A stretch of 64,000 bases of DNA from Candidatus Stammera capleta (lineage in GTDB: Bacteria > Pseudomonadota > Gammaproteobacteria > Enterobacterales > Enterobacteriaceae). The position numbers and the translations under genes were made by a program. How positions within the stretch are numbered: position 1 is the first letter of the stretch; each line of letters opens with the position of its first letter. Where the stretch lies: contig CP144853.1 in assembly GCA_036689545.1 (NCBI GenBank), positions 155,027-219,026 on the forward strand, written 5' to 3'. Below, in pieces: positions 1-64,000 of this stretch. The notes under the pieces are model-generated. The model worked only from the letters and a program-made list of their open reading frames with translations, did not search any database and was not told the origin of the DNA.

Positions 1-1024
1 AAAAACAATGAAAAACTTTTTTAAATTTTAAAAATTTTAAAATTTTATTAAAATTAAAATTAATATTATTATTAGTAATTAATAAACTTGTTATTTTATT
101 AATTTTTGTTTCTTTATAGTTTAAATATTTTAATAAATAAGATAAATCATTAAATTTTAATGGATTACGTAAATCTGGTTTATCAGTTCCATAATACATA
201 ATAGCATCATTATATTTAATTTTTTTAAAAGGAAATAATAAATTAATTTTTTTAAATTTCAATCATAAAGAACTTATTAATTTTTCAATCAAAATACTTA
301 TATTTTTAAATGTAGTAAAAGAAATTTCTATATCTAACTGAGTAAACTCTGGTTGTCTATCAGAACGTAAATCTTCATCACGAAAACATTTAACTATTTG
401 GTAATATTTATCTATACCAGAAATCATTAATAATTGTTTAAATAATTGAGGAGATTGAGGTAAAGCATAAAATTTATTATTAAATATTCTACTAGGTACA
501 ATATAATCTCTTGCTCCTTCAGGAGTAGATTTAGTTAAAAAAGGTGTTTCAACTTCAAAAAATTTTTTTTTTTGAAAAAAACTATGTAAAAAATATTTAA
601 CTTTAGAACGTAATTTTAAAATATTTAATACATCTATTGTTCTTAAATTTAAATAACGATATTTATACCTTAATTTTTCATTTGATGTAAAATCAAAAGG
701 TAATGGTTTTGAATAATTAAATATTTTAATCATATTAATACATACTTCAATATCACCATTTTTAATATTTGAATTAATATTTTTTTTCGATCTAAATCGA
801 ACTATACCTGTAATTTTTATACATGATTCTTTTGTTAAAGTTAAAACTAAAGATCATATCCTTTTTTTTTTTTTTTTTAAAAAAGTTTGTATAATTCCTG
901 TTTTATCTCTTAAAGTAATAAAAATAATATTTTTAAATATACGTAAGTTTTGAATTCAACCACAAAGTTTAACTTTATTATTAATATTACTAATATTTAG
1001 TAAACCACAATAATTAGTACGCAT
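1..1024 (-). CDS. aspS: Aspartate--tRNA ligase; the 3' end runs off the window start
   Basis: ATG at 1024. The N-terminus MRTNYCGLLNISNINNKVKLCG-W-IQNL parallels E. coli MRTEYCGQL...LCGWV. Class II core blocks are present: FYALPQSPQLFKQLLM, QIVKCFRDEDLRSDRQPEFTQLDIE, YGTDKPDLRNP. It needs TGA=Trp at 956-958 and 263-265. The T17 run at 862-878 was counted and is in frame (Lys run). Confidence 0.93.
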
Positions 1025-1166
1025 ATATATATATATATTAATAAATTTTTTTTTTAAAAAATTAATATATAGTAAATTATATAAAATATATATTTACATA
1101 TATAATAATTAGTATTATTACAGCTAGTTCTTATTTTAACATATTAAAAATATAATTAATAAAAAT

Positions 1167-2885
1167 ATGAATATTAAAAAAAAAATAGAACATAAAATAT
1201 ATAAAATACTTACATCTATAAATATTAAAAAAAAATATAATTATAAAATATATGATAATGAAAATATTAGTGATTTTCAAATTAATGGATTAATAACAAT
1301 AGCTAAATTAGAAAAAAAAAATGTATATCTTTTAATAAAAAAAATAAAAAAAGAATTAATTAATAATAAACTTTTTAAAAACATAAATATAGTTAAACCT
1401 GGATTTATTAATATTAATTTAAATATAAAAGAAGTTGAAAAAATTATAAATAAATATTCTAAAAAAAAAAATTTTGGTATTAAAAAAAAAAACAAAAAAA
1501 AAAAAATTATTATAGATTATTCATCTCCTAATATTGCTAAAGAAATGCATATAGGTCATTTAAGATCAACCATTATAGGAGATTGTCTCGCAAATATATT
1601 AGAATTTTTAGGACATAATGTGTTAAGAATAAATCATATAGGAGATTGAGGAACTCAATTTGGAATATTAATTGCTTGAATTAAAAAAAAAAAAATAGAA
1701 AATAAAATTAGTAATTTACAAATATTAGAAAAAAATTACATAAAAGCACAAAAAAAATTTTTAAAAAATAAAAAATTTAATAAATTATCCAAAAAATATG
1801 TAGTTAAATTACAAAATAAAGAACATAAAGTATTAAATTTGTGAAAAAAAATAGTTAATTTAACGACAGAACAAAACCAAAAAATATATAATACATTAAA
1901 TGTAAAACTTAATCATAATAATATTATGGGAGAAAGTTTTTATCAAAATATGTTAAATAATATTGTAAATGATTTATTAAAAAAAAAAATAGCTATTTTA
2001 AATAAAAAAGCTATTGTTATTTTTTTTAAAAAAAATAAAAAAAAAATAGTAATTATAATAAAAAAAAAAGATGGTGCATTTTTATATAATACAACTGAAA
2101 TAGCATGCGCTAAATATAGATATGAAGTATTAAAAGCTGATGAAATTATTTATTTAACTGATTTTCGTCAAAAACAACATTTAGAATTAATATTTTCTAT
2201 ACTTTATAAAGCTAAATATATTCCTCAACATATATTATTAAAACATTATTATTTTGGCGTTATATTAGATAAAAATAAAAAACCATTAAAAACTAGAGAA
2301 GGAAATAATGTAAAATTAAAAGATCTTATTAAAAAAGCTAAAAAACATTCTATTAATTTAATAAAAAATAAAAATAATACATATAAACAAGATAAAATTA
2401 AAAAAATAGCTAATAAAATAGCTATAGGTGCTATAAAATACTCAGATCTATCAAAAGATAGAACAAATAATTACTTATTTAATTGAAATAAAATATTATC
2501 TTATAGTGGTAATACTGGACCTTATATACAATATGCTTATACTAGAATAATATCTATTTTAAAAAAAAATAACACTAATATAACAAATGCAATTAAATAT
2601 AATAAATTTATTATTAATAATAATTTAGAATTTTTAATAATAAAAAAAATATTAAATTTTGAAGAAATTATTTTAAAATCTTCTCAAAATGGCACACCTC
2701 ATATAATATGTAATTATTTATATAACATAACTGTTTTATTTTCTAATTTTTATGAAACAAATCATATTAACAATATAAAAAATATAAATTTAAAAAAAAG
2801 TAAAATAAAATTTATTGCTATAATAGCTAAAATAATTAAATTATGTTTAAATTTATTAGGTATACCTATATTAAATAAAATGTAA
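1167..2885 (+). CDS. argS: Arginine--tRNA ligase
   Basis: ATG 1167, TAA 2883-2885. This joins track ORFs 1167-1649 and 1926-2486 plus unlisted pieces, all in one frame. HIGH region [17 protein letters not shown]. The invariant HIGD-W-GTQFG has W=TGA at 1647-1649. C-terminal block [14 protein letters not shown]. Confidence 0.95.
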
Positions 2886-2898
2886 AATTAAATAAAAT

Positions 2899-3726
2899 TT
2901 ATTTTTTTTGAGCTACACTAAAACGATATAAATCATTATAATTTTTATAAGATGATATATTAATATAAGAATATTTTTTATATATATAATTAATTATATT
3001 TTTTTGATCATTAGAGTGTTCAATAATTAATCATCCATGTTTTTTTAAAAAAAAATATGAATTTTTAATTATATGGTAAATATCATTAATACCTTTAAAT
3101 GATTTTAAAGAAATATAAGATTCAAATTTAAGATTATTTGATAATTGATAATTTAAATTAATATATGGAGGATTACTAATAATTAAATTAAATTTTTTTT
3201 TTTTATTTTTAAAATAAGTAAACCAATTACTTTCATAAAAAAAAACGTTTTTTAATCCTAATTTATAAGAATTATATTTAGCTAAATTTATTGCTAAAGG
3301 ATTAATATCTATTCCTACAATTAAAGCATTTATACATTCTTGTGCTAAAGATAGAGATATAACACCTGAACCTGTACCTAAATCTAATATTAAAAACTTT
3401 TTTTTTTTAACCAAATTAATAGTATATTCAACCATAATTTCAGTATCTTGTCTAGGAATAAATATATCAGGATATATTTTAATACTAAAAGATCTAAAAA
3501 AATGTTTCTTTATTACATATGAAAAAGGTTCCCCTTTTAATATTTTAAATAAATAAAAATCTAATTTCTCTAATTCTTGATTTTTAAATTTATAATTATC
3601 AAAAGTAATAATCCAACTATAATCTTTTTTTAAAATATATTTTAATAAAATAAATGCTTCTTTAAAAATAAAAGGATTTTTTTTTTTAAAAAGAGATACT
3701 TTATATAATCATTGTTTTATATTCAT
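2899..3726 (-). CDS. prmC: Release-factor glutamine N5-methyltransferase (HemK/PrmC)
   Basis: ATG 3726, TAA 2899-2901. SAM-binding ILDLGTGSGVISL and catalytic NPPY (IISNPPYIN). It starts 6 nt after the prfA stop, as in the E. coli prfA-prmC pair. TGA=Trp at 3031-3033. Confidence 0.9.
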
Positions 3727-3732
3727 AATAAA

Positions 3733-4776
3733 TTAATTAAAATAATTAATAATTGGATCAATTAATAAATTTAAATTTCCGTTAAGTATTTCACTTAAAG
3801 AATATATCGTATAATTAATACGATGATCGGTAATTCTATTTTGTGAAAAATTATAAGTACGATTTCTATCACAACGGAATCCTGTTCCTAATAAGATTTT
3901 CTTTTCATAAGATTTTTTTAAATGACGTTTTTCTATTTCTAAAGAATATATTCTTGATTTTAATATCGTTAAAGCTTTAGATTTATTTTTATGTTGAGAT
4001 CTTTCTTGCTGACATTCTACTACTAAACCAGTTGGAATATGAGTTATTCTAACAGCTGAATCAGTAGTATTAACATGTTGACCACCAGATCCTGAAGATT
4101 TAAAAGTATTTATTTTAATATCTTCATTTTTTATAACAGGTAATTTTATTGAAGGTATATCAGGTATAACTGCTACTGTACAAGTAGAAGTATGTACTCT
4201 CCCTTGTGATTCAGTTAAAGGTACACGTTGAACTCTATGTCCACCAGATTCAAACTTTAATTTTCCATAAGCATTTTTACCAATTATTTTAAATGTTATT
4301 TCTTTATATCCTCCATAAGGAGTAGAATTTATATTTATTAATTCTACTTTATAGTGAATACTTTCTGCATATTTAACATACATTTTAAATAAATCTAAAG
4401 CAAATAACGCTGCTTCATGACCTCCGGTACCAGCTTTTATTTCTAAATAAGCATTTAAATTATCTTTTTTATCTTTAAAATGAGATGAAATACTATTTTT
4501 TAATTTATTAAAAGATTCTTTAATTAAATAATTAAGTGTTTTTATTTCTTCTTTAACTAATATAGATAATTCATTATCATTCAATAACAATTGAACATCT
4601 TTTAACTCTTCACAATATGTATTTCAAATGTTAAATAAATTTTTTATTTTAGTTAATTTTGAATATTCTATAAAAACTGACTTTTTTTCTATTTTTTTTT
4701 TTTTTAAAAAAAAATTTTCTATTTTATGTAAACGTTTATCAATTAATAAAATTTTTTTTTTTATTATATTTTTCAT
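3733..4776 (-). CDS. prfA: Peptide chain release factor 1 (UAA/UAG-specific)
   Basis: ATG 4776, TAA 3733-3735, 347 aa. GGQ motif [22 protein letters not shown]1-type P-x-T tripeptide in [23 protein letters not shown] block. In-frame TGA at 4624-4626 aligns with the Trp of E. coli CFTDWQQV. The T14 run at 4692-4705 is in frame. Confidence 0.95.
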
Positions 4777-4934
4777 AAAATTATTTTTTATATTTTGTAA
4801 ATATATTATATATATAATATATAATATTTTTTTTTTAAAAAAAATATTATTTTTCTTTATTTTTTTACTATATATAAATTTATATAATAAAATATATTTA
4901 TTATTAACTTATAAAATTATTATAAACATATTTA

Positions 4935-5504
4935 ATGAGTATTAAAATATTAATAGGTATTGGTAATACTGATAAAAAACTTTTGAATACAAGACATAAC
5001 GTAGGAATATGATATATTAAAAAAATTATGACATCAGAAAAAACAATTCAATTTGGTAAAATATATAAAATATTTATTAATAAAAAATTAATATTTATAT
5101 ATATTCCAAATAGTTACATTAATTGTAGTGGAAAATATGTTTATTTCATTAAAAAAAAACTTAATTTAAAAAATAAAGAAATACTTATTATACATGATGA
5201 AATAAATTTAAAACCAGGAAAAGCAAAATTTACAAAAGGAGGTAAATGTACTCATAATGGAATTAAAGATATAATTAAAAATTTAAAAAATAAAAATAAT
5301 TTTTATAGATTAAAAATAGGTATAGGTAATACAAGTATAAAAACAAAACTAAATAAATATGTACTTTCTATACCAACTATAAATGAAAAAAAATTAATAA
5401 TAAAATCTATTAAAAAAGCAATAGAATGTACTAAAATATGAATTTCTGATAATAATTTTATTAAAGCTCAAAATATATTAAATTCATTAAATTTTTATTC
5501 TTAA
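4935..5504 (+). CDS. pth: Peptidyl-tRNA hydrolase
   Basis: ATG 4935, TAA 5502-5504. MSIKILIGIGN, TRHNVGIW, IIHDEINLKPGKAKF and HNGIKDII are colinear with E. coli Pth. TGA=Trp at 5010-5012 and 5439-5441 (E. coli TEMWFTDG). Confidence 0.93.
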
Positions 5505-5617
5505 CTAAAAATAAATTTTATCGTTAATTAATAGATATTAATTAACTTTTATTTTGTTTAATAAAAAAAACATTATTTTTTATATAAAAATAATAAATAA
5601 AATTTTAAACTTCTAAA

Positions 5618-7006
5618 ATGTATAATCTAAATAATATATCTGAAATATTAAATAAATATTCTTTTAAATCTTCTAACATATTAAAAAAACTGAATATTAA
5701 AGTTAACATAGCAGGAAGAATTATATCTAAAAGAATAATGGGAAAAAGTACTTTTCTTAATATACAAGATATAGAAGGTAATATTCAAATTTGAATAAAT
5801 CAAAATATAATTACAAATATATTTTATAAAAAAATAAAAAAAATTAAATTAGGAGATATTATCTATATATCAGGAAAAATATTTAAAACAAAAACTAAAG
5901 TTTTAACTATAAAATGCACATTTTTTAAAATATTAGTTAATATATATAAATATTTACCAGATAAATTTCATAAAATAAAAAATAAAGAAACAAAATTTAG
6001 AAAAAGATATCTAGATTTAATTATTAATAAACAAACAAGAAAAATATTTTTAACTAGAACTAAAATAATAAATTTAATAAAAAAATATTTAAATAAAAAT
6101 AATTATATAGAAATAGAAACACCTATATTACATAATATTCCTGGAGGAGCAATAGCTAAACCCTTTAAAACATACCACAATAAATTTAATTTAAATATGT
6201 ATTTACGTATTTCTCCTGAACTTTATTTAAAACAACTGATTATAGGTGGATTTACTAAAATATATGAATTAAATAAAAGTTTTAGAAACGAAGGAATATC
6301 TTTACAGCATAATCCAGAATTTACAATGATAGAAATTTATAAAGCATACTCAGATTATAAAGATATTATGGTATTAACTGAAAATATTTTTTCATATTTA
6401 ATAAATTCATTATTTAAAATTAAAAAATATATAAAACATAAAAATAAAAAAATATATTTTAATATACCTTTTAAAAAGATAACTATGAAAAAAGCAATTT
6501 TTAAATACTCTAAATTATTTAAAAACATTAAAGATATAGATAATGAATTAATATTAAATAAAATTGCTAAAACACTTAATATAAATACTACTTTATATAA
6601 AGGAAAAATAATTTCTAAAATATTTGAAATAACAACAGAAAAATTTTTAATTCAACCTACATTTATTACCGAATATCCTCTAGATATATCACCATTAGCA
6701 GAAAAAAATAATAAAAAAGAAAATATAGCTAATAGATTTGAATTATTTATAAATGGTTATGAAATAGGTAATGGATTCTCTGAATTAAATAATTATAAAG
6801 AACAAAAAATAAGATTTAAACAACAAATGAATAATAATATTAACAAAAACTTTTTTTATAATAAAGAATATATAAATGCTTTAAAATATGGTTTACCCCC
6901 AACTGGAGGATTAGGTTTGGGAATAGATAGAATAATTATGTTATTAACTAATTCTACCTCTATAAAAGAAGTAATACTTTTTCCTACTTTAAAACAAAAA
7001 AACTAA
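5618..7006 (+). CDS. lysS: Lysine--tRNA ligase (class II)
   Basis: ATG 5618, TAA 7004-7006, 462 aa. OB-fold N-domain (IAGRIISKRIMGKSTFLNIQD). Class II motifs YLRISPELYLKQL, FRNEGISLQHNPEFTMIE and GGLGLGIDRIIMLLT. One TGA=Trp near 5800. No prfB lies upstream (see findings). Confidence 0.95.
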
Positions 7007-7671
7007 AAAACTTTAGATTTTAATAAAATATATTTAATAAATTTTTTTTTAAAAAAAATTTTTAAAATTATTTTTTTTTTAAAATATACATTTTTTTTTA
7101 TATTAAATTGAAATCTAAAATGTTTTGAATAAAAATTAGATAATAAATTATTTTTATTAATATTAAGAAAATTTAAAAAAGTATTTATTTCATATAAAAT
7201 TTTTTTTTTATCTAAATTATTAAATAAAGTTAAAAAAGGATCACCTATTATTTTATATAAAAAAAAAGTATTTCTATTACCTATAATAGGAATCCATAAT
7301 ATTTTACTAATTTTTTTTAATATAATTTTTTTTATATTAAAAATTTTTGAAAAATCTTCGAAATTTATAAATAAAGACATTAAACATACATCATTTAAAG
7401 GTTGATAACACATATCAATAGATATCGTTTTAATTTCAATATTAAAATAAGATATATCACAATATTTTTTTTTTTTGAAATAAAAAACATTAATATATTT
7501 TTCGATAAAACGACCTATTCAACCTTTATCATAAAATGAAAAATATTTTTTTTTAAAAAAGTTAATATTTTTAATTAAAAATAAAATAGAATAACCTGAA
7601 ATTAAATTAGATAAATAATATATATCTTTTTCAGAAATATTTTTTTTAGATAAATTAATATAAAAATTCAT
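7003..7671 (-). CDS. Hypothetical 222-aa protein, possibly a shortened and divergent YgfZ/GcvT-fold (folate-binding) protein
   Basis: ATG 7671, TAG 7003-7005, one in-frame TGA at 7522-7524. There is weak colinear resemblance to E. coli YgfZ residues about 20-235: ISEKDIYYLSNLIS vs ITGADSEKYMQGQVT, FYDKGWIGRF vs HCDAKGKMWSNLRLF, ILWIP vs LLWFE, NVYFKKK vs GISFKKGCY. The KGCYxGQE cysteine and the C-terminal domain are not recognisable. It remains a long open frame in sequence where stops are otherwise frequent. Confidence 0.35.
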
Positions 7672-7914
7672 AAATAATTTTATTACATAAATATTTTTTT
7701 TTTGTGAAATAAATATAAATATTTATTTATATTTAATAATACAAATTTTAAAAAACTAAATATTATGAAATTAAATTTAAATAATATTTAAATTATTAAT
7801 TAATAATTATAAACTAAATATATTATATACATATATAATTAATTTAAATAAAATTATAAATAAAATTTACAAAATTTAAAATTAATATAAATAAATACAT
7901 AAAAGAAATTTAAA

Positions 7915-8982
7915 ATGATATTTAAATGTGGAATAATAGGATTACCTAATGTTGGTAAATCAACTTTATTTAATATACTTACTAATAATAATGTAAAAAA
8001 TAAAAATTTTCCTTTTTGTACTATTAAATCAAATATAGGAGAAACTTTCATAAAAGATAATCGTATTTATAAACTTTCTAAAATATTAGAAATTAAAAAT
8101 CTTATTTTCCCAACTATTCAATATATAGATATAGCAGGATTAATTAAAGGAGCTAATAAAGGATTAGGATTAGGAAATAAATTTTTATCTGATATTAAAA
8201 AAGTTCATTTATTAATACATATAATAAGAATATTTAAAGATGAAAAAATAATAAGTTTTTATAAAAATATACATCCTATAAGAGATTTAAATATTATTAA
8301 TAATGAATTAATTCAATCTGATATTAAAACATTAATAAACATTAAAAAAGACAAAATATTTATTGAAAATAAAAAAAAATATTTTCCTTTAATAAATTTT
8401 TGTTTAATAAAATTAAAAAAAAAGAAAATAATTAAAAATTATATTTTTGATAAAAGTCAAATAAAATTTATAAAAACATTAAATTTATTAACTTTAAAAC
8501 CTAAAATATATTTAATTAATATAACAAATTATTCTAATAAAGAAAAAAAAGAAAATATTAAACAAATAAATAGTATTAAAAAATATTTAATTCTTAAAGA
8601 AAAAAAAAAAATTATTTTACCAATAAATATAAAAAAATATGAAGAAAAAAAAATAAAAAATAATAAAAAAAACTATTTTAATAAAATAAATACTATAATT
8701 AAATATAGTTTAATTCTTTTAAAATTAAAAATATTTTTTACAATAAATAATAAAAAAATACAAATTTGATTATTTAAAAAAAATGATATTGCTTTTAATA
8801 TAGCAAAAAAAATTCATACAGATTTTCAAAAAAAATTTATAAAAATTGAAATAATAAAATTTAAACATTATTTAAAATATAAGACATGAGAAAATTTAAA
8901 AAAAAGAGGTAAAATATCTTATAAAGGTAAAAAATATAAAATTAAAGATGGGGATATAATTAAATTTATTATAAATAAATAA
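7915..8982 (+). CDS. ychF: Ribosome-binding ATPase YchF
   Basis: ATG 7915, TAA 8980-8982. P-loop GIIGLPNVGKSTLFN, DIAGLIKGANKGLGLGNKFL, C-terminal TGS-like GKKYKIKDGDII. TGA=Trp at 8767-8769 and about 8887. Confidence 0.9.
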
Positions 8983-9037
8983 ATATAAATTTAAATTATA
9001 TAAAAAATTAAATTAATATATAAAAATTAGGTACAAT

Positions 9038-10480
9038 ATGATATTTAAACAACCAAAATCTTTTTATCTTATTTTTGTATTAGAATTATGAGAAAGATTC
9101 AGTTTTTATGGATTACAAGCAATTATAACAATTTTTTTAGTTAAAAAAATGTGATTATCTGAATCAGATGCAATAACTTTATTTTCTTCTTTTACTGCTA
9201 TTGTTTATGGTTTAGTTTCAGTTGGAGGATGATTAGGAGACAAAATATTAGGAATCAAAAGAACAATGCTATTAGGTATAATTACTCTTACTATTGGTTA
9301 TACACTTATAACTTTATCTTTTTCTAATACAAGAATAATGTATTTAGGATTAGCAACTGTAGCTATAGGTAATTGTTTATTTAAAGCAAATCCAGCTTCT
9401 TTACTTTCTAGATGTTATAAAAATGATCCTAAAATAGATACTGCTTTTACTATGTATTATATGGCAGTTAATATAGGATCTATATTTTCTATGTTATTAA
9501 CACCATGGTTAATGCATAAATTTGGTTGAGAAATAGCTTTTTCTACATCAATAATAGGTTTATTAATCACATTAACAAATTTTCTTTATTTTAAAAAAGT
9601 AATAAAAGATTATGGATCAAAAACAGATTTTATGCCTTTAAACAAAATAAAATTAATAATAGTAATTATAGGAATAATAATTGCTATATTATGTTCAACT
9701 TTTTTATTATATAATCAAAATATAGCTAATAAAATATTAGAAATAATAATCTTTTTTGTTATAATTTATTTCTTAAAAGAAACATTAAAATTAAAAGGAG
9801 ATGTTCAAAAAAAAATGATAGTAACATTTATTTTAATGTTAGAAGCAATTTTATTTTTTGTATTATATAATCAAATGCCTACATCTTTAAATTTTTTCGC
9901 TATTAGAAATGTTAAATCAAATTTTCTAGGATTTAATATTAAACCAGAACAATATCAAGCATTAAATCCTTTTTGAATTATAATATGTAGTCCAATTTTA
10001 GCTAAAATATATGATTATATAGGTGATAAATTAAGTATAGTATATAAATTTGCTATAGGCATGAGTTTATGTTGTATATCATTTTTAATTTTACCATTAG
10101 GAATAAAATTAAATTCTAATATTGAAGGATTAATTTCACCTATTTGATTAATATTAAGTTATTTATTACAAAGTTTAGGTGAATTAATGATTTCAGGTTT
10201 AGGTTTATCTATGGTAGCACAATTAGTGCCTAGAAAATTAACAGGATTTATTATGGGGACATGATTTTTAACAACTTCTATAGCAGCAATAATATCAGGA
10301 TATGTTGCAAATATAATGACTTTTCCTCAAGGAAACTCAATTAGTAAAATATCATCATTAGCAGTATATTATTCAGCATTTCTCAAAATTGGATTATTTA
10401 CAGGATTTATTACTTTAATAATAATAATTATATCACCAAAATTAAATTCTGTTATTAAACCCAAAATAAATAATAAATAA
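9038..10480 (+). CDS. dtpA: Proton-dependent di/tripeptide permease (POT/PTR2 family, DtpA/DtpB-like)
   Basis: ATG 9038, TAA 10478-10480, 480 aa. It joins track ORFs 9266-9529 and 9632-9976 in one frame. POT signatures are present: [86 protein letters not shown]. Several TGA=Trp codons. The A versus B paralogue assignment is uncertain. Confidence 0.85.
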
Positions 10481-10510
10481 ATAAAATTTAAAATTTTACA
10501 TAATATAAAA

Positions 10511-11464
10511 ATGAACATCATTATATTAATATGTATGCATGGAAATTTATCATTAGAAATAATTAAAACACTAGAATTAATAATAGGAAAACAAAAAAAT
10601 ATATATCCAATAATATTTATTCCAGGAGAAAATACAGATATTTTAGTTAATAAATATAGAAAAATATTAAATAAATTAGAATTAAAAAATAAAATTTTAT
10701 TTTTTACTGATATGTGAGGTGGAACTCCTTTTAATGCAGCAAAAAAAGTTACTGAAAACATTAAAAATAAATATGAAATCATTTGCGGAACTAATATTCC
10801 AATGCTTTTAGAAACTTTAATGTGTAGAGAAGAAATAACAAGTTTTAAAGAGTTAATAATAAAAATACTAGAAAATGGTAAAAAAAATATTAATAATGTT
10901 ATTTATAACATAAATAATTCTAAAAATATTAATAATAACAAAATTAAAAAAGAAAACATAAATTTAAAAAATAAACATATGCAGATAATGTTATCTAGAA
11001 TAGACGATCGATTAATACATGGACAAGTATCAATAGGATGAAGTAAAGAATTAAAAATTTCTAGAATTATAGTAATTAATGATATTATAGCTAATGACCC
11101 TCTTAGAACAAAATTATTAAAACAAGTAGCACCTCCCGGAATCACTTCTCATGTAGTAAGTATAGAAAAATTTATAAAAGTATTTAATAATCCTGAATAT
11201 AAAAATGATAAAGTACTACTTTTATTTAATAATCCTAAAGATATTTTAAAAATTATAAAAAAAGGTATTAAAATTACATCTGTAAATATAGGAGGAATAG
11301 CGTATAAAACAGGAAGAAAACAAATTACAGATGCAATATCTTTAGATAAAGAAGAAATTAATATTTTCTATAAATTAAATAAATTAAATATTGAATTAGA
11401 AGTACGTAAAGTTCCCAATGAAAAAAAAATTAATTTAATAAATTTACTAAATAAAATTAAATAA
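10511..11464 (+). CDS. manX: PTS mannose-family EIIAB component
   Basis: ATG 10511, TAA 11462-11464. IIA phospho-His context IILICMHGNLS. IIB phospho-His context SRIDDRLIHGQVSIGW. TGA=Trp at 10715-10717 and 11039-11041. The Ala/Pro linker of E. coli ManX is replaced by an Asn/Lys-rich linker. Confidence 0.92.
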
Positions 11465-11470
11465 TTAAAT

Positions 11471-12271
11471 ATGAAAATCACATTATTACAAATAGTAATG
11501 ATATTTTTAGTAAGTAGTATAGTAGGTATAGGATCTATTTTAGATTCTTTTCAAACACATAGACCATTAATAGCATGTCCTTTAATAGGATTAATATTAG
11601 GAGATATTAAAAATGGAATAATAATTGGAGGTACATTAGAAATGATTTCTTTAGGGTGAATGAATATTGGAGCAGCAGTATCTCCGGATACTGCATTAGC
11701 ATCAATCATTTCCACAATTTTAGTTGTAGCAGGTAAACAAAGTATAGGTGCAGGAATAGCATTAGCTATACCATTAGCTGCTACAGGACAAATATTAACA
11801 ATCATAGTGCGTAGTATTACTATTATTTTTCAACATTCAGCTGATAAAGTAATAGAAGAAAATAAAAATCTAAATCATATATCTTATTTACATATAGGAG
11901 CATTAATTTTACAAGCTATGAGAATAGCTATCCCAGCTATTATAATAGCTTTTACAGTAAAAACTAAATTAATTCAAAATATTTTAAATTCTATTCCATA
12001 TGTTATTACTAATGGATTAAATATAGCTGGAGGTATTATAGTAATAGTAGGATATGCAATGGTAATAAATATTATGAAAGCTAATTATTTAATGCCATTT
12101 TTTTATTTAGGTTTTGTTATTGCAGGATTTACTAAATTTAATCTAGTATCTTTAGGAATTATAGGAATCATATTATCTATTTTATATATACAATTATCAC
12201 CTAAATATTATATTTTTCCAAAAAAAATAAATAATAATAAAAATAATATAAATGATGATCAATTAGATTAA
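11471..12271 (+). CDS. manY: PTS mannose-family EIIC component
   Basis: ATG 11471, TAA 12269-12271. It is almost colinear with E. coli ManY: FQTHRPLIACPLIGLILGD, GGTLEMISLG-W-MNIGAAVSPDTALASIIST (W=TGA 11657-11659), YAMVINIMKANYLMPFFYLGF. Confidence 0.93.
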
Positions 12272-12275
12272 AAAA

Positions 12276-13103
12276 ATGAATAAAATTAAAATAAATAAAA
12301 AAGATATTAAAAATGTATGTATACGTAGCATGTTTTTACAAGGTTCATGAAATTTTGAAAGAATGCAAGCACTAGGTTTTTGTTTTTCTATTATACCCAT
12401 AATTAAAAAATTATATGTTAATAATATTATTGAAAGAAAAAAAGCTATTAAAAGACATTTAGAATTTTTCAATACACATCCATATATGGTAGCACCTATA
12501 TTAGGTATTATTATAGCAATAGAGGAGAAAAAAGCTAATGGAACAAAAATACATAGTAGTACTATTAATAATATTAAAATAGGTTTAATGGGTCCTTTAG
12601 CAGGTATAGGAGATCCTATCTTTTGAGGCACTATTAGACCTATACTTTCTGCTTTAGGAGCTAGTTTAGCTATTAATGGAAGTATAATAGGTCCAATAAT
12701 TTTTTTTACATTATTTAATTCTATAAGAATATCATTTATATATTATGGTATATATTATGGGTATAAAAAAGGAATAAGTTTAATTAAAAAAATTAAAGAT
12801 AATTTTTTACAAAAAGTGACAGAAAGTTCATCTATTTTAGGATTATTTGTTATGGGAGCTTTAGTTAATAAATGAACTAAAATAAATTTTTCGTTAATTA
12901 TATCTCAAATTAGAGATAAAAATGTTACTAACGTTATTACAATACAAAATATTTTTGATAAAATTTTACCTGGATTAATACCACTTTTATTAACATTATT
13001 ATGTATGAAACTTTTAAGTAAGAAAATAAACCCATTAGTAATAATATCTTTTCTATTTTTAGTTAGTATTATTGGTGGATATATAAATTTAATTTCAGCT
13101 TAA
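12276..13103 (+). CDS. manZ: PTS mannose-family EIID component
   Basis: ATG 12276, TAA 13101-13103. Matching blocks: LQGSWNFERMQALGFCFS, RHLEFFNTHPYMVAPILG, GLMGPLAGIGDPIF-W-GT, ILGLFVMGALVNKW. Several TGA=Trp codons. Confidence 0.93.
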
Positions 13104-13250
13104 ATAAAAATAAGTTAATAAAATTAATTTAAATTTTTTTAAAAAATAAATTTTTTTTTTAAAAAAAAAAAATTATCTTTTATATTTAAAATATAATGAA
13201 ACTAATATTTAATATAATTTAAATATTAAATAAATTTAAATTTTAAATTA

Positions 13251-13283
13251 ATAAATCCTTGTAAATATAAAACAAGGATTTAT
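13251..13283 (+). terminator. Perfect 12-bp stem / 9-nt loop hairpin in the manZ-gyrA spacer (possible man-operon terminator or gyrA leader structure)
   Basis: ATAAATCCTTGT (13251-13262) pairs perfectly with ACAAGGATTTAT (13272-13283); the loop is AAATATAAA. It is the only G/C-containing element in a 248-bp A/T-only spacer. No clean U-tract follows it. Confidence 0.35.
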
Positions 13284-13351
13284 TAAAATAATATTACTAA
13301 CATATAAAAATATTTTAGTTATTTAAAATAATAAAAAAATAACATTTTAAA

Positions 13352-15853
13352 ATGGAAAAAAATAATAAAATAAATATAGTAAAAATTGAAAAAGAATTAA
13401 AAAAATCTTATTTAGAATATGCTACTTCAGTAATAATTAGTAGAGCACTACCAGATATAAGAGATGGTTTAAAACCAGTACATAGAAGAATATTATATGC
13501 TATGTATATATTAGATAATCATTTTAATAAACCTTACAAAAAATCTGCTAGAATAGTTGGTGATGTAATAGGTAAATATCATCCTCATGGAGATAATGCT
13601 GTATATGATAGTATTGTAAGAATGGCACAAAAATTCTCATTAAGATATGTTTTAATTGACGGACAGGGTAATTTTGGATCTATAGATGGAGATTCAGCAG
13701 CTGCAATGAGATATACAGAAATAAGAATGTCCGAAATAACAAAAGAATTTTTAAAAGATATAGACAAAAAAACAGTATCGTTTCTAGACAACTATGATTA
13801 TAGTGAAAAAATTCCTGAAGTTTTACCAACCAGAATACCTAATATTTTAATAAATGGTACATCTGGAATAGCAGTTGGTATGATAACAAATATCCCTCCT
13901 CATAATATTATTGAAGTTATGAATGCATTAATAGTCTTTATTAAACACAAAAAAATAAAAACTAAATTATTAATGAAATATATTAAAGGACCTGATTTTC
14001 CAACAGGAGGAATAATTGAAAATTATAAAGGAATTTATGACGCATACAAAACAGGAAAAGGAATTATTAAAATTAAAGCTAAAATTAAAATTGAATATAT
14101 TTCAAACACTAAAAATAATATTATTATATATGAATTACCTTATCAAGTTAATAAAACAAAATTAATTGAAAAAATTATAGAGCTAATTAAAAATAAAAAA
14201 ATAAATGAAATTTCTAATATTAGAGATGAATCTAATAAAAAAGGTATGAGAATATTATTAGAAACTAAAAAAGATAAAAATCATAATTTAATTATTAATA
14301 AATTATTTTATTTAACAAATTTAGAAATTTCTTATAGAATTAATATTATTGCTCTTTATAAACAAAAACCCCGAACATTAAATTTAAAAAAAATTTTTAA
14401 AATATTTATAGAATATAGAAAAAAAATAATAAAAAATAAAACTTTATTTAAATTAAATTTATTAAATAAAAAAATACATATTTTAGAAGGATTTTTAATT
14501 ATCTTACCACATATAAATAAAATTTTATATATTATAAAAAAATCAAAAAAATCAAAAAATGTTCAAAATAAATTAAGTAAAATTAAGTGATTAATTAACA
14601 ACAATTTAATAAAAAATATATTTATAGAAAAAAAAAAATATATCTTAAGCAAAAAACAAATTAAATCTATTTTAAACTTAACTTTAAATAAACTAACTAA
14701 AATAGAACAAAAAAAAATTATAGAAAAATATTTTTTATTTAAGAAAAAAATTCTCTTACTCAATAATATTTTAAGTAACAAAAAACAACTTGAAAAAATA
14801 ATTATCAAAGAATTCTTTTATATAAAAAAGAAATTTGGAGATAAAAGATTTACTGATATAAATAAAGATTTAAAAATTATTAAAACAAAAGATTTAATTA
14901 AAAAAGAAAAAGTAATTATAACTTTGTCAAAATTAGGATATATTAAATATCAAAAAATTTCTAATTATGAAATTCAACATAGAGGAGGAAAAGGTAAATT
15001 AGCTACAAAAATAAAAAAAAAAGATTTTATTAAACATATCTTAATAACAGATACACATAAAAAAATTTTATTCTTCTCAAATAAAGGAAAATCTTTTTTA
15101 ATTAAAGTTTATAAATTACCTAAATATGATAGATATTCTAAAGGAATACCAATTATAAATATTATAAAATTAGAAAAAAATGAAAAAATTACTAATTTAA
15201 TTTCTTTTAGTAAATATAAATTATTTAATAATATAATTATGGTAACTAAAAAAGGTTTAATAAAAAAAATTAATATAAAAAGTATTAATATTAATAAATA
15301 TAATATTGGTTTAAATATTATTAAATTAAAAAAAAATGATGAACTAGTAGAAGTTTACTTTAGTAATAAAGATGAAGAAATTATGTTATTTACAAAATTA
15401 GGTAAAGCAGTAAGATTTTCAGAAAAATATATAAGAAGTATGGGAAAAAAAGCTCATGGGATAAAAGGAATAAAATTATCTCAAAATGACAAAGTAGTCT
15501 CATTGTTAAAAATAAACGAAAATAAAAACAAAGAAATTTTAATTATTACCAAAAAAGGATACGGAAAAAGAACATTAATAAATGAATTTCCAATTAAAGC
15601 TAGAGCTACTAAAGGAATTATTTTTATTAAAATTAATAATAAAAATGGTTATGTAATAAGAGTCATACAAATAAATTATAATGATCAAATATTTATTATA
15701 ACAAACATAGGTAATTTAGTTCGTATACCAGTATGTGAAATAAACGTTCTAAAACGTAATACTCAAGGAGTAATTTTAATAAGAAAAAAAAATAAATTAG
15801 AAAAAATAGTAGATGTACAAAAAATAAAAAATTTTAATCTAACTTATAAATAA
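13352..15853 (+). CDS. gyrA: DNA gyrase subunit A
   Basis: ATG 13352, TAA 15851-15853, 833 aa. It joins ORFs 13352-14590 and 14924-15853 in one frame through TGA 14588-14590. Matching blocks: [31 protein letters not shown], active-site AAAMRYTE, and repeated C-terminal pinwheel blades. Confidence 0.96.
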
Positions 15854-15883
15854 AATTTATATAAGCTAAAATGCTTTTACTAA

Positions 15884-17299
15884 TTAAAGTACATGAACAG
15901 AAATAGTATTACTTACTCCAGAAGATACTAATACACCTGAAATCATAACTACTATATCACCTAATTTACCATATCCTGTAGATAAACATAAATCTTTACC
16001 TATACGATAAAAATCATCATTAGAATTTATAGATTCTATAATAAAAGGTATTATTCCTTTACTTAATAATAACTGTCTAGATACAATTTCAGAATCTGTT
16101 AAAGCTAAAATTAAAGATTTAGGAAAATATTTTCTAATAAACCTAGCTGATTTTCCTGCCCTAGTATAGACTAATATCAAAGGAGAATCTAATTTTCTAG
16201 AAATATCTATAGAACTTCTACATATTGCTTCACTTATAGGCATATATATATCATCATGATAATAAGGTAAATAATCTTTCATAGAATCATCAGTTCTTTC
16301 ACAAATATTAGACATTATTTTTACAGTTTCAATCGGATAATTTCCTTTAGCACTTTCTCCAGATAACATAACAGCATCAGTACCATCCAATATAGCATTA
16401 GCTACATCACCTGCTTCTGCTCTGGTAGGTCTAGGATTATTAATCATAGATTCTAACATCTGTGTTGCAGTTATAACTACCTTTCTATAAAAATTACATT
16501 TTTTAATCATCATTTTCTGAGCAAAAATCACATCTTCTACTGGAATTTCTACACCTAAATCACCCCTAGCAACCATAATTCCATCAGATACATTTAATAT
16601 TTCATTAAAATTATTTAAACCTTCTCTATTTTCAATTTTAGAAATAATTTGTATTTTTTCCCCATTATTTTTATTAAGAAAATTTCTAATTTTAATTACA
16701 TCTTTTTTTTTTCTAATAAAAGAAGCAGCTACAAAATCCACATTATTAATACATCCAAATTTTAGATCCTCTTTATCTTTTTGTGATAAAGAAGGTAAAT
16801 TAATATGAATATTAGGTATATTAATACCTTTATTATTACCTAATATACCACTATTCAAAACTTTACATACTACTTCATTTTTATCTTTATTTAAATCTAC
16901 TACTTGCATAGCAATTAATCCATCATCAACTAAAATCATATTACCTATATTAATATCATTAATAAAATTATAAGTAATACCAACTTTATTTTTATCCCCA
17001 ATAAAATTATCTTTATAAATAAAACTAAAATATTGATTAATATTTAAAAAAACTTCTTTAAAATCTTTTAAAGTTAAAGTACGTATTTCAGGACCTTTTG
17101 TATCTAACAATATTGCAACTTGTTTTCCTGTTTTATTTATTGCATATCTAATATTATCTAAATGACTTTTATGAATATTATGATCTCCATGAGAAAAATT
17201 TAATCTTACAACATTCATACCTACATTAATTAATTCTATTAAAATATCCCTATTATTAATAGTAGGACCCATAGTACATATTATTTTAGTTTTTTTCAT
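15884..17299 (-). CDS. pykF: Pyruvate kinase (PykF type)
   Basis: Uninterrupted 471-codon ORF. It is colinear with E. coli PykF from [12 protein letters not shown] through [22 protein letters not shown] and [26 protein letters not shown] to the C-terminal NTISVHVL. Confidence 0.96.
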
Positions 17300-17340
17300 T
17301 TAATACCATCACTTTATTTATTACTTAATATATATTATAT

Positions 17341-17412
17341 TACGTTCTAGTGGAATCGAACCACTGACTTCCATCACGTCAAAATGGCACTCTACCTCTG
17401 AGTTAAGAACGT
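17341..17412 (-). tRNA. tRNA-Val (anticodon GAC)
   Basis: The reverse complement folds as a canonical 72-nt cloverleaf. Acceptor ACGTTCT/AGAACGT, D-stem ACTC/GAGT, anticodon stem CCATT/GATGG with loop TTGACGT, T-arm AGTGG-TTCGATT-CCACT, discriminator A. No CCA is encoded. It is a G+C island in AT-rich spacer. Confidence 0.9.
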
Positions 17413-17597
17413 AAAATTAATTTAATTTAATTAAACTATTTAATTTAAGAAATTATTTAATATAATTATATTAAATTAAATATTTAGTAATTATTATATT
17501 TTATTAATAATAAAAAATAAACACTTTATTTAAAAAAATTAAATATTTAATTAATTTTTAAATAAATAACTATTATTTAACTGAATTATAAAAATAT

Positions 17598-18872
17598 ATG
17601 AATATTAACATATTAAAAGAATTTAAAAAAAGAAATCTTATACAACAAATATCAGATGAAAATAATATTAATTATTTACTAAATAATAAAAAAATAAATA
17701 TATATTGTGGTTTTGATCCTACAAATGATAGTCTCCATATAGGACATTTAATTCCGTTAATATCATTACAAAGATTTAAAAAATATGGATATAGAATTAT
17801 TATTCTAATTGGAGAAATAACCTCTAATATTGGAGATCCTAGTTACAGAATAAATAAAAGACAAAATGAAAATATTACAAAAATAAAATTATTTACAAAA
17901 AAAATAAAATTACAAATAAATAATTTTTTTCACCAAAATAAAAAAAAAAATGAAAAAAAAAATTTATTAATAAATAACAGTAAATGATTTAAAGATATGA
18001 AAATAATTTTTTTTTTAAAAGAAATAGGTCAATATTTTCCTATAAACAATATTTTAAATAAAGAATTCATTAAATTAAAAAATAACGTTAAAAATAAACA
18101 AGGAATTTCATTTTCTGAAATATCATATAATATATTACAAAGTTATGATTTTGCTTATTTATTTAAAAATTTAAAAGTTAAATTACAAATTGGAGGATCT
18201 GATCAATGAGGAAATATTACTTCAGGTATTAATTTAATTAAAAAATTATATAATAAAAAAGCTTATGGATTAACACTACCTTTAATGTTAAATAAAAACG
18301 GAAAAAAATTTAGTAAAACAGAAAATAAAACATTATGATTAGATCCTAAAAAAACTACACCATATGAATTTTATCAATACTGATTAAATATTCCAGATAA
18401 AAATTTATTTACTTTATTAAAACAATTAACCTTTTTAAGTTTAAAAGAAATAAAAAATATAAAAAAAAAGAAAGACATTAATTTTTCTAAAAAAATATTA
18501 GCACAAAAAATAACAAAAATAGTTCATGGAAAACAAGAACTTAAAAGTTCTATTATAAGTTCAAAAATTTTTTTTTTAAATAATATTGAAAACATAAAAA
18601 AAGAAAAAATTAATAAATTATTTAAAAAAAATATACCAAAATTTATAATTAAAAATACATTTCATAATATTAAAGATATATTAATCTTACTAAAGATAGT
18701 TAAATCTAAAACACAAGCTCATAATTTAATTATTAATAAAGCTATTAGTATAAACAACATAAATATATTGAATACTAATTATTTAATTTCTGATCAAGAT
18801 AAACTATATAATAAATATACTTTAATTAAAAAAGGAAAAAAAAATTTTTTTTTAATCAAATGAATAAATTAA
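17598..18872 (+). CDS. tyrS: Tyrosine--tRNA ligase
   Basis: ATG 17598, TAA 18870-18872. HIGH motif (DSLHIGHLIPL), GGSDQ-W-GNITSG, KMSKS variant KFSKT, C-terminal S4-like domain. Five TGA=Trp codons join ORFs 17598-17987 and 17997-18209 with the downstream pieces. Confidence 0.94.
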
Positions 18873-19003
18873 ATCTTTCAATTATTTAAATTAAGTTTAA
18901 CAATAATGTGTGAATTTATTTTTTTATAAATACTTAATAAATTTAATAAAAACACACATATTTGTATAAAAAATTTTAATATAAGCACAAATTAATAAAT
19001 TTA

Positions 19004-19753
19004 TTAATATTTTTCTAAAGTTATATTATTTTTAATTTTATAAACATTATTTAAAATATTAATAATATCCTTAATCATTAAAATATTACCACATATCATA
19101 AAATGATTATCTTTTTCTTTAGATGAAATTTTAAATAAATTAAATATATTTTTATTTAAAAAAAAAGTAGAAATTCTACCATTAAATTTTAAAGTTTTAC
19201 TAATACTATTTTTTTCCCTACTTACAAAAGTAAGTATTTTAAAAAATTTTTTTCCATATAATTTTCGCAAATATAAAAATTTATCTAAATAATTAAAATC
19301 TGAACAATATTTTATTGAATAAAGAAATATTATATTTTGAAATAAATTTTTTACTATATTTATATCATGATTTAATATAGAAATATAAGGTCCTATAGCA
19401 CTACCACTACATATCATTCATAAAGTTTGACATTTATGAACATTTTTTAATGTAAAAACTCCACTAGATTTTTTAGATACAAAAATATAATCATTAATAT
19501 TTAAATTATAAAAAATATTACTTAAATAACCATTATCTACTCTTAATAAATAAAATTCTAATTTTTTTTCTTTAGGAGAAGAAACAAAAGAATAAAATCC
19601 ATAAATAAAATTATTATTAGATTTAGATCTAACAGCTAATCTTGTAAATTGACCAGGAATATAAGAATCAATATTATTTTCTAAAACCAACTTAAATAAA
19701 TTATTTTGTCATTTTTTAATATCTAATACTTTAGATTTAATTCATTTAGTCAT
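19004..19753 (-). CDS. fpr: Ferredoxin/flavodoxin--NADP+ reductase
   Basis: ATG 19753, TAA 19004-19006. It is colinear with E. coli Fpr: IPGQFTRLAV, LEFYLLRV, CQTL-W-MICSGSAIGPYISIL (W=TGA 19418-19420), FMICGN. The Arg of the RxYS FAD motif is Gly here (GFYS). Confidence 0.88.
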
Positions 19754-19784
19754 AATTTTATATTTAATAAATATTAAATTAATT

Positions 19785-21101
<1,317 letters not shown>

Positions 21102-21117
21102 ATTAACCTTTATAGTA

Positions 21118-22770
21118 TTATTTACTAATTTTATATATATTACTAGCTTTAATAAAATTATCGAATAATGGATGAGGTAAAAAAGGTGTAGAATTAAATT
21201 CTGGATGAAACTGACAAGCAACAAACCAAGGATGATCAGTTAATTCAATAATTTCTACAAGTTTAAATACATTATCAATAATCTTTTTAAAAGAAAAACC
21301 AGAAATAATAAAATTCTTATATTTACTTATTTTATTTAAAAATAAATCACTTACTTTATATTTATGCCTATGACGTTCTTTAATAATATTACAATTATAA
21401 ATCTTATTAACTAAAGTATTTTTAATTAAATAACATTTTTTTACACCTAATCTCATACTACTATTAGAATTTAAAAACGTTATTTTATTAAAATCTACTT
21501 TATTATAATCTAATTTATTAATTAATGTTATTACAGGATAATCACAATTAGAAATAAATTCAGTAGAATTTGCATTAACTAAATTAATCACATTACGTGC
21601 AAATTCTATAACAGCAACTTGCATACCTAAACATATACCAAAATATGGAATTTTATTTTTTCTAACATATTCAACAACTTTTATTTTACCCTCTACACCT
21701 TCATAACCAAATCCATTAGGAATTAAAACACCATGAAACGAAGATAAAAAATTAATATTATTAATATTTTCTAACTTTTTTGAGTTTATAAAATTTATTT
21801 TAACTAATATATTATTTTTTAAACCAGCATGTTTTAACGATTCAATAATCGATCTATAAGCATCTAATAATTCTACATATTTACCAACAATAGCTATTAA
21901 AACTTTTGATTTATAAGATTGTTCTAAAAAACTAATTTTTTTTCAACGATTTAAATTAGCTTTAATTTTACCAAACTTAAAATATTGACAAATATAATTA
22001 TCTAATCCTAAAGAAGATAAAAATATAGGTATTTTATAAATTGAATCAAAATCATTTAAAAAAAAAACAAATTTTTTAGAAACATTACAAAATAAAGAAA
22101 TTTTTTTTATATAACTATTAGGTATAATTTTTTCTGATCTACAAATTAAAATATTTGGTTGAATACCACAAGAAAGTAAAGTATTTACTGAATTTTGAGT
22201 TGGTTTTGTTTTAAATTCTTTAATTAATGAAATATAAGGAATTAAAGTTAAATGAATATGTAAAAAATTATTTTCAATTTTGTTAATAGACATTTGTTTA
22301 ATAGCTTCTAAAAAAGGAAAAGACTCTATATCACCTATTGTACCACCTAATTCTATTAATAGAATATCACAATTTTTACTAATATTAATAATATGTTCTT
22401 TTATTACATCAGTTAAATGAGGTACTATTTGAATTGTTTCACCTCAATAAAAATTATTATATTGATTTTTAATAATTTTCAAATATACCCTACCACTTGT
22501 TAAATTATTTTTAAAAGTCATTTTTAAATTTGTAAATCTTTCATAATGACCTAAATCTAAATCAGTTTCCATACCATCTTCAGTAACATAAATTTCCCCA
22601 TGTTGTAAAGGATTAATAGTTCCAGAATTAATATTTAAATATGGATCTAATTTAATTATATTTACTTTTAAATTACAAGCTTCTAAAAGAGCTGCAATTG
22701 AAGCAGTTGTTACTCCTTTACCTAAAGAAGAAATTACACCACCAGTTATAAAAATATAATTCTTAAACAT
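21118..22770 (-). CDS. pyrG: CTP synthase
   Basis: ATG 22770, TAA 21118-21120. It joins ORFs 22444-22770, 21943-22293 and 21118-21624 in one frame through TGAs. Matching blocks: [22 protein letters not shown], GATase GICLGMQ and HRHKY, QFHPEF. It lies immediately upstream of eno, as in the E. coli pyrG-eno pair. Confidence 0.95.
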
Positions 22771-22865
22771 AATATTTAATATTTAAATTTATATAAAAAA
22801 AACTATAAAAATAGTTGATATATCTAAATTATATGATATTATACACTATCATTGTTTAATTAAAT

Positions 22866-22939
<74 letters not shown>

Positions 22940-22963
22940 CTTAAAAAAATTAATATTAAATGT

Positions 22964-23428
22964 CTATTTCTTAAAAAAAAATTTCTTTAAAAGAACAAAT
23001 ATAAAAGAATTTTTTCAAATAGAACTTAAAGAAAAATTAAAAAAAGTATTTAAAAAAGATAATAAAAAGAACACTATTATTAAACCTCTAAGAAAACCAA
23101 AAATTAATCCTAAAATTTTATCTAAAAAATATAAACCTAAAAAAAATACAATTTTCATTGTTAACTTAGTAAAAATATAAGTTATAAAATAAAATATCAA
23201 AAAAGAAAAGAAATATATGAAATATATTTCTATATTTTTATTTAATAAAAAAAAATTTTTACAATATTTGTTATAAAAATTAAACAAAACAAAATAATAT
23301 TTTTTAGTTAAAATATAAGATATATATCAGATTAAAACTAAAGATAATTCTTGTAAAAATCCTCTTGAATAACCAATTAAAGACGAAAAAAATAATATTA
23401 AAAAACAACAAAGATCAATATAATTCAT
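22964..23428 (-). CDS. cvpA: Colicin V production / inner-membrane protein CvpA
   Basis: ATG 23428, TAG 22964-22966. MNYIDLCCFLILFFSSLIGYSRGFLQELSLVLIW parallels E. coli MVWIDYAIIAVIAFSSLVSLIRGFVREALSLVTW, and GLIFGFLRGLIIV is present. Two TGA=Trp codons. It follows folC as in E. coli. Confidence 0.85.
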
Positions 23429-23446
23429 AAAATTTAAATATTTAGA

Positions 23447-24736
23447 TTAATTATAAAAAATATTAATAAAATTACTAACAATATTAAAAGAACCAAATAC
23501 AATTAATAAATCATTTTTTTTTATTTTATTTTTTATATTTAAAAAAGCTTGTTGAATACTATTAAATACATATAAATAATCAATATAATGATCAATATAT
23601 TTACTTAATTTTATACCACTCATTCCTTTTTTTTTTGTACTTAAAGTACAACAATATCAATAATTTACAATAGAAAATAAATTTTTAAAAGTATTATACA
23701 CATCTTTATTGTTCAATATACCTACTAAAGCATAAATACGATTAAATTTGGGCAAATTTAATATATATCTATAAAGATATTTACTTGCATGAGGATTATG
23801 AGCAACATCTACAATAATTCTAGGACTATATTTAATAGTTTGAAATCTACCTAATAAACTAATATTACTTAAATTTAACAAACTTTGTTTATTAATTAAT
23901 AAAGGAGATACAAATATAGAAAATAAAGAAATACTAATATTTCTTAATGGTATTCTATTAGAAAATAAATAACAAACTTTTATTTTTTTTTTTTTTTTAA
24001 ATTTTTTTTTAAATAAAAAAAAAAAATTCTTATATAAACATCAATCTATTTTATAAAAAAAAGATATTACATTATAATTTAATATATATTTTAAAAATAA
24101 TTTATAAATTTTGTAATCTCCTATTACAACTATTTTAGAAGATCTAAATATACCAAATTTTTCTATAGCTATTTTTTTTAAAGAATTACCTAATAAATCA
24201 ACATGATCATAACTAATATTAGATATAATAGATATATCAGGATTTATAATATTAGTAGCATCTAATCTACCACCTATACCTACTTCAAGTATTATAATAT
24301 CAATATCTAATATCATAAATAGATATAAAGCTGATAATGTTGAATATTCAAAATATGATAAATTATAACCTTTAGAATATTTTTTTATATTAAATAATGA
24401 TTTAACATGTAATTCATCTGATAAAAATTTTCCTTGAATACGAATTCTTTCTTTATAATTCATCAAATGAGGAGAACTATATATTCCTACTTTATAACTA
24501 TTACTTATTAATAAATATTCTAATACCCTACCTATTGTACCTTTTCCATTAGTACCAGTAATAGTAAAAACAAAAGGAAATTTATAATCTAATAAACCTA
24601 TATTACTAGAAATTTCAATTAAATTATTAAATCTTTTTAAAAAATTTTCATTAATCTTATTAACATTAAATGAAATATATCATAACCAATTTGATAAAGA
24701 AGAATCCTTAGATAAAAAACGATTTATTAAATACAT
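23447..24736 (-). CDS. folC: Dihydrofolate synthase / folylpolyglutamate synthase
   Basis: ATG 24736, TAA 23447-23449, 429 aa. P-loop TITGTNGKGT, YSSPHL, FEYSTLSALYLF, EVGIGGRLDATN, VDVAHNPHA, NY-W-YCC (E. coli DDWYCAP). It joins ORFs 24041-24466 and 23657-23881. The T16 run at 23983-23998 and neighbouring tracts were counted and are in frame. Confidence 0.9.
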
Positions 24737-24748
24737 AAAATTATTTCT

Positions 24749-25510
24749 TTAAAAATTAATATTTTTATATTCTACAAAAAGTAAATATAATCCATACGGA
24801 AATGCAGTATTAAACTTACCAAAACTTCTATCTTGAGAAAATAGTAATTCTTTAATTCAACAAAAAGAATATTTTTTAATCCCCACTAATAATAAACTAG
24901 AAACAATATTACGTACCATCTTATATAAAAATGAATTAGCTTTTATATCAAAAAAAATAAAATTCATTTTCCTATAAATATTTAAATGTATTACTTTTCT
25001 AAATGGAGTTAAAGATTGACATTTAGAAGATCTAAAAGCATTAAAATTATGTTCTCCTATTAAAAACTGAGCTCCTTTAGACATTAAAGAAATATCAACA
25101 TCATAAGGATAATAAGTAACTAAATTAGTTAAAAAACTAGAACGAATTTTAGAAACACAAATAATATATAAATAACGTCTAGAAACAGCATCAAATCTAG
25201 CATGAAATAATTCAGAAACATATTTAATATCTTTTAAAGATATATCTTTAGGTAAAATTGAATTCGTTCCAAATATTCAATCTTCTTTACTCCTAAAAGA
25301 AAAAGTATCAAAATGAAAAGTTTGACCTATACTATGAACTCCAGCATCAGTTCTACTAGAACAATAAATATTAACCTTATGGTTAGCTATTATTGATAAA
25401 GATTTTTCAATAGATTCTTGAATACTATATTTATTATTAACTTGCTTTTGTCAACCAATATAATTAGCACCATTATATTCTACATTAACTAATAACCTAT
25501 ACTTAATCAT
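24749..25510 (-). CDS. truA: tRNA pseudouridine(38-40) synthase
   Basis: ATG 25510, TAA 24749-24751. [12 protein letters not shown], catalytic-Asp block [36 protein letters not shown]. Several TGA=Trp codons. Confidence 0.9.
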
Positions 25511-25538
25511 TTAAAAAAAATAATTACCTATTTAAAAT

Positions 25539-25874
25539 TTATTTAATATGTATAAATTTTTTTATATTTTTACGTAAATAATATAATTTAGATTTCTTAA
25601 ATAAATTTTTTTTTTTTACAATAATCTTATGAATATTAGATGCATAAGTCTGAAACACTCTCTCTACACCTTCTCCATAAGAAATTTTTCTCACAGTAAA
25701 TGAAGAATTAACACCTCTATTTCTTTTAGAAATTACTACACCTTGAAAAAACTGTATTCTTTTTTTTGAACTTTCTATAATTCATATTTGAACTTGAATA
25801 ATATCACCTGTTCTAAATAAAGGAATATTATGATTAATATATTTATTTTCAATATATTGAATTAAATTTGACAT
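25539..25874 (-). CDS. rplS: 50S ribosomal protein L19
   Basis: ATG 25874, TAA 25539-25541, 111 aa. [35 protein letters not shown] and [16 protein letters not shown] parallel E. coli L19. Not in the ORF track because of the internal TGA. Confidence 0.93.
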
Positions 25875-25884
25875 ATATTATATA

Positions 25885-26640
25885 TTAATTATTAAAATAT
25901 TTTTTTTTAATTTTTTTAAAAATTTTTTTTTGATATTTACTTAAAATAATTTTTTTAAATAAATAAAATTTATTTAAAAAAGTTTTTTTTAAAGATTTTT
26001 TTAACTTTCAATCATTAATTTTTTTATGATGACCTGATAATAAAATTTTAGGAACACACATACCTAAAAATTTATAAGGTCTAGTATAATAAGGAAACCC
26101 TAATAAACCATTATAATTAGTAAAAGAATCTTCTTTAACAGAACTATTATTATTTAATACTCCAGGTATTACTCTAGATAAACTATCTATCACAACTAAT
26201 AAAGGAATTTCACCACAACTTAAAATATAATCCCCTATAGATAATTCTAAATCAACAAATTTATCTATAATACGTTGATCTATACCATTATAACGACCAC
26301 ATATAAAAATAATAGTACTATTAATATTTAATAAATTAAATATCAAATTTTTATTTAAAACTTGACCATGAGCTGATAAATATATTACAAAAACTTTTTT
26401 TTTATAAAAAAAAAAAGCACATTTAATAGCTAAATATAAAGGTTTTAATTTAAATACTATTCCTGGTCCGCCTCCATAAATTTTACCATCAATATTTTTA
26501 TTTTTTTTAGATATAAAATCTATAGGATTTCAAAAATTAAACTTAATCTTATTTAATTTTAAAGCTTTACTAATTATACCATATTTAAAAGATTTAATTA
26601 AAAATTCAGAATTAATAGTAATTATACCTATATTTATCAT
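25885..26640 (-). CDS. trmD: tRNA (guanine37-N1)-methyltransferase
   Basis: ATG 26640, TAA 25885-25887. YGGGPGIV, ICGRYNGIDQRIID, LSIGDYILSCGEIP, YYTRP. TGA=Trp codons, e.g. 26008-26010. Confidence 0.92.
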
Positions 26641-26648
26641 ATGTAAAT

Positions 26649-27155
26649 TTAAAAATATTTATTAATATAAATATTTTTTTTTTTCAAATTTAAATTTAAA
26701 ATAGTTTTTTTATATATTAAAGGAATAAATTTTTTTTTTTTATTATTTAAACTAACAACTAAAATATCATTACTTTTACTAATATTTAAAATATCAATAA
26801 CATAACCTATACATATATTATGAAAATTTATAACATTAAAATTTATTAAATCTTTATAATAAAAAATATTTTCAGTACTTTTTAAAACATTAAATTTTAT
26901 AAATAAATCTAAATTAATTAATTTACTAACTAATTCTTTAGAATTGATATTAACAAATTTAACTAAATTTTTTTTTTCTTTTAAAATAAAATCTTCTATT
27001 TTTAAATAAAAAAATTCATTAAATCTAATTACAATTAATGGTTTATATTTTAATATACTTAATTTCTTATAAGTATAAATTATTAATTTAATATAACCTT
27101 TTGTACCATATGAAGAACAAAATTTACCAATTTTAAGTAATTTTTTTATTTTCAT
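26649..27155 (-). CDS. rimM: 16S rRNA processing protein RimM
   Basis: The track ORF is 26649-27206. I prefer the internal ATG at 27155 (MKIKKLLKIGKFCSSYGTKGYIKL vs E. coli VLGKMGSSYGIRGWLRV). The upstream 17 codons would overlap most of the rpsP tail. C-terminal PRC-barrel block NDILVV. The start is uncertain. Confidence 0.8.
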   Translation of the reverse strand: MKIKKLLKIGKFCSSYGTKGYIKLIIYTYKKLSILKYKPLIVIRFNEFFYLKIEDFILKEKKNLVKFVNINSKELVSKLINLDLFIKFNVLKSTENIFYYKDLINFNVINFHNICIGYVIDILNISKSNDILVVSLNNKKKKFIPLIYKKTILNLNLKKKNIYINKYF

Positions 27156-27399
27156 TTTTTTTATAATTCTTATACAAATAAAATATTCTTTTAGATAAAC
27201 ATGCACCTTTTTTTAATCAATTTTCTAAACTAGTTATATTAATATATATACTATTTTTTTCATTTTTTTTTAATAAAGGATTAAAAAAACCAATTTTTTC
27301 TATAAATTTTCCTCTACAAGATCTCCGTCTATCTGATATATATATTTTATAAAAAGGATATCTTTTTCTGCCATAACGTACTAAACGAACTATTACCAT
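27133..27399 (-). CDS. rpsP: 30S ribosomal protein S16
   Basis: ATG 27399. MVIVRLVRYGRKRYPFYKIYISDRR...GKFIEKIGFFNP parallels E. coli S16. Reading TGA 27217-27219 as the conserved Trp (E. coli AHWVGQGA vs ENWLKKGA) extends the protein to TAA 27133-27135. It then overlaps the rimM start by 23 nt. Confidence 0.9.
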
Positions 27400-27431
27400 A
27401 TAATTAATACCTAATTAATTAATATTATTTA

Positions 27432-27517
27432 CAGTGGGAAAGGGATTCGAACCCTTGATACAATAATTGTATACACATTTTCCAAACGTGTTCTTTAAGC
27501 CTCTCAGACATCCCACT
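27432..27517 (-). tRNA. tRNA-Ser (anticodon GGA), class II with long variable arm
   Basis: 86 nt. Acceptor AGTGGGA/TCCCACT, 3-bp D-stem, anticodon stem CACGT/ATGTG with loop TTGGAAA, 17-nt variable arm TATACAATTATTGTATC, T-arm AAGGG-TTCGAAT-CCCTT, discriminator G. Confidence 0.9.
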
Positions 27518-27556
27518 AAATAATAATATTAATATATTAAATTAAATAAAATCTTT

Positions 27557-27585
27557 TTGACATAAATATAATTTATAATTATAAT
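27557..27585 (+). promoter_or_regulatory. Consensus sigma-70 promoter upstream of tRNA-Asn
   Basis: TTGACA (27557-27562), exactly 17 nt of spacer, then TATAAT (27580-27585). The predicted start near 27592 lies about 18 nt before the mature tRNA 5' end at 27610. TATAAT alone means little in this base composition; an exact TTGACA at optimal spacing means more. Confidence 0.5.
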
Positions 27586-27609
27586 ACAGTTTATATATAT
27601 GTACAATAT

Positions 27610-27682
27610 TCCTCTGTAGTTCAGTTGGTAGAACGGCGGACTGTTAATCCGTATGTCACTGGTTCGAATCCAGTCAGAGGAG
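27610..27682 (+). tRNA. tRNA-Asn (anticodon GTT)
   Basis: 73 nt: TCCTCTGTAGTTCAGTTGGTAGAACGGCGGACTGTTAATCCGTATGTCACTGGTTCGAATCCAGTCAGAGGAG. It differs from E. coli tRNA-Asn at only a couple of positions. No CCA is encoded. Confidence 0.95.
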
Positions 27683-27687
27683 ATTAA

Positions 27688-30090
27688 TTAAAAATTAAAA
27701 TAGTTCTTATTTACATCAAAAACTAAATTTTTTTCTATAAATGATTTTCTAGATTTAACATTGTCTCCCATTAATATATTAAATAATTCATCAGCATTAT
27801 TCTTATTTTTAATTGTTATTTTAGATAAACACCTATTTCTAGGATCCATAGTTGTAGATCATAACTGATCAGGATTCATCTCTCCTAAACCTTTATAACG
27901 TTGTATAGAAATAAAATCTTGATTTTTTTTCAATAAAAAATTTATTAAAGAATAAAAACTATAAAACTCTTTTTTAACTTTTTTATATCATATATAAACC
28001 TTATAATTTGTATTAAAAAAAAATATTCTTTTACTTAATCTTATTAATATAATATTAAACCTAATAAAAAATTTTTTTGTTAAAACTACCTTAACTTTAT
28101 TAAAATTATCTTTAAAATAAAAATTTATTTTTCACAAATTATTATTTTTCTCTAAAACTTTACCTTTAAATATTAAACCAAAAGTATTTTTATTTAAATA
28201 AACTAAAAAATTAATTAATCATACATAACATTTTCTAATATTATTAAAATCTATTTTTTCAAAAAAAATTAATTGTTCAAATAAAAAATTAAAAAAAAGA
28301 CTTTTATTATTAGAAATAAAAGTCTTTATATATATATATATAACTGATATTCTTATTAAATACCTATCTTTTAATAATAAAATATTATCTTTTCAATATA
28401 CATTAATATCTTTAAAAGAAAGATAAATAACTTTATATAATAAATCACTATCATTTTTTATATAAAATTCTTGTTTATCTTTTGTAACTCTATATAAAGG
28501 TGGTTTTGCAATATATAAAAAACCATTTGAAATTATATCAGGTATATATTTATAAAAAAAAGCTAATAATAAAGTTCTAATATGTGCTCCATCAACATCG
28601 GCATCAGTCATAATAATAATATTATGATAACGTAATTTATTTAAATTAAAATCTTCATAACCAATACCACATCCTAAAGCAGTTACTAAAGTACTAATTT
28701 CTACAGATGATAAAATTTTATCTAAAGTGTTTTTTTGAACATTAATTATTTTTCCTTTTAATGGTAAAATAGCTTGGTATTTTCTATTTCTACCCTGTTT
28801 TGCAGATCCACCTGCTGAGTCTCCTTCAACTAAAAAAATTTCAGCATAAAAAGGATTTTTTTCCTGACAATCAGCTAACTTACCAGAAATACTAGAAACA
28901 TCTAAACTACTTTTTTTTTTAAAAATTTCTTTATATTTTCTAGTAGCTTCTCTAATACGGGCTGAATTAAGAATTTTATTTATAATTAATTTACTATCTT
29001 GAGGATATTCTAACAAAAAATCAAAAAAATATTCAACAACTAAATTTTCAATTTTAGATTTAACCTCAAAAGAAATTAATTTATTTTTAGTTTGAGAAGA
29101 AAACTTAGGATTAAACATTTTTAAAGAAATTATACTATATAACCCTTCTCTAGTATCTAAACCAATAACATTCAATTTATTTTTTTTATTATTTATTTTT
29201 TTTTCAATATAATTATTTATTGTACGTGTTATACCAGATTTTAATCCAGATAAATGACATCCTCCCTCTAATTGAGGAATATTATTTGTAAAACAAAAAA
29301 TATTCTCTTTAAAAGATTCTACTCATTGACAAACAATCTCTAAATAAAAATCATCTTTTATAAATTTAAAATAAAATACATTACTATGAATAAGTTTTTT
29401 ATCTTTACATAAAGATAATAAAAAAGACTTTATACCACCATTATTAAAAAATTTTTTTCTTTTATTAAACCTTTTATCAATTAAATAAATTAATAAACCA
29501 GAATTTAAAAATGATAATTGATTCAACCTTTTTTCTAAAATTAAAAACTCAAAATTTAATTTATTATTAAAAATTAAATGATCAGGTCAAAATTTAATAA
29601 AAGTACCTTTTAGATTAGTATCACCAATAATCAAAATTTTATTTTTAGGTACACCAAACATATATTCTTGATAATAAATTTTATTATTACGATATATTTT
29701 TAATTCTAATTTTTTCGATAATGCATTTACAACTGATACTCCTACACCATGTAAACCACCTGATATTTTATAAGAACTATTATCAAATTTACCTCCAGCA
29801 TGTAATACTGTCATTACTAATTCAGCAGCAGATATTTTTTCATCTTTATGAATATCTACAGGAATACCTCTACCATTATCTAATACCGAAACTGAATTAT
29901 CTTTATATATAGTAACTATAATTTTATTACAAAAACCAGCTAACGATTCATCAATAGAATTATCTATTAATTCAAATACCATATGATGTAAACCTGTACC
30001 ATCATCTACATTGCCAATATACATACCAGGTCTTTTTCTAACAGCATCTAAACCTTTTAATACTTTAATATTAGAAGAATTATATAACAT
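27688..30090 (-). CDS. gyrB: DNA gyrase subunit B
   Basis: TAA 27688-27690. I prefer ATG 30090 ([26 protein letters not shown] vs E. coli [28 protein letters not shown]). The track start at 30126 is a TTG. GHKL ATPase blocks [30 protein letters not shown]. Toprim blocks [30 protein letters not shown]. Tail [19 protein letters not shown]. Eight TGA=Trp codons join ORFs 29587-30126, 29323-29526 and 28393-29175 with an untracked 700-nt tail. Confidence 0.94.
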
Positions 30091-30146
30091 ATTTTTATTT
30101 AATTTTTTAAAATTATACTTTAACAATAAAAAATCTTTTATATAAA

Positions 30147-31280
30147 TTAAAATTTAATTGGCATAATCATATAATTAATAAAAGAATCTTCATAACTATT
30201 AATTTTAATTACAGAAATATTATCTTTAAAATAAAATCTTATTTGATAAGAATTTTTTATAGAATTTAATACATCTAAAATATATTTAACATTAAAACTA
30301 ACTTTAAAATCTGCAAATTTATAATCAATTAATAATTTTTCTTTTATTTCATCATTATTAGAATTAACTGAAAATATTTCAAGTAAATTTTTTTGAAAAA
30401 AAAAAGTAACATAATTAAAAGATAAACTACTAATAACTAATGTACGTAATAAACAATTTTTTAAATCTAAAACATTTAAATTAACAAATTTATAATCTTT
30501 AGTTGAAATAAGAATACTTTTATAATCAGGAAAAGTACCATCCATTAATTTAGAATAAATAATAAAATTATTTAAATAAATTTTAATTATTTTATTATTT
30601 AATTCAAAAAAAATATTTTTTTCATAATTAAATGAACTTAAAAAATTTAATATTTCTAATGATAATTTTCTAGATATAACAAAATAAAAATCTTGTTTTT
30701 TATTTAAAATAAATTTTTTTTGAGATACTTTGCATATAGACATACGATAACCATCAGTAGAAACAAAAAAAAGTTTATTTTCTTTAAATTCTATTAATAC
30801 ACCATTTAAATAAAATCTAATATCTTGATTACCTATAGAAAAATAAATAGATTCCATTATTTTTTTTAACAAAACAAATGAAATTTGAAATTTATAATTA
30901 AATAATAAATTTTTAGTAAAAATAGGAAAATTAGATTCTGGTAAAGTAGAAAATAAAGATATACTTTGAAAACATGAAATTTTTAATTTATTTTTTAATA
31001 AATTAATAGTAATCTCAGACTTTTCAGGAAAATTACGAAATAAATCATATAATTTACGTATACTAACTGTAGTAATACCATTTTTAAAAACATTTTTTTT
31101 TAAAAGTTTTAAATAAAATCTAATTTCTATATCTAAATCAGTAACTATTAAAATTAATAAATTAAAATTTAAACGTATTAAAACATTAGATAAAATTAAC
31201 TCTTTTAAATTATTAGATAAATGATTATTTAATTTACTTAAAGGTTTCAATATTTCTTCTCTATTTATAATAAATTTCAT
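30147..31280 (-). CDS. dnaN: DNA polymerase III beta sliding clamp
   Basis: Uninterrupted 377-codon ORF between dnaA and gyrB. N-terminus [17 protein letters not shown] (E. coli MKFTVEREHLLKPLQQV). Three-domain length, with [13 protein letters not shown] matching the conserved L-DG-FPDY block. Confidence 0.9.
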
Positions 31281-31281
31281 A

Positions 31282-32664
31282 TTAAAAATTAGATATTAAT
31301 TTAATTAAATTCTTAAAATCAGATTTAACATTATGATTTGTAATACATAATCTTGATATTTTTTTACAAGAATATAATATTGTAGAATGATCTAAACCAC
31401 CAAAAAATTTTCCTAACTCTGATAAACTATAATTAGTTAATTTTTTACTAATAGCTATCGATATCTGTCTAGGATAAATTAAAGATTTATAACGAGATCT
31501 AGACAATAAATCAGAAAGAGATAATTTATAGTAATTAGACACTATTTCTTGTATATCAGATATATTAATTTTTTTATCATAAACACCTATTAAATCATAT
31601 AATATATTTTTAACAAAATCAATATTAATATTATTTAAATAATTAAAATAAATTGTATTAACAAAAACAATATTTAAAGCACCTTCTAATTCAGAAATAT
31701 TATTAAATACATTTTTAGCTATAAATTTAATAATATTTTTACCTAAAAAAAAACTCATTTCCTTAGTTTTTTTTACTAAAAATCTATATCTTAATTTAAA
31801 ATCTGGTTTTTTAATATTAATAACTAAACCACATAATAATTTTGACATTAATCTATTATTAATACCATTCATTTTTTTTATATGAACATTAGAAGTAACA
31901 ACAATAAAACTATTTTTATCTAATAAAGCTGAAATTATATATAAAAATTCTTCCTGAGAATGTTCTTTATTAGAAAAAAATTGTATATCATCTATCAATA
32001 ATATATCAGCAGAACGAAAATATAATTTAAATTCCTCTATAGAATTATTATATAAAGAATAAACCATTTTACTAACAAATCTTTCTGATGTTATATAAAT
32101 AACATGTTTTTTAAAATTAAATAAAGAATTCACATTATTTCCAATTGCATGTAATAAATGAGTTTTACCTAAACCAGTATTACTATACAAATAAATTGAT
32201 CTATAATTTGTTAAAGGAAAATTACATATATTTAATAATTCTTTATATACAATAAAATTTGATTCACTATATATAAAATTATTAAAAGTATATTTATCCA
32301 ATAAATTACAATTATTAAACTTTTTAAAATTTAAAAAATTTAAAGAAAATTTATCTTTTAAATAAAGTTTTTTATTTACACTTAAAAAAGAATTTTCATC
32401 TAAATTTTTACTACCAACAAACAAATTCACTGTAGGAATAGAATTTTTATTACAAAAAAAAAATAAAGATTTATTTATTAAAGATAAATAATTTTCATAA
32501 ACATAATTAACTACAAATTTATTAGGAGCATATAACTCAATAGAATCTGTAAAAACTATAGCTTGTAATGGAAGTATCCACATGTTAAACTCATAATCTG
32601 ATAAATTATTTTTTAATTGTACTAAACATTTTTGCCATAAATTCTGTGACAATTTTAACCTCAC
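31282..32664 (-). CDS. dnaA: Chromosomal replication initiator DnaA
   Basis: 460 codons with a GTG start at 32664 (E. coli dnaA also starts with GTG). LWQKCLVQLKNNLSDYEFNMWILPLQ, YAPNKFV, Walker A SNTGLGKTHLLHAIGN, LLIDDIQFF, C-terminal DNA-binding block GGLDHSTILYSCKKI. Trp is encoded by TGG in this gene. Confidence 0.95.
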   Translation of the reverse strand: MRLKLSQNLWQKCLVQLKNNLSDYEFNMWILPLQAIVFTDSIELYAPNKFVVNYVYENYLSLINKSLFFFCNKNSIPTVNLFVGSKNLDENSFLSVNKKLYLKDKFSLNFLNFKKFNNCNLLDKYTFNNFIYSESNFIVYKELLNICNFPLTNYRSIYLYSNTGLGKTHLLHAIGNNVNSLFNFKKHVIYITSERFVSKMVYSLYNNSIEEFKLYFRSADILLIDDIQFFSNKEHSQEEFLYIISALLDKNSFIVVTSNVHIKKMNGINNRLMSKLLCGLVINIKKPDFKLRYRFLVKKTKEMSFFLGKNIIKFIAKNVFNNISELEGALNIVFVNTIYFNYLNNINIDFVKNILYDLIGVYDKKINISDIQEIVSNYYKLSLSDLLSRSRYKSLIYPRQISIAISKKLTNYSLSELGKFFGGLDHSTILYSCKKISRLCITNHNVKSDFKNLIKLISNF

Positions 32665-32665
32665 A

Positions 32666-32736
32666 TTTAAATAAAAATTAAAATAAATAAATATTATATA
32701 ATTATATATAAATTTTAAATAAAAATTAAAATAAAT
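32666..32736. repeat. Exact 23-bp direct repeat (48-bp offset) filling the dnaA-rpmH divergent spacer
   Basis: TTTAAATAAAAATTAAAATAAAT occurs at 32666-32688 and again at 32714-32736. The second copy runs into the rpmH ATG (32735-32737). The first begins 2 nt from the dnaA GTG. Confidence 0.85.
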
Positions 32737-32869
32737 GAAAAGAACATTTCAACCTTCAAAAATAAAAAAAATTCGTAATAATGGATTTAGAAAAAGAATG
32801 TCAACAAAAAACGGGAAAAAAATAATATCTAGAAAGAGAAATAGAAAAAGAAATAAATTATCTATATAA
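32735..32869 (+). CDS. rpmH: 50S ribosomal protein L34
   Basis: ATG 32735, TAA 32867-32869, 44 aa: [44 protein letters not shown], the classic L34 sequence. Too short for the ORF track. Divergent from dnaA as in E. coli. Confidence 0.95.
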
Positions 32870-32871
32870 AA

Positions 32872-33216
32872 TTGAAAACAAAAAAAAGATTTTTCTTTAA
32901 AAAAAATAAAAAATTAAAAAAAAAAGATTTTATTTATAAAAATTTAAAAATAATTAATAGCAAATTATTTATTTTAAAAATAAAAAATAATAATTTAAAC
33001 TTTCCTCGATTAGGATTAATAATAAAAAAAAAAATCTTTAAATATTCTATTATAAGAAATAAAATCAAAAGATTAATAGTTAATAACTTTAGAATAAAAC
33101 AATATAAATTACATAATTATGATTATATATTAACAATTAAAGAAATTTTTTTAAAATTAAATAAAAAAAAAAAAAAAAACTATATTAATTTACTATGAAA
33201 AACATATTATAAATAA
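32872..33216 (+). CDS. rnpA: RNase P protein component
   Basis: It starts at TTG 32872, 2 nt after the rpmH stop, and no ATG is available. TAA 33214-33216 after reading TGA 33196-33198. The conserved RNR-type block is IIRNKIKRLIVNNFR. An A17 run at 33163-33179 lies near the 3' end. The start is uncertain. Confidence 0.8.
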
Positions 33217-33245
33217 TATATATTGTTATATTAAATAGGTAAATT

Positions 33246-34736
33246 ATGAATAATAAAAAGTATATATTATTAATAACACTTAGTATATTATTAATATTTA
33301 CTACTAGTTTGTATTTTAAAAAAAAAAAAACATTTAATAATATAATTAGTAATAAAGAAAAAAAAAAAAATATTAATATATTGTCATTTAATAATGACAT
33401 CTACTGATGAAAATTTAATTCTAAAAATAATACAATACAAAAAATAAAATCTAAAAATTATTTAAATAAAAACAAAATAAAATTATTAATAAATCCAAAT
33501 AATTATATTTATAAAATAAATACTAAATTAATTAAAAAAAATAATAATACAGAAAAAAATATTAATTTTAATAACAAAATAAATACAAAAAAAGATAATA
33601 AAAATTTAATTTCATACTTTAAAAGTAAAGAATTAGAAATATATAGAATAATTAATTTAGAAAAAAAAAATTTTGAAATAAATATATCTTACCTAATATA
33701 TAATTTATCGAAAAAAAAAATCAAATTTAATTTACTGAATCAAATAGAACAATATTTAAAAAAAAATACAAATAATGATTCTAAATTTTCTATTTATACT
33801 CAAGAAGAAAAATTTAAAGAATTTAATACTAAAAAAGAAAATAAAAAATTTAATATTAAAACTAAACATGGATGAATATCTATGTCGAATCAATATTTTA
33901 TTAATGTTATTATGCCAATATTTGATAAAAATATTAAGTTTATAAACATATTTCAAGAAAAAAAAAATAATTTAATTAAATTAGGTTATAAAACTAATGA
34001 TATTTACATTTATCCTAAAAAAAATAAAAAAATAAAATTTAAATTATGAATAGGTCCAAAATTAATTAATAATTTAGAAAAATTAGATCAAAATTTAACA
34101 AAAAATATAAATTTTGGTATATTGTCTTCATTTTGTATTTTTCTTTTTAAAATATTAAATTATATTAATTTACATATTAAAAATTGAGGTATATCTATAA
34201 TAATTATAACTTGTTTAATAAAAATTATTTTTTTTCCATTAAGTAAAATACAATATATAAATTTTAAAAAATTAAGAAAAATACAACCTAAAATAAAAAA
34301 AATAAAAGAAAAATATAAAAATAATAAAAAAAAAATTAGTTATAAAACTTTTTGATTATATAAAAAAAATAAAATAAATTTATTTAGTAGTGTTATACCT
34401 ACATTTATACAAATACCTATATTTGTATCAATGTATAATATGTTATCTACAATTGTAGAATTAAAAAATTCACCTTTCTTATTCTGAATAACAGATTTAT
34501 CCAGTAATGATCCATTATATATTTTACCTATAATAATGGGATATACTATATATATAGTACAAATAGATAATAAAAATATACAAAATATAAATTTTAAAAA
34601 TAAAAAAATGGTCTTAATCATGTCAATATGTTTTACAATATTTTCACTAAATTTTTCAAGTGCAATTATATTACACTATATAATAAATAACTTAATAACC
34701 ATAACACAACAAAAATTATTTAATAAAAATGAGTAA
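33246..34736 (+). CDS. yidC: Membrane protein insertase YidC
   Basis: ATG 33246, TAA 34734-34736, 496 aa. Blocks match E. coli YidC TM2-TM6: HG-W-ISMSNQYF, L-W-IGP, KN-W-GISIIIITCLIKIIFFPLSKIQY, LRKIQPKIKKIKEKY, IQIPIFVSMYNML, PLYILPIIMG. About nine TGA=Trp codons, including two adjacent ones at 33405-33410. The periplasmic P1 domain is shortened. Confidence 0.92.
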
Positions 34737-36135
34737 ATTTATTGAAACTATTTTAGCACAATGTACTCCTACTGGTAATGGTGGAATAGGTATCGTAAGA
34801 ATTTCTGGAAATAAATCTATTAATATAGCTAAAAAAATTTTAGGTAAAATACCTAAACCTAGATATGCAGAATATTTAGCTTTTAAAAATCATTTAAAAA
34901 AAACTATAGATTACGGAATAGCAATTTTTTATAAAAAACCAAAATCATATACTGGTGAAGACATATTAGAACTACAAAGTCATGGAGGACAAAAAATAAT
35001 AGAAATTATTATACAATCTATTATTAACTTAAAAATTAAAAAAGTTAGATTAGCTTTACCTGGAGAATTTACAAAAAGAGCATTTCTAAATAATAAAATA
35101 GACCTTATACAAGCAGAAGCTATAAATGATTTAATACATACTAAATCTGAAAGTACAATATATAATACTATAAATTTTGTAAAAGGAAATTTTTCTAATA
35201 AACTAAAAAAAATAACAAAAAATTTAAATAAATTTAGATTATTAATTGAAGCAGAAATTAATTTTCCTGAAAATATAAATATTTTAAATATAAATATTTT
35301 AATAAAATACAAAAAAAAAATAAAAATTATTTTTTTAAAATTGTTTAATATATATAAACAAATTAAAAATAATTTAAACTATGTAAACGGAATTAAATTA
35401 GTTTTAATGGGTAAACCTAATGTAGGAAAATCGAGTTTAATGAATACTATAACTGGTAAAAATAACTCTATTATAACTAAAATACCAGGTACTACTAGAG
35501 ATATAATTAAAGATTATATTAATATAAATAATATTAACATAGAAATCAATGATACTACTGGAATACATAAAACAAATAATATAATAGAAAAAATAGGAAT
35601 TAAAAAAACATGAAATGAAATAAATCAATCAAAACTAATATTTTTTATAGAAAATGCTAAAGAAATTTCAGAAAAAAAAATAGTTAAATATTTTAAAAAA
35701 AAATTTTTAAATAAAATTAAAATACCTAAAAAAAAAATATTTTTCTTAATAAGAAATAAAATAGATTTAACTAAAGAAAAATTTAAAATTAAAAAAAAAA
35801 AAAAATTTTATATTATTAATATATCAATAAAAAAAAATATAGGAGTTAAAGAACTAATTCTGTTAATAAAAAAAAAAATAAAATACATAAATAATATAGA
35901 AAATAATTTTTTAATTAAAGAAAGATATATCGAATCAATAAAGAAAATTTTAAATTATTTAATTAGTATATATAATCAAATTTATAAAACAAAAAATTTA
36001 ATAAATATTAATCTAGAACTAATAACAGAAAAAATTTTCTTTATTGAAAAAGAAATAAATTTAATTTTAGGTAAGAATATTAATTCTGAAGATATTATAA
36101 ATAAAATATTTTCAAATTTCTGTATAGGAAAATAA
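34729..36135 (+). CDS. mnmE: tRNA modification GTPase MnmE (TrmE)
   Basis: ATG 34729 overlaps the yidC end by 8 nt. TAA 36133-36135. N-terminus GGIGIVRISG, LPGEFTKRAFLNNKIDLIQAEAINDLI, G-domain GKPNVGKSSLMN and DTTGI, C-terminal FCIGK. TGA=Trp at 35611-35613. Confidence 0.93.
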
Positions 36136-36144
36136 CCTAAAAAT

Positions 36145-36930
36145 TTACTTTAAAATATTATTGATAATATTTACTTCTTTTGTTAATTTTAAATGTTTAA
36201 AAGATTTTTTAAGATAAAATAAAAATAATTTAATATATTTTTCATTAGGGTATAAAGATAATACATCTCAAATTCTATTTATCACTGCAATATAAGCATT
36301 TCTTTTATAATAATATTGAATAATATTTAATTCATGTTGTAAGATTTTATCTTTTATAAAATGCATTCTTTTTATAGAATTTAAATAATAAATACTTTTA
36401 GGAAAAGCATTTATTAAATTTAAAAAATTTTTGTATGATATTTTTAAATAATTAAAGTTATAATCATAACAATTTAAAAATAAACTTTTAATAAAACAAA
36501 AATTTTTACTTAACTTAAAATAAATTAATCCATGCAGATACATTAAATATTCAATATTTTTATCAAAAATATATTGTTTAACATAAGAATTAATTAAATC
36601 TAAAGATAAAAAAAGATCTTCATTCTTAAAATAACAATAAATTAAAATTAATTTAATTTGTTTATCAAATGTTTCATTACAAGGATAATTTACTAAAATA
36701 TCATTTAATATAGTTATAGCATTAGTATATTTTTTTTCAAAAACATATTTTTTTGCTTTATTATATAAATGATTAACTTTTAAAATACAATTATGTTGAT
36801 TTAAATTATATTTTTTTTTAATTTCTTGAAAATAATTATTATTATTCTTTTTTAAATTTACAGAACCAAAACTAAATGACATTAAAAAAAAATTTAAAAA
36901 AATAAATAGTACGATTTTATAATTAAACAT
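36145..36930 (-). CDS. bamD: Outer-membrane assembly factor BamD (YfiO)
   Basis: ATG 36930, TAA 36145-36147. TPR protein colinear with E. coli BamD: AITILNDILVNYP vs AITQLEALDNRYP, LILIYCYFKNED vs LDLIYAYYKNAD, EYLMYLHGL, YYYKRNAYIAVINRI vs YYTERGAWVAVVNRV. Divergent from rluD as in E. coli. There is no Cys in the signal region. TGA=Trp at 36268-36270. Confidence 0.85.
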
Positions 36931-36977
36931 ATAAATAAATAGATAAATTAATATTATTACTATTATATTATTAATAT

Positions 36978-37961
36978 ATGAAAAATAAAATAAATAAAAT
37001 CAAAGAATATAAATTAATTTCTACATATAATAATTTAAGATTAGATATTTTTTTAAATAAATTTTTTAAAAAAAAAACAAGAAACGAAATTATTAAACAT
37101 ATTAAAGAAGGAAAAATATTAGTAAATAATAAAAAAATACTTAAACCTAGTAAAATCATAAAAAAAAAAGATATTATTACATTTAATACTTTATTAATAA
37201 AAACAAAAAAAATAAAAAAACAAAAAAAATCACTTAAAATAGTTTATGAAGACCAGTATTTAATAATAATTAATAAACAAAATAAAATTATAGTACATCC
37301 TGGAGCTGGAAATTATGAAAATACAATTTTAAATTCTTTAATGTTTTATTATCCATTGATATGTAAAAATATTCCAAGATGTGGAATAATTCATAGATTA
37401 GATAAAAATACAACAGGATTAATAATTATAGCTAAAGATATTAAAACTTATAATATTTTAATTCAACAGATGAAAACAAAAAAAATTCAAAGATTATACA
37501 AAACAATAGTATGAGGAAATATTATAAAAAATGGAATAATAAATAAATCTATATCCAGAAATAAATATAAAAGAAAAATTATGCAAATAAATGATAAAGG
37601 TAAATATGCAATAACTTATTACAAAATAATTGAAATCTTTAATCATTGTACATTACTAAAAATTAAATTATATACAGGTAGAACACATCAAATAAGAGTT
37701 CATATGAATTATATAAATCATCCTATTATAGGAGAAAAAGTTTATATTAATAAAAACATAAAATATTTTCAAAAAAAAAAATATAAATTAAACAAACTTA
37801 AAAATTTTACTAGACAGGCTTTACATGCTTATAAAGTAAAATTTATACATCCTATAAAAAATAATTGAATCGAAATTAGTTCACATATACCTTTAGATAT
37901 GTATAATTTAATCTTTAAATTAAGATTTAACAAAAATATATGTAAAATTACTTTTCTTTAA
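36978..37961 (+). CDS. rluD: 23S rRNA pseudouridine synthase RluD
   Basis: ATG 36978, TAA 37959-37961. S4 domain (LRLDIFLNKFF). IVHPGAGN, catalytic IIHRLDKNTTGLIIIAK, GRTHQIRVHM, RQALHAYKVKFIHP. TGA=Trp at 37512-37514 and 37866-37868. Confidence 0.9.
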
Positions 37962-38361
37962 ATCATCTTTCTAAAATTAATACAGCAGAAATAGAATGAA
38001 TATTTTTAATAGAATAAAATGAATTATAAAAAGAAGTTTTATTTTTAATATAAAAACGTGCAATACAAGATGTAAATTGTTCATCAGAAAAATATACTTT
38101 TAACCCAAATCTTCCATGTAAATTTTTAGCAAATTTATGTATATATGTATTAATTAATTTATAATTACCTTTTTTTTTATGAGGATAACCAATAACTACT
38201 TTTTTAACTAACCATATATTAATTAAACGTTCTACATATAATCAATTAGGAATACCTCTTTTAGCACGTAAACATACAATAGGACTAGCAGTTTTAGTAA
38301 TATACTGACCTATTGCTACTCCTATATTTTTCATACCAAAATCAAAAGACATAATAAACAT
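37948..38361 (-). CDS. ruvX: Holliday-junction-resolvase-like / pre-16S rRNA nuclease YqgF (RuvX)
   Basis: ATG 38361. MSFDFGMKNIGVAIGQYITKTASP (E. coli [24 protein letters not shown]), IP-N-W-LYVERLI, VIGYP, KFAKNLHGRFGLKVYFSDEQFTS, SISAVLILE. If the terminal TGA is Trp, the ORF ends at TAA 37948-37950 and overlaps the convergent rluD end by 14 nt. Confidence 0.88.
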
Positions 38362-38396
38362 ATAGATAATATTCACTATTTATGAACCATTATTGA

Positions 38397-39791
38397 TTAA
38401 ATTAACTCAATAATTTTATTTAAATTAAATTTAGCATCTCCTAATATTATTCCCACATTTTTTTTTAAAAAAATAGAATTTTCTACTTTAGAATATCCAC
38501 TTTCTGTAATTAAAGTTCTCTTAAATATAATAACAAAATTGGACTCTCATACTTTTAAAACTGGCATACCATATAATGAACAATCTTTATCCTCTATAGC
38601 TCTAGGATTAATTATATCATTACCTCCAATAACTAATACTAAATCATTATTTATAAAATATTTATTTATTTCATCTAATGAATAAACATTATTATATGGT
38701 ATTTTCGCTTCTGCTAATAATACATTCATATGACCAGGTAACCTACCAGCTATAGGATGTATTCCAAATTTAATCTTTAAACCATATTTTTTATCTAAAA
38801 TATTTACTAATTTATAAATAATAAAATGACTCTGAGAAGTTGCCATTCCATAACCAGGAATAATAATTATAGATCGTGAAGTTTTTAAATAATTTACAAC
38901 ACTATTATTAGTTAATTGATTAAAAATAATATTATCAATAACATTTGTACTTGTTTTTTTTTTTGTAAAAAATATATTTCCTATGATAACTTTATATATA
39001 GATTTATTCATAGATTTACACATAACTTTAGCTAAAATAAAACCTGAAGTACCAACTAAAGAACCTACTATAATTAACAAATCATTATTTAACACAAATC
39101 CAGATATAGATGCAGCTCATCCAGAATAGGAATTCAACATAGATATAACTATTGAAATATCAGATGAATTAATTTTATTAATTAGTACATAACCTATAAT
39201 ACAACTAATTAAAAAAATAATTAAATATAAAAACACAGAAATTATATATAATTTAACATTTAAAAAAATAAAAAAGAAAAAAGATAATAAAATTAAACTA
39301 ATCATTAACAACTTATTATTGAAAAAAGTTAAAAATTTTAAAATCTCAATATTAACTAATTTAAAATAAGAAATAATAGAACCCATAAAAGTAATAGAAC
39401 CAATTAAATTAGCTAAAAAAATTTCTAATAAAAAATTTTTACTTAAAATATTTTTTTGATATAATGTATATATGTTATTATAACTTATCAATATTGAACA
39501 TAAACCTACAAAACTATGTAATAAAGATATTAATTCCGGAACAGAAGAAATGTTTATTTTTTTAGATATAAAAAAACCTAAAAAAAAACCTATTAATATA
39601 ATAATTAATGATAAATAAAAAAAATAATTTAATTCAAAAAAAAATAAAACAGAAAATAAAGATATTAATATTCCTAATAAACTTAAATTGTTACCTTTAA
39701 TAGATGTTTTCCTACTAGAAAATTGACGTAAAGCAAGAACAAAAAATATAACCGAAAATATATTACATATATATATAATTTTATTAAACAT
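38397..39791 (-). CDS. pntB: NAD(P) transhydrogenase subunit beta
   Basis: ATG 39791, TAA 38397-38399, 464 aa. It joins ORFs 39117-39791 and 38547-39095. Membrane domain followed by the NADP(H) domain: IIIPGYGMATSQ, IHPIAGRLPGHMNVLLAEA, VIGGNDIINP, YGMPVL. Confidence 0.93.
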
Positions 39792-39800
39792 ACAAAATAT

Positions 39801-41321
39801 TTATTTATCTTTTTTATAAAACATTTTTAACATACGTTTAGTGACAAAAAAACCAGTAAATATATTAATACTAACTAATAATAAAGATATGAAAGCAAAA
39901 AAATTACCTAAATAATTATTTTCTTTATTAATTTGTAATAATGCACCTACAGATATTATACCAGATATAACATTTGTTATAGACATTAATGGAGTATGTA
40001 AAACATGTTTAACTTTAGTAATTACGAAATATCCTAAATTACAAGACAAAATCATCATCATTAAATGATGTAAAAATTTCATTGAATATTGCTTATAAAA
40101 TGAAGAAAATAAAAACATAAAAAATAAAAATAAAAACTCTTTTTTACAAGAAAAAACTTTTTTAGTATTTAAATTATTTTTAATATTAACATTTATTTTT
40201 TCTTCTTTTAAAGAAACAAATTTCTCTAAATCTTTATCTAATTTTTCCATATATTTAATTTTTAAAATATTTTTTTTACCTTCATATATTTTTACTATTT
40301 TATTTAAAATAAAATCATTTAAATTAATTAACATACTCATTTTGTCTTTATTATAAATATAATTAATAATATTAAACAAATGAGCACTATATAATTTAGA
40401 AGTTAAATTAGGCATTAATCTAGAAAAATCATAATAACTAATAATTTTAATATTATTTTTATAATATGTAATTTTATCTAAAACACTTAACTCACAATTC
40501 CCTCCATATTTAATAGCTAAATCAACTATAATACTATTATTAAACATTAGTTTAATCAATTTTTTACTAATTAATTTTTGAGCAATACCATCTTTATTAA
40601 TAACAAAAGTAATAATAATATTAAATTTAGAAATATTTTTTAAAAGATATTCTTCTAAATTATTTTTATATGAATATAAATTAATAAAATTAGCACCTAA
40701 ACTTTTAGCTTGTTCTTGTACTTCAAATCTAGAATCATACAAATAAACATCAGCACCTAAATCACGAGCAATATTTATAGCAGATAAACCTATTACACCA
40801 CCACCTATAATTAAAAATTTAACTGGATTTAATTTACCTAAAAAAGATATTTGACCAGAAAAAAAATTTCTATATTCATATAAAGATTCAACTACAGCTC
40901 TATAACCTGATACATTAGATATAGAACTTAAAACATCAAAAGATTGAGCTTTAGATGTACGAGGAATTTGATCTAAAAAAATTAAAGTAATTTTTTTTTT
41001 AAATAATATTGAAATTTCAATTTCATTTAATGTTATTAAATATAAACAAATTAATAAAGTTTTATCATTAATTAAAATTAATTGATCTTTATTAGGAAAA
41101 TTTAAACTTAAAATAATATTTTTTTTTCAAATTAATTCTGAATTTTCTTGAATTGCACCACAAGATATATAATCTAAATTATTAAACCCAGATAAAATAC
41201 CTGCATTTTCTTCAAAAAAAACATTAAAACCTAAACTAATTAATTTTAACACATCATTAGGTATTAATGATACTCTAGTCTCGTTTAATACTTTTTCTTT
41301 AACTATACCTAAAGATAACAT
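39801..41321 (-). CDS. pntA: NAD(P) transhydrogenase subunit alpha
   Basis: ATG 41321, TAA 39801-39803, 506 aa. It joins ORFs 41127-41321 and 39801-40742. Matching blocks: E-TRVSLIP, AQSFDVLSSISNVSGYRAV, Rossmann FLIIGGGVIGLSAI, and the C-terminal membrane helices (HTPLMSITNVISGI). Confidence 0.92.
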
Positions 41322-41439
41322 ATTTAAATACCTTATAAAAAGTAAATAGTGAAAAAAAAATAAATTGAATATATAATAACATAAAACTTTTTAAAAAATC
41401 AATTTTAAAATATTTAATTTAAATATTAAAATATAACTC

Positions 41440-42435
41440 ATGGAAAAAATATTATTTTTTAGTACTCAAAAATATGAAAAAAAAATTTTTAAAAAAATAA
41501 ATAAAAAATTTAAATTTAAATTTCATTTTACAAAAAAAATACTTAACATTAAAAATGTTAAATTAGTAAAAAAATATAATCATATTTGTATTTTTGTAAA
41601 TGATAATGCTTATGATACAAAAATATTAAATAAATTATATAAATATAAAATAAAAACAATAGCTTTAAGATGTGCTGGATACAATAACGTAAATCTTACG
41701 TTAACAAAAAAATATAATATTAAAGTTATAAACGTAGGATCATATTCTCCTGAATCTATAGCAGAATATACAATAGCATTAATGCTAAATTTAAATCGAA
41801 AAATACATTTTGCTTACCAAAATACAAGAAATAAAAACTTTTTATTAGATGATCTTATCGGGTTTAATATGAAAAATAAAATAGTTGGCATTATTGGAAC
41901 AGGTAAAATAGGTAAAATTGTAATAAATATTTTAAAAGGATTCAATGTAAAAATATTAGCATATGATATTATTAAATCACAAAAATTAATAGATAGTAAA
42001 ATAGAATATACTACTTTAAATAACTTATATAAATACTCCGATATAATAAGTTTACATTGTCCTTATAATAAAGATAATCATCATATGATTAATAAAAATA
42101 CACTTAAATTATTTAAAAAAAATACTATGTTGATAAATACTAGTAGAGGTGAATTAATAGATACTACAGCAGTTATAGACGCTATAAAAAATAAAACTAT
42201 AGGATCATTAGGTATAGATGTATACGAAAAAGAAAAAAAAATTTTCTTTAAAAATAATTTTAATAAAATAATAAAAGATGATAATTTAAATTTACTTTTA
42301 TCGTTTAATAACGTACTATTAACAGGTCATCAAGCTTTCTTAACTAAAGAAGCATTAAAAAATATCGCTTATGTTACATTAAAAAATATCAAAAGAATTT
42401 CTAATAATAAAACATGTAAAGATTGTATTTCATAA
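41440..42435 (+). CDS. ldhA: Fermentative D-lactate dehydrogenase (2-hydroxyacid dehydrogenase family)
   Basis: Uninterrupted 331-codon ORF colinear with E. coli LdhA: ICIFVND, IALRCAGYNNV, SPESIAEYTIALMLNLNRKIH, GIIGTGKIG, ISLHCP, INTSRGELID, GSLGIDVYE, LTGHQAFLTKEAL. Confidence 0.9.
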   Translation: MEKILFFSTQKYEKKIFKKINKKFKFKFHFTKKILNIKNVKLVKKYNHICIFVNDNAYDTKILNKLYKYKIKTIALRCAGYNNVNLTLTKKYNIKVINVGSYSPESIAEYTIALMLNLNRKIHFAYQNTRNKNFLLDDLIGFNMKNKIVGIIGTGKIGKIVINILKGFNVKILAYDIIKSQKLIDSKIEYTTLNNLYKYSDIISLHCPYNKDNHHMINKNTLKLFKKNTMLINTSRGELIDTTAVIDAIKNKTIGSLGIDVYEKEKKIFFKNNFNKIIKDDNLNLLLSFNNVLLTGHQAFLTKEALKNIAYVTLKNIKRISNNKTCKDCIS

Positions 42436-42445
42436 AATTGTTAAA

Positions 42446-43852
42446 ATGTCAATTAAAAAAAAAATAAATAAATTATATCAAAATTTTTCAAAAACAGATT
42501 TTTTTACTAAATTAAAAACTGATGAAATAAGAAATGGAATTAGTAAAAAAATAATATATAAAATTAATAAAAAAAGAAAAGAACCAAAATGAATGCTAAA
42601 ACTACGTTTAAAAGCATTTAAAATATGGTTAACAATGAATGAACCTCATTGATTAAACTGTAAATACAATAATATTGATTATCAAAAACTTAATTATTAC
42701 TCTGCACCAAAAAAAAAAAAACAAAAATTCCTAACTAAAGAAGTTAAATTAACTTTTAATAAATTAGGTATTCTAAATCAAAAAAAAATAGCAGTAGATG
42801 CTATATTTGATTCTGTATCTGTGAAAACTACCTTTAAAAAACAATTATTAAAATTAGGGATAATATTTTGTTCTTTTAATGAAGCAATAATTAAATATCC
42901 TTCATTAATAAAAAAATATCTCTGTAGTGTAGTAAATATAAATGATAATTTTTTTTCTACTTTAAATACAGCTGTATTATCTGATGGAACTTTTATATAT
43001 ATACCTGAAAATACAATATGTCCTATAAATTTATCTACATATTTTAGAATAAATTCAAAAAATACAGGACAATTTGAAAGAACTCTAATAATTTTAAAAA
43101 AAAATAGTTTTTTAAATTATACAGAAGGTTGTTCAGCTCCTATTAGAAAAAAATATCAATTACATGCAGCAGTAGTAGAAATAATTTTATATAAAAATGC
43201 AGAAATCAAATATTCAACAATTCAAAATTGATTTCCAGGTAATTTTAAATATAAAAAAGGAATATTAAATTTTGTAACTAAAAGAGCTTTATGCAAAAAA
43301 AAAAATAGTAAAATATCATGAATACAAATAGAAGCTGGTTCTTATATTACATGAAAATATCCTAGTAGTATTTTATTAGGAAAAAATTCAATAAGTAATT
43401 TTTATTCTATTTCATTTACAAAATTTCATCAAAAATCAGATACAGGAACAAAAGTTATACATATAGGAAAAAATACAAAATCTACTATTTTTTCTAAAAG
43501 TATAGCAATAGATAATAGTATAAATACATATAGAAGTTTAGTTAAAATAGATAAAAATGCACATAAAGCAAAAAATTTTACACAATGTGACTCATTAATA
43601 ATAGGAAAAAAATCTAGTACCCATACCTTTCCAAAAATACATACAAAAAATAAAAATATATGTATTGAACATGAAGCTAGTTCTTCTTATATAAAAGATG
43701 AACAAATATTCTATTTATTACAAAGAGGAATAAACTATCAAAAAGCATTATCATTAATAATAAATGGATTTTGTCAAAATATAATTGAAATGCTTCCAAT
43801 AGAATTTGCAATAGAAGCAAAAGAAATTTTATCTATGAATTTTAAATATTAA
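42446..43852 (+). CDS. sufB: Fe-S cluster assembly scaffold SufB
   Basis: ATG 42446, TAA 43850-43852. [90 protein letters not shown]. The A12 run at 42710-42721 is in frame. About nine TGA=Trp codons. Confidence 0.93.
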
Positions 43853-43857
43853 AATTT

Positions 43858-44619
43858 ATGTGTATATTAGATATATCTAATTTATCTGTAAATATAAAAA
43901 ATAAAATTATTTTAAAAAATATAAATTTAAAAATTAAATTAGGAGAACTTCATATAATAATGGGACCTAACGGTTCAGGAAAAAGTACACTATCTTTAAC
44001 AATAGCTGGACATAAAAAATATAAAATTTCTAAAGGATCAATATTTTTTAAGAAAAAAGATATATCTCATTATTCAATAGATCAAAGGGCTAAAAATGGA
44101 TTATTTATTTCATTTCAAAATAATATTTGTATACCTAACTTAAATAATCAATCATTTCTTCAAATATCAGTTAATTCAATTCGAAAATATAATAATAAAA
44201 AAGAATTTAATTCTATAGAATTTAAAATTCTAATTCATAGAATCATTAAAAAATTAAATTTTTCTAAAGATCTTTTACAAAGAGGGTTAAATAAAAATTT
44301 CTCAGGTGGAGAAAAAAAAAAAAATGAGATCTTACAAATGATATTATTACAACCAAAATTAATAATTTTAGATGAAATAGATTCTGGCTTAGATATTGAT
44401 ACTTTAAAAAATATTTTTAATATAATAAATAAATTTAAACAAAAAAGATCATTTTTAATTATTACACATTATCAAAAAATATTTAATTACATTAATCCTA
44501 ATTTTATACATATACTATATAATGGTAAAATAATTTATTCTGGAAAGAAAAAAATTAATAAAATACTAGAAAAAAAAGGTTTTGAATGATTTAAAAAAAA
44601 TATTAAAAAATATAAGTAA
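43858..44619 (+). CDS. sufC: Fe-S cluster assembly ATPase SufC
   Basis: ATG 43858, TAA 44617-44619. Walker A GPNGSGKST, ABC signature FSGGEKKKNEI, Walker B LIILDEIDSGLD, H-loop ITHY. TGA=Trp at 44587-44589. Confidence 0.94.
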
Positions 44620-44662
44620 TATCTTTAAAACCTTGTATATAAACTTTTTTTAAAAAAAAAAT

Positions 44663-45670
44663 TTGAAAAAATTTAATATCTTAAGATTATTCAAAAAAAT
44701 AAAAAAAAAAATAATAAATATTAAAGCAATTAAATTAATTTTAATTAACAATAAAATTATTTATATAAATAAAAAAAATATTTCTTTAAATATCAAATTT
44801 AAAAAAAAAAAAAATTTAAAAAAAAAAATTACTTACTTAAATTTTTTTAAAAATATTCATAATAATTTACCTTTTTATTTTATAAATATAAATAATAATA
44901 ATAAAAAAAAATATATTAAATACCAATGAATTATTAAAATAAAAGAAAATATTATAATTAATATTATTGAACAAAATATTAATTATAAAAATGAATTAAA
45001 TTTTAATAATATAAATAAACGTTTTTTTTTAAATAAAAAATCAACATTAAATTATATAAATTTAATTAATTTAAATAAAAAATCTTATTTTAAAAATAAA
45101 AATATTTTTCTATTAAAAGAAAAATCTCATTTAAAACAAAATTTATTTTTAATAAATGCAAAAAAAATTGAAATAAAAAATAATTTATTTTTAAAAAAAA
45201 AATCTATTTCAAATATAAAAAGTATTTCTTTAATAAATAAGAATAAATTTAAATTTTATATAAAAGTACTACATTTATCTTATAAAAGTAAAAGTTACCA
45301 ATATCATAAAAGTATTAATTTTAACAAAGGTTTTTTTAAATTTAAAGGGTTAATTAAAATACTTAAAAAAGCAAATAACACATTTTCTACTATGGAAAAT
45401 AGCAATTTATGTATTAATCAAAATACATCGATTATAACATATCCAATATTACAAATTTATAATAATAACTCTAAATGTAAACATAAAGCTATCATTTGTA
45501 ATTTAAATAAAGATGAAATTTTTTATCTTTTAAGTAGAGGAATAGGAATAAAAAAAATTAAAAAGATTTTATCTTTAAATTTTATTAATAAAATTATTAA
45601 TAAATTAAAAATAAAAAAGGTAAATATTTTTATTAAAAATTTAATTAATCTAATTATTTTTAAAAATTAA
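44663..45670 (+). CDS. sufD: Fe-S cluster assembly protein SufD (divergent, shortened)
   Basis: It lies between sufC and sufS in one frame: ORFs 44663-44929 and 45392-45670 plus the middle segment joined via TGA 44927-44929. The C-terminal block NLNKDEIFYLLSRGIGIKK matches the SufB/D family EQLFYLxSRGI motif. The start is a TTG and is uncertain. Confidence 0.7.
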
Positions 45671-46903
45671 ATGAATTTTAATATTAAAAAAATTAAATCA
45701 GATTTTCCAATATTAAAAAAAAAAATAAATAATAATAAACTTATTTATTTAGATAACGCTACTACTTTACAAAAACCTAAACATATAATAAATAATGTAA
45801 AAAATATTTATACAAAATATTATGCTTCTATACATAGAGGCACTTATAGTTTAAGTAATAAAATAAATCAAATAATAGAAAATACAAGAATTAAAATATC
45901 AAAATTTATAAATGCTTCATCTCCTGAAGAAATAATTTTTACAAAAAATACAACAAATAGTATTAACTTAATCGTTAACACATGAGCTAAAAATAATTTA
46001 TCTTATAAAGATAATATTATTATTTCAATAATGGAACATCATGCAAATATTATTCCATGATTTTTATTATCTAAAGAAATCCAATTTAAAATTAAAATTA
46101 TTAAAATTAACAAAGATGGTAATTTAGATTTAAATCATTTTAAAAAATTAATTGATAAAAATACTAAAATTATTTCTATTACTCATATTTCAAATGTTTT
46201 AGGTACAATAAATCCTATTAAAAAAATAATTAAAATAGCAAAAAAACATAACATTATATCACTAATAGATGGAGCACAAGCTATTGCACATCAAATTATA
46301 AATGTAAAAGAAATAAATTGTGATTTTTATGTATTTTCAGCACATAAAATATATAGTTCAACCGGTACAGGAATTTTATTTAATAAAAATAATCTTTTAG
46401 AAAAATATTTACCTTGAGAAAGTGGAGGTGGAATAATAGCAAATATAAATTTTTATAATAATAATATTAAAAAAATTGATTTTATTAAATCACCATGAAA
46501 ATTCGAAGCTGGTACTCCTAATATTGAATCTATTATTAACCTAGGTATAGCGATAGACTATATAAACTTAATAAATATTAACAATATAATTTCATACGAA
46601 AAAAAAATATTGAATTTTTTAATTAAAAAAATTACTAATATTCCTAATATAAAAATATATGGTTCACAAAATAGAACTAACATTCTTTCCTTTAATATTA
46701 AAAATTATCACTGCTATGATATAGGAATATTATTAGATCAATATGGAATATGTATTAGAAGTGGTAACCAATGCGCACTACCAATAATGAATTATTATAA
46801 AGTACCCGGAATGTGTAGAGTTTCTCTTGCTATGTATAATTCTAAAAAAGATATAAACAAATTTATATTAACATTAAAAAAAATAATAAAAAAATTAAAA
46901 TAA
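45671..46903 (+). CDS. sufS: Cysteine desulfurase SufS (PLP-dependent, group II)
   Basis: ATG 45671 directly abuts the sufD stop. TAA 46901-46903. YLDNATT, HRG-Y, MEHHANIIP-W, DGAQA, PLP-Lys block FSAHKIY, active-site Cys in RSGNQCALP (E. coli RTGHHCAMP). Five TGA=Trp codons. Confidence 0.93.
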
Positions 46904-46911
46904 ATTTTAAA

Positions 46912-47310
46912 ATGAAAATACCAAATAAAAATAAAATTTCACAATATTTCCAGTATTGTTCATCTAAAGAAGAAAAATTTATTTATTTAATAGAATTAGG
47001 AAAATTACTACCTTTTAAAAAAAAAAATATACGTATTAAAAATAATATAATATATGGATGTCAAAGTAATGTATGAATAGAAATTAAAAAAAAAAAAAAA
47101 ATAATAAAATTAAATGGAGATAGTGATACTTTAATAATTAAAGGAATAATAGCTATCATTATAAGTTTATATAATAAAAAAAAAAAAGAAAAAATTCATA
47201 AAATTGATATAAATAATTTTTTTACAAAACTTCATATCACTAATAATATAAGTTATTCAAGAATAATCGGTATTAATTCTATTATTTCTTTTATAAAAGA
47301 AAAAATATAA
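46912..47310 (+). CDS. sufE: Sulfur acceptor SufE
   Basis: ATG 46912, TAA 47308-47310. EEKFIYLIELGKLLP, active-site GCQSNV-W-I (E. coli GCQSQVWI; W=TGA 47074-47076), LNGDSDTLIIKGIIAII. The A15 run at 47086-47100 was counted and is in frame. Confidence 0.88.
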
Positions 47311-47334
47311 TTAATTTTTTTATCTTAAATTATT

Positions 47335-48462
47335 TTAAACTTTTAAAAAATTAAAATTTAAATATTTATTATAAAAAAAACAAATTTTTTTTATATTTTG
47401 TAAATTATCCAATTCTAATTTAATAAAATTATTTAAAAATAAAGTTAATTGATATAAATTTATTTTTTTGTAAACAATAAAAAAATTACAAAAATATTTT
47501 TTTTGTAATAATTTAAAAAAATTTAAAAACTTTTTTTTAAACAAATTTTTCAATACTAATAATATTATTATATTATTTTTACTAAAAAATAATTTATAAT
47601 TTCTAATAAAAATAAAAATATCACTACCAGATGATATTAATAAAGTATTTTTTTTTCTTAACAATAAAAGACATTTAAATGTAATACTTTTTATAAAGAC
47701 AAAAAAATTAATATTAAAATCCAAATTTTTATAATAAAAAAACAAATTAATTTTAAAATATTTAATAAAAATTAAAAAACTTATATTATTTAACTCATAA
47801 AAAAAAGGAATAAAATTTACAATTTTTTTTTTTTTTCTAAAATTTATTTTAATTTTATTAATAATAAAATTTTGTAACTTTGAAAAATAAAACGAATTAA
47901 TTAATATTTTATTTATTTTAAGAAAACAATTTATATTAAACTGTAAATTATTTATTATAATTCCTATAAAATTATCATTTTTATTTAAATTAAAAAAAAT
48001 ATAAAAAAAATTAATTCTAGATTTTAAATTTAAAAAACAAAAATAATAATTTAAAGAAACTAAAAAAATAATTTTAGTATTAAATTTTTTTATTATTATT
48101 CTATTTAACCAATAATTATAAATTAAATTTGTATTACTAACACAACCTTCAATAATAACAACTTTAAATTTTAAAAAATACTTATTATAATAATTTAAAA
48201 AATTTAATAAATAATTATCTTTTTTATATTTTTTTTTTCTTATTAATTTAATATTAAAAGATTTTAATATAGGTATATCAAAACACATATACATTATTTG
48301 TGATGAAATATCAAAATCAAAACTTTTTTCTATTACATAAGATAAAGGTTTTATAAAACCAAATTGAACTTTTTCTTTTTTTAAAAAAAAAGCTAAAGAT
48401 AAAATAGAACTTGTTAAACCAGAATTAGTTTTATCAGAGATAAATATTACTCTTAATGACAT
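47335..48462 (-). CDS. pta: Pta N-terminal (P-loop-like + DRTGG) domain-only protein; the phosphotransacetylase catalytic domain is absent
   Basis: Uninterrupted 375-codon ORF ending in a genuine TAA (47335-47337), 24 nt from sufE. It is colinear with E. coli Pta residues 1 to about 395. Matches: [27 protein letters not shown] vs [35 protein letters not shown] vs [16 protein letters not shown] vs [17 protein letters not shown] vs [19 protein letters not shown] vs [18 protein letters not shown]...[20 protein letters not shown] vs IGALLLTG...VFMVNTNTWQTSLSLQSF. Nothing resembling the C-terminal PTA_PTB domain follows. Confidence 0.7.
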   Translation of the reverse strand: [375 protein letters not shown]

Positions 48463-48565
48463 AAAAATTATACTATTTTTTAGTATTATTATAATATATT
48501 TTTTTTATATTATCAAAAAAATATTTACTAATAACAATAAATACAATAATTAATTTTACATACAC

Positions 48566-49354
48566 ATGAATCTACAAAAAAAAATATTTCATTTAATGAA
48601 TCTAAAAACAAAATTTAATATAAAAAATGAAATTAAATCGAAAATAAATCTATTAAAAAAAATTATTCTAAAAAATAAAAATATTAAATCATTAATTTTA
48701 GGTATAAGTGGTGGAATAGATTCCACTTTAGCTGGAAAAATATGTTACATGACAGTAAAAAAATTAAAGAACCAAAATAAAAAAATAAAATTTTTAGCCA
48801 TTAATTTACCTTATAAAAAAAAAATAGATAATTATTGTAAAGAAGTTTTAAAATTTATTAAACCTACAAAATTTTTTTGTATTAACATTACTCCAATAAT
48901 TGAAATAAATAAAAAAATATTTTTAAAAAATAAAATAGAGTTAAATGACTTATTTATAGGAAATTTAAAATCAAGAGAAAGAATGAAAATATTATATTAT
49001 TTTGCTAATTTATTTAATGGAATAGTAATAGGTACTAGTAATGCTGTAGAAATAATAACTGGATATTTTACGAAATATGGTGATGGAGCTAGTGATATCA
49101 AAATATTAAAATCTTTTAATAAAAGACAAATAATAAATATTTTAAAATATTTAAAATGTCCAAAAATAATTTATTCACAAATACCTACAGCTAATTTATT
49201 AGATAAATATCCAAATTTACCAGATGAACAAGAATTAGGAATTAAATATAATATAATAGATGATTATTTAGAAGGTAAAAAAATTAAGAAAAAAGAAAAA
49301 ACACATATAGAAAAAATGTTTTTGAAAACTAAACATAAAAGAAATAAATTTTAA
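48566..49354 (+). CDS. nadE: NH3-dependent NAD+ synthetase
   Basis: Uninterrupted 262-codon ORF. PP-loop LGISGGIDSTL, NLKSRERM, GYFTKYGDGASD, PTANL, DEQELGI. Confidence 0.92.
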   Translation: MNLQKKIFHLMNLKTKFNIKNEIKSKINLLKKIILKNKNIKSLILGISGGIDSTLAGKICYMTVKKLKNQNKKIKFLAINLPYKKKIDNYCKEVLKFIKPTKFFCINITPIIEINKKIFLKNKIELNDLFIGNLKSRERMKILYYFANLFNGIVIGTSNAVEIITGYFTKYGDGASDIKILKSFNKRQIINILKYLKCPKIIYSQIPTANLLDKYPNLPDEQELGIKYNIIDDYLEGKKIKKKEKTHIEKMFLKTKHKRNKF

Positions 49355-49384
49355 TATATTTTAAAATTTTTTTAAATAATATAA

Positions 49385-50923
49385 ATGAATATAATTTTCA
49401 ACTATATAAAAATAGTTTTTTTAATATTTTTAAATAAAATATTAGGTTTTTTAAAAGATATAATTATTGCAAAAAATTTTGGAATTAATTTTGAAACAGA
49501 TGTATTTTTTTCTATATTTAAAATACCTAATTTATTAGGAAAAATTTTTACAGAAAATATATTTTCTTACACTATTGTTCCTATTATAATAAAATATAAA
49601 AAAAAAAAAAAAATACATGAAATTATTTCTTCTATTTATTATTTAATAATATTAATTGTTATATTAATAACAATTTTAGGAATATTTTTCTCAAAAAAAA
49701 TAATATATATATTTTTTCCAGGTTTTATTAAAGACATTAAAAAATTAGAATTAGCTAATAAAATATTAAAAATATTATTTCCATATACTATATTAATATC
49801 CTTAACATCATTTTTTTCTATTATATTTAATATATGAAATTATTATATTTTAAATATAATTCAACCAATTATTTTAAATATAACAATAATTATATTTTGT
49901 TTATATTTTAAAAAATATTTTTTAAATAAAATTTATATTTTAGTATGAAGTATTATATTTGGAGGAATATTACAATTAATATATCAATATATATATATAA
50001 ATAAAATTCCAATTAATATTAATCTAATTTATTTAAATTTTAAAAATTTTAAAATTAAAAACATAATTAAAAAAATTACATTACCAACATTAAATATACT
50101 GATATCTCAATTATCACAATTAACAATAAATAATTATTATTCTTTCTTAGAAAAGAAGACTATATCATGAATATATTATTCAGATAAAATAATAGATATA
50201 CCTTTAAGTATTTTTGGTACTATCATTAGTAATATAGCTATGAATAAATTATCTAAAGAATATTACAAAAAAGATAAATATAAATATTCCATAATCTTAT
50301 GAAATTATATTAAATTAATACTTTTATTGACTTTACCAAGTTTAATATTTTTAATAATTTTTTCTAAAATAATTATTTTAACATTATTTCAATATAATAA
50401 ATTTACTTATTTAGATTCACTAATGACAAGCAAATTACTATCAATATCTTCTATAGGATTAATAGGATTTAATCTAAACAAATTATTAAATATAGGTTTT
50501 TACGCTAGTAATAATATTAAAATCCCTACAATTATATCACTAATTAATTTTCTAAGTATACAATTAAATTTATTAATAAATAAAAAATTTAAAGAAAACG
50601 GAATAATTATATCTATAAATATATCAACTTATATAAGTTTAATACTCTTATACATACAATTAAAGAAAAAAAAAATTCTTTTTAAAGAAAGAAAAACTAA
50701 ATTTTTATTACAAATTACAATATCTACATTAACAATGTTAACAATTTTATTAATAACAACAAAAAAATTTATTAATATAAATAAATTATTAATTCACGGA
50801 ATAAAATACAGAATAGTAAAATTATCAACTTTAATTATTTTAGGTACAATCAGTTATATAACTAGTTTAATAATTGTTAAATTTAAATTTAAAAAATTCT
50901 TAAATAACTTAAACTTTAAGTAG
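49385..50923 (+). CDS. murJ: Lipid II flippase MurJ (MviN)
   Basis: ATG 49385, TAG 50921-50923, 512 aa. It joins ORFs 49385-49837 and 50327-50923 in one frame through five TGAs. MOP-family pattern: ILGFLKDIIIAKNFG, DVFFSIFKIPNLL, 14-TM-like hydrophobic periodicity. The A15 run at 49598-49612 is in frame. Confidence 0.82.
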
Positions 50924-50957
50924 ATTAAGTATAAAATATATATACAATAATCTACTT
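50918..50957. terminator. Extended hairpin between convergent murJ and acpP (candidate bidirectional terminator)
   Basis: AAGTAGATTA (50918-50927) pairs perfectly with TAATCTACTT (50948-57). The stem extends inward through GTATA (50929-33) pairing with TATAC (50941-45). The stem includes the murJ TAG stop. Confidence 0.35.
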
Positions 50958-51077
50958 TAAAAAGTTTAAATATCAAATAATTTTATTTAAATTTTTCTTT
51001 TAAATATTATCTAAAATAACTAAAAATTTTTTCAAACTTAACAATAAATATTTAAAATTAATTAATAAATAAATATA

Positions 51078-51335
51078 TTATTCTTTATCATCATCTTTTT
51101 TATTTTGAGATGTAGTTATATAATCTATAGCAGATTGAACTGTAATAATTTTTTCAGCATCTTCATCAGGAATTTCAATATTGAATTCTTCTTCTAAAGC
51201 CATAACTAATTCAACTGTATCTAAAGAATCAGCACCTAAATCATCAACAAAAGATTTATTATTTTTTACTTCATCTAATTTTATTCCTAATTGTTCACTA
51301 ATAATCTTTTTTACACGATCTTCAATGTTTAACAT
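51078..51335 (-). CDS. acpP: Acyl carrier protein
   Basis: 85-codon ORF: [73 protein letters not shown]. This is close to E. coli AcpP, including the phosphopantetheine Ser in GADSLD. It has a Lys/Asp-rich C-terminal tail. Confidence 0.96.
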
Positions 51336-51501
51336 TTTATAAACCTATATATATATAATTAATTAAAATATAAAAAATTATTTAAATAACTTTCAAAATA
51401 ACTTATTTAAAATATATATTTATTATTATAATAATACTATATATCATATATTAATCAATAAATTATTTATTACATAAAAAAATTATTTTTAAAATAAATA
51501 T

Positions 51502-51675
51502 TTATTTTTTACTATTTTTTTCTTTTTTATTAAATAATTTTTTATTTGCAACATGATGGTACAATTTTATTGTACCAGTTTCTTTATCAACACAAAGAAC
51601 AGGAATTTTTAAATGATCATGAGATCTACGCGATCCTCTTCTAGATTTACTAGATTTTTTTTTTTGTACTGCCAT
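51502..51675 (-). CDS. rpmF: 50S ribosomal protein L32
   Basis: ATG 51675, TAA 51502-51504, 57 aa. MAVQKKKSSKSRRGSRRSHDHL parallels E. coli [22 protein letters not shown]. Too short for the ORF track. Confidence 0.93.
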   Translation of the reverse strand: MAVQKKKSSKSRRGSRRSHDHLKIPVLCVDKETGTIKLYHHVANKKLFNKKEKNSKK

Positions 51676-51698
51676 AAAATCCTCAATAAATATCCATC

Positions 51699-52622
51699 TT
51701 ACTTTTTATAATATAAATTATAGATTTTTTTTAAAATTAATAATAGTTTTTTATCTAAATTTGATTTTATAGAAAAATATTTTTTTTTTACAGGATGATA
51801 AAATTTAATAAAATTAGAATGTAAAAATAATCTATTAATTTTAATTTTATTAAAAATTTTAAAATTTAAATTTTTATCACCGTAAATATTATCAAATAAA
51901 ATTGGATAACCTAAAAAACTAGTATGTATTCTTATTTGATGATTACGACCTGTAATAGGTTTAATATTTAATAAAGTAAAATTATTAACATATTTTAATA
52001 TCTGAAAATGTGTTTCAGAATACTTTTTTTTCTTTATATTTTTTTTACATAAATAACTTTTAAATATTTTAATATTTAATGGTCAACGTCCACAAACTAA
52101 AGCAATATAATTTTTATATATTTTTTTATTTTTAATATCATCATGTAATTTACACAAAGTAAATTTATTTTTTGACAAAATTAAAATTCCAGAAACATTT
52201 TTATCTAAACGATGAACTAATTCTAAATAATTTCTATTAGAAATTAAATTTCTAAATATATCTAATATATTAATATTTATATTTTTACCACCATGAACAG
52301 ATATACCATAAGGTTTATTTATAACTAATAAATAATCATCTTCATATAAAATATACTTTCTAAAACTAATAATCCTTTCTTTATTTATATAAATTTTATT
52401 TTCATTTATCTTTACTAAAGGTATACGAATTATATCATTAAATTGTAATTTATATTTTGGTAAAATACGTTTTTTATTTACCCTAATATTTCCTTTACGT
52501 AATAAAGAATAAATTTTAGACCTAGACAAAGTTTTTATTTTTTTAAATAAAAAATTATCTATACGTTGATTTAAACTATTAATATCAACTTTTACTAAAT
52601 TAAGAAAAAATTTTTTATTCAT
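51699..52622 (-). CDS. rluC: 23S rRNA pseudouridine synthase RluC
   Basis: ATG 52622, TAA 51699-51701. S4 domain (QRIDNFLFKK), LLVINKPYGISVHGG, catalytic LVHRLDKNVSGILILSK, TGRNHQIRIH, LFLHS. TGA=Trp at 52083-52085. Divergent from rne as in E. coli. Confidence 0.9.
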
Positions 52623-52735
52623 AATTTAATTAGTATAAAATACTAATGTTTTTTTTAAAAAAAATAATAATAATATAAATTAATAATTTAATTATTAATA
52701 ATTTTTAAAATATATATAAAAATACAAAATTAAAA

Positions 52736-54247
52736 ATGAAAAGAATATTAATAAATACAACATATAAAGAAAAATGACGTATTACTTTTATAAAGAACCA
52801 AATATTATACGATTTAAATATAGAAAAAACAAAATATAAAAAAAAAAATTAAATATATATAAAAGTTAAATTACTAAAATAGAATATAGCTTAGAAGCTA
52901 TATTTGTAAACTATGGTTCAAAAAAAAATGGATTACTACCTTTTTAAAAAAAAAAAGATTTTTTAATAAATATTTTTTATGAAAAAAAACATTTTAAATA
53001 TAAAGATATTTTAATACAAACTAATAAAGAAAAAAAAGGAAATAAAAGAGCAATATTAACTACTTTTATTTCTTTATCAGGAAATTATATAATATTATTA
53101 TCTAATAATCCTAATATAAATAGGATATCAAGAAAAATTTAAAATAAAGATAGATGAAATTTAAAAATTAACTTACCTCTTTAAAAATTACCTAACGACA
53201 TGGAAATTATACTCAGAACTACTAGTTTAGGACAATCAATAAAAATATTTAAAATAAATTTACTAATACAATTAAAATATTAAAAATTAATAAAAAAAAA
53301 ATTTAAATTTAAAAAATTACCAAATCTTATTCATAAAGATAAAAATATATTTAAAAAAATACTTAATTACTATTTAACAGAAAAAATTGATGAAATATTA
53401 ATAGATAATTATTAAATATATAAAATGTTAAAAACATACATTAAATATTTTTTTTAAATAAAAAAATTTAAAAAATAAAATTTTTTACAAAAAAAATATC
53501 TTTATTTAATTATTTTAAAATCAAAAAACAAATAGAATTAATTTTTAAAAGAAAAATAAAATTACCTTCTGAAGGTACAATAATTATTGATATTACAGAA
53601 ACTTTAACTTCAATAGATATTAATTCTTCAAAATCTAATAAATATTCAAATATAAAAAATACAGCTTTAAATATAAATTTAAAACAGTAAAATAAATTAC
53701 TACAAACTATGTTTACATAATATAAGTAGATTAATTGTTATAGATTTTATTGATATACTTTCTATAAAAAACAAAAAAAAATAGAAAATAAAATAAAAAA
53801 AATATCAAAAAAAGATATAGTTAAAACTAAAATAAAATATATATCTAAATTTAGTTTATCAATAATGTTAAAACAAAGATTATATCCATCTTTAAAAGAA
53901 TCTGATTATAATTTTTGTTCTAAATGTTAAAGTAATGGTTATATAAAAAATAATAAATTACTTTATTTATCTATATTTAAAAAATAGAAAAAAAATCTAT
54001 AGAAAAAAATATTAAAGAAATACATGTAATAGTAACGACTACTATTAATTAATATCTAATAAAAAAAAAATAAAAAAAAATATTTCCTACTAAAAATAAC
54101 AAAAATAATATTTAAATATTAATTAAACCTAATAAAAATTTTAAAACACCACATCACTCTATATTTAAAATAAGAAACAAAAAAAAGAAAATAAAATTTA
54201 ATTATTTAAATGATAAACTTAAAATAAGTAAAATAAATTTTTTTTAA
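52736..54247 (+). pseudogene. rne: RNase E (rne) pseudogene, catalytic N-terminal half only
   Basis: ATG 52736 gives MKRILINTTYKEKWRITFIKNQILYDLNIE (E. coli [30 protein letters not shown]). Homology then continues for about 500 residues, but only by switching frame at least five times: near 52838-52850, 53470-53480, 53685, 53775 and 54005. It also crosses at least a dozen TAA/TAG codons. Recognisable blocks: NIYKS*ITKIEYSLEAIFVNYG, GNKRAILTTFISLSGNYIILLSNNP, ILRTTSLGQS, DEILIDN, KLPSEGTIIIDITETLTSIDINS, LIVIDFID, ISKFSLSIMLKQR, CSKC*SNG (Zn-link CPRCSGTG), KTPHHSIFKIR. There is no ORF of 60 or more codons in any frame across this 1.5 kb. Confidence 0.9.
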
Positions 54248-54315
54248 AATAAAAAATTTCTTATATAATTAACAAAATTAAATTTTTTTTTAAAAAATAT
54301 TTAATAAATACATTT

Positions 54316-56811
<2,496 letters not shown>

Positions 56812-56859
56812 TAAATATTAAAATTTATTTTTTTAATATATAAACTAAATATCATTAAT

Positions 56860-57618
56860 ATGATTAAAAAAAAAAACATAAAAAATAAATATTTTATTAT
56901 TACAGGTAACAATTCTTATAAAAAAGAACTTTATAAAAAAAAAATTAAAAATTTTATTCAAAAATATTATAAAAATATAGATATATTATATTTTTTTATA
57001 AATAAAAAATTTAATATTTTTTTAATACAAAAAAAATTAATAAATCTTAATTTTTTAAATCAAAAACAATTATTTATTATTAATTTTACAGAAAAAATAA
57101 AAAAAATAACTCAAAAGATAATAGAATATATACATATATATCATCAAAATTTTTTTTTTATTTTAAATTTTGAATATAAAACTTCCTTATATGAAGAAAA
57201 TTTACATAAATTCTTTAATGATAGTTTTATTATTAAATTTAATAATATTAAACTTAATTATATTGAAAAAAATAAACATACAAAATACACACAAAAAAAT
57301 TTTCTCAATATTAATAAATACATTAATGATATTAATATTGTTAGTTTTTTTATTTATTTTAAAAAAAAAAATATTAAAAAATGTTTAAATATAATTAGAA
57401 TATTACAAAAAAATAATTTTGAAAAGCTTCTTTTTTTAAATTTAATTTTTAATTACTTAAAAAAATTAAATATAAATAATAAAAATAATACACTTATATT
57501 ATTTAATATATTTAATTTAATAAAAAAATGTGAAACAAAAATTAAAACATATAATAATCCACTATGAAATGATTTAGAAAAAATAATAATATTAGTTATT
57601 AAAAACAATATTTTTTAA
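56860..57618 (+). CDS. holA: DNA polymerase III delta subunit (shortened)
   Basis: ATG 56860, TAA 57616-57618, 252 aa (E. coli 343). It lies directly after leuS. Weak but colinear matches: YFIITGNNSYKKELYKKKIKNFI vs AYLLLGNDPLLLQESQDAVRQVA; FLNQKQLFIINF vs LFASRQTLLLLL; FFIYFKKKNIKKCLNIIRILQKNNFEKLLFLNLI vs WVDALLMGKSKRALHILQQLRLEGSEPVILLRTL; NPL-W-NDLEKI vs QSVWAELEGL. Confidence 0.7.
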
Positions 57619-57691
57619 ATTTACTTAAATTATAAATATTTAATTAATAAAAACTAATTATATATACACATAAATTATTTAAATTAATAAT

Positions 57692-59572
57692 TTAAAAAAT
57701 AAACCTATTTTTTAAATTATTAAATTTAAGATTATTATTTTTTATAGCATATAAAAAAACTTCTTTTACAGCAAAAATAGTTAATTTAAATTTAGCACGA
57801 GTAATAGCTGTATAAATTAGTTCCTTATTTAAAAGATCATTAAAATAATTAGGTAAAATTAATAAAACATGACCAAATTCTGATCCTTGAGATTTATGTA
57901 CAGTAATAGCTCAAGAATATTCTCATTCAGGTAAATTATAAAAATTAACAATTTTATATTTATTTTTTTTTTTTAAAAAACCTATTTTAAAATTATCTAA
58001 TTTATCAGGGATAATAAATCCTAAATCTCCATTAAATAAATTTAATTCATTATTATTTTTAGTAATTAAAATAGGTTCACCAAAATAATAATAATTATTT
58101 TTTTTTTTATAAATTTTTTTTTTTTTTTTAATTAATTTATTTAATAAATATAAATTAATAAATTTATTTAAAAAATTAACTCCAAAATATGTATTTCTTA
58201 ATACACATATCAATTGAAATTTATTAAATGTTTTATTTATGAAATATAAATTATTATAATTATGATTTATTTTGTAAATAAAATTTCAATACCTTTTAGT
58301 ACAAAAATTTAAAAAAAAATTAAAATTTTTTTTTTTTAAATCATAAAAATTAAATTCTTGAATAGATTTTTTTTTTTGTAAAAATTTATCTATTTCCTTA
58401 AAATTACTATTTCTAACATAAAAAGAAAATTTTTTTAATTTTTTTTTTTTACTAAAACGATAATTTTTCTTCAAAAAAGAAACACAATTAATATTTAATT
58501 TATTAATAACATCAAAATTATTTTTTTTTCAAAAAAAATACATTTTATTTATATAAAAACTATTTTTTCTTTTATAATATAAAAAATAATTACAAATTTC
58601 ATTAAATACAGAACCACATTCTATAGAACCTATTTGAAAACTATCACCTACCAAAATAATTTTAGTATCTTCTTTTAAAGAAGATAAAATATTAAACATA
58701 GTTAATACATCTAACATAGAACTTTCATCTATTATTAAAACATTTATATCTAATTTTAAATAATAATTATAATAAATATTATTCTTAAAATAATTATAAC
58801 CTAATAATTTATGTATAGTTATAGCTTTTTCTGGTAATATACTTTTAAATTTATCATTTAAATTTAAACTATTAAAAATTTTTTGTAAAGTATTAGTAAT
58901 ATAAGAAGCAGCTTTACCAGTAGGTGTTACTATTTTAACACAATTACTATTTTTATAATTAAAAAAACTATATAAAACAATAATTAACTTAACTATTAAA
59001 TTAGTTTTACCTGTACCAGCTTCTCCAGATATAATTGATATTCTATTTATAAATACTGACAAAATAGTTAATATCTGATATTTATCAAAAAAAAATTTTT
59101 TAATTTGTTTTTTTATAAAAAAAATATCATTTTTACTTAAAAAAATATTTTTATAATTTTTTTTATTTAAAAAATTTACTACATAATCTTCATATATTCA
59201 ATATTTATGTAAATAAACACAATCATTATATAAAATAAAAGGAGTATCTATATAAGATGTAGGTATACTTAAAATATTAAATTTTAACATAATATTTAAA
59301 CATTTTTTTATAGAAACATCTTTAAAAAAATAATATAAAAAATTTAAAATATTATCATTAAATAATTTTAAATTAAAAATTTTAAATATTGGAAGACAAA
59401 TATGTCCTAATCTATTAGATAAACTAATAATTGAAGCAAATAACATAAAAATTGCTGAATTATTATTTTTACTTTCAAAAACTTTAGAAAAATAAACATC
59501 TAAAGATGACATTTCTTTATTTTTTAAACAATTTAATAAAAAAAAATTAACTTTATTTATTATATAATTCAT
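57692..59572 (-). CDS. recD: Exodeoxyribonuclease V alpha subunit (RecD helicase)
   Basis: ATG 59572, TAA 57692-57694, 626 aa. It joins four track ORFs in one frame. SF1 helicase motifs: ISGEAGTGKT, VTPTGKAA, LIIDESSMLD, LVGDSFQ, ITVHKSQGSEF, IYTAITRAK. Confidence 0.92.
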
Positions 59573-62500
59573 TAATATTTTTTTTTTTAAAAAAAAGCGT
59601 TAAAATTTTTATTAACCTATAATTAGGTTTTGTAAAAAATATTCCAGTACTACTAATATTATTTTTATTAGGATTAATACCTCTTATAAAAATATAATAT
59701 ATTCCTCCAAAATGGATATTATAATTATATTCTGTTAATTTTAATTTTAAATAATTATTTAAAGCTAAACAATAAAATTGATATTGTATATCATATCTAT
59801 TATTACAAATTACTTTTAATAAAGAATTAAAATCATAATTTTTATAATTTAAACCTATTCAATTAGTTTTATAATCAACAATATAATATTTATTTTTATA
59901 AATAAAAATTAAATCTATAACTCCATTTAAAAACCCATATAAATAATTAACATTATCTATATTAATATTAGTACATAATTTAGATACATTATCATATTTT
60001 TTTATAATATAATTAAACCTACTTATATTTAATTTATTATTAATAGGTAAAATAAAACTAAATTCTTTTATAAAAAGAAATATTTTTTTATTTAAAAAAT
60101 TAATAGATATTTTATCTAAATAAACATTAAAAATTTTTAATAAAGTTTTTTTAATAACAAATAATCAATTAATATCAAAATTAAATTCTTTTAACTTATT
60201 TATAATAATTTGTTCATCAAAAGATTTACTAAATTCTATTATTTCCAATAAACTATGAAAGAAATTACCAGTATTTTTTCCACGAGGAAAAAAACTAATT
60301 TTATATTTATTTAAATTAGTATTTAAAAAAAAAATATCATTAAATGATAAACTACTTATTTTTTTTTTTTTTTTATTAATTATATTTGTATAATTATATA
60401 AACTTTTATTTAAAAAATGAAAAAAAAATTTTCTTTTATTTAAAAAAATAATTTTATTATTTATATATTTATCTTTTTTAAATAATTTATTAAAAATTAA
60501 ATTTAAATTATTTATTTTAAAATACTTATATTCAATAAATTTAAATTTTTCTAAAATAGATCTAATTTTAAAAAAATTAAAAAATTTATTTTTATCTATT
60601 AACCGAAATATAGAATTATTACATATATTTGTTTTATTTATATTTAAATTATATAAAAATATATTACATTGATATACAGATCTAGTAATAGCTACATACA
60701 ATAAACGTATTTCCTCAGATAAAAATTCTTTGTTTATTTTAATACCATTTTTATTTTTATTATATAAATCTACTATAAATTTTTTTTTTTTAGAATTCAA
60801 AAAAGTTAAATAATTATATTTATTTTCTAAATTTATTAAAAAAGGTAAAAAAACAATATTATATTGTAACCCTTTAGATTTATGTATTGTAGATATATTA
60901 ATAGAATTTATATTATTATTAAACCTTATATAATATTCACTATTATTATTATTCTTATTTAATATCTGTTCATTTAATCAACTTAATAAAGAATATTTAC
61001 TATTTAATTTTAAAGATATTTTTTGTAATATTTCTGCAATATGTAAAATATTAACTATATATTGTTGATTTTTTTTTAATAATTGTAATTTACTAACTAA
61101 TTTTTCTTTACATAAAATATATTTAATCATAGAATAAATTCCAAATTTAAATCATAATTCACGATAAAAATTAAACTTATTCACTAATAAATTAAAATAT
61201 TTATCATCATTTATGAAATAATTAATTTCATTAAAATGATAACCAAAAATGAAAGTAGATAAAGAACTACGCATATTAATCTTCAATTCAGGATTTAATA
61301 TAGATCTAATAATAAACATTAATTCTTTAGCTTCTAAAGTATGAAAAACATTACTTTTAATATATAAAGAATTTATAGGCAAATTATATTTTTGTAAAAC
61401 ATTAGAAATTAACTCTACTTCTAAATTTGAATAAACTAAAATAGCTATATCAGAAGGCACAATTTTTTTATTTCCTATTTTAGAACATAATTTTTTTTCC
61501 ACCCCTTTTTTATTTAACAAATTTAAAATATAAATAGCACAATATTTAGATATTAATATTTTATAATTACTCAATATACTTATATTTTTACAAACTAAAA
61601 ATCGAATAGCAGGTTGAATTTTGTTATTTTTATAAAAAATATAATATTTACTATTTATACTATAATTAACTGGTAGATATTTTATATCTTTAAATTCAAA
61701 AATATCATTTACTCTACTAAATAAATAATTAATACTTTTTATCATTAAAAATGAAGATCTTCAATTTACATCGAATGTATATAAACATTTAACATTTTTT
61801 CTAGCTTTAATATAATTATTTATATTAGCTCCCCTAAATGAATAAATACATTGTTTTGGATCACCTATAAATATAATAATAGTTTTAAATATGGAGATAT
61901 TTTTAATATAAATATTATTAAATATATTATATTGTAATATATCTGTATCTTGAAATTCATCAATTAAAGCAACTGGAAATATATTTCTAATAGAATTAAG
62001 TAAAAAATCATTTTTTTTTTTAGATAAAAATTTATTTAAATTAACTATTAAATCATTAAAACTTAAATAAGACTTTTTTCTTTTTTCAACTTTTAATAAA
62101 TTTTTAACATAATAAAAACATGAAGTTAATATAAAAACATATAAATCTTTAACTCTATAAAATAAAATATCAATTTTTTTATAAAAACTACTTAAACAAA
62201 AAGTATTAATAGTATTTAAATAATTTAATATATATTTATAACTAAATTTTATTAAACATTTAGGTAAAGTAAAATCTATAGTTTTTTCTAAAGATCAATT
62301 ATTAATATTACGAAATCATATATCTAAATTTTTTTTATTATAAATATATTTATTATTAGTTAATAATAAAATTTCTCTATATATTTTCTCTTTATTTAAA
62401 AACCATTTAATTTTTATAAAATTAATAAAATCTAAAATTTTATTATAACAATCTATAATAGATTTAAATTTTTTTTTATATTGAAAACTAAAAGTTAATA

Positions 62501-63098
62501 AATTAAAAAAAGATTTTATTACTTTAAATAAACATTCAGGATCAGCTCAATATGTAATAATAATTCTACCTATATTAATAGGTAAAATATCAAGATATTT
62601 TTTTCAAAAAAGAAAAACAAATTTATAAATAAATTCATTTTCTGAATCTAAAATTTTATAATAATAATTTATATTAGTTTCAAAAAAATTTGTAAAAAGT
62701 ATCCTTTTACAAAAACTATGTATAGTAAAAATAGATAATGTATCTATTTGATATTCAAATCTTGTTAATAAATTAATTATATTTTTTTTTTTTTTAATAA
62801 AATTAAATATATCTTCTATTTCAGAACTAATACAATAACCTTTTATAAATGATAAACGTAAATTCCTTATGTTAATTAATATTCTTTCTTTAATTTCTAA
62901 AATAGCTAAATCAGTAAAAGTTACAACTAATATTTTATCTAAACTTAAAGAAATAAAATATTTTTCAATATTAATATTTAATAAAAATCTAATATATAAT
63001 AAAGAAATTAAATGAGTTTTTCCAGTACCTGCAGATGATTCTATTAAATTACTTTTATTAAGTTTAATAGTAAATGGATTTTTAATATAATTAAACAT
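59553..63098 (-). CDS. recB: Exodeoxyribonuclease V beta subunit (RecB helicase-nuclease)
   Basis: ATG 63098, 1181 aa (E. coli 1180). ESSAGTGKTH, VVTFTDLA, LIDEFQDTD, FIGDPKQCIYSFRGA, STIHKSKGLQYNIVFLP, LLYVAITRS, C-terminal nuclease GVIDLIFIYKNKYYIVDYKTN-W. Codon-by-codon counting through the T11 run at 59578-59588 places the stop at TAA 59553-59555, a 20-nt overlap with recD. Confidence 0.92.
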
Positions 63099-63117
63099 TT
63101 AATTATTCTATAAATTT

Positions 63118-64000
63118 TTATCTCTTATTTTTTTTTTCTTAAAAAATTTAAAATAGGTAATAACCATAATTTAGCTTTATTTATTAAAAAATTTAAATTA
63201 ATATTATAATTATAATTATTTCTTAAAAAAGAAATATAAATATTATTTACTTCTCCAACAAAATATAAATTACCATATAATATATTATATAACTTTTTTT
63301 TAATTATTTTAAATAAATAATTACTTTTTTTAGATTTATAAAAATTTAAAATTAAATAATTACTAAATTGAGGTAAAAAAAATAAAGGATTTTTAATACC
63401 TTTTAAATAACCAGATAAATAATATCTTAAATAAAATAATGCATCATTTTTTGATAAAATATGATAATACCATATATTATCATAACCATAGATATAACTA
63501 TTCTTATTTCCACCTAAATAACAATAAATTAAATGATCAAAAAAAAATATTAAAGCATCAATTAAATTTAATTTTTTTGGTAAAAATTTAACTAACCTAT
63601 TATCTTTATTAAATAATAACAGACCACTAATATCTCATTTATTAATTAAAATATTAAATTTATAAAATTTAAGATTAATAAAATTAAACTCTATATTTTT
63701 AAGAAATTTTAAAAATTTTTCTTTTTCCTCTAATCAAATTAACCTACCAATTAATTTAAAAGAAAAAAAACTAGAAAAATATGAATAACATACTCAATTT
63801 AGATTAATATAATTATTAAATATAAACTTAGACATTAACTCTAATCTAGCTAAATAAAATTCTTTCCAATTTGTATTAAAAATATTCTGTTTTAAAAATA
63901 ACTTTTCATTTAAATATAAATTAATTTTTAAATACTTTAAAAAAAAAAAGTTTATAGGATTAAACCAAAAAAATTTAAAATTATTAAAAAAAATATTTTT
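63118..64000 (-). CDS. recC: Exodeoxyribonuclease V gamma subunit (RecC), C-terminal part only; the 5' end is outside the window
   Basis: TAA 63118-63120, 19 nt before the recB ATG. The C-terminal region FDHLIYCYLGGNKNSYIYG...ALFYLRYYLSGYLKGIKNPL parallels E. coli LWLEHLVYCASGGNGESRLF...ALHYLSQLIEGYREGMSAPL. The reading frame upstream was not checked codon by codon. Confidence 0.8.

Follow-up and report, generated by a model that had tools for sequence, protein, structure and literature searches.

The window analyzed here, the whole stretch of 64,000 nucleotides of DNA, is judging from its sequence most likely (with a probability of about 0.9) chromosomal DNA from a deep branch of the Candidatus Stammera capleta clade, and UGA is an ordinary tryptophan codon in it. 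UGA-to-Trp reassignment is already known for Stammera since 2017, and our analysis does not extend what is on record about it; the original prediction had left open whether the lineage was already described, and it is (Salem et al. 2017, cited by PMC8629427, PMC10540940 and 10.1101/2023.12.12.571295). Stammera are extracellular, genome-reduced Enterobacteriaceae living as gut symbionts of Cassidinae leaf beetles, of which 50 genomes, annotated with translation table 4, are available from Garcia-Lozano et al. (10.1101/2023.12.12.571295).

TGA as a sense codon in the window

The window (1-64000) comprises 54 protein genes, four tRNAs and one frameshifted rne, and can be read as coding sequence only with TGA as a sense codon. 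The 54 genes consist of the table 4 ORFs of at least 70 amino acids (n = 51, covering 90% of the 64-kb window) plus rpmH, rnpA and rpmF, with sufD extended to a TTG start. Rfam searches of the window at gathering thresholds detected only tRNAs. The features are as follows:

2-1024, minus strand: aspS, N-terminal 340 codons, running off the window (3 TGA, 2 of 3 facing W of E. coli; NCBIfam match)
1167-2885, plus strand: argS (4 TGA, 4 of 4 facing W; TAA stop; TIGR00456 positions 1-569 of 569)
2899-3726, minus strand: prmC (2 TGA, 2 TGG)
3733-4776, minus strand: prfA, RF1 (PxT-type tripeptide PLT and GGQ motif in the translation; 1 TGA)
4935-5504, plus strand: pth (2 TGA, both opposite W of E. 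coli Pth)
5618-7006, plus strand: lysS (1 TGA)
7003-7671, minus strand: mutH, divergent (1 TGA; TAG stop)
7915-8982, plus strand: ychF (2 TGA)
9038-10480, plus strand: dtpA (7 TGA, 6 facing W)
10511-13103, plus strand: manX, manY, manZ, mannose PTS (2, 1 and 3 TGA, all opposite W)
13352-15853, plus strand: gyrA (1 TGA)
15884-17299, minus strand: pykF (0 TGA, 0 TGG)
17340-17413, minus strand: tRNA-Val(GAC)
17598-18872, plus strand: tyrS (5 TGA, 5 of 5 facing W)
19004-22770, minus strand: fpr (3 TGA), eno (1), pyrG (2)
22866-22940, plus strand: initiator tRNA-Met(CAU)
22964-27399, minus strand: cvpA, folC, truA, rplS, trmD, rimM, rpsP (2, 3, 3, 1, 2, 0 and 1 TGA)
27431-27683: tRNA-Ser(GGA), minus strand; tRNA-Asn(GUU), plus strand
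27688-32583, minus strand: gyrB (7 TGA), dnaN (0), dnaA (0 TGA, 1 TGG)
32735-36135, plus strand: rpmH, rnpA (1 TGA), yidC (7, including the pair at 33405-33410), mnmE (1)
36145-42435: bamD, rluD, ruvX, pntB, pntA, ldhA (1, 2, 2, 2, 1 and 0 TGA)
42446-47310, plus strand: sufB, sufC, sufD, sufS, sufE (5, 1, 1, 4 and 1 TGA)
44663-45670, plus strand: sufD, from its TTG start
47335-52622: pta-like N-terminal ORF, nadE, murJ (4 TGA; TAG stop), acpP, rpmF, rluC (1 TGA)
52736-54329, plus strand: rne (RNase E catalytic half), over three reading frames
54316-56811, plus strand: leuS (21 TGA, 3 TGG)
56860-57618, plus strand: unassigned ORF of 252 aa at the lptE/holA position (1 TGA)
57692-64000, minus strand: recD (5 TGA), recB (9, all opposite W), recC, C-terminal 291 codons (3 TGA, 4 TGG)

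We considered sufD as a truncated pseudogene and rejected this, as the frame is open from 44654, a TTG is found at 44663, and the product aligns over its full length to the SufD of a relative.

With TGA as sense, stop-to-stop ORFs in the window reach up to 1182, 853, 837 and 822 codons; under table 11 the longest has 489 codons, and making TAG sense instead left ORF lengths unchanged. All eight TGA sites named in the original prediction (956-958, 1647-1649, 5439-5441, 19418-19420, 20202-20204, 27859-27861, 33405-33410, 54559-54561) are in frame, on the right strand and in the peptide context described. Upon re-calling with table 4 the fragments fuse, as anticipated, into full-length NCBIfam equivalog matches, and the translations align across TGA, with similarity to orthologues staying in frame over every such codon. 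The adjacent pair in yidC (codons 54-55) is likewise in frame; E. coli YidC cannot be aligned over this region, and here the evidence is frame continuity only. Throughout the window 133 in-frame TGA codons were counted next to 18 TGG (a TGA share of Trp codons of about 88%). At least one TGA is present in 44 of the 54 protein genes, the same number as estimated before, and TGG indeed also still encodes Trp, including the one in dnaA.

Comparison with E. coli K-12 orthologues shows which amino acid is meant: in 42 genes, 99 of 121 aligned TGA codons (82%) face W, compared with a W background of 1.17% among 16,292 aligned columns (binomial p ~3e-168). The other 22 are opposite non-W residues, a proportion similar to that of TGG, which faces W in 12 of 15 cases. 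The richest gene, leuS, had been predicted to contain more than 20 TGA codons, and 21 were counted in addition to 3 TGG. In a comparison of LeuRS with 84 homologues that do not belong to the clade, W is the majority residue in the columns of 19 of these 21 TGA, and the other two fell into F/Y columns; all 22 W-majority columns are occupied by TGA or TGG in the window. The reading of TGA as Trp is thereby borne out codon by codon, and on this sequence evidence we regard it as nearly certain for the Stammera window.

Two other readings of TGA have to be considered. Reassignment to glycine (table 25) is known from Gracilibacteria and Absconditabacteria (PMC8629427), and cysteine or selenocysteine might also be envisaged; yet aligned TGA faces Gly at only 2 of 121 positions and Cys at none, and its residue profile is that of TGG, leaving such an assignment a negligible chance. 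Alternatively, TGA codons could be true stops in a decaying, pseudogene-filled genome, the long ORFs being relics. Pseudogenes do occur in reduced symbionts, and rne is frameshifted in the window, but genes are interrupted by TGA only and never by TAA or TAG, similarity continues in frame across each TGA, four fifths of which (82%) lie on conserved Trp positions, and leuS, gyrB, argS and other essential genes would be dead. We thus consider decay practically out of the question.

Gene ends are in agreement with TGA as a Trp codon. As noted originally, none of the 54 genes ends in TGA, all stops being TAA or TAG (of the 50 complete large ORFs, 47 end in TAA and 3 in TAG; the small genes end in TAA), and in window genes no TGA is located in C-terminal tails past the orthologue alignment. 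Among E. coli orthologues 6 of 42 end in TGA, and the probability of observing 0 of 54 in the window is about 2e-4. RF1 reads UAA and UAG, and PrmC methylates the GGQ glutamine of release factors. Both prfA and prmC are encoded in the window, in which tblastn with E. coli and Stammera RF2 queries detected no release-factor gene other than prfA; termination restricted to UAA and UAG could be served by the encoded RF1 together with PrmC.

Probable placement within Stammera

The leuS product is 100% identical to NCBI protein P0001 from a contig of 325,578 bp; contigs of 212-314 kb carry about 35 relatives. In a neighbor-joining tree of this single gene, the window falls inside the Candidatus Stammera capleta clade, with 55-62% LeuRS identity to clade members (intra-clade range 51-89%) and no more than 52% to outgroups. 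LysS shares 61% identity with its counterpart in Candidatus Stammera capleta CP144833.1, and gene order is collinear with positions 144.7-202.9 kb of this chromosome, about 40 of 51 window ORFs being matched in the same order and orientation; the order aspS-argS-prmC-prfA-pth-(prfB)-lysS-mutH-ychF-dtpA-manXYZ-gyrA is identical in GCA_036689315.1. The chromosome size of 325,578 bp and the window G+C content of 16.3% are inside the Stammera range of 0.21-0.34 Mb and 14-20% G+C; the totals in Table S2 of 10.1101/2023.12.12.571295 include plasmids. Contig sizes agree with those of published Stammera genomes (268,407 bp, for example). Sequence similarity and synteny thus indicate that the window very probably belongs to a Stammera genome. 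The original placement in Enterobacterales was right, Candidatus Stammera capleta being nearest and Buchnera and Sodalis-like symbionts next, and so was the description of tRNAs close to those of E. coli (tRNA-Asn is 97% identical to Salmonella/Citrobacter, initiator tRNA-Met 87% to E. coli metZ).

The window genome shares with Candidatus Stammera capleta, besides the clade, a size of about 0.33 Mb, about 16% G+C, the use of mostly TGA for Trp, and TAA and TAG as the only stops. It differs from other Stammera as a separate deep branch (LeuRS identity at most 62%) and lies close to the upper end of the Stammera sizes. Compared with the Charidotella zona strain, dtpA, pyrG, folC, pntAB and nadE are retained here and lacking there; dnaA, bamD and rimM, for which only weak non-syntenic matches were obtained, are probably lacking in that strain too. 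No pectinase (polygalacturonase) genes were found in the 64-kb window; in Stammera these genes are mostly plasmid-borne (10.1101/2023.12.12.571295). As a side note, PLSDB does not list the window sequence itself but only the relative CP144833.1, a Stammera chromosome that is mislabelled there as a plasmid.

Release factor 2 and the decoding tRNA

In E. coli, prfB is located directly upstream of lysS (prfB-lysS operon), and in two collinear Stammera relatives it lies between pth and lysS. In the window this slot (5505-5617) is a 113-bp AT-rich spacer without prfB, in which no RF2 remnant was found. Gene order shows that this genome has lost prfB from the ancestral pth-prfB-lysS arrangement, and the suspected link between recoding and RF2 loss is upheld locally. 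The window genome is probably similar in this respect to the majority of Stammera genomes, which lack prfB (PMC10540940 table 2; PMC8629427 table 1; PMC13092985; 10.64898/2026.05.24.727570). RF2 is likely absent from the entire genome: a search of the protein collection recovered, among the best 120 matches, RF2 from at least 13 Stammera-sized contigs and none from the 325,578-bp contig, whose LeuRS and ProRS are in the collection. These 120 matches also omit the table 11 genome GCA_036689245.1 (312,597 bp), an expected prfB carrier, and absence from them is thus no proof of loss.

An RF2 encoded elsewhere in the genome would render UGA ambiguous or leaky, being read mostly as Trp and sometimes as stop, as proposed for Candidatus Providencia siddallii PSAC. 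This is conceivable given that prfB survives in two recoded relatives, apparently under constraint and with its SPF and GGQ motifs as well as 1-2 in-frame UGA, and that RF2 of the Charidotella-type group (75-81% identity) is conserved as much as ProRS (70-84%). However, the syntenic prfB slot is empty while Stammera chromosomes are highly syntenic (10.1101/2023.12.12.571295), no RF2 from this contig is among the best 120 matches, and no window gene ends in TGA; we therefore judge leaky UGA improbable. PSAC, a leech symbiont, is also a member of the Enterobacterales using UGA for Trp with a tRNA-Trp(CCA), but about 20% of its genes contain UGA, prfB is retained (with UGA inside) and UGA stops are possible (PMC10540940). 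In contrast, 81% of the window genes contain UGA, no UGA stops were seen, and the prfB slot is empty.

The complete CP144833.1 chromosome encodes 29 tRNAs with a single tRNA-Trp(CCA) and none with UCA. A tRNA-Trp(CCA) is present at the same site in four further Stammera genomes, so that all five examined (three recoded, two with the standard code) have CCA. This is consistent with published accounts of Stammera as code 4 with a CCA trnW (PMC10540940 table 2; PMC8629427 table 1; PMC13092985; 10.64898/2026.05.24.727570). The fully recoded CP144833.1 manages with CCA only; a UCA tRNA-Trp is not to be expected here, and the original expectation of one probably fails. Nor does an intact prfB combined with a CCA-only tRNA-Trp speak against recoding in this clade, as had been proposed: CP144833.1 has both, its open prfB including SPF and GGQ motifs, yet contains 645 in-frame TGA. 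GCA_036689315.1 likewise encodes prfB, in which one TGA is in frame. With two recoded relatives keeping prfB, recoding in the clade does not require that RF2 be lost first.

A cognate tRNA-Trp(UCA) encoded elsewhere in the genome would be the commonest solution in table 4 organisms (PMC10540940 table 2; PMC13092985) and is found in Hodgkinia, Nasuia and most Mycoplasmatales (PMC10540940; PMC13092985). In its favour, trnW lies outside the window, and the lineage is deep-branching, with only 55-62% LeuRS identity to the examined relatives. Nevertheless, the one CCA tRNA-Trp at a conserved site in five of five genomes, including the complete CP144833.1, and the statement of the gTranslate preprint that tRNA-Trp(UCA) is always missing from Stammera genomes (10.64898/2026.05.24.727570) make a UCA tRNA quite improbable. 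By analogy with the relatives, we rather favour the CCA-anticodon tRNA-Trp as decoder of UGA. Without competition by RF2, UGA would be decoded by the single tRNA-Trp of the genome; its CCA anticodon would have been kept, as in the five related genomes, and the third codon position of UGA would be read via a C34-A mismatch. This might be aided by the tRNA body, i.e. A24 in the D stem and the weakened anticodon stem seen in recoded relatives, and strong AT mutational pressure (16% G+C) could then have turned most TGG into TGA. A24 was rejected as a discriminating feature that would by itself explain the reading of UGA (the Hirsh-suppressor idea), as each of the five Stammera tRNA-Trp genes has it, including those of the two standard-code genomes; it is also reported to be common in bacteria. 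The anticodon stem of tRNA-Trp consists of five Watson-Crick pairs in the two standard-code lineages, and in recoded Stammera it shows, depending on the lineage, a mismatch (U27-U43 or G27-A43) or a G30-U40 wobble.

Recoding across the Stammera clade

Gene order around leuS, lysS and proS-trnW is shared with GCA_036689245.1, GCA_036689325.1 and GCA_036689315.1, all of which have tRNA-Trp(CCA). In the same compared 22 kb, the ratio of TGA to TGG is 0:70 in GCA_036689245.1 and 0:67 in GCA_036689325.1 (both standard code, the latter with three TGA stops) and 14:44 in GCA_036689315.1 (early table 4); the whole window has 133:18. Stammera might represent a natural graded series of reassignment with the window genome at its finished end, in which the decoder would never be a UCA tRNA and the CCA tRNA stem would be variously weakened, although we put this forward only tentatively and consider it rather unlikely. 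Its stages would lead from the standard code with prfB to a few UGA-Trp codons with prfB kept, to mostly UGA with a prfB itself containing UGA, and to deletion of prfB. A concatenated neighbor-joining tree of SufS, LeuRS, RecD and RecB (2,469 columns), built to see whether the window lineage recoded independently, is star-like with bootstraps below 50%. UGA-to-Trp reassignment combined with RF2 loss in reduced genomes is also found in Hodgkinia cicadicola, Nasuia deltocephalinicola, Zinderia insecticola and Mycoplasmatales, which belong to other classes or phyla than Stammera; the CCA tRNA of Zinderia has an anticodon stem of 4 bp (PMC10540940; PMC13092985).

For annotation, table 4 is needed, as table 11 fragments the window and would have most genes wrongly annotated as pseudogenes. 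The usual genomic hallmarks of recoding are unreliable in this clade, where none of the five genomes examined has a tRNA-Trp(UCA) and prfB may persist in clearly recoded genomes, and the code is settled only by codon-by-codon alignment evidence. A question posed by the Stammera group is how UGA can be read efficiently by a tRNA-Trp with the anticodon CCA. If the window lineage was recoded independently of the tortoise-beetle clade, or if its own trnW has a weakened stem of this kind, the genus would provide a bacterial test case, among close relatives, for the 'short anticodon stem' mechanism (Blastocrithidia, Zinderia).

Reading of TGA in the window

The window has a G+C content of 16.3%. With TGA as a sense codon (translation table 4), it contains stop-to-stop open reading frames (ORFs) of 1182, 853, 837 and 822 codons, whereas none exceeds 489 codons under the standard code (table 11); in a control in which TAG instead of TGA was made sense, ORF lengths in the window were unchanged. 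The eight TGA codons named in the original prediction are all in frame, with the peptide context and strand described there. A simple table-4 gene call gave 51 ORFs of at least 70 amino acids, which cover 90% of the window, contain 131 TGA and 18 TGG codons in frame and stop at TAA (47) or TAG (3). After addition of rpmH, rnpA and rpmF and extension of sufD to a TTG start, 54 protein genes were obtained. As predicted, 44 of these contain TGA, with a total of 133 in-frame codons, and the fragments fuse into full-length orthologues, NCBIfam equivalog models being matched end to end across TGA codons. For ArgRS, profile positions 1-569 of 569 are matched; LysS, DtpA, ManXYZ, PykF, SufB/C/S, RecD and others likewise show end-to-end matches. 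Open from 44654, the sufD frame (44654-45670, + strand) has its first ATG only at codon 247, its start likely being the TTG at 44663; gene callers restricted to ATG report a 92-amino-acid fragment.

Each window protein was aligned with its E. coli K-12 orthologue, using 15 genome stretches (L005-L019). Across 42 genes, E. coli Trp lies opposite 99 of 121 aligned TGA codons (82%), against a Trp background of 1.17% of 16,292 aligned columns (binomial p ~3e-168), and opposite 12 of 15 aligned TGG codons. In LeuRS (leuS, 54316-56811), 19 of 21 TGA codons fall in columns where Trp is present in 50% or more of 84 out-of-clade homologues, and the remaining two in Phe/Tyr columns; conversely, all 22 Trp-majority columns are TGA or TGG in the window. 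Among the window genes, no TGA was found past the point where the alignment with the orthologue stops at the C terminus, so that no gene looks due to stop at TGA, and none of the 54 genes ends in TGA, in agreement with the earlier claim that gene ends are always TAA or TAG. With TGA as the terminator of 6 of the 42 orthologues in E. coli, such a result would be improbable at similar usage (chance ~2e-4). Pseudogene decay is excluded by the Trp-facing alignments. A reading of UGA as glycine is excluded as well, since only 2 of the 121 aligned TGA codons face Gly, and the same alignments exclude selenocysteine, with none facing Cys. The observation that TGA stands for tryptophan in the window is confirmed, and its original interpretation is supported.

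Position within the Stammera clade and gene content

UGA-to-Trp reassignment is already known for the Stammera clade. Passages in several papers credit it in Stammera capleta to Salem et al. 2017 (PMC8629427, PMC10540940), a Codetta screen lists Stammera among known bacterial reassignments (PMC8629427), Stammera has been compared with Hodgkinia, Nasuia and Zinderia (PMC10540940), and 50 Stammera genomes were annotated with 'genetic code 4' (10.1101/2023.12.12.571295). The table-4 translation of the window LeuRS is 100% identical to NCBI protein P0001, encoded on a 325,578-bp contig; the next 35 matches are NCBI proteins at 55-61% identity on contigs of 212-314 kb, and Buchnera and Sodalis-like symbionts rank after these at ~50%. 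A LysS scan of GTDB species representatives led to CP144833.1, Candidatus Stammera capleta, at 61% identity. In a LeuRS neighbour-joining tree the window protein forms a deep branch inside the Stammera clade, whose members share 51-89% identity, and a concatenated four-protein neighbour-joining tree of six Stammera lineages gave no resolved branching order. The window is collinear with positions 144.7-202.9 kb of CP144833.1 and, around lysS, with GCA_036689315.1. Although titled 'plasmid pStChz2' in GenBank, CP144833.1 represents the Charidotella zona symbiont's chromosome of 297,036 bp, with 288 ORFs, 29 tRNAs and one tmRNA; because of this title it is found in PLSDB as a non-mobilizable 'plasmid' without annotation.

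No counterpart was found in the Charidotella zona strain for dtpA (9038-10480), pyrG (21118-22770), folC (23447-24736), pntB/pntA (38397-41321) and nadE (48566-49354). For rimM (26649-27155), dnaA (31282-32583) and bamD (36145-36930) there are only weak, non-syntenic matches, their absence being less certain, and dtpA is present in GCA_036689315.1. The genes without a counterpart fit a place of the window's genome among the larger, less reduced Stammera genomes. The catalytic half of RNase E (rne, 52736-54329, + strand) matches the intact 577-amino-acid CP144833.1 orthologue in three successive frames:

52736-52879, + strand, first rne frame
52840-53505, + strand, second rne frame
53457-54329, + strand, third rne frame

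The first frameshift lies at an A11 run (~52848-52858), the second within T8, A7, A6, T6 and A8 runs. rne could be a pseudogene, contain a homopolymer assembly error, or be rescued by poly(A) slippage, as proposed at such tracts for other AT-rich symbionts. A 375-codon open ORF (47335-48462, - strand) weakly matches the N-terminal part of Pta (E = 1.4e-11, positions 4-289 of 708) and lacks the catalytic C-terminal domain; the ORF may be what is left of a truncated gene, with its frame still open. A 252-amino-acid ORF (56860-57618, + strand) lies downstream of leuS, where E. coli has lptE/holA; it had no match among NCBIfam models and shares only 36% identity with its counterpart in Stammera. 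This ORF probably represents a rapidly evolving holA or lptE.

Release factors and the prfB locus

The gene for release factor 1 (RF1) is intact in the window, as is prmC, the release-factor GGQ methyltransferase gene:

3733-4776, prfA (RF1), with the PLT tripeptide and GGQ

Between pth and lysS the window has only a 113-bp spacer (5505-5617). The RF2 gene prfB is located directly upstream of lysS in E. coli K-12, and two Stammera genomes collinear with the window have it precisely between pth and lysS: CP144833.1 (L001:8920-9996) and GCA_036689315.1 (L035:8001-9071). Since E. coli and Stammera RF2 queries matched only prfA in the window, a deletion has removed prfB from its ancestral position. 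Searching the protein collection with Stammera RF2 recovered RF2 on 13 Stammera-sized contigs among the best 120 matches, none of them the 325,578-bp contig, whose LeuRS and ProRS are in the collection. GCA_036689245.1 (312,597 bp, table 11) is also without RF2 among these 120 matches, though prfB is expected there. Of the RF2 loss with which the reassignment had been linked, absence from the pth-lysS slot thus stands, and loss genome-wide is supported without being proven.

Read with table 4, prfB of CP144833.1 is an open frame that encodes the SPF and GGQ motifs and has UGA at the conserved Trp codons 148 and 306; in GCA_036689315.1 it is likewise open, with both motifs and an in-frame UGA at conserved Trp codon 304. 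UGA at the 'WGNQ' Trp is common to both. In the Charidotella-type group the conservation of RF2 is similar to that of ProRS, which suggests that RF2 is still under selection there. Adjacent to prfB, lysS of GCA_036689315.1 (L035:9061-10459) was called as two neighbouring ORFs of 289 and 172 amino acids, suggesting that this essential gene is interrupted by a TAA/TAG stop or a frameshift. Stammera has been described with prfB absent, a CCA trnW (tRNA-Trp gene) and UGA in 62% of genes (PMC10540940). According to a 2026 preprint, five basal members of Stammera have the standard code and retain prfB, prfB also occurs in some table-4 assemblies, and tRNA-Trp(UCA) is found in no Stammera genome (10.64898/2026.05.24.727570).

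tRNA-Trp and the spread of TGA across relatives

In-frame TGA codons number 645, versus 97 TGG, in the complete CP144833.1 chromosome, and ORFs cover 92% of this chromosome under table 4 and 56% under table 11. Among its 29 tRNAs, the single tRNA-Trp has a CCA anticodon, and no tRNA has UCA. In four further Stammera genomes the only tRNA-Trp, again CCA, is encoded at the corresponding site, adjoining tRNA-Ile(GAU).

tRNA-Trp(CCA) genes in five Stammera genomes
L026:32311-32385, CP144833.1
L031:5271-5343, further genome
L032:5316-5386, further genome
L033:5308-5381, further genome
L034:5262-5336, further genome

An intact prfB with no tRNA-Trp other than a CCA one, taken in the original prediction to argue against reassignment, is the state of CP144833.1, yet this genome is unambiguously recoded; the combination is therefore no valid criterion in the Stammera clade. 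Judging from all five relatives, the decoder in the window's genome would most likely be a near-cognate CCA tRNA-Trp with no competing RF2, and TGG codons would later have been converted to TGA under AT mutational pressure.

U11-A24, as in the Hirsh UGA suppressor of E. coli, occurs in each of the five tRNA-Trp genes. We rejected A24 as a mark of UGA reading, since both standard-code genomes have it and it does not discriminate.

Anticodon stem of tRNA-Trp
GCA_036689245.1 and GCA_036689325.1 (standard code): five Watson-Crick pairs
GCA_036689315.1: U27-U43 mismatch and G30-U40 wobble
GCA_036689535.1: G27-A43 mismatch
CP144833.1: G30-U40 wobble

The stem changes of the recoded genomes resemble the short-anticodon-stem mechanism discussed in PMC13092985, where Stammera is listed with a 5-bp stem. 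With two genomes compared with three, a tie between stem weakening and recoding is only a lead.

In-frame TGA:TGG and prfB (first four genomes, same 22-kb syntenic stretch around leuS; CP144833.1, whole genome; window, 64 kb)
GCA_036689245.1; 0:70; prfB not within the regions read
GCA_036689325.1; 0:67, plus 3 TGA stops; RF2 protein from its contig in the collection
GCA_036689315.1; 14:44; prfB present, one in-frame TGA
GCA_036689535.1; 78:9; no RF2 from its contig among the best 120 matches
CP144833.1; 645:97; prfB present, two in-frame TGA
Window; 133:18; prfB absent from the pth-lysS slot

That the window's genome stands at the finished end of this series is a lead and not a finding. In the Stammera clade, the genetic code can be judged only poorly from prfB and from the anticodon of trnW, and it is in this caution, together with the anticodon-stem lead, that the value of the present analysis resides.

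What the first reader, a model, noticed from the sequence alone, without database searches (positions are those of the whole stretch)
52736..54247. Recently inactivated RNase E gene: colinear with E. coli rne for about 500 residues but with several frameshifts and many nonsense codons
Seen: this is the only long stretch of the window (about 1.5 kb) with no ORF of 60 or more codons in any frame. It sits where rne belongs, divergent from rluC. Nearly every block of the RNase E catalytic half can still be read: S1 domain NIYK..ITKIE, TTFISLSG, DNase I-like IIIDITETLTSIDINS, LIVIDFID, Zn-link CSKC. Reading them requires at least five frame changes, several at poly(A) runs such as the A11 run at 52838-52848. 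It also requires reading through at least a dozen TAA/TAG codons. The stops replace different E. coli residues: Lys (52867-52869, KGK to KS*), Glu (RRIEG to RKI*N), and Trp (53281-53283, LKHWE to LKY*K). Each is a single-base change to TAA, as expected from A/T-biased decay, so this is not a second recoding. The C-terminal degradosome scaffold is gone. Established: RNase E is essential in E. coli and is usually retained even in small gammaproteobacterial genomes. Inference: the loss is recent, since homology is intact and the gene is not yet deleted. RNA turnover must rely on other nucleases.
Basis: partly seen in the sequence, partly recalled or inferred. Interest (0 to 1): 0.65.

Follow-up and report, generated by a model that had tools for sequence, protein, structure and literature searches.

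The report
Decayed RNase E gene in Stammera
This stretch is a real, fairly young dead copy of the RNase E gene in the largest known genome of the leaf-beetle gut symbiont 'Candidatus Stammera capleta'. It is an ordinary case of gene decay, notable only because every other sequenced relative checked keeps this normally essential gene open.

Summary
Window 52736-54220 (+) is colinear with residues 1-505 of E. coli RNase E (39% identity; tblastn E 9e-74; Pfam RNase_E_G 1.7e-51). It scores as RNase E (411 bits), not RNase G (146 bits). It sits in the ancestral slot, divergent from rluC and upstream of leuS. Reading it needs five frame changes and passes 12 in-frame TAA codons.

It is not an assembly artefact. 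Independent unitigs of the source run, at about 735x depth, match it exactly over three frameshifts and five stops. It is not recoding either. RF1 is intact, and no checked intact gene in the window has an internal TAA or TAG.

The genome uses UGA=Trp and about 15% GC, and its own contig is 325,578 bp. It fits 'Ca. Stammera capleta' CP144853.1. Thirty-two Stammera-type relatives and two outgroups all keep rne open (399-599 aa) in the same synteny. The relic differs at 21 of 86 columns that are invariant in them; intact sequences differ at 0-3.

Stop density and excess amino-acid divergence suggest roughly 0.06-0.13 neutral substitutions per site since constraint was lost. That is young compared with the saturated lineage divergence, but not brand new.

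The missing C-terminal scaffold is ancestral to the clade. Which nucleases compensate could not be tested.

The parts
51699..52622 (-). rluC, intact (307 aa under code 4), divergent neighbour of rne as in E. coli
   Evidence: NCBIfam RluC 276.6 bits. Same position in relatives L002, L003, L006 and L007 and in E. coli.
52626..52735 (.). 110-nt rluC-rne spacer, the presumed divergent promoter region (inferred only)
   Evidence: Spacer length is similar to relatives (118-130 nt in L002 and L003). The promoter scan was uninformative: 18 sites against 22.3 expected.
52736..52837 (+). rne relic, segment 1: start codon and residues 1-34 (MKRILIN...), window frame 2
52838..52850 (+). Frameshift 1, in or next to the A11 homopolymer 52838-52848
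52840..53454 (+). rne relic, segment 2: residues 36-248 (S1 domain, 5' sensor R169/T170, start of the RNase H-like part). Six in-frame TAA at 52867, 52945, 53140, 53182, 53281, 53413.
   Evidence: Unitigs of run X1 match 53132-53351 exactly at depth of about 600-810.
53443..53456 (+). Frameshift 2, near T8 and A7 runs
53457..53705 (+). rne relic, segment 3: residues 249-333 (DNase I-like domain, with D303 at 53616 and N305 at 53622 still encoded). TAA at 53469 and 53688.
   Evidence: A 1,069-nt unitig at depth 734.6 is identical over 53500-53755.
53703..53706 (+). Frameshift 3, not at a homopolymer
   Evidence: Covered by the unitig.
53707..53766 (+). rne relic, segment 4: residues 334-353 (LIVIDFID, D346 at 53743 still encoded)
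53764..53773 (+). Frameshift 4, at A6 and A9 runs
   Evidence: The unitig is colinear, with no gaps.
53769..53978 (+). rne relic, segment 5: residues 354-424, including Zn-link cysteines C404 (53916) and C407 (53925). TAA at 53928 directly follows CSKC.
53979..53980 (+). Frameshift 5
   Evidence: Covered by the unitig.
53981..54220 (+). rne relic, segment 6: residues 425-505 (small, thioredoxin-like domain). TAA at 54050, 54071, 54113.
   Evidence: Pfam RNase_E_G_Thio 6e-12.
54221..54315 (+). Low-complexity remainder of the short Stammera-type C-terminal tail, or spacer before leuS. Alignment here is unreliable. Further TAA at 54245 and 54266.
   Evidence: Relatives have rne ending 2-30 nt before leuS.
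54316..56811 (+). leuS, intact (831 aa), immediately downstream and co-oriented

Best explanation
Window 52736-54220 is a non-functional relic (pseudogene) of rne, the RNase E gene. The host genome is a 'Candidatus Stammera capleta' strain, most likely CP144853.1, the largest genome of the clade at 325.6 kb.

Shown: purifying selection on rne has been lost on this lineage. The sequence has since drifted under the genome's strong A/T-biased mutation pressure. Single-base changes turned Lys, Glu, Trp and other codons into 12 TAA stops. Small indels, several of them at homopolymers, produced five frameshifts. Conserved Glu, Gly, Ala and Arg residues were replaced.

Inferred: no RNase E protein can be made. 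Translation from the original ATG would stop after about 37 codons.

Shown: little has been deleted. 492 of about 505 codons of the catalytic half are still alignable, codon-position composition is still gene-like, and most catalytic residues are still encoded.

Inferred from this: about 0.06-0.13 neutral substitutions per site have passed since inactivation. That is young relative to this lineage's separation from other sequenced Stammera.

The C-terminal degradosome scaffold had already been lost in the common ancestor of the clade.
For: - Homology and identity as rne. tblastn E 8.7e-74, colinear over aa 1-505. The frameshift-aware alignment gives 39% identity to E. coli and 50-52% to Stammera Rne. 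Pfam RNase_E_G 1.7e-51 plus the thioredoxin-like domain. NCBIfam RNase E scores 411.5 bits against 145.8 for RNase G.
- Orthologous slot. The order sufBCDSE-murJ-acpP-rpmF-rluC<>rne-leuS-holA-recDBC is the same as in CP144777.1 and CP144774.1. The rluC<>rne-leuS core is the same in CP043989.1 and CP144769.1.
- Disruptions are real. Unitigs of the source run are identical over 53132-53351. One 1,069-nt unitig at depth 734.6 is identical over 53500-53755 and 53812-54036, colinear and without gaps. Twelve stops are substitutions, not homopolymer length errors.
- Stops mean stop. RF1 is intact. In-frame stop density is 0.001-0.003 in six intact genes, 0.024 in the relic and 0.12-0.13 in its off-frames.
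- Relaxed constraint. The relic differs at 21 of 86 columns invariant among 34 intact sequences, including F67L and W191 to stop. Each intact sequence differs at 0-3 of about 65, outgroups included.
- Excess divergence. Identity to relatives divided by identity between relatives is 0.70 for rne, against about 0.8 for most neighbouring genes.
- Composition. G content is 5.7%, against 8.7% in the two intact orthologues compared.
- Age. Neutral simulation of intact Stammera rne gives 12 stops at d of about 0.10-0.13. The excess amino-acid divergence suggests about 0.06-0.1. Four-fold sites between this lineage and its relatives are saturated.
- Organism. Own contig is 325,578 bp. PMC11842425 names CP043989.1 (212.7 kb, which is L006) and CP144853.1 (325.6 kb) as the smallest and largest Ca. 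Stammera capleta genomes. The Stammera preprint reports code 4 and genomes of 216-340 kb.
Against: - No transcript or protein data exist for this symbiont: no RNA run was found.
- Only parts of the relic were checked directly against unitigs. 52740-53131 was covered only patchily. 53352-53499 and 54037-54315 were not shown directly, though 97% of sampled 31-mers of 51000-56000 are in the run.
- The age estimate rests on a simple HKY-type model, with composition taken from the relic itself and an assumed kappa of 1-3.
- The window's lineage sits on a long branch, so part of its excess divergence could be lineage-wide. murJ is even more divergent yet remains open.
- The organism's name rests on matching contig length and on relatives, not on a record title that I saw.
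Confidence: 0.95

Rival explanations
1. Sequencing or assembly artefact: the gene is intact in the organism, and the frameshifts are homopolymer length errors.
For: Three or four of the five frameshifts lie at or near A or T runs. The region is very low in complexity.
Against: - Twelve in-frame stops are base substitutions.
- About 50 other genes in the same window, full of equally long A runs, are open.
- Independent Logan unitigs at about 735x depth reproduce three frameshifts and five stops without any difference.
- The relic also has 21 replacements at invariant sites.
Confidence: 0.01
2. The gene is still expressed through recoding: transcriptional or ribosomal slippage at poly(A) runs plus read-through or reassignment of UAA.
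For: Slippage at long poly(A) tracts is known to rescue frameshifted genes in Buchnera and Blochmannia (from my own knowledge, not checked here). The first frameshift is in an A11 run. The genome has already reassigned UGA.
Against: - RF1 is intact.
- None of the six intact genes checked has an internal TAA or TAG, and about 50 long frames in the window are open under code 4.
- The stops replace five or more different residues (K, E, L, W, S, A, R), so no single reassignment fits.
- One frameshift is not at a homopolymer.
- Invariant residues are mutated at about ten times the rate seen in intact orthologues.
Confidence: 0.01
3. An old relic held in place by some other function, such as a promoter or leader for the downstream leuS-holA genes, rather than a young pseudogene awaiting deletion.
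For: - In relatives, rne, leuS and holA are co-oriented with gaps of 2-30 nt, which suggests co-transcription.
- The relic is the only long non-coding stretch in 64 kb.
- No terminator-like site lies between it and leuS.
Against: - In-frame stop density is only a fifth of the off-frame level, and codon-position composition is still gene-like.
- Identity to orthologues is 50-52%.
- An old neutral sequence in a genome with saturated synonymous sites would be unrecognisable.
- A leader function would not need 1.5 kb.
- The two ideas are not exclusive: need for the upstream promoter may slow deletion of the 5' end.
Confidence: 0.05
4. The locus is RNase G (rng) or another paralogue, not rne.
For: The alignable part is only the catalytic half, about the length of RNase G.
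Against: - NCBIfam RNase E scores 411.5 bits against 145.8 for RNase G.
- The position, divergent from rluC, is the rne slot in E. coli and in all relatives fetched.
- The closest proteins are the clade's Rne.
Confidence: 0.01

Closest known systems
RNase E (Rne) of Enterobacterales, the E. coli rne catalytic half (residues 1-529)
   Same: - Colinear over residues 1-505.
- All domains are recognisable: S1, 5' sensor, DNase I-like, Zn-link and small domain.
- D303, N305, D346, R169, T170, K112, C404 and C407 are still encoded.
- Same divergent arrangement with rluC.
   Different: - Not an open gene: five frameshifts and 12 TAA stops.
- F67L, D338N and 21 changes at clade-invariant sites.
- No C-terminal scaffold half.
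Intact rne of other 'Ca. Stammera capleta' genomes (for example CP144777.1, 560 aa; CP144774.1, 565 aa; CP043989.1, 399 aa)
   Same: Same locus and synteny. 47-53% amino-acid identity to the read-through. Same code 4, the same extreme A+T content, and the same absence of the long degradosome scaffold.
   Different: All of them are open under code 4. The smallest genomes have trimmed rne to about 400 aa, ending just after the Zn-link, yet keep it open. Here the gene is full length but dead.
Pseudogenes in reduced insect-symbiont genomes decaying under A/T-biased mutation (Buchnera, Blochmannia and others)
   Same: Stops arise by single changes to TAA, indels occur at homopolymers, G+C is lost, and neighbouring genes stay intact.
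   Different: The gene affected is essential in E. coli (established knowledge) and is retained by all other sequenced members of the clade that I could examine.

Membership tests
RNase E/G family (Pfam PF10150; NCBIfam NF008074 RNase E) | Significant sequence match to the catalytic domain profile | tested here: met
   On the read-through translation: PF10150 at 175.7 bits (cut-off 25.5) and PF20833 at 46 bits. NF008074 at 411.5 bits over profile positions 1-502 of 1068. This is below the equivalog cut-off of 908 because the C-terminal half is absent.
RNase E/G family (Pfam PF10150; NCBIfam NF008074 RNase E) | RNase E rather than RNase G | tested here: met
   411.5 bits against 145.8 bits. The locus is the rne slot next to rluC.
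RNase E/G family (Pfam PF10150; NCBIfam NF008074 RNase E) | Uninterrupted reading frame able to give the enzyme | tested here: not met
   Five frameshifts and 12 in-frame TAA, confirmed in unitigs.
RNase E/G family (Pfam PF10150; NCBIfam NF008074 RNase E) | Catalytic and 5'-sensor residues (D303, N305, D346; R169, T170; K112, F57, F67; C404, C407). The residue list comes from my own knowledge of the E. coli structure. | tested here: inconclusive
   Most are still encoded. F67 is changed to L and D338 to N. This is moot because the frame is broken.
RNase E/G family (Pfam PF10150; NCBIfam NF008074 RNase E) | C-terminal degradosome scaffold | tested here: not met
   Absent here and in all 32 Stammera relatives (399-599 aa).
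Pseudogene (unitary, decaying in place) | Disabling mutations that are real in the DNA | tested here: met
Pseudogene (unitary, decaying in place) | Intact orthologue at the same locus in relatives | tested here: met
   34 intact sequences were found. Four loci were fetched with the same synteny.
Pseudogene (unitary, decaying in place) | Signature of relaxed selection beyond the disabling mutations | tested here: met
   21 of 86 invariant columns are changed, against 0-3 in intact sequences. The identity ratio is 0.70 against about 0.8 for most neighbours. G content is 5.7% against 8.7% in the two intact orthologues compared.
Pseudogene (unitary, decaying in place) | No functional product (no transcript or protein) | not testable with these tools
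   No RNA-seq run holds the stretch.

The most novel reading that the evidence does not exclude
This Stammera lineage may live with no RNase E/G-type endoribonuclease at all. Every other sequenced Stammera examined keeps rne, even genomes 100 kb smaller. That would make it a natural knockout of an enzyme that is essential in E. coli. It would imply that mRNA decay and rRNA/tRNA 5' maturation are handled by some other nuclease retained only in this larger genome, or are simply left undone.
Probability: 0.4. Interest if true: 0.5.

Novelty: new member of a known kind. Interest (0 to 1): 0.3.

Why it matters
Gene decay in insect symbionts is routine, so the pseudogene itself is not a new kind of thing. 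Its modest value is comparative.

Within one co-speciating clade, all 32 Stammera-type relatives in the protein database hold rne open. The smallest genomes have trimmed it to a 400-aa core and still keep it. One lineage, with the largest genome, has lost it.

That contrast gives a defined natural experiment on when RNase E becomes dispensable in a gammaproteobacterium. It also provides a dated example of neutral decay, useful for calibrating mutation spectra and deletion rates in a 13-15% G+C genome.

For annotation, the stretch should be marked as an rne pseudogene rather than as intergenic DNA or several small ORFs.

Tried and rejected
- **Exact-protein look-ups of the window's own NadE and GyrB**. 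Nothing is on record, so the rest of this genome could not be fetched and its other RNases could not be listed.
- **The single genome-contig scan with the read-through Rne**. The tool chose low-complexity Lys-rich peptides as patterns and returned only a Rickettsia contig and a Pelagibacteraceae contig.
- **Read laying.** Run X2 turned out to hold the same strain at about 3x depth, not a sister strain, so the inactivation could not be dated from relatives.
- **Accession searches in papers.** The search for CP14477x found nothing relevant. The supplement of the Stammera preprint has no mention of rne. A general literature search on RNase E loss in endosymbionts gave nothing directly applicable.
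- **No RNA-seq run was found**.
- **The promoter and terminator scan is uninformative at this base composition**.
- **Rejected readings:** assembly error, recoding or slippage rescue, RNase G, and a second rne/rng copy within the window. On the last point, tblastn with Rne hits only this locus.
- **dN/dS was not attempted**, because four-fold sites are saturated.

Full report
**What the window is**

The 64-kb window has 12-22% G+C. Read with UGA as tryptophan, it is almost entirely covered by long open frames. Under the standard code these same genes break up.

The window's GyrB is 100% identical to a database protein from a 325,578-bp contig. The next best hits, at 57-63% identity, are unnamed NCBI genomes of 250-314 kb. 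Four of these relatives were fetched:
- CP144777.1, 312 kb
- CP144774.1, 314 kb
- CP043989.1, 212.7 kb
- CP144769.1, 240 kb

A published paper names CP043989.1 (212.7 kb) and CP144853.1 (325.6 kb) as the smallest and largest genomes of the leaf-beetle symbiont 'Candidatus Stammera capleta' (PMC11842425). The Stammera comparative-genomics preprint reports 50 genomes of 216-340 kb annotated with genetic code 4, with the largest in hispine beetles (10.1101/2023.12.12.571295). The source run is labelled insect metagenome, 2024. I therefore take the window to come from the largest Stammera genome. This rests on matching contig length and on the relatives, not on a record title that I saw.

**Checking the observation**

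tblastn of E. coli RNase E (fetched) against the window under code 4 gives four colinear segments. They cover residues 1-505 on window 52736-54220 in three frames, with a summed E of 8.7e-74, and nothing else in the window matches.

A frameshift-aware protein-to-DNA alignment that I wrote gives one path from the ATG at 52736 to 54220, with 191 identities over 492 codons.
- It has five frame changes: about 52838 (inside the A11 run 52838-52848), 53455, 53706, 53767 and 53979.
- It passes twelve in-frame stops, all TAA: 52867, 52945, 53140, 53182, 53281, 53413, 53469, 53688, 53928, 54050, 54071 and 54113.
- The same five shifts and twelve stops appear when two Stammera Rne proteins guide the alignment, at 50-52% identity.

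The read-through translation matches Pfam RNase_E_G (1.7e-51) and the RNase E/G thioredoxin-like domain. It scores 411.5 bits on NCBIfam RNase E against 145.8 on RNase G.

One detail needs correcting. Under code 4, read stop to stop, the stretch does contain open runs of 65-76 codons. It is nonetheless the only large gap between genes: 1,627 nt against at most 292 nt elsewhere.

**Is it real DNA?**

The source run's independently built Logan unitigs match the window exactly in several places.
- Short unitigs at depth of about 600-810 match 53132-53351.
- A single 1,069-nt unitig at depth 734.6 matches 53500-53755 and 53812-54036.
- The record coordinates of that unitig are colinear between the two stretches, so there is no hidden indel.

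Together these cover three frameshifts and five stops. In addition, 97% of sampled 31-mers of 51000-56000 are present in the run. The stops are substitutions, and about 50 neighbouring genes with equally long A runs are open. Assembly error is therefore excluded for practical purposes.

**Is it decoded anyway?**

- Release factor 1 is intact (412-414 bits).
- Six intact genes checked have only their terminal stop, at 0.001-0.003 stops per codon. The relic has 0.024 in frame and 0.12-0.13 in its off-frames.
- The TAA codons stand where E. coli has K, K, E, L, W, K, S, A, S, S, R and R. No single reassignment would fit.
- One frameshift is not at a homopolymer.

Rescue by slippage or read-through is not credible.

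**Relaxed constraint**

A database search with the read-through found intact Rne proteins of 399-599 aa from 32 Stammera-type contigs of 212-314 kb. They are 46-53% identical to the relic. Named outgroups such as Donacia symbionts and Purcelliella also appeared.

In an alignment of 34 intact sequences plus the relic, I compared each sequence with the columns that are invariant in all the others.
- The relic differs at 21 of 86 such columns.
- Each intact sequence, outgroups included, differs at 0-3 of about 65.

The changes include F67L, W191 to stop, several Glu to Lys, and Gly to Ser, Tyr, Glu or Arg. This is the direction expected under G/C-to-A/T pressure. The core catalytic residues D303, N305, D346, R169, T170, K112, C404 and C407 are still encoded.

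The relic's G content is 5.7%, against 8.7% in the two intact orthologues compared.

**How young?**

For 14 neighbouring genes I divided identity between the window and two relatives by identity between those two relatives. The ratio is mostly 0.74-0.88. For rne it is 0.70, which points to roughly 14% extra amino-acid change.

I simulated neutral evolution of intact Stammera rne under the relic's base composition. Twelve stops in 492 codons appear at about 0.10-0.13 substitutions per site, at which point amino-acid identity to the starting sequence is about 0.78.

The two measures together point to about 0.06-0.13 substitutions per site, or on the order of 100-200 changes. Four-fold degenerate sites between this lineage and the relatives are saturated. 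Between the two relatives they differ at 35-44%, against a ceiling of about 50%.

The inactivation therefore occupies a small terminal part of a very long branch. Other signs agree:
- Almost nothing has been deleted: 492 of about 505 codons remain.
- Codon-position composition is still gene-like. Third-position G+C is 4.6%, against 17-18% at positions 1 and 2.

'Recent' is fair in that relative sense only. The estimate depends on a simple substitution model.

**Context in the clade**

Synteny is identical in the relatives: sufBCDSE-murJ-acpP-rpmF-rluC, then divergently rne-leuS-holA, then recD-recB-recC.

All relatives lack the long C-terminal scaffold, so that loss is ancestral and not part of this event.

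The two smallest genomes examined keep an open rne of 399 and 403 aa. It ends just after the Zn-link CxxC motif, followed by 141-198 nt of spacer. So selection keeps rne open in every Stammera relative examined, even while trimming it. The largest genome is the one that lost it.

**What could not be settled**

Which nucleases compensate is unknown.
- Only 64 kb of the genome was available.
- That window contains rnpA (next to rpmH) and ruvX/yqgF.
- It contains no second Rne/Rng gene.
- The window's own genome could not be fetched, and the one genome-collection scan was wasted.
- No RNA-seq exists.
- The only other run holding the sequence carries the same strain at about 3x depth, not a sister strain.

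**Verdict**

This is a genuine, relatively young rne pseudogene in the ancestral locus, produced by ordinary A/T-biased decay.
- The scaffold loss is ancestral.
- 'Recent' is relative.
- Compensation by other nucleases is untested.

The phenomenon is of a well-known kind. Its interest lies in the clade-wide contrast and in the possibility, not excluded here, that this symbiont lacks any RNase E/G-type enzyme.

Noticed in passing
window 47335-48462 (-) and 48566-49354 (+): A 375-aa open frame matches only the N-terminal part of phosphate acetyltransferase Pta: profile positions 4-289 of 708, 43.8 bits against a cut-off of 418. It looks like a truncated, strongly diverged pta with no catalytic PTA domain. 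It and an intact nadE lie between sufE and murJ, where relatives L002 and L003 have nothing.
   Followed up: partly
window 49385-50923 (+): murJ is open (276.7 bits) but only 42-43% identical to the two relatives, which are 87% identical to each other. The ratio is 0.48, against about 0.8 for other genes. This suggests strongly accelerated evolution of murJ on this lineage.
   Followed up: partly
window 44654-45670 (+): sufD has only 338 open codons, against 424-427 aa in relatives, and its first ATG is very late. It is either N-terminally shortened or uses a non-ATG start. Its score is 128 bits against a cut-off of 222.
   Followed up: partly
window 7003-7722 (-): A MutH-like open frame scores only 66 bits against an equivalog cut-off of 230. 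This may be another gene under relaxed constraint.
   Followed up: no
L006:4001-5398 (CP043989.1) and L007:4001-5353 (CP144769.1): The smallest Stammera genomes carry an open rne of only 399 and 403 aa. It ends right after the Zn-link CxxC, so the small domain has been deleted, and 141-198 nt of A/T-rich spacer follow before leuS.
   Followed up: yes
L003:15023-16899 and L002:14187-14726: In relative CP144774.1, recD is called as two pieces (532 aa plus 86 aa RecD_N). In CP144777.1, holA is 179 aa against 252-264 aa elsewhere. These may be further decaying genes in the relatives.
   Followed up: no
window ~32735-33216 (+): rpmH and rnpA (the RNase P protein, with an RNR-like motif IIRNKIKR) lie between dnaA and yidC, as in E. 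coli. rnpA and ruvX/yqgF (37948-38379) are the only nuclease-related genes seen in the window.
   Followed up: partly
window 51708-51943: A second public run (X2, 2021, a different study) holds a 236-nt contig identical to this stretch at depth 3.4. The same symbiont strain is therefore present at low coverage in an older data set.
   Followed up: partly
whole window: UGA is read as Trp throughout. Genes such as leuS, recB and gyrB are open only under code 4. RF1 (prfA, within 3733-4908, -) is intact.
   Followed up: yes
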